Positions 1 through 64,000 of a stretch of DNA of 64,000 nt are shown piece after piece. The notes under the pieces were generated by a model that worked only from the letters and a program-made list of their open reading frames with translations, had not been told where the DNA came from and did not search any database. Made by a program: the position numbers and the translations under genes. Within the stretch, counting starts at the first letter, position 1, and each line of letters starts with the position of its first letter. This DNA is from Nannocystis bainbridge. Lineage in GTDB: Bacteria; Myxococcota_A; Polyangia; Nannocystales; Nannocystaceae. The stretch spans positions 288,001 through 352,000 of the forward strand of contig NZ_JAQNDL010000004.1 of NCBI RefSeq assembly GCF_028368995.1. The letters are read 5' to 3'.

Positions 1-58
1 GCACGACGCGGGCGCTGCGGGATCGTGACGGGCTGCGCGCGAGGGAGGCGCGGCGGTT

Positions 59-907
59 TCAGGCCGGGCGGACGTCGGCGAGGAAGCGCTCGACGCTGGC
101 GCGCACGGCTTCGCCTTCGCGGCGGCCCATGTCGAAGGCCTTCCGCACGCGCGCGGGGCTGGTGTAGTCCCACTTGTGGATCGGGACCTCTTGCGAGGGC
201 GCGAGGTAGCGGACGTTGCGGGTGCTCGGGAGCGCTTGCGGGCGGTTGAGGAGCACGAGCACGGCGCCGGCGCGGGCGGTGGGGCCGAGCGCGCGCACGG
301 GGGCGGGGTCGACGAGGCAGCCGTCGAAGTAGATGCGATCGGCGGCGCGCAGGACAGGGGTCACCGGCGGGCTGGCCGAGGAGCGCATGACTCGCTCGGA
401 CAGCTCGGCGACGTCGGTGGCCTCGTGGGCGGTGTCGACCTCGGCGAGGATGCCAGGGTGCGGGACGTCGGGGCCGTGAAGCTGGCCGCGGCGGCGCCTG
501 TCGGCGTAGGCCCACCAGGCGCTGGCGACGGTGGGGACGACGCGCCAGCCGGGGGCGACGCAGGCCTGGAGGATCCGTACGCGCGGAGCGTCGACGAGGC
601 GCCGCAAGCTGGCGCCGTCGAGCAGCTCCTTCATGGTGGCGCGGTACATGGCCTCCTGCGGGAAGGCGGGACGGCCGAGGATGAGGCGCTCGGGGTAGAC
701 GTTGCGCGGGTTGACGGCGGTGCGGGCGCTGAAGGCGGTGACGAGGGCCTCCTCGAGGTCGAGCGCGGCGGCCAGCGCCATGGCAGCGCCGGCCGAGACG
801 CCCGCGAGCTCGACGGTGGTGCCGAGCTCGCGCAGGGCGGCGTAAGCCCCGAGCGCCCAGAAGGTCCGACAGCCGCCGCCCGCGAACACGACCGAAAACT
901 CGCGCAT
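59..907 (-). CDS. patatin-like phospholipase family protein
   Basis: Motifs FAGGGCR (Gly-rich loop), GVSAG (nucleophile elbow) and FDGC (DGG-like). Confidence 0.8.
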   Translation of the reverse strand: MREFSVVFAGGGCRTFWALGAYAALRELGTTVELAGVSAGAAMALAAALDLEEALVTAFSARTAVNPRNVYPERLILGRPAFPQEAMYRATMKELLDGASLRRLVDAPRVRILQACVAPGWRVVPTVASAWWAYADRRRRGQLHGPDVPHPGILAEVDTAHEATDVAELSERVMRSSASPPVTPVLRAADRIYFDGCLVDPAPVRALGPTARAGAVLVLLNRPQALPSTRNVRYLAPSQEVPIHKWDYTSPARVRKAFDMGRREGEAVRASVERFLADVRPA

Positions 908-1149
908 GGGCGGCAGCTAACACCGGGGCGCGGCGCGGTCAAGGGGACGGCGGCGAAGGGCGATGCGGGCTGCGCCGGACGATGCGCGCGATGGCGTGGA
1001 TGCGAGCGAGCAGCGGGCGGGGCCGGCGATCGTGAAGCGTCGCGCGGCGCGGCGAGGCGAGTGATGCGGAGGCCAGTGACATTGAACTTCGACAGGCGTG
1101 ATGCGAGTCGACGAAGCTTCAGCATCGACGACGAGAGTTGCGGGCGCCA

Positions 1150-1575
1150 GTGACGCGACGACATGGCCTTCGCACGTAGGATGCGAATCGGTGAGGGCTC
1201 GAGCCGCGACGACAGGAGGCGCTGGAGGTCCGCGATGCAAACGCGAGCGACGAGCGCGGCGCTCCAGCATCTAAGACGGGAGGTGCGGGAGGTCGGCGAT
1301 GCGATCGCTAACGATGAGGCGCGCGGAGAGAATCGGTGAGGCTCAGCATCGCGAAAGGTCGGCGATGCGGCATCGAACCTCGGAGCACGTGATGCGAATC
1401 GGTGGGGCTCCCGTATTGGGGTGCGGATGTCGGCGACGCGACATCGAAACTCGATTGCACGATGTGAATCGACGGGGCTCCCCATCGAGGCGCGTGAGGT
1501 CGGCGACGCGGCATCGAACCTCGGAGCGCGTGATGCGAAGCGGCTCCGCTCCGACATCGCGGCGCGGAGGTCAGC
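1150..1575. repeat. degenerate intergenic tandem repeat, ~66-71 bp unit, ~5-6 copies
   Basis: cggcga(t/c)gcggcatcgaacctcggagc(a/g)cgtgatgcgaa...ggctcc at ~1360, ~1430 and ~1501; weaker copies at ~1294 and ~1150. Confidence 0.7.
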
Positions 1576-1649
1576 GATGGGGCACGCAACCCCTCGACGT
1601 TTGCGCGCGTGACAATGTCTTCGGCGCGAGGGGTCACGCCGAGCTGCGA

Positions 1650-3745
<2,096 letters not shown>

Positions 3746-4603
3746 TCAGTCGCGCGCGGCCGTCAGGTAGTACTGCCACGGGGTCGGGGAGGTGAGCACC
3801 ACCTTCGAGCGGTAGTCGCTCGCGGTGATCGAGGTGCTGGTGTACACGACCCACTCGTTGGGGGTCATGGAGATGCTCGTGCCCGAGACCACGCCCCACA
3901 CGTTGGCCAGCGACTCGACCTGGACCTGCCAGTCCCAGTCCTCGTTGCACGTGGTGCCGCCGAGCCACCGCTGACCCGCGACGCCGGTGTGGGCGTACGC
4001 GAGGGAGGCGCTGGCGTAGCTCGAGGCGCAGGCGTCATACCCGCCCTGGTTGGCGTCGATGTCCGGGCAGAAGGCTTGCGACCAGGCGTAACAAGTGACG
4101 GTGACGTGCAGCCCGTCGACGGTCTGGGCGAACAGCGGCTCGGGGGCGCGGGCGGCGAAGGCCTCGACCGCCGCGGGGACCAGCGCGCCTTGCTCGAGCC
4201 GGAACGCGCGCGGGGTCGGGGAGGCGGCGAGCCGGGCGTGGTCCTCCCACAGCCGCGCCGGGGCGTCGTTCTCGGGCGCGAGCGCCAGGTACAGCTCGAG
4301 CGGCGTCAGCTCGAGCGAGTGCACCGCCTCGGCGAAGCGCGGGATCCCGAGCGCCAGCATGCCGATGCCGCCGTCGGCGATCGAGACCCGCTCGTCGACG
4401 AAGCGCACGCGCACGCCTTCGGCCAGGACGAGCTCGTCGAGGATGGCGTCGGCGTCGTCGGCGTCGGCGACGAGCGCCTCGTCGGCGACGGCATCGGCCG
4501 CTTCGACGACTTCGGGGCCGCTGTCCACGTCACACGCCATTGTCGTCAGCGCGCCGAGAGCCATCAATGTCAGGGTGTATGCATTCGTCCGATTGGTCTT
4601 CAT
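3746..4603 (-). CDS. hypothetical lipoprotein
   Basis: MKTNRT signal peptide ending TTMAC; coding-like composition. Confidence 0.65.
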   Translation of the reverse strand: MKTNRTNAYTLTLMALGALTTMACDVDSGPEVVEAADAVADEALVADADDADAILDELVLAEGVRVRFVDERVSIADGGIGMLALGIPRFAEAVHSLELTPLELYLALAPENDAPARLWEDHARLAASPTPRAFRLEQGALVPAAVEAFAARAPEPLFAQTVDGLHVTVTCYAWSQAFCPDIDANQGGYDACASSYASASLAYAHTGVAGQRWLGGTTCNEDWDWQVQVESLANVWGVVSGTSISMTPNEWVVYTSTSITASDYRSKVVLTSPTPWQYYLTAARD

Positions 4604-4839
4604 GATCGTAGGTCCGTCGTTCGCGGTGCATCGAACGCGGTCGGCGCGGGACATCCGCGCTGGGCTCGTCGATGCTTCCATGGACGGAGCTCGCATCAGC
4701 AAGCGACGGGCCCGCGAATTTGTCGTGGAGTTCCGCGAACCGGCGGCGCGGAGTCAGCGCGGGAGCCCCCTCGCTGCCCCGGGGTGCCCCGGGGTGCCCC
4801 ATGGGGCCGCGGGCGCGCCCTTGCGAGCGACGAATGCCC

Positions 4840-5442
4840 TCACTCGGCGGCGCGCTGGAACGCGGGCCGCTGGCGCAGGCGGGCCAGGTAGGCCTCGGCG
4901 ACCGTGGCTCCGCGCAGCTGGCCGCAGGTGTCGGCCCATTCGAGCAGGCCGCCGAGGACGATGTCGGCGACCGTGAATTGCTCGCCGAGGATCCAGCCGC
5001 CGGCGATGCGATCGCCGACGAGGTCGAGGTAGCGGCGCAGGGCGGCCCGCTCGTCGTCGGTGGCGGTGCCGCGGCGCAGCTCGGGCGGGCGCGGGAAGGC
5101 GCGCAGGTAGGGGCCGTGCACGACGCTGTCGAGGTTCGTCATGCTGAAGAGGATCCATTGATAGTAGTGCGCGCGGGCGATCGTGCCCTCCGCCGGGACC
5201 AGGCGCCGCTCGGGGTCCTTCTCGCCGACGTACATGCAGATCGCGGCCGATTCGAGCACGACCTGATCGCCGTCGACGAGCGCGGGGATGCTGCCGAGCG
5301 GATGGACCTTGAGGTAATCGGCCGACTTGTGCTCGGCCCGCGCGAGGCTGAGGCGGACGAGCTCGTGCGGCAGTCCGGCCTCCTCCAGGGCCCAGCGGCA
5401 GCGAAAGGCCGAGGTCATGGCGGCGTAGTAGAGCCTGAGCAT
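4840..5442 (-). CDS. glutathione S-transferase family protein
   Basis: HPLGSIPALVDG, ESAAIC and GEQFTVADI motifs. Confidence 0.92.
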   Translation of the reverse strand: MLRLYYAAMTSAFRCRWALEEAGLPHELVRLSLARAEHKSADYLKVHPLGSIPALVDGDQVVLESAAICMYVGEKDPERRLVPAEGTIARAHYYQWILFSMTNLDSVVHGPYLRAFPRPPELRRGTATDDERAALRRYLDLVGDRIAGGWILGEQFTVADIVLGGLLEWADTCGQLRGATVAEAYLARLRQRPAFQRAAE

Positions 5443-5461
5443 GATCGCAGGATACCCGGTT

Positions 5462-8400
5462 TCACGCGCTCGCGGGCGCGGCCGGGCCCGCGGCCGGGAG
5501 CTCGATCGTGAACACGGAGCCCTGTCCCGGGGTGCTGACGACCGAGACGCGGCCGCCCAGCAGCTCGCACAGGCGCCGGGTGATCGTCAGCCCGAGGCCG
5601 GTGCCGCCGGCGCGCCGGGCGGCGGAGCTGTCGGCCTGATGGAAGGCCTCGAACACGCGCTGGGTCTCCTCGGCGGTCATGCCGATGCCGGTGTCGTCGA
5701 CGGCGAACACCATGCGCTCGCCGTCGCGGCGCACCCGCAGGCTGACGGTGCCGGCCTGGGTGAACTTGGCGGCGTTGCTGAGCAGGTTGAGCAGCACCTG
5801 GCGCAGGCGCACCGGGTCGCTGTGCATGTCGCCGAGGTCGTCCGCGACCTCGACGACGAAGTCGTTGGCGGCGCGCTGCATCAAGGGCCGCACGGCCTCG
5901 GCGACCTCGTGGACCAGCGGGGCGACGGCGAACGACTGCAGGCTGATCTCGAGCTTGTCGGCCTCGATCTTCGACAGGTCGAGGATGTCGCTGATGACCC
6001 CGAGCAGGTGCGAGCCGGCGCGCTGGACCCGGCCGATGTCGGCCTGCAGCTCGCCGTCGCCGCGGTCCTCGGCGACCTCGGCGAGCAGCTCGGCGTAGCC
6101 GATGATCGCGTTGAGCGGGGTGCGCAGCTCGTGGCTCATGTTGGCGAGGAAGGTGCTCTTGGCCCGGCTGGCCGACTCGGCGGCCTCGCGCGCCTCCTGC
6201 AGGCGGGCGACCAGGCGCGCGTGCTCGATCGAGGTGGCGATCTGCGAGCTGAGGAGGTGGAGCGTCTCGATGCGCGCGGGGGTGAAGGCGCCGGCGGTGA
6301 CGCGGTTCTCGAGGTAGAGCGCGCCGAGCCGCTGGCCCCGGAGCACCAGCGGCAGGCACACCAGCGACTGTGGGCGCAGCTCGGCGAACACCGGGTCGGC
6401 GGCCAGCGCGGCGGCGATGTCGGGGTCGTCGAGGGTGACGATCTCGCCTGTCCGAAAGGCCAGGCGAATGGGGACCGCGGGGACGCGCGGGCTGGCCTCG
6501 AGCGGCTGGAGGGCCAGCTGGGTGCGGGCGTCGCCGTCGGCCGCGAACTCGCCGACGACGGCGAGGCCGTGGTGCTCCTGCAGCACGAGCACGCCGCGGC
6601 TGGCGCCGGCGGTGAGCACGACGATCCGCATGACGGTGTGGATCAGGTCCTCGAACCGCAGCTCGGCGGCGAACGCCTGCGAGGCGCGCAGGACGCTGCG
6701 GAGGTCGAGCTCGGCCTGGGCGGCGCGCGGGACGAAGGCGGCCATGGGCTCGAGCGCGGCGGCGTGGGGCAGCTCGCGCCGCAGCTGCGCGGCCTTGGGG
6801 TGCGCGCCCCAGCGGGCGTAGCGCTCGCTGGCGTCGCGCAGCAGCATCTGGCTGACGTGGGTCCTGCCGATCGCGGCGTAGTAGCGACCCGCGAGCTCGG
6901 CGGCGAGGGCGGCGTGCCAGGCGAAGCCGTGGTCGACGGCGAGGCGGAGCGCCTGGTCGTAGGCGACGCCGGCGCCGTCGTGGTCGCCGCACAGGCGCGC
7001 GCGCTCGGCCTCGACGAGGCGGGCGCGGTGCTCGTAGGTCTCGGGCGCGGACTCGGACCACTCGACGAGCTGCTCGTGGAACGGATCGATCCAGCGGCGC
7101 AGGGCCTCGTCGCGGGCGATCGAGCGGCCGGCGGCGGCGGCGGCGACGAGGGCGCCGAACAGCGGCAGCTCGGTGGTGAAGTAGAAGCCGTAGCCGGCCT
7201 GAATCCCGGGGCCGACCTCTTCGAGCAAGGCGAGCGCCTCCTCGGTGCGGCCGAACAGCACGCCGAGCTGGAGGCGGGCGAGGTAGTACCAGCGCAGCGC
7301 GAAGGTCAGGCTGTCGCGGCGCAGGCGCTCGCAGAAGGAGGTCTCGTCGAAGCCGGGGTCCGACAGGGCGTGCGGGGCGACGGTGTCGCCGACCAGGGCG
7401 GCGACGAATTGACGGGCGACGGTCAGCACGGCTCGCGAGGAGGCGACGCGGGTCCGCTCCATCAGCAGCAGCGCCTCGTCGGCCGCGGCCGCGACCTCGG
7501 CCAGCGGGCGCCCGAGGCTCAACATGGCGATGATCTGGTGGCTGCAGGCGAAGGATAAATAGTTGTAGTCGCCCGACTCGAGGCCGTCGCGGCGCGAGCG
7601 CTGGAGGTCCTCGACGACCTCGACGAGCGGGCGCGAGAAGTGGGTGTAGGAGGCGAACACGAAGCCGAGCCGGCAGCGCAGCTCGGGGCTGCCGCGGCGC
7701 TCGTTGAGCTCGCGGGCGAACCGCCCGAACGCCTCGGCCTCGCCGTAGCTGCGGCGCACGGTGGCGAGGAAGAAGCCGAAGATCACGTAGGTGAAGGCCG
7801 AGAGGTCGGTGTGGCCGTGATCGATGGTGATCCGCACCTGCTTGGTGATGAGCAGGGCGTAGAGGTCCGGCATCGTCATGTTGGCCGGCGTGAGCAGCTC
7901 TTGCAGGATCTCGAGCGCGGCCCGATGACCGGGGTCCTGCAGCGGCGGGGCGTCCATCAGCGCGAGGAAGGGCCGGCTCGAGAGGTCGTCATGCAGCGCC
8001 GACAGCTCGCTGGCGATCGCGGCCCGGCGCGCGTCCTCGCCTTCGGGCAGGTCGACGCCGAGCAGCCGCAGGCCCTCGCGCCCGGCCTCGATCGCGGCGT
8101 GGATCCGGCCGGCGGTGACGTGCACGGTGACGCGCAGCGCCTGCACGTGGGCTCGCTCGCGCGTGGAGAGCTCGCGGTCGGCGAGGGCGTCGAGGCAGGC
8201 GTCGGCGCGGTCGATGGCGCCGCGCAGGTACTCGCAGGTGGCGCGCTCGAACTGCAGATCGAAGCCGAGCGGATCGCCGGGGACCCAGGTCGCGACGTCG
8301 ACGGGCGATACGCCGTCGGACGGGTCGCCGAGCAGCAGCAGGCCGCCGAGGACGTGGGCGAGCGCGGCGTCGTGGCTGGTGCTGGCGCGGGCGCGGCGGG

Positions 8401-10609
8401 CGGCCTGCAGGTGGAGCTCGGCGGCGCGGCGGCGCAGGGCGGGGTCGTGAAGGCGCGGCTCGGCGCGGCGGAGGTGAGCGACCCGATCGAACAGGACCTC
8501 GCTGGCGTCGCCGCCGTCGCGCGCGAGCAGGACGTGGGCGATGGCGAGGTGCAGCGCGGGGCGATCGTCGGGGTCGACCAGGGCGTCGGCGGTCTGGCGC
8601 ACGCGGTCGTGGAAGAAGCGCATGAGGCCGGGGCCGGCGGCGGCGACGAGGTCGAGGTCGAGGGCGGGGCGCAGGCGCACGACGGCCTCGTCGCGGTCGC
8701 AGCCGAGGACGCTGGCGAGCAGGGCGAGGTCGAAGCGAGCGCCGATGCAGGCGGCGACCTTCAGGGCCTGCAGGGTGGGCGCGGGCAGCTTGCGCAGGGT
8801 GGCGCCGAACAGGTCGGCGACGGTCTCGGGCACGCTGGCGGCGTCGACCCCGGCGAGGGCCCAGGTCCAGGCGCCGGCGGCGGCGTCGAAGCGCAGGCGG
8901 GCCTCGCGGTGGAGGAAGCGCAGGTACTCGCGCACGAACAGCGGGTTGCCGCCGGTGCGCCGCAGCAGCTCGTCGGCGAGCGGGCGCACGGGACCGCCGC
9001 CGAGCACGTCGCGCAGCAGGTGCTCGACCTCGTCGACGCCGAGCGAGCCGAGCGCGACCTCCACCGGCGCCGGCGTGAGGCCGCGCAGCGCGGTCAGGTG
9101 GGCGTGCAGCGGCGTACCGGGCGCGGCCTCGTTGTCGCGGAAGGCCTCGATCAGCAGCAGGTGGCGGACCTCGACGCTGGCCGCCAGGGCCTCGCACAGG
9201 CGCAGGCTGGCGGCGTCGGCCCACTGCACGTCGTCGAGGAACAGCACGAGCGGGCAGTCGGCGGCGGCGAAGCAGGCGACGAAGCGCTGCAGGGTCAGCT
9301 GCAGCCGCTGCAGCCGCTCGCCGGCCGACAGCGGGGCGGGCGGGGGCTGGGCGCCGACGATCGCCTGCAGCTCGGGCAAGAGCTCGGCGATGACCGGCAG
9401 GCCAGGGCCGACGCCGCGCCGCAGCCGCTCGCGCCACTTCGCGACCTCGGACTCGCGGCCCGAGAGCGCGTGCCGCAACAGGCCGCCGAACGCCTGGGAC
9501 AGGGCCGAGAACGGCTCGCTGCTGCGCTGCGGCTCGAACTTGCCGGCGGCGAAGCGGGCCCGCTCGGCCAGCTCGCCGGCCAGCTCCTGCACCAGCGCCG
9601 TCTTGCCGCCGCCCGAGGGCGCTGCCAGCAGGCACACGGCGCTGTCGCCCTCGCTCGCGCGGGTGAAGGCCTGCCGCAGCCGCAGCAGCGCCTCGTCGCG
9701 CCCGTAGAGGCTGTCGGGCAGGCGCAGCGGCGCGTCGCGGCGGGGCTCGAACGGGGCGCCCTCGGGGTGGGCGCAGGCGGCCCGCAGGTCGAGCAGCAAT
9801 GCCGCGGCGCTGGCGTAGCGGTCCTCGCGGTTCTTGGCCAGCAGCGTGTGCACGATCGCCGCCAGCGCCGGCGAGACCGTCGGCGCCATGTCCTTCAGCG
9901 GCGCGGGCAGGCGGGTCAGGTGGGCGTGCAGCAGCTCGAGCGGATCGTCGTCGACGAACGGCGGGGCGCCGCTCAGCAGGGCGTAGAGCACCGCGCCGAG
10001 CGCGTAGAGGTCGGCGCGCGCGTCGGGCGGGTGACGCGTGCGGCCGCTCTGCTCGGGCGCGAGGAAGCCGATCGGACCCGTCAGCGCGTCGGCCGGCGCC
10101 GGCCCGATCGCGCCGGCCACCTCGGCGCGCGCGAGCTCGCCGAGCTTGACCGTCCCGCTCGAGTCGATCCAGATGGCCGCGGGGCTCAGGCCGGCGTGGA
10201 TCGCCCCGGCCGCGTGCACGCGCACCAGCGTCTCCGTCACCGCGATCGCAAGGGCCAGCGTCGCCGCCTCGTCGCGCCAGCGCGGATCTTCGACGCGGAC
10301 CGGCACCCCGGCGAAGGGCTCGTAGATCAGGGCCAGCCGCGAGCCGTGCCACTCGAGCCCGGGAGTCTGAAGAATGCCCGGATCGGCGAGCACCCCCGCG
10401 ACGGCGTGCTCCCGCTCGAGCTCGGCGAAGACGCCCGCGCCGGCGTCGCCGATGGACAGCTTGAGCAGCATGAGCGTGCCGTCCTCGCGAGTGGCGCGTA
10501 CGACCTGCCATTGCGGAGTCGCGACGAGCGACTCGACGACGCGAAATCCCGGCATGCCCAGGCGCTCTTCGGCTCGGCGTTCGTGCACGCGGAACCCCGA
10601 TTGTGCCAT
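5462..10609 (-). CDS. hybrid STK-like / AAA ATPase / GAF / histidine kinase sensor
   Basis: APEQSGR and DLYALG kinase-fold motifs, APSGGGKT P-loop, [10 protein letters not shown] Walker B, GAF domain, [17 protein letters not shown]-box, NAAKFT/DTGIG/GGTGLGL HATPase; start uncertain (10555-10630). Confidence 0.9.
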
Positions 10610-10924
10610 GGAAGGCCCGCCCGCATGCATCGGCGGCGCGGCCGCCAGCAGGTTTGCCGGGCGGGGCTCACGGGGGCGCTACGGCCGAGCCCGAGGCGGG
10701 GGCGACGAACCCGAGCGCGCGTGGGCAGATATTGCTGTCGCATACGTCGGCCGGGGTCCCACCTGCGTGGCCCGATCGCGGCGGAGGTGCCCCGGTGGCG
10801 CGAAATGTGGCCCGCGGACGCGCATGGCGAATACGAGCGCGGCGCGGTTTGGCCCCGAATCGTGGCACTCGGGACTCGTTGCATTCATCGGCCCGCGGAG
10901 CGGGTGCATGCGATCGGCCGATCG

Positions 10925-12427
10925 CTACAGCCGGAGCACGGTGACGCCCTTGCCGTCGGCGACGCCGGCGACGAGGTCGAGGCGACCGTCGCCGTCGAGG
11001 TCGCCGGTGACGAGCAACCCGGGCGAGGTGTCGGCGGCGACCTCGAGCACGATCTCGCAGGTGAAGCCGCCGAGGCCGTCGCCGACCAGCACGGCGACGT
11101 CGTCCGAGCCGGTCGCGGCCACGAGATCGAGGGCGCCGTCGGCGGTGACGTCGGCGAAATGCCCGCCCGTCAGCGGCGAGGCGGTGGTGTAGAGGTCCGG
11201 TCGCTCGCGCCAGCCGTCGGCGTCGAGGCTGGTCCACACGTGGGCCCACCCGCCGAATTGGTCGGGGCGGACGATCGCCAGCTCGGCGGCGCCAGATCCG
11301 TCGAGGTCGGCCGCGAGCGCCGGGCCCCACACGCTGGTGTCGATCGAGAATTCACGCACGAGGCTCCACGAGGCGGCCGGATCGCCGCGCAGCAGCCTGA
11401 GGCCGAGGCGCGTGACCGTCGGCGTCAGGAGGTCGGGCACGCCGTCGTGGTCGACGTCGACGACGGTGGTCTCGAGCGCGTCGACGAGGTCGGGCACGAA
11501 GGTCTCGCCGGCGAACTCGCCGAGGCCGTCGCCGGACCACACCGACACGCCGAGGAAGACGCCGACGGTGACGAGGTCGGTGTGGCCGTCGAGGTTCACG
11601 TCGGCGGCGGTGACCGTCCACGGCGCGTTCTGACCGGTCAGCACCGGGCCCGGCGTGAACGCGCCGTCCTGGCCGAACAGCAGCACCAGCTCGCCGCTGT
11701 CGGGCGCGGCGACGGCGAGGTCGCTGTCGCCGTCGCCGTCGAGGTCGGCCGCTGTCGCGTGCATCGCCGCCTGCGGCCCGCCGACTTCGACCAGGGTGCC
11801 GCCGGTGAAGCTGCCGGCGCCGTCGTTGAACGCGAGCTCGATCGCGCCGCTCGCCGGCAGCGCGGCGAACAGGTCGAGGTCGCCGTCACCGTCGAGATCG
11901 GCGAGGCCGAACGCGCCGGGGTTGTCCGTGAGGTCCCACTGCGCGGCCCGGATCGGCTGCTGCGCGCATGACGGCAGCGCTTGCGGCAGATCGGCGACGC
12001 AGGCGCTGTCCTCGCAGACGTAGTCGTAGAAGCAGTCGTCGTCGGTGAAGCACTCGTCCCCGGGATCGGGATCCGGATTGCACCGCGGTCGCTGCAGTCC
12101 GGTGGCGTACTGGCAGCACGACTCGACGGGCACGCATTGGCCGGACTGACATTCGTGGCAATAGGAGCAGTCGGCGAACGACTCGCACTCGGGCGCGGGC
12201 CCGCCGGTGTCAGTGGTGTCGGTGGTGCCGGTGGTGCCGGTGCTGGTGGGGCCGGTGCTGGTCGGACCGGACGGATCGACGGTGGTGGTCTCGCCGGCGC
12301 TGCCGGTGTCGGTGTCGGGGCCGTCGGTGGTGGCGGGGGTCGGACCGCAGGCGAGCAGGCCGAGGCCGGCGAGCCAGGCGCGGTCGATGGCGCGCAAGGT
12401 CCAGGTGGGTAACGTTAAGCGACGCAT
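10925..12427 (-). CDS. FG-GAP repeat lipoprotein
   Basis: LGLLAC lipobox, Thr-rich linker, Cys-rich segment and repeated DLDGDGxxDL motifs. Confidence 0.85.
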   Translation of the reverse strand: MRRLTLPTWTLRAIDRAWLAGLGLLACGPTPATTDGPDTDTGSAGETTTVDPSGPTSTGPTSTGTTGTTDTTDTGGPAPECESFADCSYCHECQSGQCVPVESCCQYATGLQRPRCNPDPDPGDECFTDDDCFYDYVCEDSACVADLPQALPSCAQQPIRAAQWDLTDNPGAFGLADLDGDGDLDLFAALPASGAIELAFNDGAGSFTGGTLVEVGGPQAAMHATAADLDGDGDSDLAVAAPDSGELVLLFGQDGAFTPGPVLTGQNAPWTVTAADVNLDGHTDLVTVGVFLGVSVWSGDGLGEFAGETFVPDLVDALETTVVDVDHDGVPDLLTPTVTRLGLRLLRGDPAASWSLVREFSIDTSVWGPALAADLDGSGAAELAIVRPDQFGGWAHVWTSLDADGWRERPDLYTTASPLTGGHFADVTADGALDLVAATGSDDVAVLVGDGLGGFTCEIVLEVAADTSPGLLVTGDLDGDGRLDLVAGVADGKGVTVLRL

Positions 12428-12561
12428 GTTCGCCAGCGTCGCACGCGGCGGCGAGCGCGGCAACCACCGCACGATCGAGGGGCCGCGGGCGAACGGCGTC
12501 TCGCGCGAGAGGGGGCTTCCCGGAATCGCGTTCTGCGGCGCATGATGTCGGCGGACGCCGC

Positions 12562-14013
12562 ATGACCGCCACGATCCACCGCACCTGGAAGTCACTCCTC
12601 CCGCCCGACGACGCGCACCCGTACCGCACCGGCGCCTGGCGGCCGCAGTGCAACGAGTGGGACGCCGACGACCTCGAGGTGGTGGCGGGCGCCATTCCGC
12701 ACGACCTCGCCGGGCTCTACGTGCGCAACACCGAGAACCCGCTGGTGCCCGCGTTCGAGCGCTACCACCCGTTCGACGGCGACGGCATGCTGCACGCGAT
12801 CCGCTTCGCCGGCGGGCGCGCCCGCTACCGCAACCGCATGGTGCCGACGCGGGCGCTGGCGCAGGAGCTCGCGGCCGGCGGGCCGCAGTACGCCGGCATC
12901 GCCGAGGATCCGCGGCTGTCGCAGCACCCGGGCTGGGGCGCGCGCGGCGGGATGAAGGACGCCTCGAGCACCGACGTGATCGTCCACCGCGGGCGCGTGC
13001 TTTCGACGCATTACCAGTGCGGCGACGCCTATGCGTTCGACGCCGAGACGCTGGCGCCGCTCGGCGCCGAGCCGTGGGTGCCGCAGGACACCGGGGTCTC
13101 GGCGCACCCGAAGGTGTGCGCACGGACCGGCGAGCTGCACTACTTCCGCTACGGCAAGGCCGCGCCGTACCTGCATTACGGGGTCGTCGACGGCCGCGGC
13201 GAGCGGGTGCACGACGTGGCGATCCCGCTGCCGGGCCCGCGCCTGCCGCACGACATGGCGCTGTCGCAGCGGTTCGTGGTGTTCAACGATTTCCCGATCT
13301 TCTGGGACCCGGCGCTGCTGGCCCGCGGGATCCACCGGCCGCGCTGGGACCCGTCGATGCCGTCGCGCTTCGCCGTGCTGCCGCGCCGCGGCAACACCGA
13401 CGAGGTGCGGTGGTTCGAGGCGGCCGCGACCTACGCGCTGCACTTCACCAACGCGTTCGAGGCCGGCGACGAGCTGGTGCTCGACGGCTACGCCCAGCGC
13501 GACCCGATGCCGCGCCCGCAGCCGGAGCTGCACGGCGAGCACGCCTGGCTCATGCGCCAGGTCGACCTCGCCAGCCTGCGCCCGTCGCTGCGCCGCTGGC
13601 GGATGAACCTGATCACCGGGGCCTGCCGCGAGGAGGACCTGTCGCCGACGCTGACCGAGTTCCCGACGATCGACCCACGCGCGGCCGGGGTCCGCAACCG
13701 CCACGTGTGGTCGATGACGGCCCGGCCCGGGTGGTTCCTGTTCGACGGCATCCTCCACACGGATCTCGAGACGGGCACGGAGCGCCGCTTCGGCTTCGAG
13801 GAGGGGGTCTACGCCAGCGAGGTCGCGGTGGCGCCGCGCGGCGCGGGCGAGGAGGGCGAGGCGTGGGTGGTGACGTTCGTCAGCGATACGGTCCGCGATG
13901 TGTCGGAGTGCTGGATCTTCGCGGCGAAGGACATCGCGGCCGGGCCGGTGGCGCGCGTGCGCCTGCCGGAGCGGATCGCCAGCGGGACGCACGCGGCGTG
14001 GTGCCCGATGTGA
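12562..14013 (+). CDS. carotenoid oxygenase family (RPE65/lignostilbene dioxygenase-like)
   Basis: HPFDGDGMLH, SAHPK, PHDM, LHFTN, EFPTID and GTHAAW Fe-binding His motifs. Confidence 0.92.
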   Translation: MTATIHRTWKSLLPPDDAHPYRTGAWRPQCNEWDADDLEVVAGAIPHDLAGLYVRNTENPLVPAFERYHPFDGDGMLHAIRFAGGRARYRNRMVPTRALAQELAAGGPQYAGIAEDPRLSQHPGWGARGGMKDASSTDVIVHRGRVLSTHYQCGDAYAFDAETLAPLGAEPWVPQDTGVSAHPKVCARTGELHYFRYGKAAPYLHYGVVDGRGERVHDVAIPLPGPRLPHDMALSQRFVVFNDFPIFWDPALLARGIHRPRWDPSMPSRFAVLPRRGNTDEVRWFEAAATYALHFTNAFEAGDELVLDGYAQRDPMPRPQPELHGEHAWLMRQVDLASLRPSLRRWRMNLITGACREEDLSPTLTEFPTIDPRAAGVRNRHVWSMTARPGWFLFDGILHTDLETGTERRFGFEEGVYASEVAVAPRGAGEEGEAWVVTFVSDTVRDVSECWIFAAKDIAAGPVARVRLPERIASGTHAAWCPM

Positions 14014-14102
14014 CGCGGCGATGAAGAGCGAGCGGTGACGCGGACGGGCGTCGAACTCGAGCGGTGGTTGCGACGAGCGACCCGAGCGAGCGGGTGACGC
14101 CG

Positions 14103-14966
14103 TCAGCGCTCCTGCGGCAGGTCGGGGCGCGCGCTCCACTCGTTCCACGAGCCGTCGTACACGCGCACGTCGGCGTGGCCGAGCGCCCGCAGCACCAGCC
14201 AGGTCACGCTCGCGCGCATGCCCGAGGCGCAGTACACCGCGACCGTCGGGCTCGTCAGCGCCCGCGCGTACAGCTCGCGCAGTTCGGCGTCGGATCGCAG
14301 GCGGCCATCGCTCGCGCGCGCCGCTTGCCACGGCAGGTGCTGCGCGCCGGGGATCCGTCCGGCCGCCCACTCGTCGTCGCCGCGGACGTCGAGCAGCAGC
14401 ACTTTCGGGTCGCCCAGGTGCGCATTCATCCACGCCGCGTCGACGCGCAGCGCTGGCTCCTCCGCGCCGAGCGGCGCGTCCCCGGGCTGCGGCGCGCCGG
14501 GGTCCGAGCTCTGCGGCGCGCCGGCGGCGACCCACGCGGCCCAGCCGCCGTCGAGCACGTGCAGCCGCTCCGGCGCGTGCCCGAACGACTGCAGCGTCCA
14601 CACCAGCCGCGCCGCCGACGGGCCAGCGTCGGCGTCGATGACGAAGACCTCGTCGCCGATGTCGATGCCCACCGCGCGCAGCGATGCCTCGAGCTGCGGA
14701 CGCGGGGCGCGCTGACCCTTGACGCCGTCGACCTCCGCCCGCAGCGCGGCGACTTCGAGGTGCACGGCCCCGGGCGCGTGTCCCGAGCGATAGGCGTCGG
14801 CAGGTCGCAGATCGACGAGCACGTGGGTGGCGTCGGGGCGCACGCCGCGGACCTCGTCGACCTGCACGAAGGCCGAGGTCCCCGACGCCGCCGGCTCGAC
14901 GGCGTCCGGGGGGCCGGCGGCGCAGCTCACGAGAGAGACGGCGAGGACGAGCGAGGCAGGCCGCAT
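14103..14966 (-). CDS. exported two-domain rhodanese/sulfurtransferase (lipoprotein)
   Basis: GHAPGA, LDGGWAAW, GRIPGA, YCASGMRA catalytic Cys, YDGSWNEW; SLVSC lipobox. Confidence 0.88.
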   Translation of the reverse strand: MRPASLVLAVSLVSCAAGPPDAVEPAASGTSAFVQVDEVRGVRPDATHVLVDLRPADAYRSGHAPGAVHLEVAALRAEVDGVKGQRAPRPQLEASLRAVGIDIGDEVFVIDADAGPSAARLVWTLQSFGHAPERLHVLDGGWAAWVAAGAPQSSDPGAPQPGDAPLGAEEPALRVDAAWMNAHLGDPKVLLLDVRGDDEWAAGRIPGAQHLPWQAARASDGRLRSDAELRELYARALTSPTVAVYCASGMRASVTWLVLRALGHADVRVYDGSWNEWSARPDLPQER

Positions 14967-15060
14967 GCTCGCAGTCTTGCATGTTTTGAGTCCAGCCGTC
15001 GGCGGCCGCTGCCGCTCGTGGCGCAGTCGCAAAACACGAAGGTCCCGGGGCACCGTCGAG

Positions 15061-16758
15061 TCAGGGCATGAGGTCGAGCAGTGAAGCGGGACGCAGCGCC
15101 TCGAGCTCGTGGGCATCGAGCGCTCGCTCCCATAGCTGCATCAAGCCCATGTCGCCGGCGAGCGACCACGACCACGGCGCTCGGAGGTGGTCCTCGTCGT
15201 CGAGCCAGCGGGGCGCGAGGTCGGTGCGCGCGCTCGAGGCCTCGATGCCTTGAAGCTCTCCGTCGAGCCACAACTCGAGCGCCGCGTCGCCGTCGTCGCC
15301 GAAGCGGCGGACCAGCGTGACGTTGTGCCAGCGCGAGTCCAGCACGCCGCCCTCGTGAGGCGCAGGAGCTTCGACGGACCAGGCCCGGCCGGGCCCGGCA
15401 TCCGCCCCGTCCTCGACGATCCAGCGCAAGCCTCCGTCGACCGTGACGAGCACGGCGAAGCGAGGGGCATCGCCGCACGCCCCGCTGGCGTCGGCGAGGA
15501 GCGGCTGTTCGTCGCGCCACCAGCAGTCGTCGGCGTACGGCTCGACGGGCCGCGAGAGCGTCGGCGGATCGATCGCCTCGAACCGAAGGTTGAGAGAAAA
15601 GCTGAACTCGCCGAGGCGCGTGCCCTCCGGCAATCGCACCGTGCTGGCGCATGGTTCGTCCCAGCGCGTGCAGTCATGCGCCGATCTCGGCTGCTCTTTG
15701 GCGAAGGATTGATTCTCTTCCATGAGAATGAATCCGACCTCCGGGATCGGTGTGCCGACCTGGGGTTCGCCGTCGACGGTGGGGGGCGCCGGCTTGGCGT
15801 TGGGCGGCGAAGGGGCGCCCAGGGGCGCCTGGAGGTTGAACTTCGTCTCGGCCCGGGACGGCGCGGTGGTTCGCACGGGGGAAGGTGGCGCGCGAGCGAC
15901 GTGCGAGGCGACCGAGGTCCCGGTGCCGGAGCACCGATCGAGGGCGCACAGCTTGAAGGCCGCGCCTTCGAAGAGGAGCCGTTGCTCCGGGTCACCGCGC
16001 AAGAAATGATCGAGGAAGACGTGGCGCGCAGCGTCGCCGCTGTCGAGGTCGGCAGGGAACGTCACGAGCTCCGCCCGATTCCGCGGGCGCTTCGACGTGA
16101 CGATGAGCTCGAGCGACTGCTCCTGCGAAGCCGCGTGGACCTCGGGATGCGCGCAAGCTGCCTCGGGCGGCCGCGGAGGCAGAGGGACCGCGGGCATGGT
16201 CGCCTGGGGAGCTTCCGCTCGCTGGTTCGCGGTCGTCCCCGTCGAAGCCGGGACCATCGCGGCCGCAAGCATCACCGGCGGCGGTGGGGCGAGCAACGCC
16301 TGGATGACCCCGCCTGCGACGTGGGCGACGGCGCCGAGCCCGACCGCGAACATCCCGACCACGAGCAGCGAGGTCGACGTGTGAGTCCGGGGGAGCGGCG
16401 CAGGCCTCATGCGGCTCGACCTCCGGGAGCGCGTGGACGCGGCGGACGAGGGGGAGAGCTGGATCTCGAAGCGTCGCGCGACGGCAGCGATGGCCGTGAA
16501 CTGTCGCGGCCGCATGCGGAGCAGCTCTTCGAACAGCTCGCGGTCGACACCCCGGTGGTGGATCAGCGTGATGAGCTGACCGGCGACGCTGCTCACGCTC
16601 CCCCGACCGAGCGCGTGCGCGAGGTCGTCGTCTCCGCAGCGCTCCGCGAGCGCGCGAGCCATTCGATGCAGGTCTTGCGAAGCGAGGGTGGCACACAGCA
16701 GTCGCCGCAGCGCTTCGTCACGCGGCCGGGTCGGCGCTCCGGGGGCAGAGTCCTGCAT
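15061..16758 (-). CDS. membrane protein with N-terminal helical (EAD-like) domain and C-terminal LamG-like domain
   Basis: One hydrophobic TM segment; WHNVTLV...LWLDGELQ...WERAL resembles the LamG/concanavalin fold. Confidence 0.6.
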   Translation of the reverse strand: MQDSAPGAPTRPRDEALRRLLCATLASQDLHRMARALAERCGDDDLAHALGRGSVSSVAGQLITLIHHRGVDRELFEELLRMRPRQFTAIAAVARRFEIQLSPSSAASTRSRRSSRMRPAPLPRTHTSTSLLVVGMFAVGLGAVAHVAGGVIQALLAPPPPVMLAAAMVPASTGTTANQRAEAPQATMPAVPLPPRPPEAACAHPEVHAASQEQSLELIVTSKRPRNRAELVTFPADLDSGDAARHVFLDHFLRGDPEQRLLFEGAAFKLCALDRCSGTGTSVASHVARAPPSPVRTTAPSRAETKFNLQAPLGAPSPPNAKPAPPTVDGEPQVGTPIPEVGFILMEENQSFAKEQPRSAHDCTRWDEPCASTVRLPEGTRLGEFSFSLNLRFEAIDPPTLSRPVEPYADDCWWRDEQPLLADASGACGDAPRFAVLVTVDGGLRWIVEDGADAGPGRAWSVEAPAPHEGGVLDSRWHNVTLVRRFGDDGDAALELWLDGELQGIEASSARTDLAPRWLDDEDHLRAPWSWSLAGDMGLMQLWERALDAHELEALRPASLLDLMP

Positions 16759-17324
16759 CACTCCGGCATATAGAAAGCCCCGCAAATCAGCAATGGGTGC
16801 AATGCTCCTGTCATGCGAACGGAGTTATCGTCGGTATCGGCTTTTGTATGCGCACGTGCTGCAATCTTCGAATGAGGGAACTGAAGGCATGCACAGGGTT
16901 ACCGGGTGGTTGCATGCGATGCACGAAAGATGCACGACCGCTCGAATCCTGCCACCACGACGCAATTCGGAAGCGCAGAAGCTGCGCATGGTTTGAGTCG
17001 CCGAGAAACGGCGGGACCGAACCCATACGCGCCTCGACCGCCCGATAGGGCGTTCCGAGGAAATCGGAGGAGTCCATGCGGCGCGCGCCGCGGCGACGCG
17101 TCCGGCAGTCGAGAAGGTCAGGTGCTTCGCCATATCGAGTCGACAGTGGGGGAGCGCGGCGCGCGAGCGCGGGCTGTGGACCGCAGCCTCGGTCGCCGGG
17201 CTGTAATTCGCCGGTAAGGATCAACCGGCCGCGCGCGAACCACTCATGGCTCGGGCCGCGACGATGGCCCGGCGCTCGGCACGGGCGTCGGGTCGTCCCT
17301 GCGCCCGGAAAGTCACGACCTGAC

Positions 17325-20099
17325 ATGACCCGTCTCATCGTCTCCAAGCTCCTCCCTCGCATCGCCTTGCTCTCCACTTCGCTCGCCATCGGCTGCGACG
17401 AGCCCGAGGCCGGCGAGACCGCCGATCTCGCCGCCGACCTGCAGGAGTTCGTCGTCGGCGCGCCGGTGGAGGTCTCGCTCGCCCCGGCCGACGCCTCGCC
17501 GATCACCCTCATCACATGTCCCGAAGGACAGGCATGCGGCGCCGAGCTGCCGGCGCCGGCCGCCACCTTCGTCACCCCGCAGATCGACGCGCGCCCCGAC
17601 CTGCGTGCGCGGGTCGGTTACGCCGCGCGCAAGCGCGTGCTCGCGGTCGCCGACCTCGGCGAGCGGTTCAAGAACGCTATCGACATCAAGTTCGTCGAGG
17701 GCAGCGGGGTTCAGGCCCGCGGCGGCGCGCTGGTCCTCGATTCCGCGGCGCCCGCCGCGAGTCGGGCCGGCCTCGCCGAGGTCCAGCGGCTGCTCGACGG
17801 CCAGGCCCGCGCCGCCGCGGTCGCCATGCACACCGTCGATCCCGAGCTGCTGCGCGCGTGGAAACGCGACGGCGAGCGGGCCACCGGCGAGGAGCTGCCC
17901 GACCTCACCTTGTGGCAGCAACTGTTCGTCGAGGCCGCCGACGATCGCGCCTTCGTGGCGCTGATCAACGACCTCAATCGGCTGCCGATCGTCGAGCTGG
18001 CGAGCGCCACGCCGTTGCCGGCGGCGCCGCCCGGGCTGGCCGGGGAGGCCGCCGAGGCGTTCGCCGCCGCGGCGCGCGAGCACGATCGGCTGCCGTGGCC
18101 CGACGCCGAGCGCTTCACCGCGAAGATCGGCAGCACCACCGCCGCCGTCGGGCCCGGGCTCGTCGATCCGACCCCGCCGACAGCGCTGCTCGCGGACGAC
18201 GACGACGCGACGCGCAGCGGCCACGCCGGCGCGCCCGCGACGCTCGCCGCTCCCGGAGCCGATCCGAGCGCGGTCGTCGGCGACTACCGACCGCTGCAGA
18301 CGTACACCGTCTCGGCGCCGTTCGGGATGGACTTCGACTATCTGCGCAGCTCGTTCTGGAACGCCTGGGGCAACGGCTGGGGCTACACCGACGTCGAGTT
18401 CAACTGGAACCGCAACCACGCCGATCTCGGGGCGATCGCCGGCAATGAGGTGCTCGCCAACTTGGTGCCGACGCGGGTGTGGAGCGGCTGGCAGAACGTC
18501 GTCGATCACGGCACCGGCGTGGTCGGCATCCTCAGCAGCACCGACGACGCCGTCGGCACCACCGGCCTGGTCCCGAGCGCGACCGTGCGGCTGTCGACCG
18601 AGGAGAACGTGTGGGGCTGGAACCGCGTCGCCTCGATCACCGCCGCCGCGGCGCAGTTCTGGCCGGGCGCGGTCATCCTGCTCGAGATGCAGACGAGCGC
18701 CGGCTTCGACTGCAACTTCAACGGCGCGGCCGACGGCAACGACCTCGTGCCCGCCGAGTGGGACCCCGCGGTCAAGGACGCCATCCGCACCGCCGTCGCC
18801 AACGGGCGGATCGTCGTCGAGGCCGCCGGTAACGGCGATGGTTGCGACATCGGCCACTTCGGCTTCAGCGGCGCCTTCTCGGCCACCGATCCGGCCCAGG
18901 ACTCGGGCGCGATCATCGTCGGCGCCGGCGTGCCGAGCACGCGCGCGCCCGAGGGCTTCAGCACCACCGGCGCGCGCGTCGACGTCCAGGGTCAGGGCTC
19001 GGGCATCGTCACCACCGGCTACGGCTCGCTGCACAACAGCGACGGCTACGACCGCGAGTACGCCAACGGCTTCAACGGCACCTCGGGCGCCTCGCCGATG
19101 ATCACCGGCGTCGCGGTCGCGCTGTCGGGCGTGCTCAACTTCCAGTTCGGCTCGACCTTCGCGCCGCGCGAGCTGCGGGCGCTGCTGCGCCGCGTGGGCA
19201 CGCCCCAGGGCCCCGGCGCGCACATCGGCCCGCGGCCCGACCTGCGACTTCAATCGCAGTACCTCACCGCGCGCCACGTCCAGATCCGCAACTCCGACTT
19301 CGACGGCGACGGCCGCGACGATCTGGTGTCGTGGCGGCCCGAGAACGGCACCTGGTACATCCTGTTCTCTGCCACCGGGCAGACCGCGTCGTACCAGTGG
19401 GGCCTGCTGGGCGACATCCCGGTGCCCGCCAACATGGCCGGCGACGCGCGGGCCGATCTGGTGGTGTTCCGCCCGGCCGACGGCACCTGGCACGTGCGCC
19501 CGTGGGACGCGCCGGCCTACTGGCTGTCGTACGGCCTGAACGGCGACATCCCGGTGCCGATGGATCACGACGGCGACGGCCTCGCCTCGCCGGCGGTGTT
19601 CCGCCAGGCCGTGATGAACGGGACCTCGCTGTCGCGCTGGTACATCCGCACCAGCGCGACCACCTCGACCACGTTCGACTGGGGCGAGCAGGGCGACATC
19701 CCGCTGACCGGCGATTTCGACCTCGACGGCCGCGACGATTTCGCCATCTATCGCGGCAACACCGGGACGTGGTGGATCTATCCGTGGACCGGGCAATGGT
19801 TCACGAAGAGCTGGGGCCTCCGCGGCGACATCCCGCTCGTCGACCGCGTCGCCAGCCGCGACCAGATCGCCGTGTGGCGCCCGAGCAACGGCACGTTCTA
19901 TCGCATGAACCTGCAGACGAGCGCCAATTCGTCGGCGCAGTGGGGCGCCGCCGGCGACCTGCCGCGCCTGGCCGACACCGACGGCAACGGCACCAGCGAA
20001 CGCATCTATTATCACCCGGAGACGGGCGTTTGGTACAACCTCGATCGCTGGACGGGCATCAGCTGGGGCCTGCCCAACGACGTGCCGCTGGCGCGCTGA
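17325..20099 (+). CDS. S8 subtilase lipoprotein with C-terminal FG-GAP-like repeats
   Basis: LAIGC lipobox; TDVE (Asp), DHGTGVVG (His), AAGNG, GTSGASP (Ser); DFDGDG and WGxxGDIP repeats. Confidence 0.9.
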   Translation: MTRLIVSKLLPRIALLSTSLAIGCDEPEAGETADLAADLQEFVVGAPVEVSLAPADASPITLITCPEGQACGAELPAPAATFVTPQIDARPDLRARVGYAARKRVLAVADLGERFKNAIDIKFVEGSGVQARGGALVLDSAAPAASRAGLAEVQRLLDGQARAAAVAMHTVDPELLRAWKRDGERATGEELPDLTLWQQLFVEAADDRAFVALINDLNRLPIVELASATPLPAAPPGLAGEAAEAFAAAAREHDRLPWPDAERFTAKIGSTTAAVGPGLVDPTPPTALLADDDDATRSGHAGAPATLAAPGADPSAVVGDYRPLQTYTVSAPFGMDFDYLRSSFWNAWGNGWGYTDVEFNWNRNHADLGAIAGNEVLANLVPTRVWSGWQNVVDHGTGVVGILSSTDDAVGTTGLVPSATVRLSTEENVWGWNRVASITAAAAQFWPGAVILLEMQTSAGFDCNFNGAADGNDLVPAEWDPAVKDAIRTAVANGRIVVEAAGNGDGCDIGHFGFSGAFSATDPAQDSGAIIVGAGVPSTRAPEGFSTTGARVDVQGQGSGIVTTGYGSLHNSDGYDREYANGFNGTSGASPMITGVAVALSGVLNFQFGSTFAPRELRALLRRVGTPQGPGAHIGPRPDLRLQSQYLTARHVQIRNSDFDGDGRDDLVSWRPENGTWYILFSATGQTASYQWGLLGDIPVPANMAGDARADLVVFRPADGTWHVRPWDAPAYWLSYGLNGDIPVPMDHDGDGLASPAVFRQAVMNGTSLSRWYIRTSATTSTTFDWGEQGDIPLTGDFDLDGRDDFAIYRGNTGTWWIYPWTGQWFTKSWGLRGDIPLVDRVASRDQIAVWRPSNGTFYRMNLQTSANSSAQWGAAGDLPRLADTDGNGTSERIYYHPETGVWYNLDRWTGISWGLPNDVPLAR

Positions 20100-20495
20100 C
20101 GCGACCGCGCCGCTCACACGCATTCGGTTGATTGACGATCCATGACGCATGGGGCCTTGCAGGCGTCATTCACGATGAGCTCCAGCCCGCGCGCGGCAAG
20201 ACGGCCGCGCGCGGGCCCTTGCCATTTGCATTGTCAGCAACAGACATGAGATGCAAGTCGAAGCGGCCGATTTCGTCGTTCGCCGCGGACCTTGCGGGCT
20301 GATGTCTGTTGCAATGTCAGCCACGCCCAGTGGAAGTGCGAGCGCGCATCGCCGCGTCGCGGGGCTCACGGAGATCGCCCGGCGACGTCGGCCGCTGCGC
20401 CCCGCTCACGCTCGAGGAACGTGCCAGCGCTTCGAGGTGCGTGCCCCTCCCTCGAGGCAGGCTCCTGATCTCGGTGCACGAGGAGGGCACCGGGA

Positions 20496-20537
20496 TGGCT
20501 TCGATGACATGGCGTGAAGGACATGTCCAAAAGAACA
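20496..20537. promoter_or_regulatory. three-unit array of the TGTC-N6-GACA-like motif
   Basis: tggc-ttcgat-gaca|tggc-gtgaag-gaca|tgtc-caaaag-aaca with exact 14-bp period; function unknown. Confidence 0.55.
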
Positions 20538-20742
20538 TCACCTGAGCGCCTCGCGGACGCGACAGCGCCGTTCGGCGCGAGCGGCTGCGCGCGGTCGCTC
20601 GCGCCGCCGCCGTCCCTTCGCGGCCGGGGCTTGCGGAACAGCTCGCTGACGGATCTCCGACAGGGGCGTCCCCGCTGACCTCGGTGCGGGCGGGCGTGTT
20701 AGGTTCGCCGCGCATGCGAAGGGCGCAGCGAGGGGGCGGCTG

Positions 20743-21654
20743 ATGGGCGTCTTGCGCGGGCCTGACGGCGACCTCGAGCTGCCCGATCGCTGCCTTGTCG
20801 GCCGCTCGCGCGGCTGCGACCTCGTGCTCGCCGCCCGCGACGTCTCGAGCGAGCACGCGGTGCTGCAGTGGTCGGCGACGCACTGGGAGCTGCGGGACCT
20901 CGGCAGCCGCAACGGCTCGTACGTCGGCGAGGTGCGGCTCGGGCCGGGCGGGCGGGCGCCGCTGGCGGTCGGCGCGGTGCTGCGATTCGGCCGCGAGGCG
21001 GGGCCGTGGCAGCTCGCCTGTGCCGCCGGGCCGCGGGCGCAGGCGGTCGCGCTGGCCGACGGGGCGCGGCGGATCGCCGAGGGCGGCTATCTGGCGCTGC
21101 CGCACGAGACGGAGCCGCGCGCCGCTCTCTACCAGGAGGGCGACGGTCGCTGGTGGCTCGAGCAGGACGGGGCGACGCGGGAGGTCGACGACCGCGCGGT
21201 GATCGAGGCCGGCGGGCTGTGGCGCGTGCACCTGCCGCGGGCGGCCGCCGGCACGTGGGAGGACGGCGCGACGCTGCTGGTGGTCGCGCAGCTGCGCCTG
21301 CGCTTCGCGGTCAGCCGCGACGAGGAGCAGGTCGAGCTGGTGGCCCAGGTCGGCGAGCGCCGCCTCGACCTGCAGGTGCGCGCGCATCATTACCCGCTGC
21401 TGCTGCTGGCGCGTCAGCGGCAGGCCGACGCGGCCGCCGGGGTGGCCGCGGCGGAGCAGGGCTGGCTGCGGCAGGACGACCTGCTGACGATGCTGCGAAT
21501 GAAGGAGGACCACCTGGGCGTCGCCATCCATCGCGCGCGCGCCCAGCTGGCCCGCGCCGGGGTGGCCGACGCCGCGGCGTTGATCGAGCGGCGCCCCGGG
21601 ACGCGGCTGTTGCGGCTCGGAGTGGCGGCGATCGAGGTCGTGCCGCTGGCGTAA
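20743..21654 (+). CDS. FHA-domain protein with probable C-terminal winged HTH
   Basis: VGRS, VSSEHA and DLGSRNGSYV FHA motifs; HLGVAIHRARAQL resembles the OmpR-type recognition helix. Confidence 0.85.
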   Translation: MGVLRGPDGDLELPDRCLVGRSRGCDLVLAARDVSSEHAVLQWSATHWELRDLGSRNGSYVGEVRLGPGGRAPLAVGAVLRFGREAGPWQLACAAGPRAQAVALADGARRIAEGGYLALPHETEPRAALYQEGDGRWWLEQDGATREVDDRAVIEAGGLWRVHLPRAAAGTWEDGATLLVVAQLRLRFAVSRDEEQVELVAQVGERRLDLQVRAHHYPLLLLARQRQADAAAGVAAAEQGWLRQDDLLTMLRMKEDHLGVAIHRARAQLARAGVADAAALIERRPGTRLLRLGVAAIEVVPLA

Positions 21655-22183
21655 GCGCCAGCGAGCGCGAGCGTGACCCGCGGCACACTCTGCGAACGGC
21701 GGATGGCCGATTGTCGCCAGTTCCGCCGGTGCCAATCAGTGTGGCGACGCACCGGCCGATGCCTCGAGCGCGCACGGCGCCGTCCGCGGCCGTCGTGATT
21801 CGCGGACGTCCGACAGACCTGCTGGACCATGGTCACGTGTCCACCGCGAATCATGCGAGCGTCCGCGCCGGCGGGCCGTGCCGCGAATGTCGGCGCCGCG
21901 GGGCTGCTGCGCGCGCGCTGGCCCTGCGGGGCGTTCCCGAGCAGACGTCGACCGTCTGCGGCGCGTGAGGACAGGAAAAATCGCAAGTCTCTTCGGACAT
22001 GTCCGATCTACCAGGTGCAATGTCACTGGTGACAACGACGCGGACGGTGCACCCGCGAGCGTGAGGTTCGGCGGCGCGCAATTGTCGACGCCCCGCTCCG
22101 CGATCCGCGACGATTGACAGCGAGCGAGCGCCGACCCTACGGTCCGACTCGTAGCCGTGGCAATCGCTCATGAGGCATCCGGG

Positions 22184-22945
22184 ATGAGGAACGACCAGCG
22201 CGACGAACAAGCGAGGGGCGAGGCGAGGCATTTCGTGCTGGTCCACGGGGCCTGGCACGGGGCCTGGTGCTGGGTGACGACGGCCCGGCTGCTGGCGTCC
22301 CGCGGCCATCGGGTGACCACGCTCGACTTGCCGTCGCACGGCGCCGACGAGACGGCGCCCGCGTCGGTGACGCTGGACCACTACGCCGGGCGGGTGATCG
22401 CGGCGCTCGACGCGATCGAGGGCACGGTCGTGCTGGTCGGTCACAGCATGGGCGGCATCGTGATCTCGACGGTGGCCGAAGCGCGGCCGACGAAGGTCGA
22501 GAAGCTGGTCTATCTGACAGCATTCCTGCTGCCGAACGGCACGTCGCTGCTCGACGTGGCGCTGCAGGACGCCGAGTCGCTGGCGACCTCGAACCTGCGC
22601 GTCCGGGCCGACGAGGGCGTGGTCGACGTCAACCTCGACGCGGTCCAGGAGATCTTCTACGCCGATTGCGAGCGCGCGGACATCGACCGCGCCCGCTCGC
22701 TGCTGAAGCCGAACCCGCTGGCGCCGTTCGCCACGCCGCTGGCCCTGACGGACGCGGGCTACGGCAGCGTGCGCCGCTTCTACGTGTCGTGCGCGCGCGA
22801 CCGGGCGATCTCGCCGGCGCTGCAGCGCTCGATGCTGTCGGCGATGCCGTGCGAGGCGGTCCACGAGCTCCACACCGATCATTCGCCGTTCTTCTCCAAG
22901 CCCGAGCGGCTGCACGACGTGCTGGTGGCGATCGCCCGCTCGTGA
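22184..22945 (+). CDS. alpha/beta hydrolase (SABP2/methylesterase-like)
   Basis: LVHGAWHGAWCW, GHSMGG, DRAI and DHSPFFS. Confidence 0.9.
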   Translation: MRNDQRDEQARGEARHFVLVHGAWHGAWCWVTTARLLASRGHRVTTLDLPSHGADETAPASVTLDHYAGRVIAALDAIEGTVVLVGHSMGGIVISTVAEARPTKVEKLVYLTAFLLPNGTSLLDVALQDAESLATSNLRVRADEGVVDVNLDAVQEIFYADCERADIDRARSLLKPNPLAPFATPLALTDAGYGSVRRFYVSCARDRAISPALQRSMLSAMPCEAVHELHTDHSPFFSKPERLHDVLVAIARS

Positions 22946-23150
22946 GCCGGCGGTGTCGCTGCGCTGCATCGATTCGCAGCGCAGCGCACGACGCGTGTCG
23001 TGATTGACGTGGTGCCATTATTCGCCACGCATGCGGTGATTGTCGCGATGCCATGATTGCCGCCGCGAATGAAGGTCGCGCCGAGGGACCGCGATTCATG
23101 GCATCGCGTCGCGCGGTGATTCGCGCCCTCGCGGGCACCGCCGCGCGTCG

Positions 23151-25910
<2,760 letters not shown>

Positions 25911-26114
25911 GCGCTCGCGCAGCGAGGGGCGAGCAGGCCAGGCGAGCGTGGTCGCGGTGAGGTTGCGGCAGATCGGTGGCCGTGCGCCGACGACACCCGC
26001 TCTGCCGGATCTGCCACCGATGGGGCGGCCCGCGAGCCGGCCATAGGCGACGCGCCAGCCCGTGCATGGCCGACCTCGGCGCAGACACGCTGTGAGATGA
26101 TGAATGACCGAGAC

Positions 26115-26150
26115 GACATGTCGATAGGGACATGTCCTCCGGGCTATGTC
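26115..26150. promoter_or_regulatory. 14-bp-period TGTC-N6-GACA array between convergent genes
   Basis: gaca|tgtc-gatagg-gaca|tgtc-ctccgg-gcta|tgtc. Confidence 0.6.
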
Positions 26151-26229
26151 ATCAGTGCATTCTCGTGCGTGAGGCGACGACGATCGCCTCGCATTGCGTG
26201 CGACCTGGCGGTCAGGCCCGGCGACGAAG

Positions 26230-26787
26230 TCAGGACGACGGGCCGAGGTCGGTGCGGCCGGTGATGAGGCCGGTCTTGCTGCCGTCGAGCAGGGCCAGCA
26301 ACTCGCGCTCGATGACGCCGCCCGCCACGCTCTCGACGATCCGGCCGACCTCGCGACCTTCGCGCGAGACGATGATGGTCGGGACGTAGCGCAGATCGAT
26401 CGCGGCCTTGTCGATCTGGGGGGCGGTCTTCTGGGTGTCGACGCCGATCTGCTTGAGCGTGAACGGCAGGGGGGCGCCGGCGGCGTCGAACGCCCGCCAC
26501 AGCCGCGGGACCTCGCGGCGCGAGTCGCCGCACCAGGTGCCGAAGATGATGGTGACCTCGGCTCCGGGCGGCACGCTGGCGAGCTTCGCCGCCGCCTCGC
26601 CGTCGATCTCGGCGTCGCTGATCCACCCGGGGACCTGCTTCTCGACGTCGGCGCGCTCGACCGGTCCGACGAGCACCGGTGGGGCCTGATCCTGGGCGGA
26701 GGAGGGCGGGGTCGTCGCGTCGGAGCGACAGGCCGAGGTGGCGAGCACGACGGCGACGGCGAGGGAACGAGGATGCACCACGGACAT
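26230..26787 (-). CDS. thioredoxin-family lipoprotein (WCGDS type)
   Basis: ATSAC lipobox, FGTWCGDS, YVPTII and EVGRIVE. Confidence 0.82.
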   Translation of the reverse strand: MSVVHPRSLAVAVVLATSACRSDATTPPSSAQDQAPPVLVGPVERADVEKQVPGWISDAEIDGEAAAKLASVPPGAEVTIIFGTWCGDSRREVPRLWRAFDAAGAPLPFTLKQIGVDTQKTAPQIDKAAIDLRYVPTIIVSREGREVGRIVESVAGGVIERELLALLDGSKTGLITGRTDLGPSS

Positions 26788-27527
26788 ATCCCGCGGACCG
26801 TAGCAGACTCGCGCGCGCGCGCCGAGACGCGACGCAGGGTCGCGGGTCGGCCGACGCGACGCGTCGTCGGGGGCCGGCCGGCGACGAACCGTGTGCCGTC
26901 GCTTCGAACGTCATTTCGCTGGTGTCGTCCGTCGCTACGGGGTCGCCGGGCATCGCCCCGGCATCGCGTGGATCCTCGCGTGGCGCACGGGAGGACCCGC
27001 GCGGTGTGGAGGTTCGTCGCGGAGATGTCGGGGGCGACGAGGCGTGTCGCGGAGATTGCCGGGAAGACGTCGGATGCTGCGCAAGTACTCGCGGTGCCGA
27101 GGCGCAGCCGCCTCGCGCATCGCTGCGTGGCACAAGCGCCAGGGAATTCGTTGCTGCCAGGTCTTCGCGTTGCCGACGCGTGCCGCGCAGACGGGAGGAA
27201 GACGGCAGGTGCTGCGAAGGTATCCGTTCCGCCGAGGCATTGCCGTCCGCGAGCATCGTCCCGCCATCGCGCCGCCGCGTCGCGTAGACGGTAGGGGAAA
27301 TGTCGGGTGCTCGCGTCGCCGCTGCGTGTCGCGCAGACGTGAGCCGGGTGCTGCGAGGGTGCTCGCGCTGCCGAGTGTCGGAGTCCGCGAGATCCGCCAG
27401 CGCCCGGACCCTCGCGTCGCCGAGGTGCGCCGCGTCGACCTCGCCGGCTGCGGGCCCGGCGAGGCTGACGACGACGCGGTAGCGCGACCTCGGCGACGCG
27501 ACGGCCATGGCGCGAGCCGGTCGCGGC

Positions 27528-27830
27528 TCAGGCGTGCAGCTTGGCCGCCAGCACATCGACCTGGTCGATGCGCGGCGGCTCGGCCAGCAGCTCGCCCGCG
27601 CGGGCCATCAGCGCCGCGGCGATCGAGCCCTCGAGGTGGGCGCGGCGGCCGGCGTCGTCGGCGAACGCGTCGAAGATGCCGAACTCTTGCGGGCCGAGGC
27701 GGATGGCGAACCACACAGCGGTGGCCTCCTCGCGCTGCGCCAGCGGCAGCGCGCCGGCGAGGAATCCGGCGACCTCCTCTTCCTTGCCAGGTTTTGCGAC
27801 GATACGAGCCAACAGTCCGACCTTCACCAT
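27528..27830 (-). CDS. antibiotic biosynthesis monooxygenase (ABM) family protein
   Basis: AKPGKEEEV, FGIFDAF and RAHL; ~100 aa; divergent from an AraC regulator. Confidence 0.85.
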   Translation of the reverse strand: MVKVGLLARIVAKPGKEEEVAGFLAGALPLAQREEATAVWFAIRLGPQEFGIFDAFADDAGRRAHLEGSIAAALMARAGELLAEPPRIDQVDVLAAKLHA

Positions 27831-27900
27831 GTGCGTGCTCCTTTGTGCGTGACGCCCGGTCACGTTCGTCACCGTAGCGATCTGGCACGCAACGCGCTAT

Positions 27901-27935
27901 TGGCGGAACCGACAACGATGGTATCGTTTCCGCCA
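27901..27935. promoter_or_regulatory. inverted repeat, probable operator of the GlxA-type regulator
   Basis: tggcggaaccgaca-N7-tatcgtttccgcca (2 mismatches) in the divergent promoter. Confidence 0.55.
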
Positions 27936-28879
27936 TGCAGGTCCAGGTGCTCGTCCTCGACGGGGTGTTCGACGCGGGGCTCGCTCTGGTGCTCGACACG
28001 CTCGACACCGCCAACGCGCTGGCGAGCGCGCCGGAGCAGCGGGCCCGCGTGGCGGTGGTCGGGGTGCGGCGACGGGTCCGGACGCACCTCGGCTTCGGGG
28101 TGCCGGTGGTGGAGCGGCCGCGGGCGCGGCCCGACGTCGTGATCGTGCCGGCGCTCGGGGCCAAGACGCCCGACGCGCTCGAGCGGGCGCTGGCGCGGCG
28201 CGACGTCGTCGACGCGACGGCGAGGCTGCAGGCCGCGGCCGCCGCGGGCACGCGGGTGACGGCGGCCTGCACCGCCACCTTCGTGCTCGGCGACGCCGGC
28301 CTGCTGGCGGGCCGCCGCGCGACCACGACCTGGTGGCTGGCGCCGTTCTTTCGCGCGCGCTTCCCCGCGGTCGCGCTGGACGACGCGCAGATGATCGTCG
28401 AGTCCGACAACATCGTCACCGCCGGCTCGGCCCTGGCGCACCTCGACCTCGCGCTGTGGCTGGTCCGCCGCCGCAGCCCGGCGCTCGCGCGCACGGTCGC
28501 CAATCACCTGCTCTACGACTCGCGCCCGTCGCAGGCGCCCTACGTGATGCCCGATCACCTGGCTCACGCCGATCCGCTGGTGGCCCGCTTCGAGGACTGG
28601 GCGCGCGGCCACCTGCGCGGCTTCACCATGGGCGCGGCGGCGCGGGCCGTCGGCGCGACCGAGCGCACGCTCGAGCGACGCGTGCGCGCGGTGCTCGGCA
28701 AGTCGCCGCTGTCGTTCGTGCAGGATCTGCGGGTGGCCCACGCGGTGCATTGCCTGCAGACGAGCGACGCGTCGCTCGACGCGATCGCTACCGAGGTCGG
28801 CTACAGCGAGGCGACGACGCTGCGCACGCTGCTGCGCCGTCGCACGGGCCGCGGGGTGCGAGAGCTGCGGCGGGCCTGA
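27935..28879 (+). CDS. GlxA/FtrA-family AraC regulator (DJ-1/PfpI + HTH)
   Basis: ACTATFVL, GLLAGRRATTTW, ERTLERR and IATEVGY. Confidence 0.9.
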   Translation: MQVQVLVLDGVFDAGLALVLDTLDTANALASAPEQRARVAVVGVRRRVRTHLGFGVPVVERPRARPDVVIVPALGAKTPDALERALARRDVVDATARLQAAAAAGTRVTAACTATFVLGDAGLLAGRRATTTWWLAPFFRARFPAVALDDAQMIVESDNIVTAGSALAHLDLALWLVRRRSPALARTVANHLLYDSRPSQAPYVMPDHLAHADPLVARFEDWARGHLRGFTMGAAARAVGATERTLERRVRAVLGKSPLSFVQDLRVAHAVHCLQTSDASLDAIATEVGYSEATTLRTLLRRRTGRGVRELRRA

Positions 28880-29138
28880 CAGCAGGCGCGGGGCGGCTCG
28901 CTCCGCGATCGTGGCGTGGGGGCTGCTTTCGTTCCGGGCGTGTCACGCGGCGATGCGGCGGGTCGTTCAATCGCTGCCGCTTCGACTCGCATCGGATCGA
29001 CAATGCGCCTCGCCGGGGCGGACGACGCGAATCGACGACCTCGATGCGGTCGCGGCGGATCGAGCCATCGCGCAATTGCTGGGTCCGCCGATTCGATCGC
29101 GCAGCGCCGCGGCTCGTCGCCGCGACGCTCGCTCGTCG

Positions 29139-29855
29139 TCAGGGCACGTACTTCTCGCGCAGCGCCACGGCCTCCTGGCGCGCGGCCTGCAGCGGCGGGT
29201 CGTCGCAGAAGGTCGTCGTCGCGTCGTGCAGCGTGCCGCCGAGCTCGAGCTCCATCGTCTCGAAGACGTCGGACGGCGGGTTGCAAAGCGGCTCGGGGCT
29301 GTCGAGCACGGCGACGAGGGCAGGGTCGGTGAACACTTCGAGGGCCAGCGCGAAGTCCTCGGCGCTGATCTCGACCTCGGTCACCGGGTTGCCGAGGTCG
29401 CCGACCTTTTCGACCCGCAAGATCCGCGTCGAGAGCAGCTCCACGAAGCCGTCGCAGTCGGCTTCGGGGGGGCACAGGCCCGCGACCGAGCGCACGTTGA
29501 AGCGCTCGAACTCGCCGGGGTCGACGGTGGTGCCGGTGGTGTCGTCGGCGGTGGTGCCGGTGGTGTCGACGGCGGTGGTGCCGGTGGTCTCTTCGCCGGT
29601 GGTGGAGTGGCTGACCGCGCCGGTGGTGCCGTGGCTGTCGTCACCCGTGGTGGCGAGGGTCTCGCCGCCGTCGTCGCCGGTCTGACTCTCGCTGACCGAA
29701 GTGCTGGGGGTCGGATCGTCCGTGGTGGCCGCGCTGGTGGCGGTCGAGTCGCTGTCGCCGCCGAGGGTGTCGCCGATGTTCTTCGAGTCGGGCAAGCAGC
29801 CGGCGAGCAGCGTGGTGACGACGAGGCAAGGAGAGAGGAGGCGTGCGAAGTGCAT
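29139..29855 (-). CDS. hypothetical Thr-rich lipoprotein
   Basis: LLAGC lipobox, Thr/Asp/Gly linker, small Cys-containing C-terminal domain. Confidence 0.75.
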   Translation of the reverse strand: MHFARLLSPCLVVTTLLAGCLPDSKNIGDTLGGDSDSTATSAATTDDPTPSTSVSESQTGDDGGETLATTGDDSHGTTGAVSHSTTGEETTGTTAVDTTGTTADDTTGTTVDPGEFERFNVRSVAGLCPPEADCDGFVELLSTRILRVEKVGDLGNPVTEVEISAEDFALALEVFTDPALVAVLDSPEPLCNPPSDVFETMELELGGTLHDATTTFCDDPPLQAARQEAVALREKYVP

Positions 29856-30031
29856 GCGCCTGAGTGCCCGGGTGCCGGGGCGGCCATCACGGGGGCGGCG
29901 AATTTTTTCGCAGGTGGGGTCGGGCACGGCGGTTCTCGTCGTGGCGTCGGCTCGTGCTCGCGCTCGGGGCCCCGGTCATGCGTCGGCGCAGGTTCGTGCG
30001 CGATGCGGAGCGGTCGAAGCGTGGGGACGCC

Positions 30032-31462
30032 TCATGGCGTCGGTTCGCGGTCGGGCGAGTTCGTGGCGGGGAGGGTGCAATCGAGGCGCACGCGGGCTGC
30101 GAGCGCGCTGTCCGGGTGCGCGTGCAGAAAGGCTTCGCCCTCGCGCTGACCCTCGCGCGTGCGGCCCGACCGGCACAGCGCGATCGCCCGCAGGCCGAGG
30201 CGCTCGCGCTGCAAGACGCCGGTCGGGAATTCGCGCTGGTGGCGTCGCAGCTCGGCGAGGGCCTCGTCGGTGCGGCCGGCCTCGATCGCGGCGCGCGCGG
30301 CGGTGATCCGCGCCGCTTCGCGGGCGAGGTCCTCTGCGGAGAGGGCGGCGGACGGCTGCGAGGGGGCATGCGCGCGGGTCGACGCGTGCGCGGGGTCGCG
30401 GGCATGCGCGGATGAATCACCCTCATCGAGATCGGCGGCGTCGCTCTGTCGGTGCACGTGCCGGGGCGCGACGGCGGGTGGAGCTTCGGGGGACGCTCCG
30501 GCGGCGCGCGCATCGGGGGGTGAAAGATCGGCGGGGGGAAGGGGCGCTTCGCTTTCGCCGGAATTCTTGCGAGAGGGAGCAGCGGGCGGTGCTTCGGCGC
30601 CGCGTGCATCGACATGAGAGGCAGTGGTGGCGTGGGTGTCGCCGCTATCCGAGCGCGAGTCGGGCCGCGCTGCGGCGTCGCCGGCTCTTGTGTGCGAGGG
30701 CGCCGAGCTGCGATCGGCAGCCTCCGCGGTGGTCGGAGCTGCGGGGCGGGCTGCGACGATCACCAGAGTACCGGCGACCGCCAGTCCCAGCGTCCAGGCG
30801 GCTGCAGAGTGGCCAGCCGCGGCGGCCCCCTGCGCGAGCGCGGCGCCGGGGGCAGCCGAGGCAGCGCCGAGGGCCAGCAGCAGCGCCGCCCACACGCGCG
30901 CCTGGGCGCCTCGCGGCGGGGCCTCGGGGGTCCTCGCGCTCCGCAGCGCGGTCGGGGCGACGGCGGCGAACGTGCGATCGAACTGCTCACGGACCAGCCG
31001 GATCCGCGAATACACGGTGTTGACATTCACGCCGAGGGTCTGTGCAATCTCGGTTGCCGACATTTCCTCGTAGAGATGGAGCACGAACACGGCGCGGCGG
31101 TCGTCGTCGAGGCCGTCGAGAAATTCGGCGAGCCGCCGCCGGGCCTCGCGGCGCGCCAGCTCGTCGTCGGTGTGCGCGGGCGCGTCGTCGGGGACGGCGG
31201 CCAGGCGCGCGTGCCGTCGCAGCCGCCGCGCCTCGGTCCGGCGGTGGCGCGCGGCGACCCGGCGGGCGACGCCGAAGATCCAGGTCTTGAGGCTCGAGCG
31301 GCCGGCGAACTCGGGCAGGCGGCGGTAGACGACGAGGAAGAGGTCCTGGACGGCGTCTTCCTGGGCCTCGGGCGGGACGCCGAGGCGGCGCAGGCTGGCC
31401 CAGGCGTACTCGAACTGGGCCTGGTAGAGCTCGGGGAACGAGGGCGAGTTCGGGCCGCTCAC
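30032..31462 (-). CDS. ECF sigma-70 factor with long C-terminal TM/TPR-like extension
   Basis: DAVQDLFLVV, SSLKTWIFGVA, EIAQTLGVNVNTVYSRIR; GTG start preceded by GGAG. Confidence 0.85.
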   Translation of the reverse strand: MSGPNSPSFPELYQAQFEYAWASLRRLGVPPEAQEDAVQDLFLVVYRRLPEFAGRSSLKTWIFGVARRVAARHRRTEARRLRRHARLAAVPDDAPAHTDDELARREARRRLAEFLDGLDDDRRAVFVLHLYEEMSATEIAQTLGVNVNTVYSRIRLVREQFDRTFAAVAPTALRSARTPEAPPRGAQARVWAALLLALGAASAAPGAALAQGAAAAGHSAAAWTLGLAVAGTLVIVAARPAAPTTAEAADRSSAPSHTRAGDAAARPDSRSDSGDTHATTASHVDARGAEAPPAAPSRKNSGESEAPLPPADLSPPDARAAGASPEAPPAVAPRHVHRQSDAADLDEGDSSAHARDPAHASTRAHAPSQPSAALSAEDLAREAARITAARAAIEAGRTDEALAELRRHQREFPTGVLQRERLGLRAIALCRSGRTREGQREGEAFLHAHPDSALAARVRLDCTLPATNSPDREPTP

Positions 31463-31496
31463 GGTGCTCCTGGGTGCCCGGCTGCCAGCCCGCCCA

Positions 31497-32771
31497 TCAC
31501 GGGAATCGGGCTTCGATGCCGAGCATGGGCCGGAGCCCGACGGCCTCGGCGCGCGCGAGCTCGCCGAGGCCGGCGACGTGGAAGCCGGGGCGCCGCAGGG
31601 CGACCAGGACGTCGAGGGTGAAGCTGACGGCAATGACGCGAGAGGGCGCCCAGACGAGGCCCGGGCTGAGCTGGGCGGCGAGCCAGAGATCGCCGGCGGG
31701 CTGCGGGGCGGCGACGCCACGGGCGACGGCGCGCACGAAGCCGAGCTCGAGGCCGCCGCAGACCGGGAACTCCAGCCGGCGCCAGCGCGGGACGCCGCAG
31801 GCGCGCACGGCCCCGGCGGCGAGCAGAAGGCGGGCGCCGACGCCGGCCGGCTCGGGGTAGGCGAGGGCCCGCGCGGCATAGGTGCCGCCGAGCTCGACGC
31901 GCCACGGGCCGCGGAAGACGGCGAAGGCGAGGCCAGCGGCGGGCGCAAAGGCCGGGATGCCACCAATTTCGCCGCCGCCGGCGATCCGCACCGCCCCTCG
32001 CACCGGGGCGGCCAGGCTTGGGACGGGCGGGTCGTCGGCGAGGTCGCCGGCGAGCGCGCCCTCGCGCAGGGGGGCGGCGGCGGGCGAGAGCGGCGGCTCC
32101 GGATCACCGAGGTTTGGCGCGGTGGCGCGCACGGGCGCGGTGCCGGGCGACGATGGCTGCTCGGGAGCGCCGAGGTTTGGCGCGGTGGCGCGCACGGGCG
32201 CGGTGCCGGCCGGCGATGGCTGCTGCGGATCGCCGAGGTTTGGCGCGGTGGCGCGCACGGGCGCCGCGTTGGGCGAGGGCAGCGGCTCCGAGTTGCCGAT
32301 CTCGGGAGTGGCGGGGAGCCGCGAGGTCGCGGCCGCGGCCGTGGGCAGACCCGGCGCACCCGGGCGAGACGCCGGGGCGCCCGACGGGGCACCCGCGGCC
32401 GGCGATTTCGGGCCGCGGAGGTCGGCCGTCATGCGCGTGGCGATTTCCTCGGGCGCGACGGCGAGGGCGATCAGCAGCGCCGTCACGTCCGCCAGGCCGC
32501 GGCAGTCGCGGGCCTCGATCGTGCGGCGGTCGTCGAGCCGGTGCCCGCGCAGCGTCAGCCGCAGGCGCCAGCCGCCTCGCGGTCGCGGCGTCACGTCGGC
32601 CGCGGCGCGCACGAGCGGCCCGGACGGCGGGACGGGCACGAGCTCGCGCAGCCGCTGGTGGATCGCGTCGGCGTCGGGACAGGCGGCCGGCGCCCGCCAG
32701 CTCAGCTCGACCCGAGGGGCGTCCGGCGTCGACCCCAGCGCGACGAGCAAGCCTGCGAGCGCCACGAGCAC
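31497..32771 (-). CDS. exported hypothetical protein, probable C-terminal beta-barrel
   Basis: Hydrophobic N-terminus, WxAPxxCPD motif, Pro-rich repeats, amphipathic strands ending GIEARFP. Confidence 0.7.
   Translation of the reverse strand: MLVALAGLLVALGSTPDAPRVELSWRAPAACPDADAIHQRLRELVPVPPSGPLVRAAADVTPRPRGGWRLRLTLRGHRLDDRRTIEARDCRGLADVTALLIALAVAPEEIATRMTADLRGPKSPAAGAPSGAPASRPGAPGLPTAAAATSRLPATPEIGNSEPLPSPNAAPVRATAPNLGDPQQPSPAGTAPVRATAPNLGAPEQPSSPGTAPVRATAPNLGDPEPPLSPAAAPLREGALAGDLADDPPVPSLAAPVRGAVRIAGGGEIGGIPAFAPAAGLAFAVFRGPWRVELGGTYAARALAYPEPAGVGARLLLAAGAVRACGVPRWRRLEFPVCGGLELGFVRAVARGVAAPQPAGDLWLAAQLSPGLVWAPSRVIAVSFTLDVLVALRRPGFHVAGLGELARAEAVGLRPMLGIEARFP
32107..32290. repeat. 63-bp in-frame tandem repeat x3
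   Basis: ccgaggtttggcgcggtggcgcgcacgggcgc at 32107, 32170 and 32233 (encodes APVRATAPNLG...). Confidence 0.9.
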
Positions 32772-33157
32772 GCGCCGATTCTACGCCGCCGCGAGACCCG
32801 CAGGCCGCGAACGTGCGGCGCTCGATGAGTGTGCGACCGCGCTCGGGCCTGCGCCGGAGGCATGCCGGGTGTGACCCCGAGGGAGGGAGCGGGGCAAGGC
32901 GAGCAGCAGCACTGCGCTCGATGCATTGCAGGGCGCAGACATTTGCATCGAGGTTTAAGTATAGGAAGAGCCTGCGCGTCGTGGCATCGAACATTGGTTC
33001 GGGCAATGCGCAGAGCGCAGGCCGATGCCAACAGGCATTGCGATCCCCGGGCTGATGCCAGCAACATAGCGATGGAACGTACATGATCCGAGCGGCGCGC
33101 GGCCGCCGAATCACCGCAGCGCGAGCCGGGGCATCCGCCGAGCGCGACGCGCCCCGC

Positions 33158-33189
33158 GACATGTCCTTCAAGACATGCATGAACGGACA
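33158..33189. promoter_or_regulatory. 14-bp-period TGTC-N6-GACA array
   Basis: gaca|tgtc-cttcaa-gaca|tgca-tgaacg-gaca. Confidence 0.6.
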
Positions 33190-33304
33190 GCCCAAGCTCC
33201 TCAGCCCGCACCCCACGCGCGAAAGCGCAGCCCCCACCCGCACATGCGGGCATGCATTCGCCCTGTAAGCCGCGGGCCCCGGGGCGGCGTTCGCCGGTTC
33301 GACG

Positions 33305-33907
33305 ATGGACACGCGCACCCTGAAGATCTCCCGGCCTTGCCCCATCGAGCTCGACGCCGACCGCAGCGGCCGCCAATTCTTCTGCGATCACTGTCAAAAG
33401 GACGTCCACGTCCTCGCCAACTGGCCCCGCGCCGAGGCCGAGGCGTTCCTGGCCGCCAACCGCGGGCGTTCGGTGTGCGTCTCGCTCCGGCGCGACGCCG
33501 GCGGCGCGCTGCAGTACGCCGATTCGCCGCCGCGAACGCCCCCACCGGCGCTGGTCCCGGTCGCGCGCCTGCGCCGGCGCTGGTTGCCCGAGGCGGCCGC
33601 TGCCGCCGGTGTGGCCGCGGCCCTGAGCGCCTGCACGCCGCACGGGCCGACGAGGCCCGTCGAGAGGCTCGAGCCCGAGGTGGACGTCGTGCTCAGCGTC
33701 GCCGCCGGCGGGGTCAACATTCCCCACGAGATCGCTCCCCCGGCGCCGATGATCCGGGGCGAGCTGGCTCCGGAGCCGCAGATCGAGCGCGGCGAGAAAC
33801 CTGCCATCGAGCCGCCCGCGACCCAGCCCCGTGGCCCCGTGAAGGCGCCGAAGCAGCCGGCGAACGAGCCGGAGCCGCAGACCTTCGACGGCGGCCTCGA
33901 CCTGTGA
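33305..33907 (+). CDS. hypothetical protein with N-terminal Cys motif and internal lipobox-like segment
   Basis: ISRPC...FCDHCQKDVH...VC followed by AALSAC. Confidence 0.7.
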   Translation: MDTRTLKISRPCPIELDADRSGRQFFCDHCQKDVHVLANWPRAEAEAFLAANRGRSVCVSLRRDAGGALQYADSPPRTPPPALVPVARLRRRWLPEAAAAAGVAAALSACTPHGPTRPVERLEPEVDVVLSVAAGGVNIPHEIAPPAPMIRGELAPEPQIERGEKPAIEPPATQPRGPVKAPKQPANEPEPQTFDGGLDL

Positions 33908-34228
33908 GCGCAGGCCCCGATCGCATGGGCACCACGGCATCCGCGGGGCACGCGGCGATCGGCAACAGATGCGACATGTCCCGAGAGACATGCGATGGAT
34001 CCGCGCGGCGTCCGGAAGTCGAGACCCCGCGCGAGCACAGCCCCGGGGCCGCCCGATCGCCCGACCGAAGGTCCGCGCCGATCCACGCCTCACGCGGTTC
34101 ACGTGGGCGCTCCGACGCGCGCCCGTCCGCTGCGTAGCGACGCCCCGCGGACGCGGTTCGCGGCTCCACCCGGGCTTGTGGTCGCGCGACGGATTGACAC
34201 GCCGTCTCGAGCCGGCGAAAGCTCGTGC

Positions 34229-34627
34229 ATGGCTTTGCTTCCCGAGACCCGATTGTTCCCGTGCACCGCGTGCCACGAACTGGCGTGCGCCGCCGATCCC
34301 GCCTGCCCGCACTGCGGCACCGCGTGGTCTCCCTCCGAGCGCGCAGGCCGGCTCGCGGCGCTCGCCGCAGCGCTGGCGATGGCGGCCTGCAACCTCAGCG
34401 ACCCGCAGCCGGAGTACGGCAGCCCCGACACGATCACGGAGGGCGGGACCACCGAGACGACGGGCACGGACGCGACGACCACGACGAGCACGACCACGAC
34501 GAGCACGACGAGCACGGACACGACGGACACCGATCCGACGAGCGCGGGCACGACGCCGACCACCGGCACGAGCACGACGAGCGACGGGACCACCGACACG
34601 GACACGACCGACGCGACCGGCCCATAG
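34229..34627 (+). CDS. small zinc-ribbon plus lipobox Thr-rich protein
   Basis: CTAC...CPHC, LAMAAC, EYGSP and a Thr-rich tail. Confidence 0.7.
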   Translation: MALLPETRLFPCTACHELACAADPACPHCGTAWSPSERAGRLAALAAALAMAACNLSDPQPEYGSPDTITEGGTTETTGTDATTTTSTTTTSTTSTDTTDTDPTSAGTTPTTGTSTTSDGTTDTDTTDATGP

Positions 34628-34723
34628 CCGTTGCGGGGCCGCGAGCAGCCAATTCGGCGCTGCGCTCGCGGGTGGCCGCGTCGACCGCTTGCACTTTGCG
34701 CGGAACCGGCGACCCTCGGGTGC

Positions 34724-35389
34724 ATGTCCACCCGGATCTTGCTCATCCGCCACGGCGCCACCGTGCTGTCCGCCGAGGACCGCTTCGCCGGCTCGACCGA
34801 CGTCGACCTGTCCGACGAGGGGCGGCGCCAGGCCCGGTGCCTCGGCGAGCGGCTCGCCGATCAGGAACTCGCCGCCGTCTACGCGAGTCCGATGCGGCGC
34901 GCCCACGAGACCGCGACGCTGGTGTCCGCCGCCTGCGGGCGCGAGCCGATCGCCGAGCCCGGCCTGCGAGAGATCGACCACGGCCGCTGGGAGGGGCTCA
35001 CGCGCGCCGAGGTCGAGGCGCGCTTCCCCGCGGAGTACGGCGCCTGGGAGGAGGACCCGTACACCTTCGCGCCCGAGGGCGGCGAGCCGGGCCTGGAGGT
35101 GATGGCCCGCGCGCTGCCTGTCATCCGCCGGATCGTGCTGCAGCACCCCGACCAGACCGTCGCCGTCGTCTCGCACAAGGCGACCATCCGCCTGGTCCTC
35201 TCGAGCCTGCTCGGCATCGACGCCCGCGGCTACCGCGACCGCCTCGACCAAGCGCCTGCGTGCCTCAACATCCTCGAGTTCAAGGACGTCGTGCGCGCCC
35301 GCCTGATGCTCTACAACGACGTCTCGCACTACACCGACTACACCGCCCGCCCGAGCGCGAAGCTCTCGAAGTGGTGGGACCACCCGTGA
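34724..35389 (+). CDS. histidine phosphatase (phosphoglycerate mutase family)
   Basis: LIRHG, SPMRRAHET, LREIDHGRWEG and VSH. Confidence 0.92.
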   Translation: MSTRILLIRHGATVLSAEDRFAGSTDVDLSDEGRRQARCLGERLADQELAAVYASPMRRAHETATLVSAACGREPIAEPGLREIDHGRWEGLTRAEVEARFPAEYGAWEEDPYTFAPEGGEPGLEVMARALPVIRRIVLQHPDQTVAVVSHKATIRLVLSSLLGIDARGYRDRLDQAPACLNILEFKDVVRARLMLYNDVSHYTDYTARPSAKLSKWWDHP

Positions 35390-35414
35390 GCGCCGCGACC
35401 TGGTGATACGAGCA

Positions 35415-35460
35415 TGTCCGTGAGGGCATGTGCGATCGGCCATGTCTTGAAGGACATGTC
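35415..35460. promoter_or_regulatory. three-unit 14-bp-period TGTC-N6-GACA array
   Basis: tgtc-cgtgag-ggca|tgtg-cgatcg-gcca|tgtc-ttgaag-gaca|tgtc. Confidence 0.6.
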
Positions 35461-35708
35461 CATTCAGCCTTGCTCGTAAGCGATGCGCGGCTGTTCGCAG
35501 CGCTCGATGCGCCGCAGGCGCTCGCGCAGTGGCGGGAGCTGCCCCCGGGTTGGCGGGCGGCCGGCGACACCACCCGCGAGCTCGACCGGCGGGCTGGACA
35601 GTAAACCACGGCTCGACCTGCGCCCGGGGAAGAGCGCTTGCAGGGCCCTCGCGCTCGTTTGCAGCCGCGAGGAAATTCCGGCGTTGCAAGGCGCGCACGT
35701 TTTCCCGC

Positions 35709-35740
35709 TTGACCTTGACACTGACGTCAAGGTTTAGGGT
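35709..35740 (+). promoter_or_regulatory. MerR-type promoter/operator
   Basis: TTGACC, 20-bp spacer, TAGGGT, with the dyad accttgac-N6-gtcaaggt in the spacer, directly upstream of a MerR gene. Confidence 0.85.
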
Positions 35741-35757
35741 CTCGTCCGGAGGTGTCG

Positions 35758-36159
35758 ATGAGGATCGGAGAGCTCGCAACGCGGACGGGGGTCAGCCCTC
35801 GCGCGATCCGCCACTACGAGAAGGCCGGCTTGCTCAGCGCCGGTCGTCTCTTCAACGGCTATCGCGACTTCGGCGACCAGGCGGTGGCCGAGGTGAAGCA
35901 CGTCGCGCGCATGATCCGGCTCGGCTTCTCGCTCGAAGAGATAGCGACCTTCCCCGCCTGCATGTTCACCGACGGCGCCGCCGCGCTCTGTCCCGTCGCC
36001 TTGCAGGCCCACCGCGACAAGCTCGAGGAGATCGAGACCTTGATCGCGGAGCTGGAGGAGCGTCGTGATCGCCTGCTCGCCACCCTCAAGGCCGCCGCGC
36101 AGCAGAGCGCGCAGGCAGCGAGGGTAGCGAGCCGCGACCAGGAGGCGAACGGACCATGA
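35758..36159 (+). CDS. MerR-family transcriptional regulator
   Basis: MRIGELA...SPRAIRHYEKAGLL...NGYRDF...LGFSLEEI. Confidence 0.93.
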   Translation: MRIGELATRTGVSPRAIRHYEKAGLLSAGRLFNGYRDFGDQAVAEVKHVARMIRLGFSLEEIATFPACMFTDGAAALCPVALQAHRDKLEEIETLIAELEERRDRLLATLKAAAQQSAQAARVASRDQEANGP

Positions 36160-37088
36160 GACGCAGACAATTTTTCACGAACCTCGGACTCGCCGCGGGC
36201 GCCGCGGCCCTGACCACCACCCACCAAGCCCACGCGGCCGCACCCGTGCCCGCGACCGCGCCGCGCACCTACGTGCTCATCCACGGCGCGTGGCACAGCG
36301 CGTTGCACTGGGCGCGGATCGTCCGGCTGCTCAGCGCCCGCGGCCATCGCGTCGTGGCGCTCGACCTGCCGGGTCACGGCCTCTCGGCCCGGTTCCCGCG
36401 CGCTTACCTCGGCGCGGATCGGGCCGCCTTCGCCGCCGAGGTCTCGCCGCAGAAGGACCTCCGCCTCGACGACGCCGCCGACCTCGTGATCGCCGCCCTG
36501 CGCGAGCTGCAGGGCCCGTCGCGGCCGATCGTCGTCGGCCACAGCATGGGCGGCACCGTCATCACGCGGGTGGGCGAGCGCGCCCCGGAGCTGGTCGGCC
36601 GGCTCGTCTACCTCACCGCCTACTGCCCCGTGCGGCGCGGCCCCACGAGCGCGTACGGTGAGCTGCCCGAGGCCAGGCACGCGAAGGTCGATGGCTTGAT
36701 GCTCGGCGATCCAGGCAAGACTGGCGTCGTCCGCATCGATCCGCGCGGCGACGCCAATTACCGCGCGCTGCTGCGCGCCGGCTTCTATCACGACGTCCCG
36801 GAGGACGAGTTCCTCGCTTTCGCCCTGGCGCTGACGCCCGACCTGCCGCTCGGCTACTGGACCACCGACGTCGGCGCGACGAAGGAGCGCTGGGGATCCT
36901 TGCCGCGGACCTTCATCCGCTGCACCGACGATCGCGCCCTGCCGCTCGCCCTGCAGGACCTCATGATCCGCGAAGCCGACGCCTGGACGCCGACCCATCG
37001 CTTCGACCGCAAGACCCTCAAGACCAGCCACTCGCCGTTCGCCTCGGCCCCCGAGGCCCTGACGGCGCTGCTCCACGAACTGCCGTGA
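36156..37088 (+). CDS. Tat-exported alpha/beta hydrolase (esterase)
   Basis: RRRQFF twin-arginine signal, IHGAWH, GHSMGG, SHSPF; ATGA overlap with merR. Confidence 0.9.
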   Translation: MRRRQFFTNLGLAAGAAALTTTHQAHAAAPVPATAPRTYVLIHGAWHSALHWARIVRLLSARGHRVVALDLPGHGLSARFPRAYLGADRAAFAAEVSPQKDLRLDDAADLVIAALRELQGPSRPIVVGHSMGGTVITRVGERAPELVGRLVYLTAYCPVRRGPTSAYGELPEARHAKVDGLMLGDPGKTGVVRIDPRGDANYRALLRAGFYHDVPEDEFLAFALALTPDLPLGYWTTDVGATKERWGSLPRTFIRCTDDRALPLALQDLMIREADAWTPTHRFDRKTLKTSHSPFASAPEALTALLHELP

Positions 37089-37212
37089 GCGAAGCGCGGA
37101 GCCGAGTCGGCTCGCGCGCGGTCCCGGCGTCGAAGCTCCCGATTTGCGACCACTCCTGCGTCTGCGACCCGCGTCGTTGCTCGTCACGACAGCGGGTGAT
37201 ACTGCTGCGAGC

Positions 37213-38001
37213 ATGATCGGCCTCGAGGACATCGCCATCACCCGCTGGGGCGCTGTGGGACCGCGCATCGTCCTCGTCCACGGCGGGGTGCAGGGCAGCA
37301 AGGTCCGCGGCGAGCGTCACTTCTCGGCGCAGGCGCGGCTCGTCGACCGCGGCTTCCAGCTGCTCGTGCCCGACCGGCCCGGCCACGGACGCAGCTCGGC
37401 GCCGGGCCGCCCTGACGACGCCGAGGCTGACGGCGAGTGGGCCGCGCAGTTGCTGGGCGACGGCGCCCACCTCGTCGGTCACTCGTTCGGCGGCTGCGTC
37501 GCGCTCGCTGCCGCGGCCCGGCGGCCCGCCGCGGTCCGCAGCCTCACGCTCATCGAGCCCGCCATGCTCGCGCTCGCCATCGCCAGCCCTGCCGTCCTCG
37601 GCTTCGTGCTCCGCACCGCCCTCACGCTCAAGCTCTCGCGCGATCACGAGGCCCGCGCCCGGCGGTTCGGCGAGCTCATGCACATCCCCGACGGCCTCCA
37701 CGGCGACGACGCGTCCGAGCTCGCCGCCATCGGCCAGGCCATCGAACACCTCGTGGTCCCGCGCAAGGTCGACCTCGAGCGCGAGCTCGCGGTCATCGCT
37801 CAGGCGGGCATCCCCCTGCTGGTCGTCACCGGCGGCTGGGGCCGCGCCCTCGACGTGTCCGCCAGGAGGGCCGCCGTCCTGGGCCGCGGCCGCCTCGTCA
37901 CCATCGAGAGCCCCCATCACTTCCCGCAGCTCGTCTCCGAAGCGTTCAACGAGCGCCTCGCCGCCTTCGTCACCGCCGCGGAGCGCCGCCTGGTCGCCTG
38001 A
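37213..38001 (+). CDS. alpha/beta hydrolase
   Basis: LVHGG, DRPGHGRS, GHSFGG and HFPQ. Confidence 0.85.
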   Translation: MIGLEDIAITRWGAVGPRIVLVHGGVQGSKVRGERHFSAQARLVDRGFQLLVPDRPGHGRSSAPGRPDDAEADGEWAAQLLGDGAHLVGHSFGGCVALAAAARRPAAVRSLTLIEPAMLALAIASPAVLGFVLRTALTLKLSRDHEARARRFGELMHIPDGLHGDDASELAAIGQAIEHLVVPRKVDLERELAVIAQAGIPLLVVTGGWGRALDVSARRAAVLGRGRLVTIESPHHFPQLVSEAFNERLAAFVTAAERRLVA

Positions 38002-38149
38002 GAATCCGCGCAGCGGGGGCGGGTGAGCCTCACGCACCCGCGGATGTCTCTCGGGACAGGTCGGTCCGCAACCTGCGGGCGTCCCGAGTCCCGCAGGGCC
38101 GTACCGGAGTGCGTCTCCAGGTCGGCTGCTCGACGAGGCTCAACCCCAG

Positions 38150-38608
38150 TCATTGCCGCATTGAAGGACCCTCGTTCGAGAGCCTGGGTTCGGCCTCGGG
38201 TCTGCGGCTCACCAGGCACGCGACGCGATCGATGCGGTCCGCGAACTCGATCGCCGCACTGGCATCCGCGGCCTCCCCCGACACCGAGCGCACGATCTTG
38301 CCGCCATCACCGCGAATAACGAGCATCGCCTTCCGCGTCGCCATGTACACGAGGACGAGCACGACGGCAGCGACAGCCCCGAGTGCGATCTTGTCTGCCA
38401 ACCCCGCGACGACAAGGGTGATGACAGCGAGGACCAGCAAGCCCGGTTCTTCGCGCTTGACGACCTCCGTACCGCTGAGGCAGTGCAGGAGGAGCGTCGT
38501 CGAAGTGTTCGTCTCTTGATTGCGATAGACCACGCGGTGCGTGGTGAGTGTCACCGCGTTCCAGGTGCAGAGCTCGTGCTCGTTCGGGAAGTACTTGCGT
38601 TGCGTCAT
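38150..38608 (-). CDS. hypothetical membrane protein
   Basis: VTLTTHRV motif followed by two TM helices; codon usage less GC-skewed than neighbours. Confidence 0.6.
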   Translation of the reverse strand: MTQRKYFPNEHELCTWNAVTLTTHRVVYRNQETNTSTTLLLHCLSGTEVVKREEPGLLVLAVITLVVAGLADKIALGAVAAVVLVLVYMATRKAMLVIRGDGGKIVRSVSGEAADASAAIEFADRIDRVACLVSRRPEAEPRLSNEGPSMRQ

Positions 38609-38758
38609 GATGCTTCGACGTTTCGGCAGGCCAGGCGGCCCGTATCAGCGGGGCCGGGTCGCGGGGTCCAGGCGCGGAGACCTGCCAGAACTCAGCGCCC
38701 TGGGGTCTGAACAGGTAGTGTCGGCAGCCGGCCAGTCCGGTCACGGAGAGCGCTCGTT

Positions 38759-39270
38759 CGATGGCAGGCGAGGGCACCCGGACCCACCACGACCCGCGGC
38801 TGTCCCGAGAGACATACGCGCCACAAACCCAGTCGCCCGGCGACCAGGCAGGGCCATGATGGTCTTCACAGGGCGGGCGAGGGGCGGCGCAGTGGGAGGC
38901 AGCGAGGTCCCCATGCCTCACGCGCAGGCGCGGCGGGCCTCTACGGACACGCCCCGTCGAGTCGATGGCAGGCGAGGGCACCCGGACCCACCACGACCCG
39001 CGGCTATCCCGAGAGACATACGCGCCACAAACCCAGTCGCCCGGTGACAGGCGGGGCCGCGACGGTCTTCACAGGGCGGGCGAGGGGCGGCGCAGCTGAC
39101 TCACCACGACAATCGGCTGTCCCGAGAGACATACGCGCCACGAGCCCCTTTGCGCGGTGACCAGGCGGGGCCACGACGGTCTTCACAGGGTGGGCGAGGG
39201 GCGGCGCAGTGGGACGCAGCGAGGGGCCCCATGCCTCACGCGCAGGCGCGGCGGGTCTCTGCGGACAGGG
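38759..39270. repeat. ~204-bp direct repeat (2 copies plus a partial third)
   Basis: atggcaggcgagggcacccggacccaccacgacccgcggct(g/a)tcccgagagacatacgcgccacaaacccagtcgcccgg at 38761 and 38965; partial copy from ~39114. Confidence 0.9.
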
Positions 39271-39376
39271 CCCCGTCGCACCCTCCGCGCCGAGCATGTG
39301 GCATGGCAGGTCTCGCGTCGCGACGGACCCGCTGCGCCGCCCCTCGTCCGCCCGCTCGACAATATCCTGGCCCCGC

Positions 39377-39515
39377 CCCGAGGGACCCGCGACAGGAGCC
39401 GCGCGACGAGACCTGTCCCGAGGGACAGGCGACAGGAGCCGCGCGACGAGACCTGTCCCGAGGGACACGCGACAGGAGCCGCGCGGCGAGACCCCGAGGG
39501 ACGCGCGACGAGAGC
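39377..39515. repeat. 40-bp tandem repeat x~3
   Basis: gcgacaggagccgcgcgacgagacctgtcccgagggaca repeated; each full unit carries TGTC-ccgagg-GACA. Confidence 0.9.
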
Positions 39516-39610
39516 CGCCTGCAGACGACCCTCGAGAGCGAAGCGAGCAAAACGCGAAGAGCCCCCGTGGACGCGCCACGAGAGCTCCTGCGCCTCGGCG
39601 TCGAGTCAGC

Positions 39611-41440
39611 CTACCAGCGAGCCTGCGCCAGCAAGAAGAACCCGAGCCGGTTCGTCACGTTCGGATCCTCGAACACGCGGATCCGGCCCGACTCGTTGCT
39701 CGCCTTCACGAACTTCGTCCGGTTGTTGTCGAGCGTATAGCGCAGCTCCGACACCACCACGAAGAACGGCGCGATGTCCCACTTCAGCGTCAGCTTGCCC
39801 GACAGGATGTCGAACGGGTTCTGGCCGGCTGGCAGGACCTCCTGGTCCCAGAACTCGCGGTACACGTTCGTCGTGTCGCCGACCTTGATCGACGCCGGCG
39901 ACTTGTACGCCAGCACGGCGCCGGGCGTCAGCTTCGAGCGCTCGAAGTAGTAGTCGAGGCCCAGCGAGCCCCACAGCTCGGGCGACACCCGCGCCTCGTG
40001 GGGGAACGTCTGGTACGGGAACACGCCCGGGATCGACAGCACCACGAACGCCAGGTCGCGGTAGATGGCATTCGCGAACAGGCGCAGCTTCTTGATCCGC
40101 AGCTTGCCGAGGAACGCCGCCGCCTTGGCCGGCTGGATCCGCGTCGTATCGGGCTGCTCGAACTGCTGCAGCGTCTGGCCGACCGTCGTAAACTCGATCG
40201 CTGCCGAGCCGGCGGTGCGGTTGTCGTAGATCTGGTTCTGCGTCAGCAGGAAGCTGGCGTCCGGGCTGTAGCGGAACAGCTGGAAGTCGATCGACGTGCC
40301 GATCGGGACGCCCCAGTGGGCCGTCAGGCGGGTCGAGCCGCCGAACGTCTGCACCGTCTTGCCGCCGATGCGCGAGTTCGGCGAGAACATCGGGAACGCG
40401 CCCGACTGGTAGTAGCCGCCGTTGACCTCCCACGCGAGCCACGGCGTGAAGCCGATGCCGAACCCGGCGAGCGCCGAGTAGTACGTCTGCGGCTCGTTGA
40501 TCTTCTCGTTGAGCAGGCGCGCCGACTTGGCGCCGAGGAACACGTAGCTGTCCTTGCCGGTGCCGACGTTCCAGTCGTAGCGCAGGCGCAGGCCCGGCGT
40601 CTGGCCGGTGTTGTTGGGGAACATGCGCTCGCCGCCCCACGTGACCGCGTACGTGTACCCGAGCAGGAACCGCTGCGAGTCGACCGGGAACATCGTCAGC
40701 GAGATGTTATCGCCGGTGTAGTCGTTGCGCTTCGTGTAGAAGTTGAGCTTGCCGTACGAGCCGTCGTCGCTGAGCGTCGTGTAGTTCTGGAACGTCTTGC
40801 CGTCGTGCCACTGCTCGATCTCGGTGACGAACGCCGCCTCCGCGTCCATCCGCTTGAAGAACGTCGGCATGCGCTTGTAGACGACGAGCTGCGTCTCGGT
40901 CTCGAAGCCGCGCTTCTCCTGCTCGATCGCGTCGTAGAACAGGCGGTCGGCCGCCAGCTTGAAGCCGGCCGAGGGCGAGCGGTCCTTCGCGCCGGCGAGC
41001 AGGTTGTCGTCGGAGATGGCGAACGTGAGGCGCGTCGCCATCGCGTTGCCGGCCGTCCACTGGTTGTAGCCCGTCGACGGCATCGCCCGCTGGTCGTCGA
41101 CGCTGCGGCGCTGCTCCTGGGTGGCCAGGCGCTGCTCGGCGCGGTCGACCCGCGTGCGCAGGGCCCGGAGCTCCTTCTGCAGCGCGTCGATGTCGACCGC
41201 CTGCGTCGTGCTGGTCGGAGGGGCAGGTCCCTCGGCGCTGGTCGCATCCGGCTCGGCCGGCGGCGGCGCGGCCGACGGGGCTGGCGGCGTCAGCGTCGGC
41301 GTCTGGCTGGCCGAGGCAGGCGGCTGGCTCGACCCGGGGGGCGGACCGGAGTCGCCCTGGCTGGGCTGGAGCGACGCGAGGGCGAGGCCGGGCGCGAGCC
41401 AGGCGACGGCGAGGACGGCGGCGGGAAGGGGCCACTGCAT
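39611..41440 (-). CDS. probable outer-membrane beta-barrel protein with N-terminal coiled coil
   Basis: Signal peptide, Pro-rich linker, IDALQKELRALRTRVDRAEQRL coiled coil, aromatic-rich amphipathic strands, C-terminal FFLLAQARW beta-signal. Confidence 0.75.
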   Translation of the reverse strand: MQWPLPAAVLAVAWLAPGLALASLQPSQGDSGPPPGSSQPPASASQTPTLTPPAPSAAPPPAEPDATSAEGPAPPTSTTQAVDIDALQKELRALRTRVDRAEQRLATQEQRRSVDDQRAMPSTGYNQWTAGNAMATRLTFAISDDNLLAGAKDRSPSAGFKLAADRLFYDAIEQEKRGFETETQLVVYKRMPTFFKRMDAEAAFVTEIEQWHDGKTFQNYTTLSDDGSYGKLNFYTKRNDYTGDNISLTMFPVDSQRFLLGYTYAVTWGGERMFPNNTGQTPGLRLRYDWNVGTGKDSYVFLGAKSARLLNEKINEPQTYYSALAGFGIGFTPWLAWEVNGGYYQSGAFPMFSPNSRIGGKTVQTFGGSTRLTAHWGVPIGTSIDFQLFRYSPDASFLLTQNQIYDNRTAGSAAIEFTTVGQTLQQFEQPDTTRIQPAKAAAFLGKLRIKKLRLFANAIYRDLAFVVLSIPGVFPYQTFPHEARVSPELWGSLGLDYYFERSKLTPGAVLAYKSPASIKVGDTTNVYREFWDQEVLPAGQNPFDILSGKLTLKWDIAPFFVVVSELRYTLDNNRTKFVKASNESGRIRVFEDPNVTNRLGFFLLAQARW

Positions 41441-41498
41441 GGGGTACGTGGTCTCTCGGCTACGGGACCGGAGGCGTCGGCGGGGGGCGAGGTCCGGG

Positions 41499-42944
41499 TT
41501 ACTTGACGAGGTCGTCGGCGGTGCGCGGGGCCAGCTTGAAGTTCTCGAAGCTGAACACCAGCGGGCCGGTGATCGACGCGAAGGTGTCGTCGACCGCGGG
41601 CTTGGGCCAGTCGGCGGTGGCGAAGAACAGGTCGTCGAGGCGGAGGCCGCCGTCGATCGTCCACTCGCCGAACATGTCGGCCTCGGCGGTCACCGTCACG
41701 TTCTCGACGGTGACGAGCACCGACTCGTAGTTCTCGCTCATCGAGCCCGAGGTGGCGACGTCGGCCGCGTCGACCACGATCGGCGAGGGCACGGCGTCGG
41801 TGCCGCTGACGATCACGTCGCCGGCCTTGCCGGCGGTGATCTGCGACATCTCGTAGAACTCGGAGTAGAGCCCGTTGATGGTGACGACGTCGCCGGGCTG
41901 GACCGCCAGCATGTCGGGGTTCTGGTTGATGTAGACGTAGATGCCCGAGTACTCGCCGCCGGCCGGGTCCTGGACGAAGAAGCCGTCCTTCTTGAAGTTC
42001 AGCGGGCTGGTGACGACCACGTTCTCGACCGTGACGAAGCTGCCCTCGCCGACGTTGCCTTGCTGGATGTCGAAGATCGTGACGGCGCCCATCGGTCCGG
42101 TCGTGGTGTCGGTGTCGGTGTCGGTCGTGTTGCCGCCCTCGCACTCGAAGCCGACGTAGTCGTCGCAGCTGCGCGGCACCAGCTTGAAGTTGCCGAAGTT
42201 GTAGACCAGCGGCCCGGTGAGGGTCAGCGTGGTGTCGACCGGCGGCTTGGGCCCGCCCTCGGGCAGGAAGAACATGTCGTCGATGCGCAGGCCGCCGGTG
42301 ACCTCGAACTCGCCGAAGCCGAGGTCGGCGTTGGTGACGTCGACGTTCTCGACGGTGACCACCACGCTCTCCCACACCTCGGTCAGCGCGCCGCCGTTGG
42401 CGATGTCGGGCGGCGACACGACCGGCGGGGTCGGGGGGGTGGCGGTGCCGGTGATCATGATGTCGTCGGCGAGCGAGATGTTGATCTCGCTGAACGTCTC
42501 GGTGCCGGTGTCGTCCATCGCCTTGTACTCGACGTACTCGCCGACGACGGTGAGCTTGTCGCCCGGCTTCGGCACCTTGCCCTGGGCCATCAGCTCGGTG
42601 GCGGTGTCAGGGTAGATGTAGAGCTGGATGCCCGAGTACTCGCCGCCGTCGAGCTCCTGGATGAACACCGAGCCAGCCCCGCTGCCGCTGAACTTCGTCG
42701 GCGAGACGACGACCACGTCCTTGACGCGCACCAGCGAGTTCGGCGTGACCTTGTCCTGCTGGAGGTCGAAGATGGTGGTGTCTTGCAGGCCACCGCCGTC
42801 GGTCGGCTGGTTGCCGGTCGGCGAGGAGTCGCCGGTGCCGGCGGTGCCGTCGGTCGCCGTCGCGTCGTCACCCGCGGTGGTGGAGTTGTTGAACGCGTTG
42901 CAGGCGAACAGACACAGCGCAGTGCAGGGGACGAGTCGACGCAT
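41499..42944 (-). CDS. lipoprotein with two tandem ExeM/YhcR-like OB-fold modules and no nuclease domain
   Basis: CLFAC lipobox; duplicated TIFDxQQ...FxQxxxGGEYSGI...PGD...ESVxVTVENV...GGLRxDD...TGPL...FKLxPR. Confidence 0.75.
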   Translation of the reverse strand: MRRLVPCTALCLFACNAFNNSTTAGDDATATDGTAGTGDSSPTGNQPTDGGGLQDTTIFDLQQDKVTPNSLVRVKDVVVVSPTKFSGSGAGSVFIQELDGGEYSGIQLYIYPDTATELMAQGKVPKPGDKLTVVGEYVEYKAMDDTGTETFSEINISLADDIMITGTATPPTPPVVSPPDIANGGALTEVWESVVVTVENVDVTNADLGFGEFEVTGGLRIDDMFFLPEGGPKPPVDTTLTLTGPLVYNFGNFKLVPRSCDDYVGFECEGGNTTDTDTDTTTGPMGAVTIFDIQQGNVGEGSFVTVENVVVTSPLNFKKDGFFVQDPAGGEYSGIYVYINQNPDMLAVQPGDVVTINGLYSEFYEMSQITAGKAGDVIVSGTDAVPSPIVVDAADVATSGSMSENYESVLVTVENVTVTAEADMFGEWTIDGGLRLDDLFFATADWPKPAVDDTFASITGPLVFSFENFKLAPRTADDLVK

Positions 42945-43240
42945 GATTCCAGCTCCTTCGCAGCTCGTGGCCTCGAGAGGCCGTGCAGTGATTCGCGGCG
43001 CGTGCCGCCAGAAGAGGCGTTCCGTGCGCCCGGACACTTACTTTGCGGCCAAGCGCGATGTCAAGCCTGGCCCCTGTGATGCAGCGAGCGAGGCCGGGTC
43101 CCAGGCCCGCCTTTGTGAGGCGATCCCCCAGCGAACGTTGTGACGCGGTCGACAACGGGACGACGTCGGGCCGACGTCGGCGCCGCACGCGGGGCGCCGC
43201 CGCGAACGTTGAACCACGGGCGCCGAGGCCGAGCCGCGGG

Positions 43241-44335
43241 CTACTGCGAGGACGACTGGATGTCGGCGTCGTCGCGGGTGTAGAGCAGCCAGGACGGTCG
43301 CGCGGCGGCGTGGTAACGCAGGTCGCCGACGATGTTCAGCTTGCCGCCGACGTGGTCGGCCGGGTCGAAGCCGGTCGCGCTGAGGGCGCTGACGACGTTG
43401 ACCCCGCCCTTGCCGTTGTTGCAGTTGCCGGAAGGGTCGACGAGCACCACCCACTGGCCGAACGTCGCGTAGCCGTCACCCAGCGGACACACCGTGACGT
43501 CTCGCACCTCGACCAGACGGCTCTCCAATTTCTCCATCGCCTGATCGTCGTCGACGAGATCGCTGGTGATTTGCACGGGCACCAGGTTGGACAGCTTGCC
43601 GCCGACCCGGTAGGTCGGGAAGCTGAGCTCGGTGAAGCCGTAGAACTCGACCACCGTGCCGATGATGTCCTCGATCACCGAGCCCTGCTCGATGCCCTTC
43701 GGCCGCGAGTGCGTGTGGGCGAAGATGGCGTTGTAGCCGGTCGCCATGTCGGTCAGGTCGGTCAAGTAGAAGCCGTCGACGGCGATGCCGGTGACCACCA
43801 GCGTGCGACCCTCGGCGTTGACCTTGACGAAGTCGCCGTTGAGCGGCGAGCTGGCCGGGATGTCGGTCTCGTTGATCTCGCGCAGGGTCGGGTGGGCGAC
43901 GTGGATCGTCGGCGACAGGCCGGTGGCGTAGCTGCCCGGGGCCTCCTCGGTGCCGCGGTCCTCGACCCAGATGTTGGTGGCGCCGTGGGCCCGCATGACC
44001 TCGACCGGGACGCCCAGCGCCTGGCCCTCGGTGACGGTGATCGTGGTCGGCTGACCCGCGGCGAGCTGCCCGCGCGGGGCGACGTCGAGAGTGACCTGTC
44101 CCGAGAACCAGGTGGCAGTCTCGCCGGCGTCGTCGACGGCGCGGATGTCGAGGACGAACTGCCGGCCGCTGCCGCTGTAGATCAGCGGGGCCTTCTCGCT
44201 GCCGACCTCGCCCTCGACTTCGACCTTGAAGGTGAGCGGCGCGACCTTGCCGGTGCTCTTGTCGATCTCCTGGACGCAGGCGGGGCCGCCGGCGAGCAGG
44301 AGGGCGAGGACGGAGACGGGGTGCTTCGTGTTCAT
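43241..44335 (-). CDS. OB-fold lipoprotein
   Basis: GGPAC lipobox; GFYLTD, IIGTVVEFYGFTEL and EKLESRLVEVRDV resemble OB modules of extracellular nucleases. Confidence 0.7.
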   Translation of the reverse strand: MNTKHPVSVLALLLAGGPACVQEIDKSTGKVAPLTFKVEVEGEVGSEKAPLIYSGSGRQFVLDIRAVDDAGETATWFSGQVTLDVAPRGQLAAGQPTTITVTEGQALGVPVEVMRAHGATNIWVEDRGTEEAPGSYATGLSPTIHVAHPTLREINETDIPASSPLNGDFVKVNAEGRTLVVTGIAVDGFYLTDLTDMATGYNAIFAHTHSRPKGIEQGSVIEDIIGTVVEFYGFTELSFPTYRVGGKLSNLVPVQITSDLVDDDQAMEKLESRLVEVRDVTVCPLGDGYATFGQWVVLVDPSGNCNNGKGGVNVVSALSATGFDPADHVGGKLNIVGDLRYHAAARPSWLLYTRDDADIQSSSQ

Positions 44336-44352
44336 GGCGGGCGACCTCGTTC

Positions 44353-46152
44353 CTAGTACTTGGTGACGATGCGACCGTCGGGCACGGCGTACCCGGACTT
44401 GCAGAGGTCGAGCGGCGTGTTGGTGTCGTAGCAGGCGGGCAGCTGCGGGATGTCCCGCATGTACTGGATCATCGCCTCGCGGATCGGGATGCCGGTGTTG
44501 ACCTTGGTGGTGTTGCGCTTGAGCATGCGGAAGCCGCTGCCGCCCCACGCCATGTAGTCGTTGGTGCACATGTCGTAGGCGCGGGCGGACTTGAGCGGCT
44601 CGCCGTTGATCTTGATGTCCTCGGCCTTGCCGGTGCGACAGTTCATCGTGAAGCTGATGCCGGAGACCTGGATCTGCGAGTTGCAGCCGCGCTCGGCGCT
44701 CGAGCGGGTGGCGAAGTCCAGCAGCTCCTGGACCTCGAGGCCGCTCAGGATCATCGTCGTGATCGTGTTCTCGAACGGCATCACGTTGTACATCTGCTCG
44801 TACGTGATCGGGCCGGCGAGGATGTCGGTGCGGATGCCGAGCGAGTTGGTGACGCAGAACTCGGTCTCGATGTAGCGGCGGTACTGCATCGCCTCGGCGA
44901 CCAGGTTGCCGAGCATGCTGTCGCCGCCGGTGTTGCCGAACCGCCGCAGCGACTCGGTCGCGGTCGTGATCACGCGGTCGAGCAGCAGCGTCTGCGCCAT
45001 CTCGTTGATGTACTCCTGCAGGACCTCGCGGGTCTCCGGGTCCTCGGGCACGGTGGCGTCGATCGGGAACAGCTTGAACTTGTGCGAGATGATGTGCTTG
45101 TCGCGGACGACGATGTCGAGCCGCGAGACGAACTTGGCGAACGCGTTCGGGTGGGCCAGCAGGGTCTGGCGCCGGTGCTCGGGCTTGCACTCGCCGATGC
45201 CGCGCGGCGGGTCCTTGCCGTCAGGGTCGGCGCCGGCCTCGGGGTCGTCTTCCTCGCCCTCGCTGTCGACCGTCACGACCTCGGCGTCCATGTCGGGCCG
45301 GGCCGAGATGTACTTGGCGTCGGGGTTGTAGTCGATCAGCTTGGGCGGGCTGAGGGCGATGTGGTGGTGGCCGCCGAGGATCAGGTCGAGGCCACAGATG
45401 TTGCGCGCCAGGACCTCGTCCTCGGTCAGCCCGAGGTGGTCGAGCAGGACCACCAGGTCGACCGACTCGCGCAGGAAGTTGGTGTAGAACTGGACGGTCT
45501 GCAGGGTCTCCTTCGGCAGGACCCCGAGGTTGTTGGTGCCGTCCTCGAGGCTGTTCATCGAGCTGAGGTTGCCCATGCCGATGATGCCGAGCTTGAGGCC
45601 GTCGACGTTGTAGACGACGAACGGCTTGACGATGATGTCGAACTTGGTGGCGAACGGCTTGGCGTCGTCCTCGAACTCGTAGTTGGCGGCCAGCAGGTCG
45701 AAGTCGCCGAAGCTCGAGAACTGCTCGAGCACGTTCTCCGGGCCGTGGTCGAACTCGTGGTTGCCGAGCGCCATGGCGTCGAGACCGGCCATCGACATCG
45801 CCCGCACCTCGGCCTCGCCGTTGAAGATGTTGAAGATCGGGGCGCCCTGGAACAGGTCGCCGGAGTCGACCCAGATCGAGCGTCCGGCGTGCTCTCGCTC
45901 GCGCTTGACGATGTGAGCCATGCGCGCGACGCCGCCGTACGGCCCGCGGCCCTTGGCCAGCCCGAGCTGCTGCTCGGTGTAGAGCGGGACGTGGTCGTAC
46001 GGCAAGATCCGCGAGTGCACGTCCGAGGTGTGCAGGATCGTGAGCCGGACGTCCTGACCGGTGAGGTCGGGGTTGTCGGCCTCGTAGAGGCACGAGCCCA
46101 GCGAAAGGGTCGCAAGCAGGCCGAGGGCGATCGAAGGACGCGAGTTCCGCAC
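44353..46152 (-). CDS. bifunctional metallophosphatase/5'-nucleotidase lipoprotein (UshA-like)
   Basis: HTSDVHS, DSGDLFQG, GNHEFD, DHLG and GGHHH; C-domain NSLGIR and MPFENT; LSLGSC lipobox. Confidence 0.92.
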   Translation of the reverse strand: MRNSRPSIALGLLATLSLGSCLYEADNPDLTGQDVRLTILHTSDVHSRILPYDHVPLYTEQQLGLAKGRGPYGGVARMAHIVKREREHAGRSIWVDSGDLFQGAPIFNIFNGEAEVRAMSMAGLDAMALGNHEFDHGPENVLEQFSSFGDFDLLAANYEFEDDAKPFATKFDIIVKPFVVYNVDGLKLGIIGMGNLSSMNSLEDGTNNLGVLPKETLQTVQFYTNFLRESVDLVVLLDHLGLTEDEVLARNICGLDLILGGHHHIALSPPKLIDYNPDAKYISARPDMDAEVVTVDSEGEEDDPEAGADPDGKDPPRGIGECKPEHRRQTLLAHPNAFAKFVSRLDIVVRDKHIISHKFKLFPIDATVPEDPETREVLQEYINEMAQTLLLDRVITTATESLRRFGNTGGDSMLGNLVAEAMQYRRYIETEFCVTNSLGIRTDILAGPITYEQMYNVMPFENTITTMILSGLEVQELLDFATRSSAERGCNSQIQVSGISFTMNCRTGKAEDIKINGEPLKSARAYDMCTNDYMAWGGSGFRMLKRNTTKVNTGIPIREAMIQYMRDIPQLPACYDTNTPLDLCKSGYAVPDGRIVTKY

Positions 46153-46551
46153 GGTTGCGGCGAGAGGTAACAGGCCCCGCGCGTTCGCGCAATCCGGACC
46201 GGGGTCGCGGCGGTCGTGGCCCAGGTCATGCTCCCCGGGCCCGACCGCGTGCAGGCTCCGCGGGCCGAACGCTGCTCCGGCCGCGGCTCCAGGCGGTGCG
46301 TGCGCGTGTCGCTTTAAAGTCACAGGCAGGCGTCGGCAGCCTCGCACGCGGGTCACACCGCGGCTCTGCTTGCTCGGGTTCGGAGACCCCCTCGTCGCCG
46401 TCCGCGGGATCGTGACACCGAGCGGGCTCGCCGTCGCCGGTGCCGGACCTCCGACCATCGGCGGCGGGGGTGCAGCCCTGAGCGACGCGGGGTCGGGGCC
46501 GCGCGGTCGACCTGCCGCGCTCGCGGTGCAGGCGTGGCGGGCACGTGAACA

Positions 46552-46583
46552 TGACCGCAGGGACATGCCCGAACGGACATGTC
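46552..46583. promoter_or_regulatory. 14-bp-period TGTC-N6-GACA-like array
   Basis: tgac-cgcagg-gaca|tgcc-cgaacg-gaca|tgtc. Confidence 0.55.
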
Positions 46584-46608
46584 CCTGCGGTAAGGTCGGG
46601 CGGAGCGA

Positions 46609-47553
46609 TCAGCCCATGGGGATGCCGCACAGGCCGAGGTTCTCGAACCCGGGCGGGGCGGTGCCTTGCTCGTACCAGGTGATGCACTCCTGGCCGGCGC
46701 CGGGGCAGTCGGGCGCGGTGATGTCGCAGTAGGGCAGGCAGCAGCCGAGGGCCGAGGAGTCGCACTCGGTGGCGAAGCCGGGGTCCTGGCAGGTGAGGCC
46801 CTTGTCGCAGGCGTTGGCGAACTCGCACGGGTCGAAGGCGACGCCGGCGTCGCCGGAGGCGTCGAGGACGCACACGAAGCCCTCGTCGGCGGGGTTCGGC
46901 AGGCACAGGTCGCTGCCGGCGCAGTCCTGCAGCAGCGGGTCGCACTGCGGCAGGCACAGGTTGAGCACGCCGTCGTTGGCGATCACGCAGGTGGTCGACT
47001 GATCGGCGCAGTCGGGGGCTTCGGGCGAGCCGTTGCAGAGGTCGACGCAGGTGCCCTGGCCGGTGTCGTTGTCGACGTTCCAGCACATCGAGCCGAGGGC
47101 GCACGAGTCGATGCCGCTGACGCCGCTGCCCTCGACGGTGCACGGGTCACCCGGGGCGCCGCTGTTCTCCTCGACGGGGACGCACTTGAGGCTGTTCCAC
47201 GAGGAGCCGCCGTCGTTGGCCCAGGCGGAACACTTCTGGCCGGCGGGGCAGTCCTGGGCCCAGTTGTCGCACTCCACCTCCGGCGGCGGGGTGCCGGTGG
47301 TGCCGCACTGGATGAAGCTGCAGGTGGTGTCGCCGTCGGTCTCGGTCTCGCCGTCGGTCTCGCTGGTGGCCGCCGATTCGGTGGTGGTCTGCGGCGGATC
47401 GACCGTCTCGCCGGCGCTGGTCGAGGTGCCGCTCTCGCTGTCCTCTTCACCACCGGAGGTGGTGTTGATGCCCGCGGTCGGGCTGACCGGTTCCTTGTTC
47501 TCGCACGCCATCAGCAACAGCGCGGCCGTCAGAGTCGTCCATGCTCGCTTCAT
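46609..47553 (-). CDS. Cys-rich myxobacterial lipoprotein
   Basis: LLMAC lipobox, Thr-rich linker, CDxWAQDCPxGQKC and CDPLLQDC Cys repeats. Confidence 0.85.
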   Translation of the reverse strand: MKRAWTTLTAALLLMACENKEPVSPTAGINTTSGGEEDSESGTSTSAGETVDPPQTTTESAATSETDGETETDGDTTCSFIQCGTTGTPPPEVECDNWAQDCPAGQKCSAWANDGGSSWNSLKCVPVEENSGAPGDPCTVEGSGVSGIDSCALGSMCWNVDNDTGQGTCVDLCNGSPEAPDCADQSTTCVIANDGVLNLCLPQCDPLLQDCAGSDLCLPNPADEGFVCVLDASGDAGVAFDPCEFANACDKGLTCQDPGFATECDSSALGCCLPYCDITAPDCPGAGQECITWYEQGTAPPGFENLGLCGIPMG

Positions 47554-47595
47554 CTCGCACCTTCCTCGCGTCATTAAGCCGGATGAGCAACGGCA

Positions 47596-47627
47596 TGTCC
47601 TTATGGACATGTACATTGCGACATGTC
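47596..47627. promoter_or_regulatory. 14-bp-period TGTC-N6-GACA array
   Basis: tgtc-cttatg-gaca|tgta-cattgc-gaca|tgtc, ~40 bp upstream of the lipoprotein start. Confidence 0.6.
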
Positions 47628-47952
47628 TTTGGGATCAGCCGCCGGCAGCCCGCCTGCGCATCCGTGCGCGCCCATACCCATTGGGGCGTCCGCAACGGAA
47701 GATGCTCAGGTGATAAAACTGCAAAACAGTTAATCCTTGCAACAAGTCTTATACAACCTCCGAAACCAACGCAAGGAATTTAAGTTTATCGGTGTCGATT
47801 GTTTGTTTTACTCGATCATGAGGGCAGCACCTCGGACGAGCGTCCTTTGCGCGTGGGGCAAATCGCGCTCCGCGGATGCGAGCCGGGGCGCGACCCAACG
47901 CAAAACGGCGCCCACGAGGGCGCCGTCCGGCTTCGCGATCGCGGGGCGCGGG

Positions 47953-49005
47953 CTACTTGCCGCCGCTGATCTGGAGGTTCAGGTCCATGTCCATGGTCAT
48001 CGGCATCTTCACGCCGTTGGCGTCGGTGGTCATGCCGATCGAGGACTTCAGGTTCATCTCGCCCTTGACCGGAGCGACGCGGGCGAGGTCGACCTCGGTG
48101 GTGCCGGAGCCGTTCGACTCGAGGCGGTCGAGGCTGACCTTGGCGCCCTCGGGCATGCCGGGGGCGGTGATGGTCTGCTGGGCGGCCGTCTGGACGATGG
48201 TGCTGGCGAGCTGGACGACGGTGCCGTCGCGGCCCTTGAGCTCCCAGGTGGCGATCTGGTCGAGCTTCATGCCCTGCTGATCGAGCTGCTGGGTGACGGT
48301 CCACTTGGCGCCGACGCCGAGCGCCTCCTCGGGGAAGGGCACCGACATCTGGTTGATCTGCTGACGCATGCTGTCGACGGTCTGCTTGATCTGCGGGTTC
48401 ACGTCGGCGGGCATGTTGAAGTCGGCCGACTTGACGATGCCGCGCGGGGTGATGAGCGAGGTGCCCGACATCTTGTTCATGGTGCCGAGCACGCCCTTGA
48501 GCTGCTGGACCATGGCGTCGGGGACCTTGGGGTCGGGCAGGACCTCGATCTTGTCGAGGCTGAACTCGCTGCGGATGTCGCCCTCGCCGGTGATCTCGGT
48601 GACCTTGAGGTTCATGGTCATCTGCATCGGCGGGATGTCGGTCTTCGGCATCGCGTTGGGGCCGATCTGCATGGCCATGCCCATGCGCATGGTCATGATC
48701 ATGGCCTGCTCCTGACCGGCGGTGAGCTTGAGCCGCAGCGGCTCGCGCGGCTCGGCGCCAGGCTCGATCAAGGTGACGACCGAACCCTTGCCGGTGGTGG
48801 CGGCGGCGTCGGGGGCGACGACCGGGGCGGGCGGGGTCGCGTCAGGCTTGGCGACGACCGGCGCGGGCGGCGGAGCGTCGGTCTTGGTCGGCGCGACCTC
48901 GGTCTTGGTTGCCGGCTTGCTGTCGGTAGGCTGACAGCCGAAGAGGTGCAGCGCAGCGGCTGCGAGCGGGACACAGAGGACGCGGAGACGGGGGCGGAGC
49001 GACAT
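47953..49005 (-). CDS. hypothetical lipoprotein (DUF6263-like)
   Basis: LFGC lipobox, LIEPGAEPREPLR and PFPEEALGVGAKW motifs. Confidence 0.75.
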   Translation of the reverse strand: MSLRPRLRVLCVPLAAAALHLFGCQPTDSKPATKTEVAPTKTDAPPPAPVVAKPDATPPAPVVAPDAAATTGKGSVVTLIEPGAEPREPLRLKLTAGQEQAMIMTMRMGMAMQIGPNAMPKTDIPPMQMTMNLKVTEITGEGDIRSEFSLDKIEVLPDPKVPDAMVQQLKGVLGTMNKMSGTSLITPRGIVKSADFNMPADVNPQIKQTVDSMRQQINQMSVPFPEEALGVGAKWTVTQQLDQQGMKLDQIATWELKGRDGTVVQLASTIVQTAAQQTITAPGMPEGAKVSLDRLESNGSGTTEVDLARVAPVKGEMNLKSSIGMTTDANGVKMPMTMDMDLNLQISGGK

Positions 49006-49087
49006 GCGCGGCGAGGCTACCACAGGCGGCTGTCGCCAGCGTGGCGGCGGCGGGGGGGCCAGGACCTCGCGGAGGCGTCGACGCGGC

Positions 49088-50722
49088 TCAGGGCAGGCGA
49101 CGGCCGCTGGCCTCGACGGCGGCCCGCACCCGGGCGAGCGCGGCGAGGACCTGGGGGTCGCTCTGCAGCTTCTCCAGCGGGCTCGGCAGCCGCCAGGTCC
49201 AGTTGTGATCGCCGACGGTGGCGGGCTTGTTGATCCGGTCGCGCACGCCGAGGAGGTCCTGCAGGAGCAGCAGCACGAGGTCGCTGCCGGCGGCGAAGAC
49301 GAGGTGGAGCAGGGCGGCGTGCACGGCCGGGGTGAACTCGCGGCCGAGCGGTTCGGGCATGTCCTTGAGGCCAGGTAGCTTCTGGACCTCGGCCCGCTCG
49401 GCGGGGCTCAGCTCGTCCCACCAGACGGCGACGGGGGCGGTGTCGTGAGTGCCGAAGGTGGCGACCGAGAGCGCCGGGTAGCCGGCGGGGTCGCGGAAGG
49501 CGTCGCCGTCCTTCTCCCAGATCAGGACCTTGTAGCCGGGGGCGCCGAGCTTGTGCAGCGAGGGGCCGACGTAGGCGGGGATCGATCCGAGGTCCTCGGC
49601 GATGAGCCGGGCGCCCCGCTCGGCGGCGCTGGCGATGATGGCCCCGATGACCTTCTCGCCGTGGGCGAGCTGCTCGGGCTCGGTCGGCGGGTCGAAGGTG
49701 CCGGGCACGAGCTTGCCCTTGTCGTCGCGCCGCCGCTCGTAGGGCCGCATGTACGTGCGATAGAAGCCGACCAGGTGATCGATGCGGAAGCGGTCGTAGA
49801 GGGTGGCGCTGTAGGCCGCGCGCCGCCGCAGCCAGGCGAAGTCGGGATCGCCGGCGGCCATGATCCGCCAGTGGTACGGCGGCAGGCCCCAGTCCTGGCC
49901 GTCCTCGTCGAACTGATCGGCGGGCACGCCGACCGACATGTCCATGCGGAACTCGGCGTGGTGGACCCAGACGTCGGCGCTGTCGCGATCGACCATGAAC
50001 GGGAGGTCGCCCATGAGCTCGACGCCGAGCCGCGCGAGCTCGCTGCGCGCGGCGGCCCACTGAGCGTGGGCGAGCCACTGCACGTACTCGTGATAGAGGA
50101 CGGCGTCGGCGTGGCGGGCCTGAGCGGCGCGCAGGGCGGCGCGGTCGCGCTCGCGCAAGGGGTCGGGCCACTGCCACCAGGCGGCGCCGTGGTGGGCGTC
50201 CTTGATCGCGCGGAAGAGGGCGTAGTCGGGCAACCACCGGCGCTGGGCGTCGCAGAACTCGATGAAGGCGCGAGCCCGCGGCGACTTGACGGTGCCGGCC
50301 TGCAGCTCGCGCTCGACGAAGTGCTTGAAGCCGGCGGTCAGCGCCTTGCGCTTGAGCTCGCGGACGGTGGCGTAGTCGATGGTGCTGCGCTTGCGGGCGG
50401 CGGCGAGCGCGGTGACGCCGGCGGGCCCGAGCACGTCGCGGGTGCTCAGGTGCTGCAGGTCGACGACGGGACCGAGCGAGATGAACATCGGATCGATGCC
50501 GAACGCCGACAAAGCGGCGTACGGCGAGGTGTTGCCGATGGAGATCTCGTTCAGCGGGAGGACCTGGACGAGGGAGATCCCGGCCCTGGCGATGAAGGCC
50601 GCGAACGCCGGCAGATCGCCGATCTCGCCGATCCCCCACGACTGCTCGGAGCGCAGCGAGAACAGCGGGACGGTGACGCCGGCGACGCGGCCGGCGGGCG
50701 AGGAGGCGGTGGTCTGGCTCAT
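49088..50722 (-). CDS. malQ: 4-alpha-glucanotransferase (GH77)
   Basis: GIGEIGD, SPYAALS, GDLPFMV, GQDWGLP, FRIDHLVG, IAEDLG and GTHD. Confidence 0.93.
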   Translation of the reverse strand: MSQTTASSPAGRVAGVTVPLFSLRSEQSWGIGEIGDLPAFAAFIARAGISLVQVLPLNEISIGNTSPYAALSAFGIDPMFISLGPVVDLQHLSTRDVLGPAGVTALAAARKRSTIDYATVRELKRKALTAGFKHFVERELQAGTVKSPRARAFIEFCDAQRRWLPDYALFRAIKDAHHGAAWWQWPDPLRERDRAALRAAQARHADAVLYHEYVQWLAHAQWAAARSELARLGVELMGDLPFMVDRDSADVWVHHAEFRMDMSVGVPADQFDEDGQDWGLPPYHWRIMAAGDPDFAWLRRRAAYSATLYDRFRIDHLVGFYRTYMRPYERRRDDKGKLVPGTFDPPTEPEQLAHGEKVIGAIIASAAERGARLIAEDLGSIPAYVGPSLHKLGAPGYKVLIWEKDGDAFRDPAGYPALSVATFGTHDTAPVAVWWDELSPAERAEVQKLPGLKDMPEPLGREFTPAVHAALLHLVFAAGSDLVLLLLQDLLGVRDRINKPATVGDHNWTWRLPSPLEKLQSDPQVLAALARVRAAVEASGRRLP

Positions 50723-50921
50723 GGCGGGGATGCGCCCGCGCGAGGCCGAGCGCCATGATCCAAGTAGCAGGCCGGACCCGCGCTGCGAAGTCCAAACCAG
50801 CGGAACCCGCGCAAATCGGCGGCACAAACGAAGCGGCTGCGCCGATCTCGCCGGTCGCGCGCGGGCCTGTCGGTGGCCCGCGCCCCGGGACGGGTGTTGT
50901 AGCGTTCGGCTGGTGTCCTCT

Positions 50922-53060
<2,139 letters not shown>

Positions 53061-53335
53061 GGGGGCGGCCCCGCGACATGTCCGCGACGCGAACGACGGT
53101 CGGCGCCGCCGACCTCGACCGCACCCGCGTCGGAGGTCGCGGACGGTCGAGGTGCATGCTGCGCCGCGCAGGTCGGACGTCGTGGCAGGGGGACGCGAGG
53201 ATGCGAGGCGACGCACGCACGGGGGCGCGGAGACCCACGAGAGCGCGCCCCGGCAAGGTCACGCGGGGACGCAAAGTCAGCGAGCCGCGAGCGGTTTGCA
53301 CGGCGCGCGTTCCTCGGTAAAAGCCGCCGGCAAGG

Positions 53336-55696
53336 ATGTCTCGCCCTCGTAAACCCGAACGCTCCGCGCCGCGCAAACCCACCCCGAGCCGCCGCGACGA
53401 GACCCGCGGGCCGGCGTCGCGCGAGGCTCCGCCGGTGCCGAGCGTGCCGGGCAGCGAGGCGGACGCGGCAGTGAAGGCGGGAGCGAGCGACGAGCCGCGC
53501 GAGACGACGCCACGCGAGGCTCCGCCGGCGCCGAGCGTGCCGGATCGCGCGGCGGGCGAGGCGAGCGCGACCGACGAGACGCCGGCAGCGGTCGAGGCGG
53601 CCGCGGACGCGGTGACGGGCGAGCGCGGGGCGAGCGCGACGCCTGAACTTCAGGACATGCCCGATCGACCCGGTATCGAAGGTCAGGCGCTTCAAGACAT
53701 GTCGCAAGAGACAGCTGTTTCCGTGGACGCACCGAGCCCGCTGGGCGACCTCGACTATCACCTGCTGGCCGAGGGCACGCACCTGCGGCTGTGGGAGTGC
53801 ATGGGGGCGCGGCTGGCCCCCGGCGGGGAGGGCACGCACTTCGCGGTGTGGGCCCCGAACGCGCGGGCGGTCAGCGTGATCGGCGGGTGGAACGGGTGGG
53901 ACGGCGAGCGCGACCCGCTGCACGCGGCGCGCGGCGGGGTGTGGACCGGGTTCGTGCCGGCGGCCCGGCGCGGGATGCTCTACAAGTTCCGCATCGTCGG
54001 CGCCGACGGGCAGGTCCACGACAAGGCCGACCCGCACGCGCTGATGAGCGAGGTGCCGCCGGCGACGGCGTCGGTGATCTGGGACCACGCGTACGAGTGG
54101 GGCGACGCGAGCTGGCTGGCGCGCCGGGCCGAGCGGCAGGGGCCGTCGGCGCCGATGTCGATCTACGAGGTGCACCTGGGCTCGTGGCTGCGCGGGCCGG
54201 GCGGCGAACACCTGTCGTATCGAGCGATCGCGCCGAAGCTTATCGCCCACGTGCGCGCGCTCGGGTTCACCCACGTCGAGCTGATGCCGCTGACGGAGCA
54301 CCCGTTCTACGGCTCGTGGGGCTACCAGGCGACCGGTTACTTCGCGCCGACGCGCCGCTACGGCGAGCCGCAGGAGCTGATGGCGCTGATCGACGCGCTG
54401 CATCAGGCGGGCATCGGCGTGATCCTCGACTGGGTGCCGGCGCACTTCCCCAACGACGGGCACGGGCTGGTCCACTTCGACGGCACGCACCTTTACGAGC
54501 ACGCCGACCCACGCCGCGGGGTCCACCCGGACTGGAACACGCTGATCTTCAACCTGGCGCGCCACGAGGTGCGGGCGTTCCTCCTCAGCTCGGCGATGAT
54601 GTGGCTGCAGGCGTTCCACGTCGACGGGCTGCGGGTCGACGCGGTGGCGTCGATGCTGTACCTCGACTACTCGCGCAAGGAGGGCCAGTGGCTGCCGAAC
54701 CACCTCGGCGGGCGCGAGAACCTCGAGTCGATCGAGTTCCTGCGCGCGCTCAACCAGGCGATCCACCGCGAGGTGCCAGGGGCGGTCTCGATCGCGGAGG
54801 AGTCGACGGCCTGGCCAGGGGTGTCGCACAGGGTCGAGGACGGCGGGCTCGGGTTCGACTTCAAGTGGGACATGGGCTGGATGCACGACACGCTGCGCTA
54901 CTTCGGGCGCGACCCGGTGACGCGCTCGCAGCACCACCGCGACGTCACGTTCCGCATGATGTACGCGTACTCGGAGCGGTTCATGCTGCCGCTGTCCCAC
55001 GACGAGGTGGTCCACGGCAAGGGCTCGCTGGTCCGTAAGATGTCCCCGGGGACAGGTGGCTCGGCGGCCCGGCTGGCCAATCTGCGCCTGCTCTACGCGT
55101 ACATGTTCGGGCTGCCGGGCAAGAAGCTGCTGTTCATGGGCGACGAGCTGGCCCAGGTGCGCGAGTGGAACCACGACGGGCAGCTCGACTGGGGCCTGCT
55201 GGCCGACGCCGACCACGCGGGGCTGATGCGGTGGGTCGGTCGCCTCGGCCACCTGCTGCGCGCCGAGCCGGGCCTCCACGAGCTCGACCACGACCCGCTG
55301 GGGTTCCGCTGGGCTGTGGTCGAGGACTACCAGCGCAGCACGCTGGCGTTCCTCCGCCGACCGCGGCAAGGCGCGGTGATCCTTGTGATCCTGAACTTCA
55401 CGCCGATGACGTGGACGAACTACACGGTGCCGTTCGAGGCGCCGGGCGAGTGGGTGCGGATGATGTCGTCCGACGAGGGGCAGTTCGGCGGGGCCGGTCA
55501 CGCGGGGCCAGAGCGGCTGATCGCGGACCACTCGGCCGGCGGGGCGCTGCCGTGCGCGGCGACGCTGGACTTGCCGCCGCTGACTGCCCTGATCTACCGC
55601 GGGCCAGAGGTAAAGGCGTACGACGCGGCGGCGCTCGAGCTGCGCGAGGCGCTGGCGGCCGAGGCCGAGGCGGCCCGCACGGACGCGGCGAGCTGA
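53336..55696 (+). CDS. glgB: 1,4-alpha-glucan branching enzyme
   Basis: FAVWAPNA, IYEVHLGSW, SWGYQ, DWVPAHF, DGLRVDAVASM, AEEST and LSHDEVVHGK; true start may be later (~53699-53723). Confidence 0.95.
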   Translation: MSRPRKPERSAPRKPTPSRRDETRGPASREAPPVPSVPGSEADAAVKAGASDEPRETTPREAPPAPSVPDRAAGEASATDETPAAVEAAADAVTGERGASATPELQDMPDRPGIEGQALQDMSQETAVSVDAPSPLGDLDYHLLAEGTHLRLWECMGARLAPGGEGTHFAVWAPNARAVSVIGGWNGWDGERDPLHAARGGVWTGFVPAARRGMLYKFRIVGADGQVHDKADPHALMSEVPPATASVIWDHAYEWGDASWLARRAERQGPSAPMSIYEVHLGSWLRGPGGEHLSYRAIAPKLIAHVRALGFTHVELMPLTEHPFYGSWGYQATGYFAPTRRYGEPQELMALIDALHQAGIGVILDWVPAHFPNDGHGLVHFDGTHLYEHADPRRGVHPDWNTLIFNLARHEVRAFLLSSAMMWLQAFHVDGLRVDAVASMLYLDYSRKEGQWLPNHLGGRENLESIEFLRALNQAIHREVPGAVSIAEESTAWPGVSHRVEDGGLGFDFKWDMGWMHDTLRYFGRDPVTRSQHHRDVTFRMMYAYSERFMLPLSHDEVVHGKGSLVRKMSPGTGGSAARLANLRLLYAYMFGLPGKKLLFMGDELAQVREWNHDGQLDWGLLADADHAGLMRWVGRLGHLLRAEPGLHELDHDPLGFRWAVVEDYQRSTLAFLRRPRQGAVILVILNFTPMTWTNYTVPFEAPGEWVRMMSSDEGQFGGAGHAGPERLIADHSAGGALPCAATLDLPPLTALIYRGPEVKAYDAAALELREALAAEAEAARTDAAS

Positions 55697-55722
55697 GGCT
55701 CGCGCGCCCGTAGGGTGCATGG

Positions 55723-55780
55723 GACATGTTCTGAGGGACATGTCCCATGGGGCATTTACACATGTCCTGAGAGACATGTG
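55723..55780. promoter_or_regulatory. double array of TGTC-N6-GACA
   Basis: gaca|tgtt-ctgagg-gaca|tgtc-ccatgg-ggca then caca|tgtc-ctgaga-gaca|tgtg. Confidence 0.6.
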
Positions 55781-55970
55781 CATGGCGCGCGCTGCGACGG
55801 GATGACGCGGCGCGGAGGCGCGACGTGGTGATGCGGTGCCGCGCCGCGCGAGTTCGGACCGAGCGGCAGGGCAGCGATCGGGCGCGGGCCGTGATCGTGG
55901 TCAATCGGTGTTCTGGGCCGTCGGAGGGGAGTTGCGTGTCGGACTTCGGGTTCGGGTATGGTTCGCGACC

Positions 55971-57359
55971 ATGCGCGCCGCTCGTCGTTGCCTCCCGCTC
56001 GCCGCGTTCGTCCTCGCCTGTCAGCCCACGGGCGCCGGGACGGACAGCGACGACGCGACGACGATGAGCCCTTCGACGTCGTTCGGCGGGAGCTTCACGA
56101 CCACCGAGGCGACGCCGACGACAGGGACGGAGACGGGCGCGACGACCAGCTCGAGCGAGGGGAGCTCGGAAGCGGGGACGGAGTCGGAGACTTCGGGGCC
56201 CGACACAGCCACGGGCGAGCCGGGGCTGTCGGAGGACGAGGCGCTGCTTCGTCAGGCGATCGCCGGCGAGGTCGACGCCGAGGAGGCGATGCGCACGATC
56301 GCCGGCCGCGGCGGCTTCCCGGTGGCGGCGGCGTCGGGCGGGTTTCTGTTCGCCTGTCTCTGCGGACAGGGCGCGTGGACGCTGGCCGGCGATCACGACG
56401 ACTGGGCGCCGGCGCCGATGAGCCAGGCGGGGTCGCTGTGGTGGATCGAGGCCGACATCGCCGCGCCGGACGGCAGCCTCTATAAATTTCACGAGCCGGA
56501 CTCGGCGCAGTGGATCGCCGATCCGTACGGGCGCCGCCACGGCTACGACGATTTCGGGACGTTCTCGCTGGTGCGCGCGAGCGCGGCCCACCTCGAGCGC
56601 TGGTATGCGATCGAGGACGCGGGCCTCGGGCTGGCGCCGCGCGAGCTCGAGGTGCTGGTGCCGCAGGACGGGGCGTTCACGCATGCGCTGTACGTGCACG
56701 ACGGGCAGAACCTGTTCGACCCGGGGGCTTTCTTCGGCGGCTGGCAGCTGCCCGCGAGCGCGCCGCCGAACATGCTCGTGGTCGGGATCACCAACACGCC
56801 GGCGCGCATGGACGAGTACACGCAGGTGCCCGACGAGCTCGACGGTCAGCCGATCGGCGGCGACGGGGCGGTCTACGCGGAGCTCGTCGACTCCGTCATC
56901 CGGCCGCGCATGGAGGCGGCGTACGGGCCGGCGGTGAAGGTGGGGACGATGGGCTCGTCGCTCGGGGGGCTCATCAGCCTGGTGATCGCGGACCTGTACC
57001 CGGACCGCTACGACATGGCGATCAGCCTGTCGGGCACGGTCGGCTGGGGCTCGCTCGAGCTGCACAACGAGACGATCCTCGAGACGTACGAGGCCGCAGG
57101 CAAGCGCGGCTTCGCGATCTACGTCGACAGCGGCGGCGAGGGCACGTGCGTCGACGCCGACCAGGACGGGATCGAGGACGACGCGCCCGACTCGTTCGAC
57201 AACTACTGCGAGAACGCGCAGCTCTACGCGATCTTGCAGGCGAGCGGCTACACGCCCGAGGTCGACGTGTTCTACGTGCACGCGCCGGGGGCGATGCATA
57301 ACGAGCTCGAGTGGGCGGCGCGCGTGGGCGTGCCGCTGCAGATCTTCGCAGGGCTGTGA
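55971..57359 (+). CDS. exported esterase (Fes/IroE-type alpha/beta fold) lipoprotein
   Basis: FVLAC lipobox, LYVHDGQNLF, MGSSLGGL, YVDSG and HNELEW; possible CBM48-like N-domain (YKF...WIADP). Confidence 0.85.
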   Translation: MRAARRCLPLAAFVLACQPTGAGTDSDDATTMSPSTSFGGSFTTTEATPTTGTETGATTSSSEGSSEAGTESETSGPDTATGEPGLSEDEALLRQAIAGEVDAEEAMRTIAGRGGFPVAAASGGFLFACLCGQGAWTLAGDHDDWAPAPMSQAGSLWWIEADIAAPDGSLYKFHEPDSAQWIADPYGRRHGYDDFGTFSLVRASAAHLERWYAIEDAGLGLAPRELEVLVPQDGAFTHALYVHDGQNLFDPGAFFGGWQLPASAPPNMLVVGITNTPARMDEYTQVPDELDGQPIGGDGAVYAELVDSVIRPRMEAAYGPAVKVGTMGSSLGGLISLVIADLYPDRYDMAISLSGTVGWGSLELHNETILETYEAAGKRGFAIYVDSGGEGTCVDADQDGIEDDAPDSFDNYCENAQLYAILQASGYTPEVDVFYVHAPGAMHNELEWAARVGVPLQIFAGL

Positions 57360-57375
57360 CGCGCGCCGGCGCGGC

Positions 57376-57995
57376 TCAGGCAGACCCGCAGCGCGGCAGG
57401 CAAGACTCGAGCTCCTCGCCGAACGCCGCCTTGCCGATGCAATCCAGCCGGACCACCTCGTCGGGCTTCTGCAGGCATTGCTCGAAGTCTGCCGCCGGCA
57501 GCAGCGCGCGATGGACGAGTCTGGTGGCCCAGAAGTCATCGACGGCCGCGCCGCTGTTCTCGAACACGGTGCCGTCCGCTTGCACGTAGAGGAAGATCCA
57601 CCGCTTCGTGTCGTCCGTAGCGGATGAATCACCCGGATCTGCCCCGGCGTGTGGTCGCGCAGGGCCTTCAGCGCGCACTCCAGCGCTGCGGGGTTCTCCA
57701 CGACGGACGCTTCCTTCTCGCCAATGACGAGGATGTCGTCGCACGCGATGGTCGCTTCGCACACCACCTCGGTGATCTTCGCCCCGCAACTCTCGTCGAG
57801 GGCGAAGCAGCAACAATCGCTCGCTGGCTCGTCGAGGGGGCACACCTCGCCGCCGGTCGATGTCGGTTCCGTAGTCTCGGCCGTGGTCTCGGCCGTGGTC
57901 GTCGGGGCGTCCATGGTCTCCGCTTTACCGGGAGCACACGCCGCGCAGAGCAGGAGGAGCAGGCCACACCGAGGATGGATCGTTAAGCAAGTCAT
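57376..57995 (-). pseudogene. frameshifted Cys-rich lipoprotein (or sequencing error)
   Basis: N-half MTCLTIH...LCAAC...DHTPGQIRVI in one frame; C-half SATDDTKRWIFLYVQADG...CGSA in another; switch near 57625. Confidence 0.65.
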
Positions 57996-58030
57996 GCGCC
58001 GAGCGCAGCATGCTGGCGGCTCTCTGCGCA

Positions 58031-58058
58031 TGTCCTCATGGACATGTTCTCATGGACA
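58031..58058. promoter_or_regulatory. 14-bp-period TGTC-N6-GACA array
   Basis: tgtc-ctcatg-gaca|tgtt-ctcatg-gaca. Confidence 0.6.
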
Positions 58059-58113
58059 GCTTTGTAAAGCTGTCCGCTGGAGCGCGTCGATCGGTGTGAA
58101 CCCGATGGCCGAA

Positions 58114-58347
58114 TCAGCGCAGGTCGAGCTCGACGTCGACGCCCTTCTGGCGGCAGGCGGCGAGGATCTCCTCGGTCAGCTGATCGGTGTCACGGTTGTC
58201 GCCGGGCGGGAGGGCCAGGACCACGCGCGGGCGCTGGGCCTCGAGCGCCGCCATGCGTTCGCGGTGCTCGAGGAAGCGGGAGAAGCCGGCGTAGGCGACG
58301 CCCCCGAGCACGGCGACGAGCACCACCAGCGCGAGCAGGATCGGCAT
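58114..58347 (-). CDS. small single-TM hypothetical protein
   Basis: Hydrophobic N-terminus, GC3-rich codons. Confidence 0.65.
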   Translation of the reverse strand: MPILLALVVLVAVLGGVAYAGFSRFLEHRERMAALEAQRPRVVLALPPGDNRDTDQLTEEILAACRQKGVDVELDLR

Positions 58348-58380
58348 GTCGGTCCAGGATAGCGCGGTGGCGGGCGGGCG

Positions 58381-59949
<1,569 letters not shown>

Positions 59950-60123
59950 AGAGGCGCAAACGGTACGCCGAGCGCGGCCCCACCGACAAGCCGGCGGGCG
60001 GCGCGTTCGATCACGCGTGCGCGCGGGTGAGGCCGCAGGGGGCATGCAGCGGGAGGTCGGAGTGCTCGAGCACACCGACCTCCGTCACATCGTCGCGACG
60101 CGGGGCAGGGCCCGCGCCGGCGG

Positions 60124-62064
60124 TCACGCCTGGGCGCGACCGAGGCTGCGAGGATCGGTGAGGCGACCGGTGACGGCCGAGGCGGCGGCGACGGCCGGCG
60201 ACACCAGGTAGACCGGACCGGGCGCGCCCATGCGGCGATCGAAGTTGCGGTTGGTCGTGCTCGCGGTGGTCTCGCCCTCGAGCGGGATCCCCGGACCGTT
60301 GCCGATGCACGAGCCGCAGCCCGGCGCGGTCACCACGGCCCCGAGCTCGCGGAACAGCCCGAGCAGGCCCTCCTGCTCGGCCGAGGCGCTGACCTCGGCG
60401 CTCGACGGCGTGACGGTGACGCGGACCTTCGGCGCGAGGGTGCGGCCGCGCAGGACTTCGGCGGCGGCGCGCAGGTCGGCGAGCGAGCCGCCGGTGCACG
60501 AGGCGATGACGACGTTGTGGATCGGCACGTCGACGACGTCGGCCAGAGCGGCGCGGTTGCGCGAGTCACCGGGGGTGGCGACGGTGAGCGGGACCTCGGC
60601 GAGGTCGATGGTGATGGTGCGTACGTACTCGGCGCCCTCGTCGGGCTCGACGAACATCGCGTCGGTGTCGACGCCGGGCCGGCGGTCGCGCAGGAACTCG
60701 CGCACGGGCGCGCACGGCTCGACCACGCCGGTCATCAGGCCGCCCTCGACGGTCATGTTGGTGAGCACGCTGAGCTCGTCGACGTTCCACTGATCGAGGC
60801 CGGGGCCGCCGATCTGGATCACGCAGGTGTCGGTGGCCGAGGTGCGCCACTGCTCCTCGCGGAAGTACGGGTCGCCGATGATGTGGAGGATGAGGTCCTT
60901 CGGCGAGACGACGCCGCGGGCGTCGCCGGTGACCCAGATCCGCACGGTCTTCGGCACGGTGACCGGGACCAGGCCGGTGCGCAGCGCGAAGGCCATGGCC
61001 GTCGAGCCGACGCCGAACGCGAAGGCGTTGAGCACGCCGGCGGTCGGGGTGTGCGAGTCGGTGAGGATGATGATGGTGCCGGGGTTGCCGTACTGCTCGA
61101 CGACGATGCGGTGGCACACGCCGGCGTCGTACTTCTGGCCGGGCCCGTGGATCCGGATGCCGTTCTTGAGGCTGGCGCTGACCATCTCGTCGCGCAGCTG
61201 GCGGGCCGAGTCGAGCCGCTGCTTCTTGACGCGCAGCGGGACCGTCGGCTGATCGATGAGGACGAAGTGGTCCTCGAAGGCGGCCGCGAGCTCGGGGTTC
61301 TTGATCGGCGTGGTGCCCCACTCCTGCTCGTAGAGGGCCATCACCATGCCGCCGGTGTACTCGTGCACGCCGCGGAAGCCGACCGCGCACAGCACCTGAT
61401 CGCCCGGCTTGACGGCGGCGATGCCGAAGCGCTCGCCGCCGGTCCAGGTGCGCGCGGCGATGATCTTCTCGGTGCAGTTGAGCGGGCGCGCGGGGGCGTC
61501 GGTGCGGTACTCGGGCTCGATCTCGCCGGCCAGCAGGCGGCTGCCGTAGTGCAGCAGGCCGCCGTTTTGCACGACAGCGCGGAAGAACGGCGGCAGCTCG
61601 GCCGCGAGGCCGCCGAGGTCGACGTCCTCACCGGCCTGCAGGCGGCCGACCACCCCGAAATCGGTGGTGAACGGCAGGCCGCTGTAGACCATGTTCTCCT
61701 GGAAGATCCGCTGGAAGCTGCGGGCCACCACGAGCTCGATGCCGGCGCCCTGGTGGGCGACCACCGCGACCTCGCGGCTCGAGCCGGAGCCGTAGGCGTC
61801 GCCGCCGACGACGACCTGGAAGCCGCCGTCCTTGACGCTGTCCTTTTGGACCTGCTCCTTGAAGTTCTCGAGGAAGTAAGGACCGAGGATGTCGCCGGTG
61901 TAGCCGAGCGTGCAGGCCGCGCCGCTGATCATCAAGTCGGTGTTGACGCCGTAGTGGAGCGGCGGAGCGGCGTCTGCGCGGGCGTCGAGATCCGTGCCCG
62001 TCAGCTGCTGCGCGATGCCCTGCGCGTCGTCGGTGAGCCAGAGGATCCTGCCGCGAAGCTTCAT
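60124..62064 (-). CDS. aconitase-family dehydratase with N-terminal swivel (LeuD-like) fused to catalytic (LeuC-like) domain
   Basis: NTD, YGSGSSRE and ARSFQRIF, followed by DH, GVCH, DSHT, ASCTGG, PGCGSCIG, STTNRNF and YLVSP. Confidence 0.88.
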   Translation of the reverse strand: MKLRGRILWLTDDAQGIAQQLTGTDLDARADAAPPLHYGVNTDLMISGAACTLGYTGDILGPYFLENFKEQVQKDSVKDGGFQVVVGGDAYGSGSSREVAVVAHQGAGIELVVARSFQRIFQENMVYSGLPFTTDFGVVGRLQAGEDVDLGGLAAELPPFFRAVVQNGGLLHYGSRLLAGEIEPEYRTDAPARPLNCTEKIIAARTWTGGERFGIAAVKPGDQVLCAVGFRGVHEYTGGMVMALYEQEWGTTPIKNPELAAAFEDHFVLIDQPTVPLRVKKQRLDSARQLRDEMVSASLKNGIRIHGPGQKYDAGVCHRIVVEQYGNPGTIIILTDSHTPTAGVLNAFAFGVGSTAMAFALRTGLVPVTVPKTVRIWVTGDARGVVSPKDLILHIIGDPYFREEQWRTSATDTCVIQIGGPGLDQWNVDELSVLTNMTVEGGLMTGVVEPCAPVREFLRDRRPGVDTDAMFVEPDEGAEYVRTITIDLAEVPLTVATPGDSRNRAALADVVDVPIHNVVIASCTGGSLADLRAAAEVLRGRTLAPKVRVTVTPSSAEVSASAEQEGLLGLFRELGAVVTAPGCGSCIGNGPGIPLEGETTASTTNRNFDRRMGAPGPVYLVSPAVAAASAVTGRLTDPRSLGRAQA

Positions 62065-62199
62065 GCGAAGTTCGGTTTAACACCCGTGCGCAGGCTTCGG
62101 AAGGTAAAGAGGGGAGTCGGCGGGCCGGCGTGACGTGGCTCAGCTCACCGGTGCTCCGCCGGATGGCCGGCCCAGTGCGGTGGAGTATGTTCGCGGCGC

Positions 62200-63111
62200 A
62201 TGTTCTTGCGCACGGCCCTTCGCTCCCTCTCGCTGACCGCGCTGGTCTCCACGACTGTTCTTCCAGGTTGCGCCTCCAAGCCGGCGACGTCGGCGGAGAC
62301 TCCGGCCCCCGGCGGCGAGGATCCCGCAGGCGCGGCGGCCCGTGACGCCGATCCCGCGACGGTGGAGGCGCTCAAGGCCGCCATCGCCGGCCCGCAGCGC
62401 TCGGCTGAAAACCGCGCCCGCGACGTGTACCGCCACCCGCTCGAGACGCTGCTGTTCTTCGGCCTCAAGAAGGACCAGACGGTGGTCGAGCTGTGGCCCG
62501 GCGGCGGCGGGTGGTTCACCGAGGTGCTGGCGCCGACCCTGCGCGACAGCGGCAAGCTCATCGTCACCAACTTCGACCCCAACGGCCCGGCCGACGCCTA
62601 CCAGACCCGCAACGGCAAGAAGTTCCTGGAGAAGCTGGCCAGCGCGCCGGAGGTCTACGACAAGGTCGAGGTCGTGACGGTGACCGACCCGTCGGCGCTG
62701 GTGCTCGCGCCGGAGAACTCGGTCGACCTGGTGGTCACGTTCCGCAACACCCACGGGTGGGTCGAGAACGGCATCGACGCGGCGGTCTACAGCGCGGCCT
62801 TCAAGGCACTCAAGCCCGGCGGCGTGCTCGGCGTCGAAGCCCACCGCGGCAAGCCGCAGCCGGTCGACGACCCGAAGAAGGTCGCCGAGACCGGATACCT
62901 GCCCGAGGACTGGGTGGTCGCCCGCGTCGAGTCGTTCGGCTTCAAGCTGCAGGCCCGCTCGGAGATCAACGCCAACCCGAAGGACACGAAGGACTACGAG
63001 AAGGGCGTGTGGACCCTGCCGCCGTCGTTCGAGCTCGGGGACAAGGACCGCGACAAGTACGCGGCGATCGGCGAGAGCGACCGCATGACGCTCAAGTTCG
63101 TCAAGCCGTAA
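62200..63111 (+). CDS. predicted exported class I SAM methyltransferase lipoprotein
   Basis: LPGC lipobox, RDVYRHPLETL, VELWPGGGGWF, LKPGG, SEINANPKD, GVWTLPP and IGESDRMTLKF. Confidence 0.85.
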   Translation: MFLRTALRSLSLTALVSTTVLPGCASKPATSAETPAPGGEDPAGAAARDADPATVEALKAAIAGPQRSAENRARDVYRHPLETLLFFGLKKDQTVVELWPGGGGWFTEVLAPTLRDSGKLIVTNFDPNGPADAYQTRNGKKFLEKLASAPEVYDKVEVVTVTDPSALVLAPENSVDLVVTFRNTHGWVENGIDAAVYSAAFKALKPGGVLGVEAHRGKPQPVDDPKKVAETGYLPEDWVVARVESFGFKLQARSEINANPKDTKDYEKGVWTLPPSFELGDKDRDKYAAIGESDRMTLKFVKP

Positions 63112-63137
63112 GCGAGGCCCGTTCGCGGCCCAAAACA

Positions 63138-63167
63138 AAAGGACAGGTCCCTAGGGACCTGTCCTTT
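63138..63167. terminator. perfect 30-bp palindrome between convergent genes (bidirectional terminator-like)
   Basis: aaaggacaggtccctagggacctgtccttt, with A/T tails on both sides. Confidence 0.7.
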
Positions 63168-63185
63168 CGTGCATCCCGGCGGGGC

Positions 63186-63515
63186 CTAGAGGACCGACTT
63201 GATGAAGTCGGCGATCTTGCCGCGGGTGCCGCCGCCGACCATGCGGTTGGCCAGCTTGCCGTCCTTGAACAGCAGCAGGGTGGGGATGTTGGTGACGCCG
63301 TACTCGACGGCGGTGTTCTGGTTGCGATCGACGTCGAGCTTGACGATCTTGACCTGCTCGCCGAGCTCGCCGGCCAGGGCGTCGAGGTGGGGCGCGATCG
63401 CGCGACACGGACCGCACCAGGTGGCCCAGAAGTCGACCAGGACCGGGGTCTGCGAGTCGAGGACGTCGTTCTTGAAGGTCTGGTCCGAGGTGTTGGTGAT
63501 TTTGTCGGATGCCAT
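63186..63515 (-). CDS. trxA: thioredoxin
   Basis: [11 protein letters not shown] and [10 protein letters not shown]; ~109 aa. Confidence 0.95.
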
Positions 63516-63711
63516 GGTGGTCGGGGCGGGTGAGTGCAGGCCAGAGGGCCGTGAAGCAGTCAGGCTTGGACGGGCTTGCAGCGGTTGAAGTGGGGGCCGC
63601 TCGCGGCGGCGGCGCGGCGCAACTGGCGTCGCCGCCGGCCAGAGCATGGTGCCGGGCCCGCGGCGGCGCAAGGGTTGTGAGGCCGCGCGGGCGCGGCTAC
63701 CCTGGCCGGGC

Positions 63712-64000
63712 ATGCCGCGGATCTTCGTCGCCCAGACCCTCGTCGACACATGGCTGTCGACCGGGACCGTGTCCCTCGAGCAGGACCTCCTGCGCGTGTC
63801 CGGTCCCCCGTCGGTCGATCTCTTCATCAACCCCGCGGTATGGTTCGAGCGCATCGACGGCGGCGAGGCCGATCCTCATGACGTCGTCGGGCGCGTGAAG
63901 ACGTCGCAAGAGCTGGCGCAGATGGGCGCCGACCACTACGAGAGCTCGGTCGTGATGGGCGACTACGCGTACACCGTGAAGCCGGGCTTCATCGCCACGG
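63712..64000 (+). CDS. hypothetical protein, truncated by the window end
   Basis: Open frame [15 protein letters not shown]...[14 protein letters not shown] with typical codon bias. Confidence 0.7.

Follow-up and report, generated by a model that had tools for sequence, protein, structure and literature searches.

The window, by which we mean the whole analysed stretch of 64,000 nucleotides from Nannocystis bainbridge, contains, among others, glgX- and glgB-like genes and a Cys-rich lipoprotein gene. After, between and within the genes lie copies of an interrupted 14-bp palindrome, TGTC-N6-GACA, either singly or in phased arrays in which abutting units meet at the junction GACATGTC. No published description of these palindrome arrays was found. 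The sites and arrays are as follows (z, predicted folding against shuffles):

17517..17530, strand., single perfect unit within a long ORF for a subtilase-like protein
20496..20537, strand., 3-unit array, ~400 bp past the stop at 20099 and ~206 bp before an FHA-domain gene at 20743
21986..22034, strand., 2-unit array plus an out-of-phase perfect unit at 22021, ~123 bp upstream of an alpha/beta hydrolase gene at 22157
26105..26146, strand., 3-unit array lying between convergent stops 25910/26230, two of its junctions being perfect GACATGTC; z -2.99
33158..33189, strand., 2-unit array in a long region upstream of a gene at 33305; z -1.09
33973..33994, strand., perfect unit with CATG on both sides, 70 bp past the stop at 33907
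35415..35470, strand., 4-unit array, 26 bp past the stop at 35389 of a phosphoglycerate-mutase-family gene; z -3.51
38045..38058, strand., single perfect unit, 44 bp past the stop at 38001
38801..39467, strand., four perfect units (38801, 39118, 39414, 39454) within 113-bp and 40-bp tandem repeats, which sit in a 1.6-kb convergent intergenic region
46552..46593, strand., 3-unit array, hairpin with a 17-bp stem, 16 bp past the stop at 46609 of the Cys-rich lipoprotein gene (minus); z -6.38
47592..47637, strand., a 5'-proximal example, 3-unit array lying upstream of this lipoprotein gene
52567..52594, strand., two in-phase units within the glgX-like CDS, using A/T-ending codons
53075..53082, strand., isolated GACATGTC junction, 15 bp past the glgX-like stop
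53696..53713, strand., junction with a perfect unit, only a few bases ahead of the probable (inferred) glgB start
55041..55054, strand., single perfect unit within the glgB-like CDS
55723..55780, strand., two-unit array and, 9 bases on, a perfect unit, 24-31 bp past the glgB-like stop at 55696; z -4.20
56355..56368, strand., single perfect unit within an esterase-family CDS
58027..58075, strand., 2-unit array plus adjoining GGACA-N12-TGTCC hairpin, 56 bp past the stop at 58114 of a small gene (minus); z -4.20
63142..63173, strand., degenerate, compensated array (GACAGGTC / GACCTGTC) that takes up the whole 74-bp interval separating convergent stops 63111/63186; z -4.18; a 13-bp-stem hairpin preceded by an A-run and followed by a short T-run

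The window holds 18 perfect copies of the palindrome against 0.70 expected from 100 dinucleotide-preserving shuffles (sd 0.81, maximum 3), none of which reached 18. An earlier, sequence-only reading of this DNA had placed 16 of these copies correctly and missed those at 22021 and 56355; its rough expectation of 0.4 per 64 kb came close to the shuffle mean. The spacing that it had singled out is strict, since TGTC-Nk-GACA, counted for k=0 to 20, occurs 18 times at k=6 and 0-5 times at each other k, and the MrpC consensus was rightly set aside, k=8 giving 2 sites. In 201 kb of Nannocystis flanking sequence (matches listed, double-junction seeds masked), k=6 yields 47 sites and the remaining values between k=0 and k=14 yield 0-4 each, and unit density in the flanks of these listed loci equals that of the window. 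At ~1 site per 4 kb, the number per genome extrapolates to thousands.

Abutting units place CATG every 14 bp. CATG-CATG distances peak at 14 (52), 28 (19) and 42 (13), with 2 and 8 at the neighbouring distances 13 and 15; the junction GACATGTC occurs 13 times in the window, and TGTC-N10-TGTC with its reverse complement, which captures the same period, 15 times. This strict phase argues against hairpins, in which variable loops are tolerated, and for helical phasing, in which they are not. A search that allowed at most 2 mismatches per unit recovered phased arrays starting at 20496, 21986, 26105, 33162, 35415, 46552, 47596, 52567, 55727, 58031 and 63146, matching those listed before. Tandem Repeats Finder detects a 14-bp period at only two window arrays (46549-46581, 58029-58058), so that the arrays are indeed not simple duplications.

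The extended form of the unit is (CA)TGTCC-N4-GGACA(TG), with 32 of 65 perfect units being without CA/TG on both flanks. Copies have a common consensus over only 8-10 bases per 14, and the spacers are unrelated between copies. In 12 of the 18 perfect window sites the spacer reads YYNNRR, which bears out the description "mostly"; spacer composition is mirror-symmetric (C-T-T / A-A-G), and A occupies the first spacer position in none of 74. The spacer pairs 1-6, 2-5 and 3-4 are complementary at frequencies of 0.42, 0.23 and 0.27, against 0.37, 0.29 and 0.28 from composition: the half-sites behave independently, and the inner spacer is without covariation.

When 185,579 species genomes were scanned for pairs of junctions in phase (seeds), at least 107 loci came up, of which 72, among the matches listed, come from ten Nannocystis/Nannocystaceae assemblies, in line with the clade named before. 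Among the matches listed, 32 of 54 seeds fall in the 100 bp that follow a stop and 4 in the 100 bp that precede a start (binomial p 2e-7), and intergenic placement of 56 seeds includes 21 convergent cases and 1 divergent. With genes called by a crude third-position GC caller, whose starts are unreliable so that some 5'-proximal sites (e.g. 53700) count as coding, unit density per kb is 1.95 in the 100 bp after stops, 0.36 before starts, 0.63 in other intergenic DNA and 0.14 in coding DNA. Multi-unit arrays concentrate in the first 100 bp after stops and often fill the whole convergent gap; two convergent gaps of the window, 14013-14103 and 28879-29139, are without one. The mixture of upstream, convergent and intragenic positions reported before is correct; the main trend, just past stops, had been missed. 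Neither this 3'-end bias nor the hairpin potential and PadR operator match described below figured in the sequence-only reading.

Sites are also over-represented inside genes. Across 170 genes (157.6 kb), 22 coding sites were counted where shuffling the codon order gives 0.95 (at most 4 in 300 shuffles), a ~23-fold excess, and all three reading frames are used (6/10/12 of 28). Codon choice is bent at these sites, with A/T at 32% of third codon positions inside them against 6.4% overall. The split dyad TGTCC-N4-GGACA is found 16 times in coding DNA against 0.10 expected and GACATGTC 8 times against 1.5, while CATG overall is slightly depleted (441 vs 518) and six control palindromes are not enriched. 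This excess points to selection, or to a motif-generating process, at the DNA level.

Comparison between species suggests that the half-sites are what is kept. In three locus pairs from different Nannocystis species, read as orthologous and with the seed junctions left out as identical by ascertainment, differences affect 5 of 44 positions in half-sites and 21 of 66 in spacers (Fisher p 0.02), a contrast that is not significant under an automatic unit rule (3/20 vs 12/48, p 0.52). The window and Nannocystis sp. RBIL2 carry three junctions in the same phase after the stop of a lipoprotein homologue, and the gene preceding the 46552 array is ~68-70% identical between the two.

Two adjacent junctions are self-complementary and can form an 8-10-bp stem. 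Six of the 12 window arrays fold with z <= -3 and five with z above -1.1; a few are perfect 13-17-bp hairpins whose stems are specific to each element. In 74 seed flanks (matches listed), complementarity averages 2.47 of 6 positions against 2.06 in re-paired controls, and 8 of 5000 controls get as high as the real flanks, so the hairpin component is real for a subset; the stem extension is wholly missing in 32 of these 74. Compensated junction pairs occur at 63142, 55759 and two loci of the scan (L023, L035). On the sense strand there is no bias of G·U over A·C pairs (18 vs 12), and the arrays have no match in Rfam.

The geometry of the full site, an 18-bp dyad CATGTC-N6-GACATG, matches that of PadR-family operators such as the B. 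subtilis padC operator, and two reports give the Firmicute consensus as ATGT-N8-ACAT (PMC4517056, PMC10295242). In a structural study, the Bacillus subtilis PadR dimer reads CNTGNA-N6-TNCANG, so that the two systems have in common an 18-bp dyad, two 6-bp half-sites, a C-N-T-G core and a 6-bp spacer (PMC5728393). In the crystal one dimer sits on every 14 bp of pseudo-continuous DNA, with CATG common to neighbours; the "bridge operator" matches the native one in affinity (Kd 8.9 vs 8.3 nM), and PadR cannot do without the C of CNTG (19-38-fold loss) (PMC5728393). The crystal thus gives a structural precedent for the cooperative dimer every 14 bp that had been proposed. Among the matches listed, the identical double junction adjoins a PadR gene in 10 of 33 distinct non-Nannocystis loci, these ten being actinobacterial, and in at least four loci it lies beside an RPE65-type oxygenase gene. 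Its other neighbours there include a sigma-54 activator in Pseudomonas and GntR in Bradyrhizobium, so other families may use the double site and geometry alone names no family.

PadR operators occur in one or two copies, whereas the Nannocystis arrays extrapolate to thousands per genome, lie mostly after stops and also within genes, and have no linked PadR gene. A PadR HMM, run on 105 of the at least 107 loci and the window, matched in non-Nannocystis loci only, Pfam found no PadR among 72 window ORFs, and no candidate binder, PadR or other, was found in the window or in the Nannocystis loci examined. At the inner half-site position Nannocystis has C/G and PadR operators have A/T, and flanking CA/TG is missing from half of the perfect units; any PadR-like binder must therefore read the site differently.

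We favour, with a probability of about 0.5, the reading that the unit is a double-stranded DNA site for a symmetric helix-turn-helix dimer, with a PadR-like protein as candidate, and that the arrays are 3' boundary elements. Strict spacing, symmetric half-sites without covariation and the lack of G·U bias favour such a site over an RNA hairpin, and the PadR geometry makes a clade-specific PadR-like winged-helix protein the candidate binder. Because neighbouring 18-bp sites overlap by the palindrome CATG, the period is exactly 14 bp, and 1-4 dimers would cover an array of 2-5 junctions, each dimer rotated by ~120 degrees and having CATG in common with the next. Coated arrays may then stop or limit read-through as protein roadblocks or insulators, in a stretch whose hairpin-plus-T-run terminators do not exceed chance; on this explanation, the sites lie genome-wide in Nannocystis and its relatives. 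The unit looks like the landing pad of a candidate DNA-coating protein, not like an ordinary gene switch. StbA of plasmid R388 and AspA of pNOB8 are PadR-like helix-turn-helix proteins that bind short-repeat arrays cooperatively or spread into a protein-DNA superstructure (10.1101/2022.04.29.490116). They act at a single plasmid centromere of direct repeats, whereas the Nannocystis half-sites are inverted and scattered over the chromosome and their binder is putative.

The main rivals are REP-like elements and terminator hairpins. It is conceivable, if rather unlikely, that the arrays are short REP/BIME- or REPIN-like hairpin repeats, tolerated mainly in 3' intergenic DNA. They would owe their spread or upkeep to a dedicated enzyme, a RAYT-type transposase or one like it, which would recognise the conserved bases. 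REP, BIME and REPIN elements of enterobacteria and pseudomonads are high-copy, lineage-specific palindromes of alternating orientation that form hairpins and cluster at 3' ends and between convergent genes, and the Nannocystis arrays resemble them in every one of these respects. The 8-10-bp junction stems, the six strongly folding arrays, the perfect 13-17-bp stems and the weak flank complementarity fit this, as do an interspecies homology whose end coincides exactly with that of the array in 2 of 4 comparisons and the carriage of the motif by larger tandem repeats. However, the Nannocystis unit is 14 bp with 8-10 fixed positions, unrelated spacers and an exact phase instead of variable loops; period 14 is detected in two window arrays only, 32 of 74 listed seeds have no stem extension at all, sites are common within CDSs (~23-fold, all frames), and no transposase was seen within the short loci examined. 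Action at the RNA level, with 3'-UTR hairpins serving as terminators or shielding the 3' end, appears quite unlikely; the conserved sequence would then be read by an RNA-binding factor or be a by-product of hairpin origin. Canonical hairpin-plus-T-run terminators are at chance level in window positions 44001-64000 (5 vs 5.3 expected), so some other 3'-end signal would be needed, and arrays 8-70 nt past stops, in many cases shared by the two members of a convergent gene pair, could supply it, with strong predicted hairpins at 46552, 55723, 58027 and 63142 and the compensated pairs already named. Yet the arrays have no U-tract, no G·U bias, no inner-spacer covariation and no Rfam match, five of 12 fold no better than shuffles, and sites also lie within CDSs and at 5' regions; hairpins, moreover, need neither fixed spacing nor identical stem sequences.

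HIP1 of cyanobacteria is an unphased, contiguous 8-mer that is in excess both within and outside the genes of one clade and bends codon choice. A HIP1-like palindrome had already been raised and is retained here as improbable. CATG-containing palindromes would then be the target of a repair, recombination or methylation system that produces or maintains them, without any architectural protein: the excess in both kinds of DNA, the bent codon use, the confinement to one clade among the matches listed and the enrichment of GACATGTC, an 8-bp palindrome, all suit it, but enrichment is strongest for the split dyad with its fixed 6-bp spacer, not for the contiguous palindrome, coding CATG is slightly depleted, and the dyad spacing, exact 14-bp phasing and concentration at gene ends are left unexplained. 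We regard it as very improbable that the unit is a promoter operator through which a global regulator, whether PadR-like or of another family, controls a very large regulon. In favour, the geometry is of the PadR-operator type, autoregulation is a plausible role for the double site in the 10 non-Nannocystis loci (matches listed), and the window arrays at 47592, 53696, 21986 and 20496 are 5'-proximal; against it, listed seeds favour positions after stops (32 of 54, with 4 before starts) and convergent over divergent gaps (21 vs 1), sites recur every ~4 kb beside functionally unrelated genes, and coding DNA is enriched in them. The earlier judgement that this is not an ordinary regulon operator is thus upheld.

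The analogy to matS, SBS and NBS that had been drawn does not hold, since these number a few tens of sites per genome and the Nannocystis sites, extrapolated to thousands, are tied to gene 3' ends. The DNA uptake sequences of Neisseria and Haemophilus, short words over-represented in genes and present as inverted pairs just after them, at terminators, are alike in being a short over-represented word within and just after genes, and unlike the Nannocystis arrays they have neither a fixed-spacing dyad nor phased arrays.

The 64-kb window contains 18 copies of the 14-bp unit TGTC-N6-GACA, whereas 100 dinucleotide-preserving shuffles contained 0.70 on average and never more than 3. All 16 perfect sites described by the sequence-only reading were confirmed, together with two that it had overlooked, at 22021 and 56355. 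The comparison of spacer lengths (k) which it had suggested also singles out one spacing, with 18 sites at k=6 and 0-5 at each of the remaining k from 0 to 20. When units are chained with at most two mismatches, the phased arrays which it had named are recovered, at 2-4 units per array. Where two units abut, they form the junction GACATGTC, an 8-bp palindrome with a CATG core, which is found 13 times in the window, and half-sites follow one another at the 14-bp period in 15 cases. The earlier view that these are not simple duplications holds as well: spacers vary between units, and Tandem Repeats Finder reports period 14 in two window arrays only. This spacer variability also means that the arrays did not arise by recent duplication.

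Symmetrised flanks of the 18 window sites prefer C (26/36) and A (21/36) directly outside TGTC and Y-Y-K directly inside it, and the extended half-site is therefore CATGTCC. Within arrays, CATG is the most conserved element. In the window and the flanks of Nannocystis loci taken together, CATG cores lie 14 bp apart in 52 cases, 28 bp in 19 and 42 bp in 13, and off phase at 13 bp in 2 and at 15 bp in 8. Solitary units and junctions are found as well, with CA/TG on neither side of 32 perfect units (of 65) and no perfect partner half-site for 22 of 32 perfect junctions.

The distribution of the motif was followed by a scan for two perfect junctions in phase (here called seeds) in a collection of 185,579 species genomes, which returned at least 107 loci (numbered L001-L107); the tallies drawn from it describe a sample and should be read as proportions rather than totals. 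At least 72 of these loci come from ten Nannocystis or Nannocystaceae assemblies, including, among the matches listed, RBIL2 (22), pusilla (10), punicea (8), exedens (8), radixulma (8) and, jointly, five MAGs (16). The other 35 listed loci are dispersed over Actinomycetota, roseobacters, Pseudomonas, Bradyrhizobium and others. Between the 107 listed loci and the window, megablast found no match and blastn gave only matches of 66-87% identity (68-87% within the Nannocystis loci), so the window's own genome is absent from the listed loci.

With the seeds and 60 bp on each side masked, the Nannocystis flanks (201 kb from 53 loci of five named species and MAGs) contain 47 copies of TGTC-N6-GACA and 0-4 of each other spacing from k=0 to k=14; 3 copies are present in 84 kb of non-Nannocystis flanks (23 loci). 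The MrpC consensus, previously set apart by its longer spacer, is indeed distinct, as the MrpC/CRP-type spacing (TGT and ACA 10 bases apart, TGTC-N8-GACA) is not enriched, with 2 copies each in the window and the Nannocystis flanks, where k=6 has 18 and 47. Unit density is 0.23 per kb in the Nannocystis flanks and 0.28 per kb in the window, and extrapolation from 265 kb chosen around arrays gives about 2,600-3,700 perfect units per 11-13 Mb genome; seeds are dispersed across the 13.2-Mb chromosome of N. punicea. Sites of the matS/SBS/NBS type number a few tens per genome and are restricted to one chromosomal region, and the analogy once drawn with them does not fit such site numbers. In metagenomes, the motif marks DNA of the Nannocystaceae lineage.

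Genes were called with our own caller on third-position G+C, for which stop codons are reliable and starts unreliable. In 170 called genes not touching a seed (157.6 kb), 22 sites were counted vs 0.95 expected from 300 codon-order shuffles (maximum 4), the spacings 3-10 other than 6 yielded 0-2 each, and six control palindromes and dyads showed no enrichment in coding DNA. Within sites, A or T fills 34 of 105 third codon positions, compared with 6.4% overall. The 28 coding sites occupy the three frames 6, 10 and 12 times and lie on both strands; a few fall in low-complexity ORFs which are possibly false calls (L005, L052). Because of the coding enrichment and the A/T third positions, the motif is favoured at the DNA level despite its cost in codon choice.

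The arrays are distributed unevenly around genes. The 56 seeds in Nannocystis loci divide into 21 in convergent gaps, 1 in a divergent gap, and 16 in co-directional gaps; a further 6 fall within coding calls and 12 at the edges of loci. As read from the table of positions, the upstream stop is no more than about 110 bp away for 11 of the 16 co-directional seeds. With zones of 100 bp, the after-stop zone holds 32 of the 54 seeds and the before-start zone 4; another 3 belong to both, 8 fall in coding calls and 7 in none of these classes (after stop vs before start, binomial p = 2e-7 with zone sizes taken into account). Perfect single units follow the same order, with 1.95 per kb after stops, 0.36 before starts, 0.63 in other intergenic DNA and 0.14 in coding DNA; 30 of 65 lie inside coding calls. 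At L029, the outer half-site includes the stop codon itself (TGAC). Two convergent gaps of the window carry no array. The Pfam neighbours of sites are an ordinary myxobacterial mix of kinases, an FHA protein, hydrolases, malQ, glgX and glgB (glycogen) and a 5'-nucleotidase.

Arrays and units relative to gene ends (window arrays named by start coordinate)
Window 26105, 33973, 35415, 38045, 46552, 53075, 55723, 58027, 63142: about nine arrays or units, 16-84 bp past a stop
Window 20496, 21986, 47592, 53696: four arrays or units closer to a gene 5' end
L077 (about 41 bp), L017 (53 bp), L073 (58 bp): convergent gaps wholly occupied by the array

Such arrays could be read as DNA sites or as RNA hairpins. 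Adjacent junctions are mutually complementary, and any double junction can therefore form an 8-10-bp stem. In RNA folding of 12 window arrays, six were far more stable than shuffles (z -3.0 to -6.4), 47592 was intermediate (z -1.77) and five were no better than shuffles; perfect stems of 13-17 bp occur in three arrays (46552, 55723, 63142), their outer parts being element-specific. Among 74 Nannocystis seeds, 32 show no extension of the stem past the junctions and 9 show one of at least 4 bp, and complementarity over the six flanking positions slightly exceeds that of re-paired controls (2.47 vs 2.06; 8 of 5000 controls reach the observed value). No covariation was found within the 6-bp spacer, whose composition is mirror-symmetric (C-T-T then A-A-G) with A at position 1 in 0 of 74. 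Junction-pair mismatches on the sense strand comprise 18 G·U vs 12 A·C, a difference that is not significant. There is no T-run beside the arrays; in window 44001-64000, terminator-like sites with T-runs number 5 vs 5.3 expected, none of them at an array, and the sigma-70-like promoter consensus occurs 0 times vs 0.6 expected. Rfam at the gathering threshold had no match in the window. Intrinsic (Rho-independent) terminators were rejected as an identity for the arrays, as hairpins are found in 6 of 12 but the U-tract is missing. The strict spacing, the mirror-symmetric and non-covarying spacer, the degenerate outer half-sites and the intragenic sites point to recognition of double-stranded DNA by a putative symmetric dimer, and a hairpin component occurs in a minority of arrays.

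A candidate for such a dimer is offered by the PadR family, for which two papers give the consensus ATGT-N8-ACAT (PMC4517056, PMC10295242). This sequence occurs 10 times in the window, and the full 18-bp dyad CATGTC-N6-GACATG occurs 7 times. The PadR dimer of B. subtilis recognises CNTGNA-N6-TNCANG, in which 6 bp separate two 6-bp half-sites, and its crystal contains twice the expected number of dimers, as duplexes stacked end to end make a second 'bridge' operator 14 bp away, whose binding mode and affinity match those of the first (Kd 8.9 vs 8.3 nM; PMC5728393). Like the Nannocystis arrays, the crystal thus has a CATG every 14 bp, and there neighbouring dimers read it from both sides; in a PadR-like geometry, CATG would be the best-kept element of the arrays because each is read by two neighbouring dimers. 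The two differ at the sixth half-site position, which is A/T in the PadR operator and C (TGTC) or G (GACA) in the Nannocystis motif, where it is invariant by definition. The C of CNTG is indispensable for PadR binding (PMC5728393); 26 of 36 symmetrised window flanks have this C, yet 32 of 65 perfect units are without CA/TG. StbA and AspA are PadR-fold proteins which coat repeat arrays or spread on DNA (10.1101/2022.04.29.490116).

A further link comes from outside Nannocystis, where 10 of the 33 distinct loci listed have a PadR gene adjoining the double junction (Pfam, HMM). The double site in these loci resembles an autoregulatory operator. At least four of them (L022, L036, L048, L050) also have a gene for an RPE65-type carotenoid oxygenase next to the site, and PadR/RPE65 looks like a conserved regulatory module. 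Other regulator families may use the dyad, and its geometry does not prove the PadR family, because sigma-54 activator and GntR/FCD neighbours also occur.

Regulator genes beside double sites outside Nannocystis
L019, L022, L031, L036, L048, L050, L057, L069, L088, L091 (mostly actinobacterial): PadR (+Vir_act_alpha_C) beside GACATGTC-N6-GACATGTC, the double site being around 2001, 621 or 301 of each locus
L033, L054 (Pseudomonas, long flanks): double site between genes for a sigma-54 activator (GAF-PAS-AAA-HTH_8) and a GFO_IDH_MocA oxidoreductase
L084 (Pseudomonas): site sequence identical to L033/L054
L074 (Bradyrhizobium): double site adjoining a GntR/FCD gene

Within the window, Pfam found no PadR gene among 72 ORFs, and a PadR HMM built from five locus-encoded proteins matched neither the window nor any of the listed Nannocystis loci. 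Linkage to a PadR gene is not expected in Nannocystis, since the sites number thousands. Pfam on 33 further window ORFs added a MerR-family gene (35752-36159) as the sole DNA-binding protein. Its product was rejected as the binder, as its own promoter palindrome (CTTGAC...GTCAAG) is unrelated to the 14-bp motif; this palindrome is typical of MerR-style promoters and lies upstream of the gene (35700-36159 region), which is followed by two alpha/beta hydrolase genes. Also set aside were the Cys-rich lipoprotein, whose gene is flanked by arrays, and the 200-aa ORF at 33305, both of which have no family match and translations resembling secreted or membrane proteins. Readings of the motif as an E. 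coli-LexA-like or a MetJ/ribbon-helix-helix-like site were considered too and not adopted.

Conservation between species was assessed in three locus pairs, each drawn from different species of Nannocystis, whose homology (90-93% identity) covers 0.6-4 kb and which were taken as orthologous; the array alignments exclude the seed junctions, which are identical by ascertainment. Under the automatic unit rule, changes were counted at 3 of 20 positions in half-sites, at 12 of 48 in spacers and at 53 of 497 elsewhere in the alignment (spacer vs rest p = 0.008; half-site vs spacer p = 0.52). With three more in-phase units of the L008/L081 gap, added by a stated rule, the counts are 5 of 44 for half-sites vs 21 of 66 for spacers (p = 0.02). 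These figures are suggestive of half-sites being kept better than spacers, in a small sample that is significant only after the three units are added. Array 46552 has an RBIL2 counterpart past the stop of the homologous Cys-rich lipoprotein gene, with three CATG cores in phase and unrelated spacers; the shared phase may reflect independent gain or anchoring of the alignment on the motif. In L044/L063 and L008/L046, interspecies homology stops exactly at the array (position ~2036) with different genes beyond, and arrays may mark rearrangement or insertion boundaries.

Our main reading, to which we assign a probability of roughly 0.5, is that the arrays consist of 18-bp operators which overlap and which bind a dimer specific to the clade and probably PadR-like, and that DNA coated in this way at gene ends blocks or insulates transcription. 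Dimers would line up every 14 bp on the overlapping operators, with single sites scattered genome-wide and multi-unit arrays at gene ends, where the coated arrays would block or insulate transcription between adjacent units. The proposed binding mode is drawn from geometry and precedent, and the proposed gene-end function would follow from just two things, location and an apparent scarcity of classic terminators. A more specific version, in which a dedicated PadR-like coat turns post-stop arrays into sequence-programmed roadblock terminators or insulators, is speculative and rather doubtful. Because PadR proteins sense small molecules, such roadblocks might be ligand-switchable, and the scattered intragenic single sites would make the roadblock protein also a sequence-specific nucleoid protein.

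Foremost among the alternatives, and itself unlikely, is a REP- or REPIN-like nature of the arrays. REP, BIME and REPIN elements are extragenic, lie mainly at 3' ends and in convergent gaps, consist of 20-40-nt imperfect palindromes and have an associated RAYT transposase flanked by repeats. The 3' and convergent location of the arrays (32/54 seeds after stops; convergent vs divergent 21 vs 1), their hairpins and the synteny breaks at arrays would suit such elements, but no 20-40-nt consensus exists: half-sites alone are common to the copies, spacers differ between all arrays listed, and the period of 14 is detected in two window arrays only. An extragenic element is also at odds with the coding enrichment (22 vs 0.95) and with the single units in coding calls (30/65).

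Less probable again are RNA 3'-end hairpins: the U-tract is missing, G·U pairs are not favoured and many arrays fail to fold. Close behind in our ranking, and improbable too, is a HIP1-like iterated palindrome, as raised in the sequence-only reading. HIP1-type elements are contiguous short palindromes over-represented across coding and non-coding DNA, and the contiguous GACATGTC (13 in the window; 8 vs 1.5 expected in coding DNA, codon-order shuffles) would agree with this; however, enrichment in coding DNA is by far the strongest for the split dyad TGTCC-N4-GGACA (16 vs 0.10, codon-order shuffles), and dyad spacing and phasing are left unexplained. The least credible alternative, the operator of a giant promoter regulon, is contradicted by the 3' bias, in line with the earlier impression that the sites look less like a regulon operator.

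If a protein coats the arrays, Nannocystis would mark many gene ends with a protein-bound DNA signal, and we know of no such genome-wide marking in bacteria. This would bear on how transcription ends or is insulated in very G+C-rich genomes, where classic terminators appear scarce (in one 20-kb stretch). Even as selfish REP-like elements, the arrays would be of an unusually small, strictly phased kind that also invades coding sequences. In literature searches with GGACATGTCC, GACATGTC, TGTC-N6-GACA or variants, the top titles concerned p53 response elements and no bacterial binding site. The open literature covered on Nannocystis palindromes, on myxobacterial RAYT/REPIN/REP and on myxobacterial convergent genes or terminators does not describe the motif. 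We rate the motif as kin to known clade-specific iterated palindromic elements and operator-like arrays, and its description as new as far as this literature shows.

Several other features of the window and loci were recorded.

Further features
Window 1356-1584 (71 bp x3.2) and 32063-32290 (63 bp x3.6): tandem repeat blocks without the motif
Window 5462-10630: 1,722-aa signalling protein with kinase-like domain, AAA_16, GAF and histidine kinase module
Window 12562-14013: RPE65 gene, in a window with no PadR gene
Window 38150-38608, minus strand: 152-aa ORF adjoining the repeats at 38700-39520, no family match, lower G+C by eye
Window 38700-39520: motif carried by tandem repeats (113 bp x2 and 40 bp x3.7) in a 1.6-kb convergent gap
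L009 2076-2420 (N. punicea): motif carried by repeats of about 64 bp

The region 40000-48000 of the window has a G+C content of about 68% vs 71-77% elsewhere and carries several large genes without Pfam match, a DUF5689 protein and a 5'-nucleotidase; it may represent acquired or differently expressed DNA.
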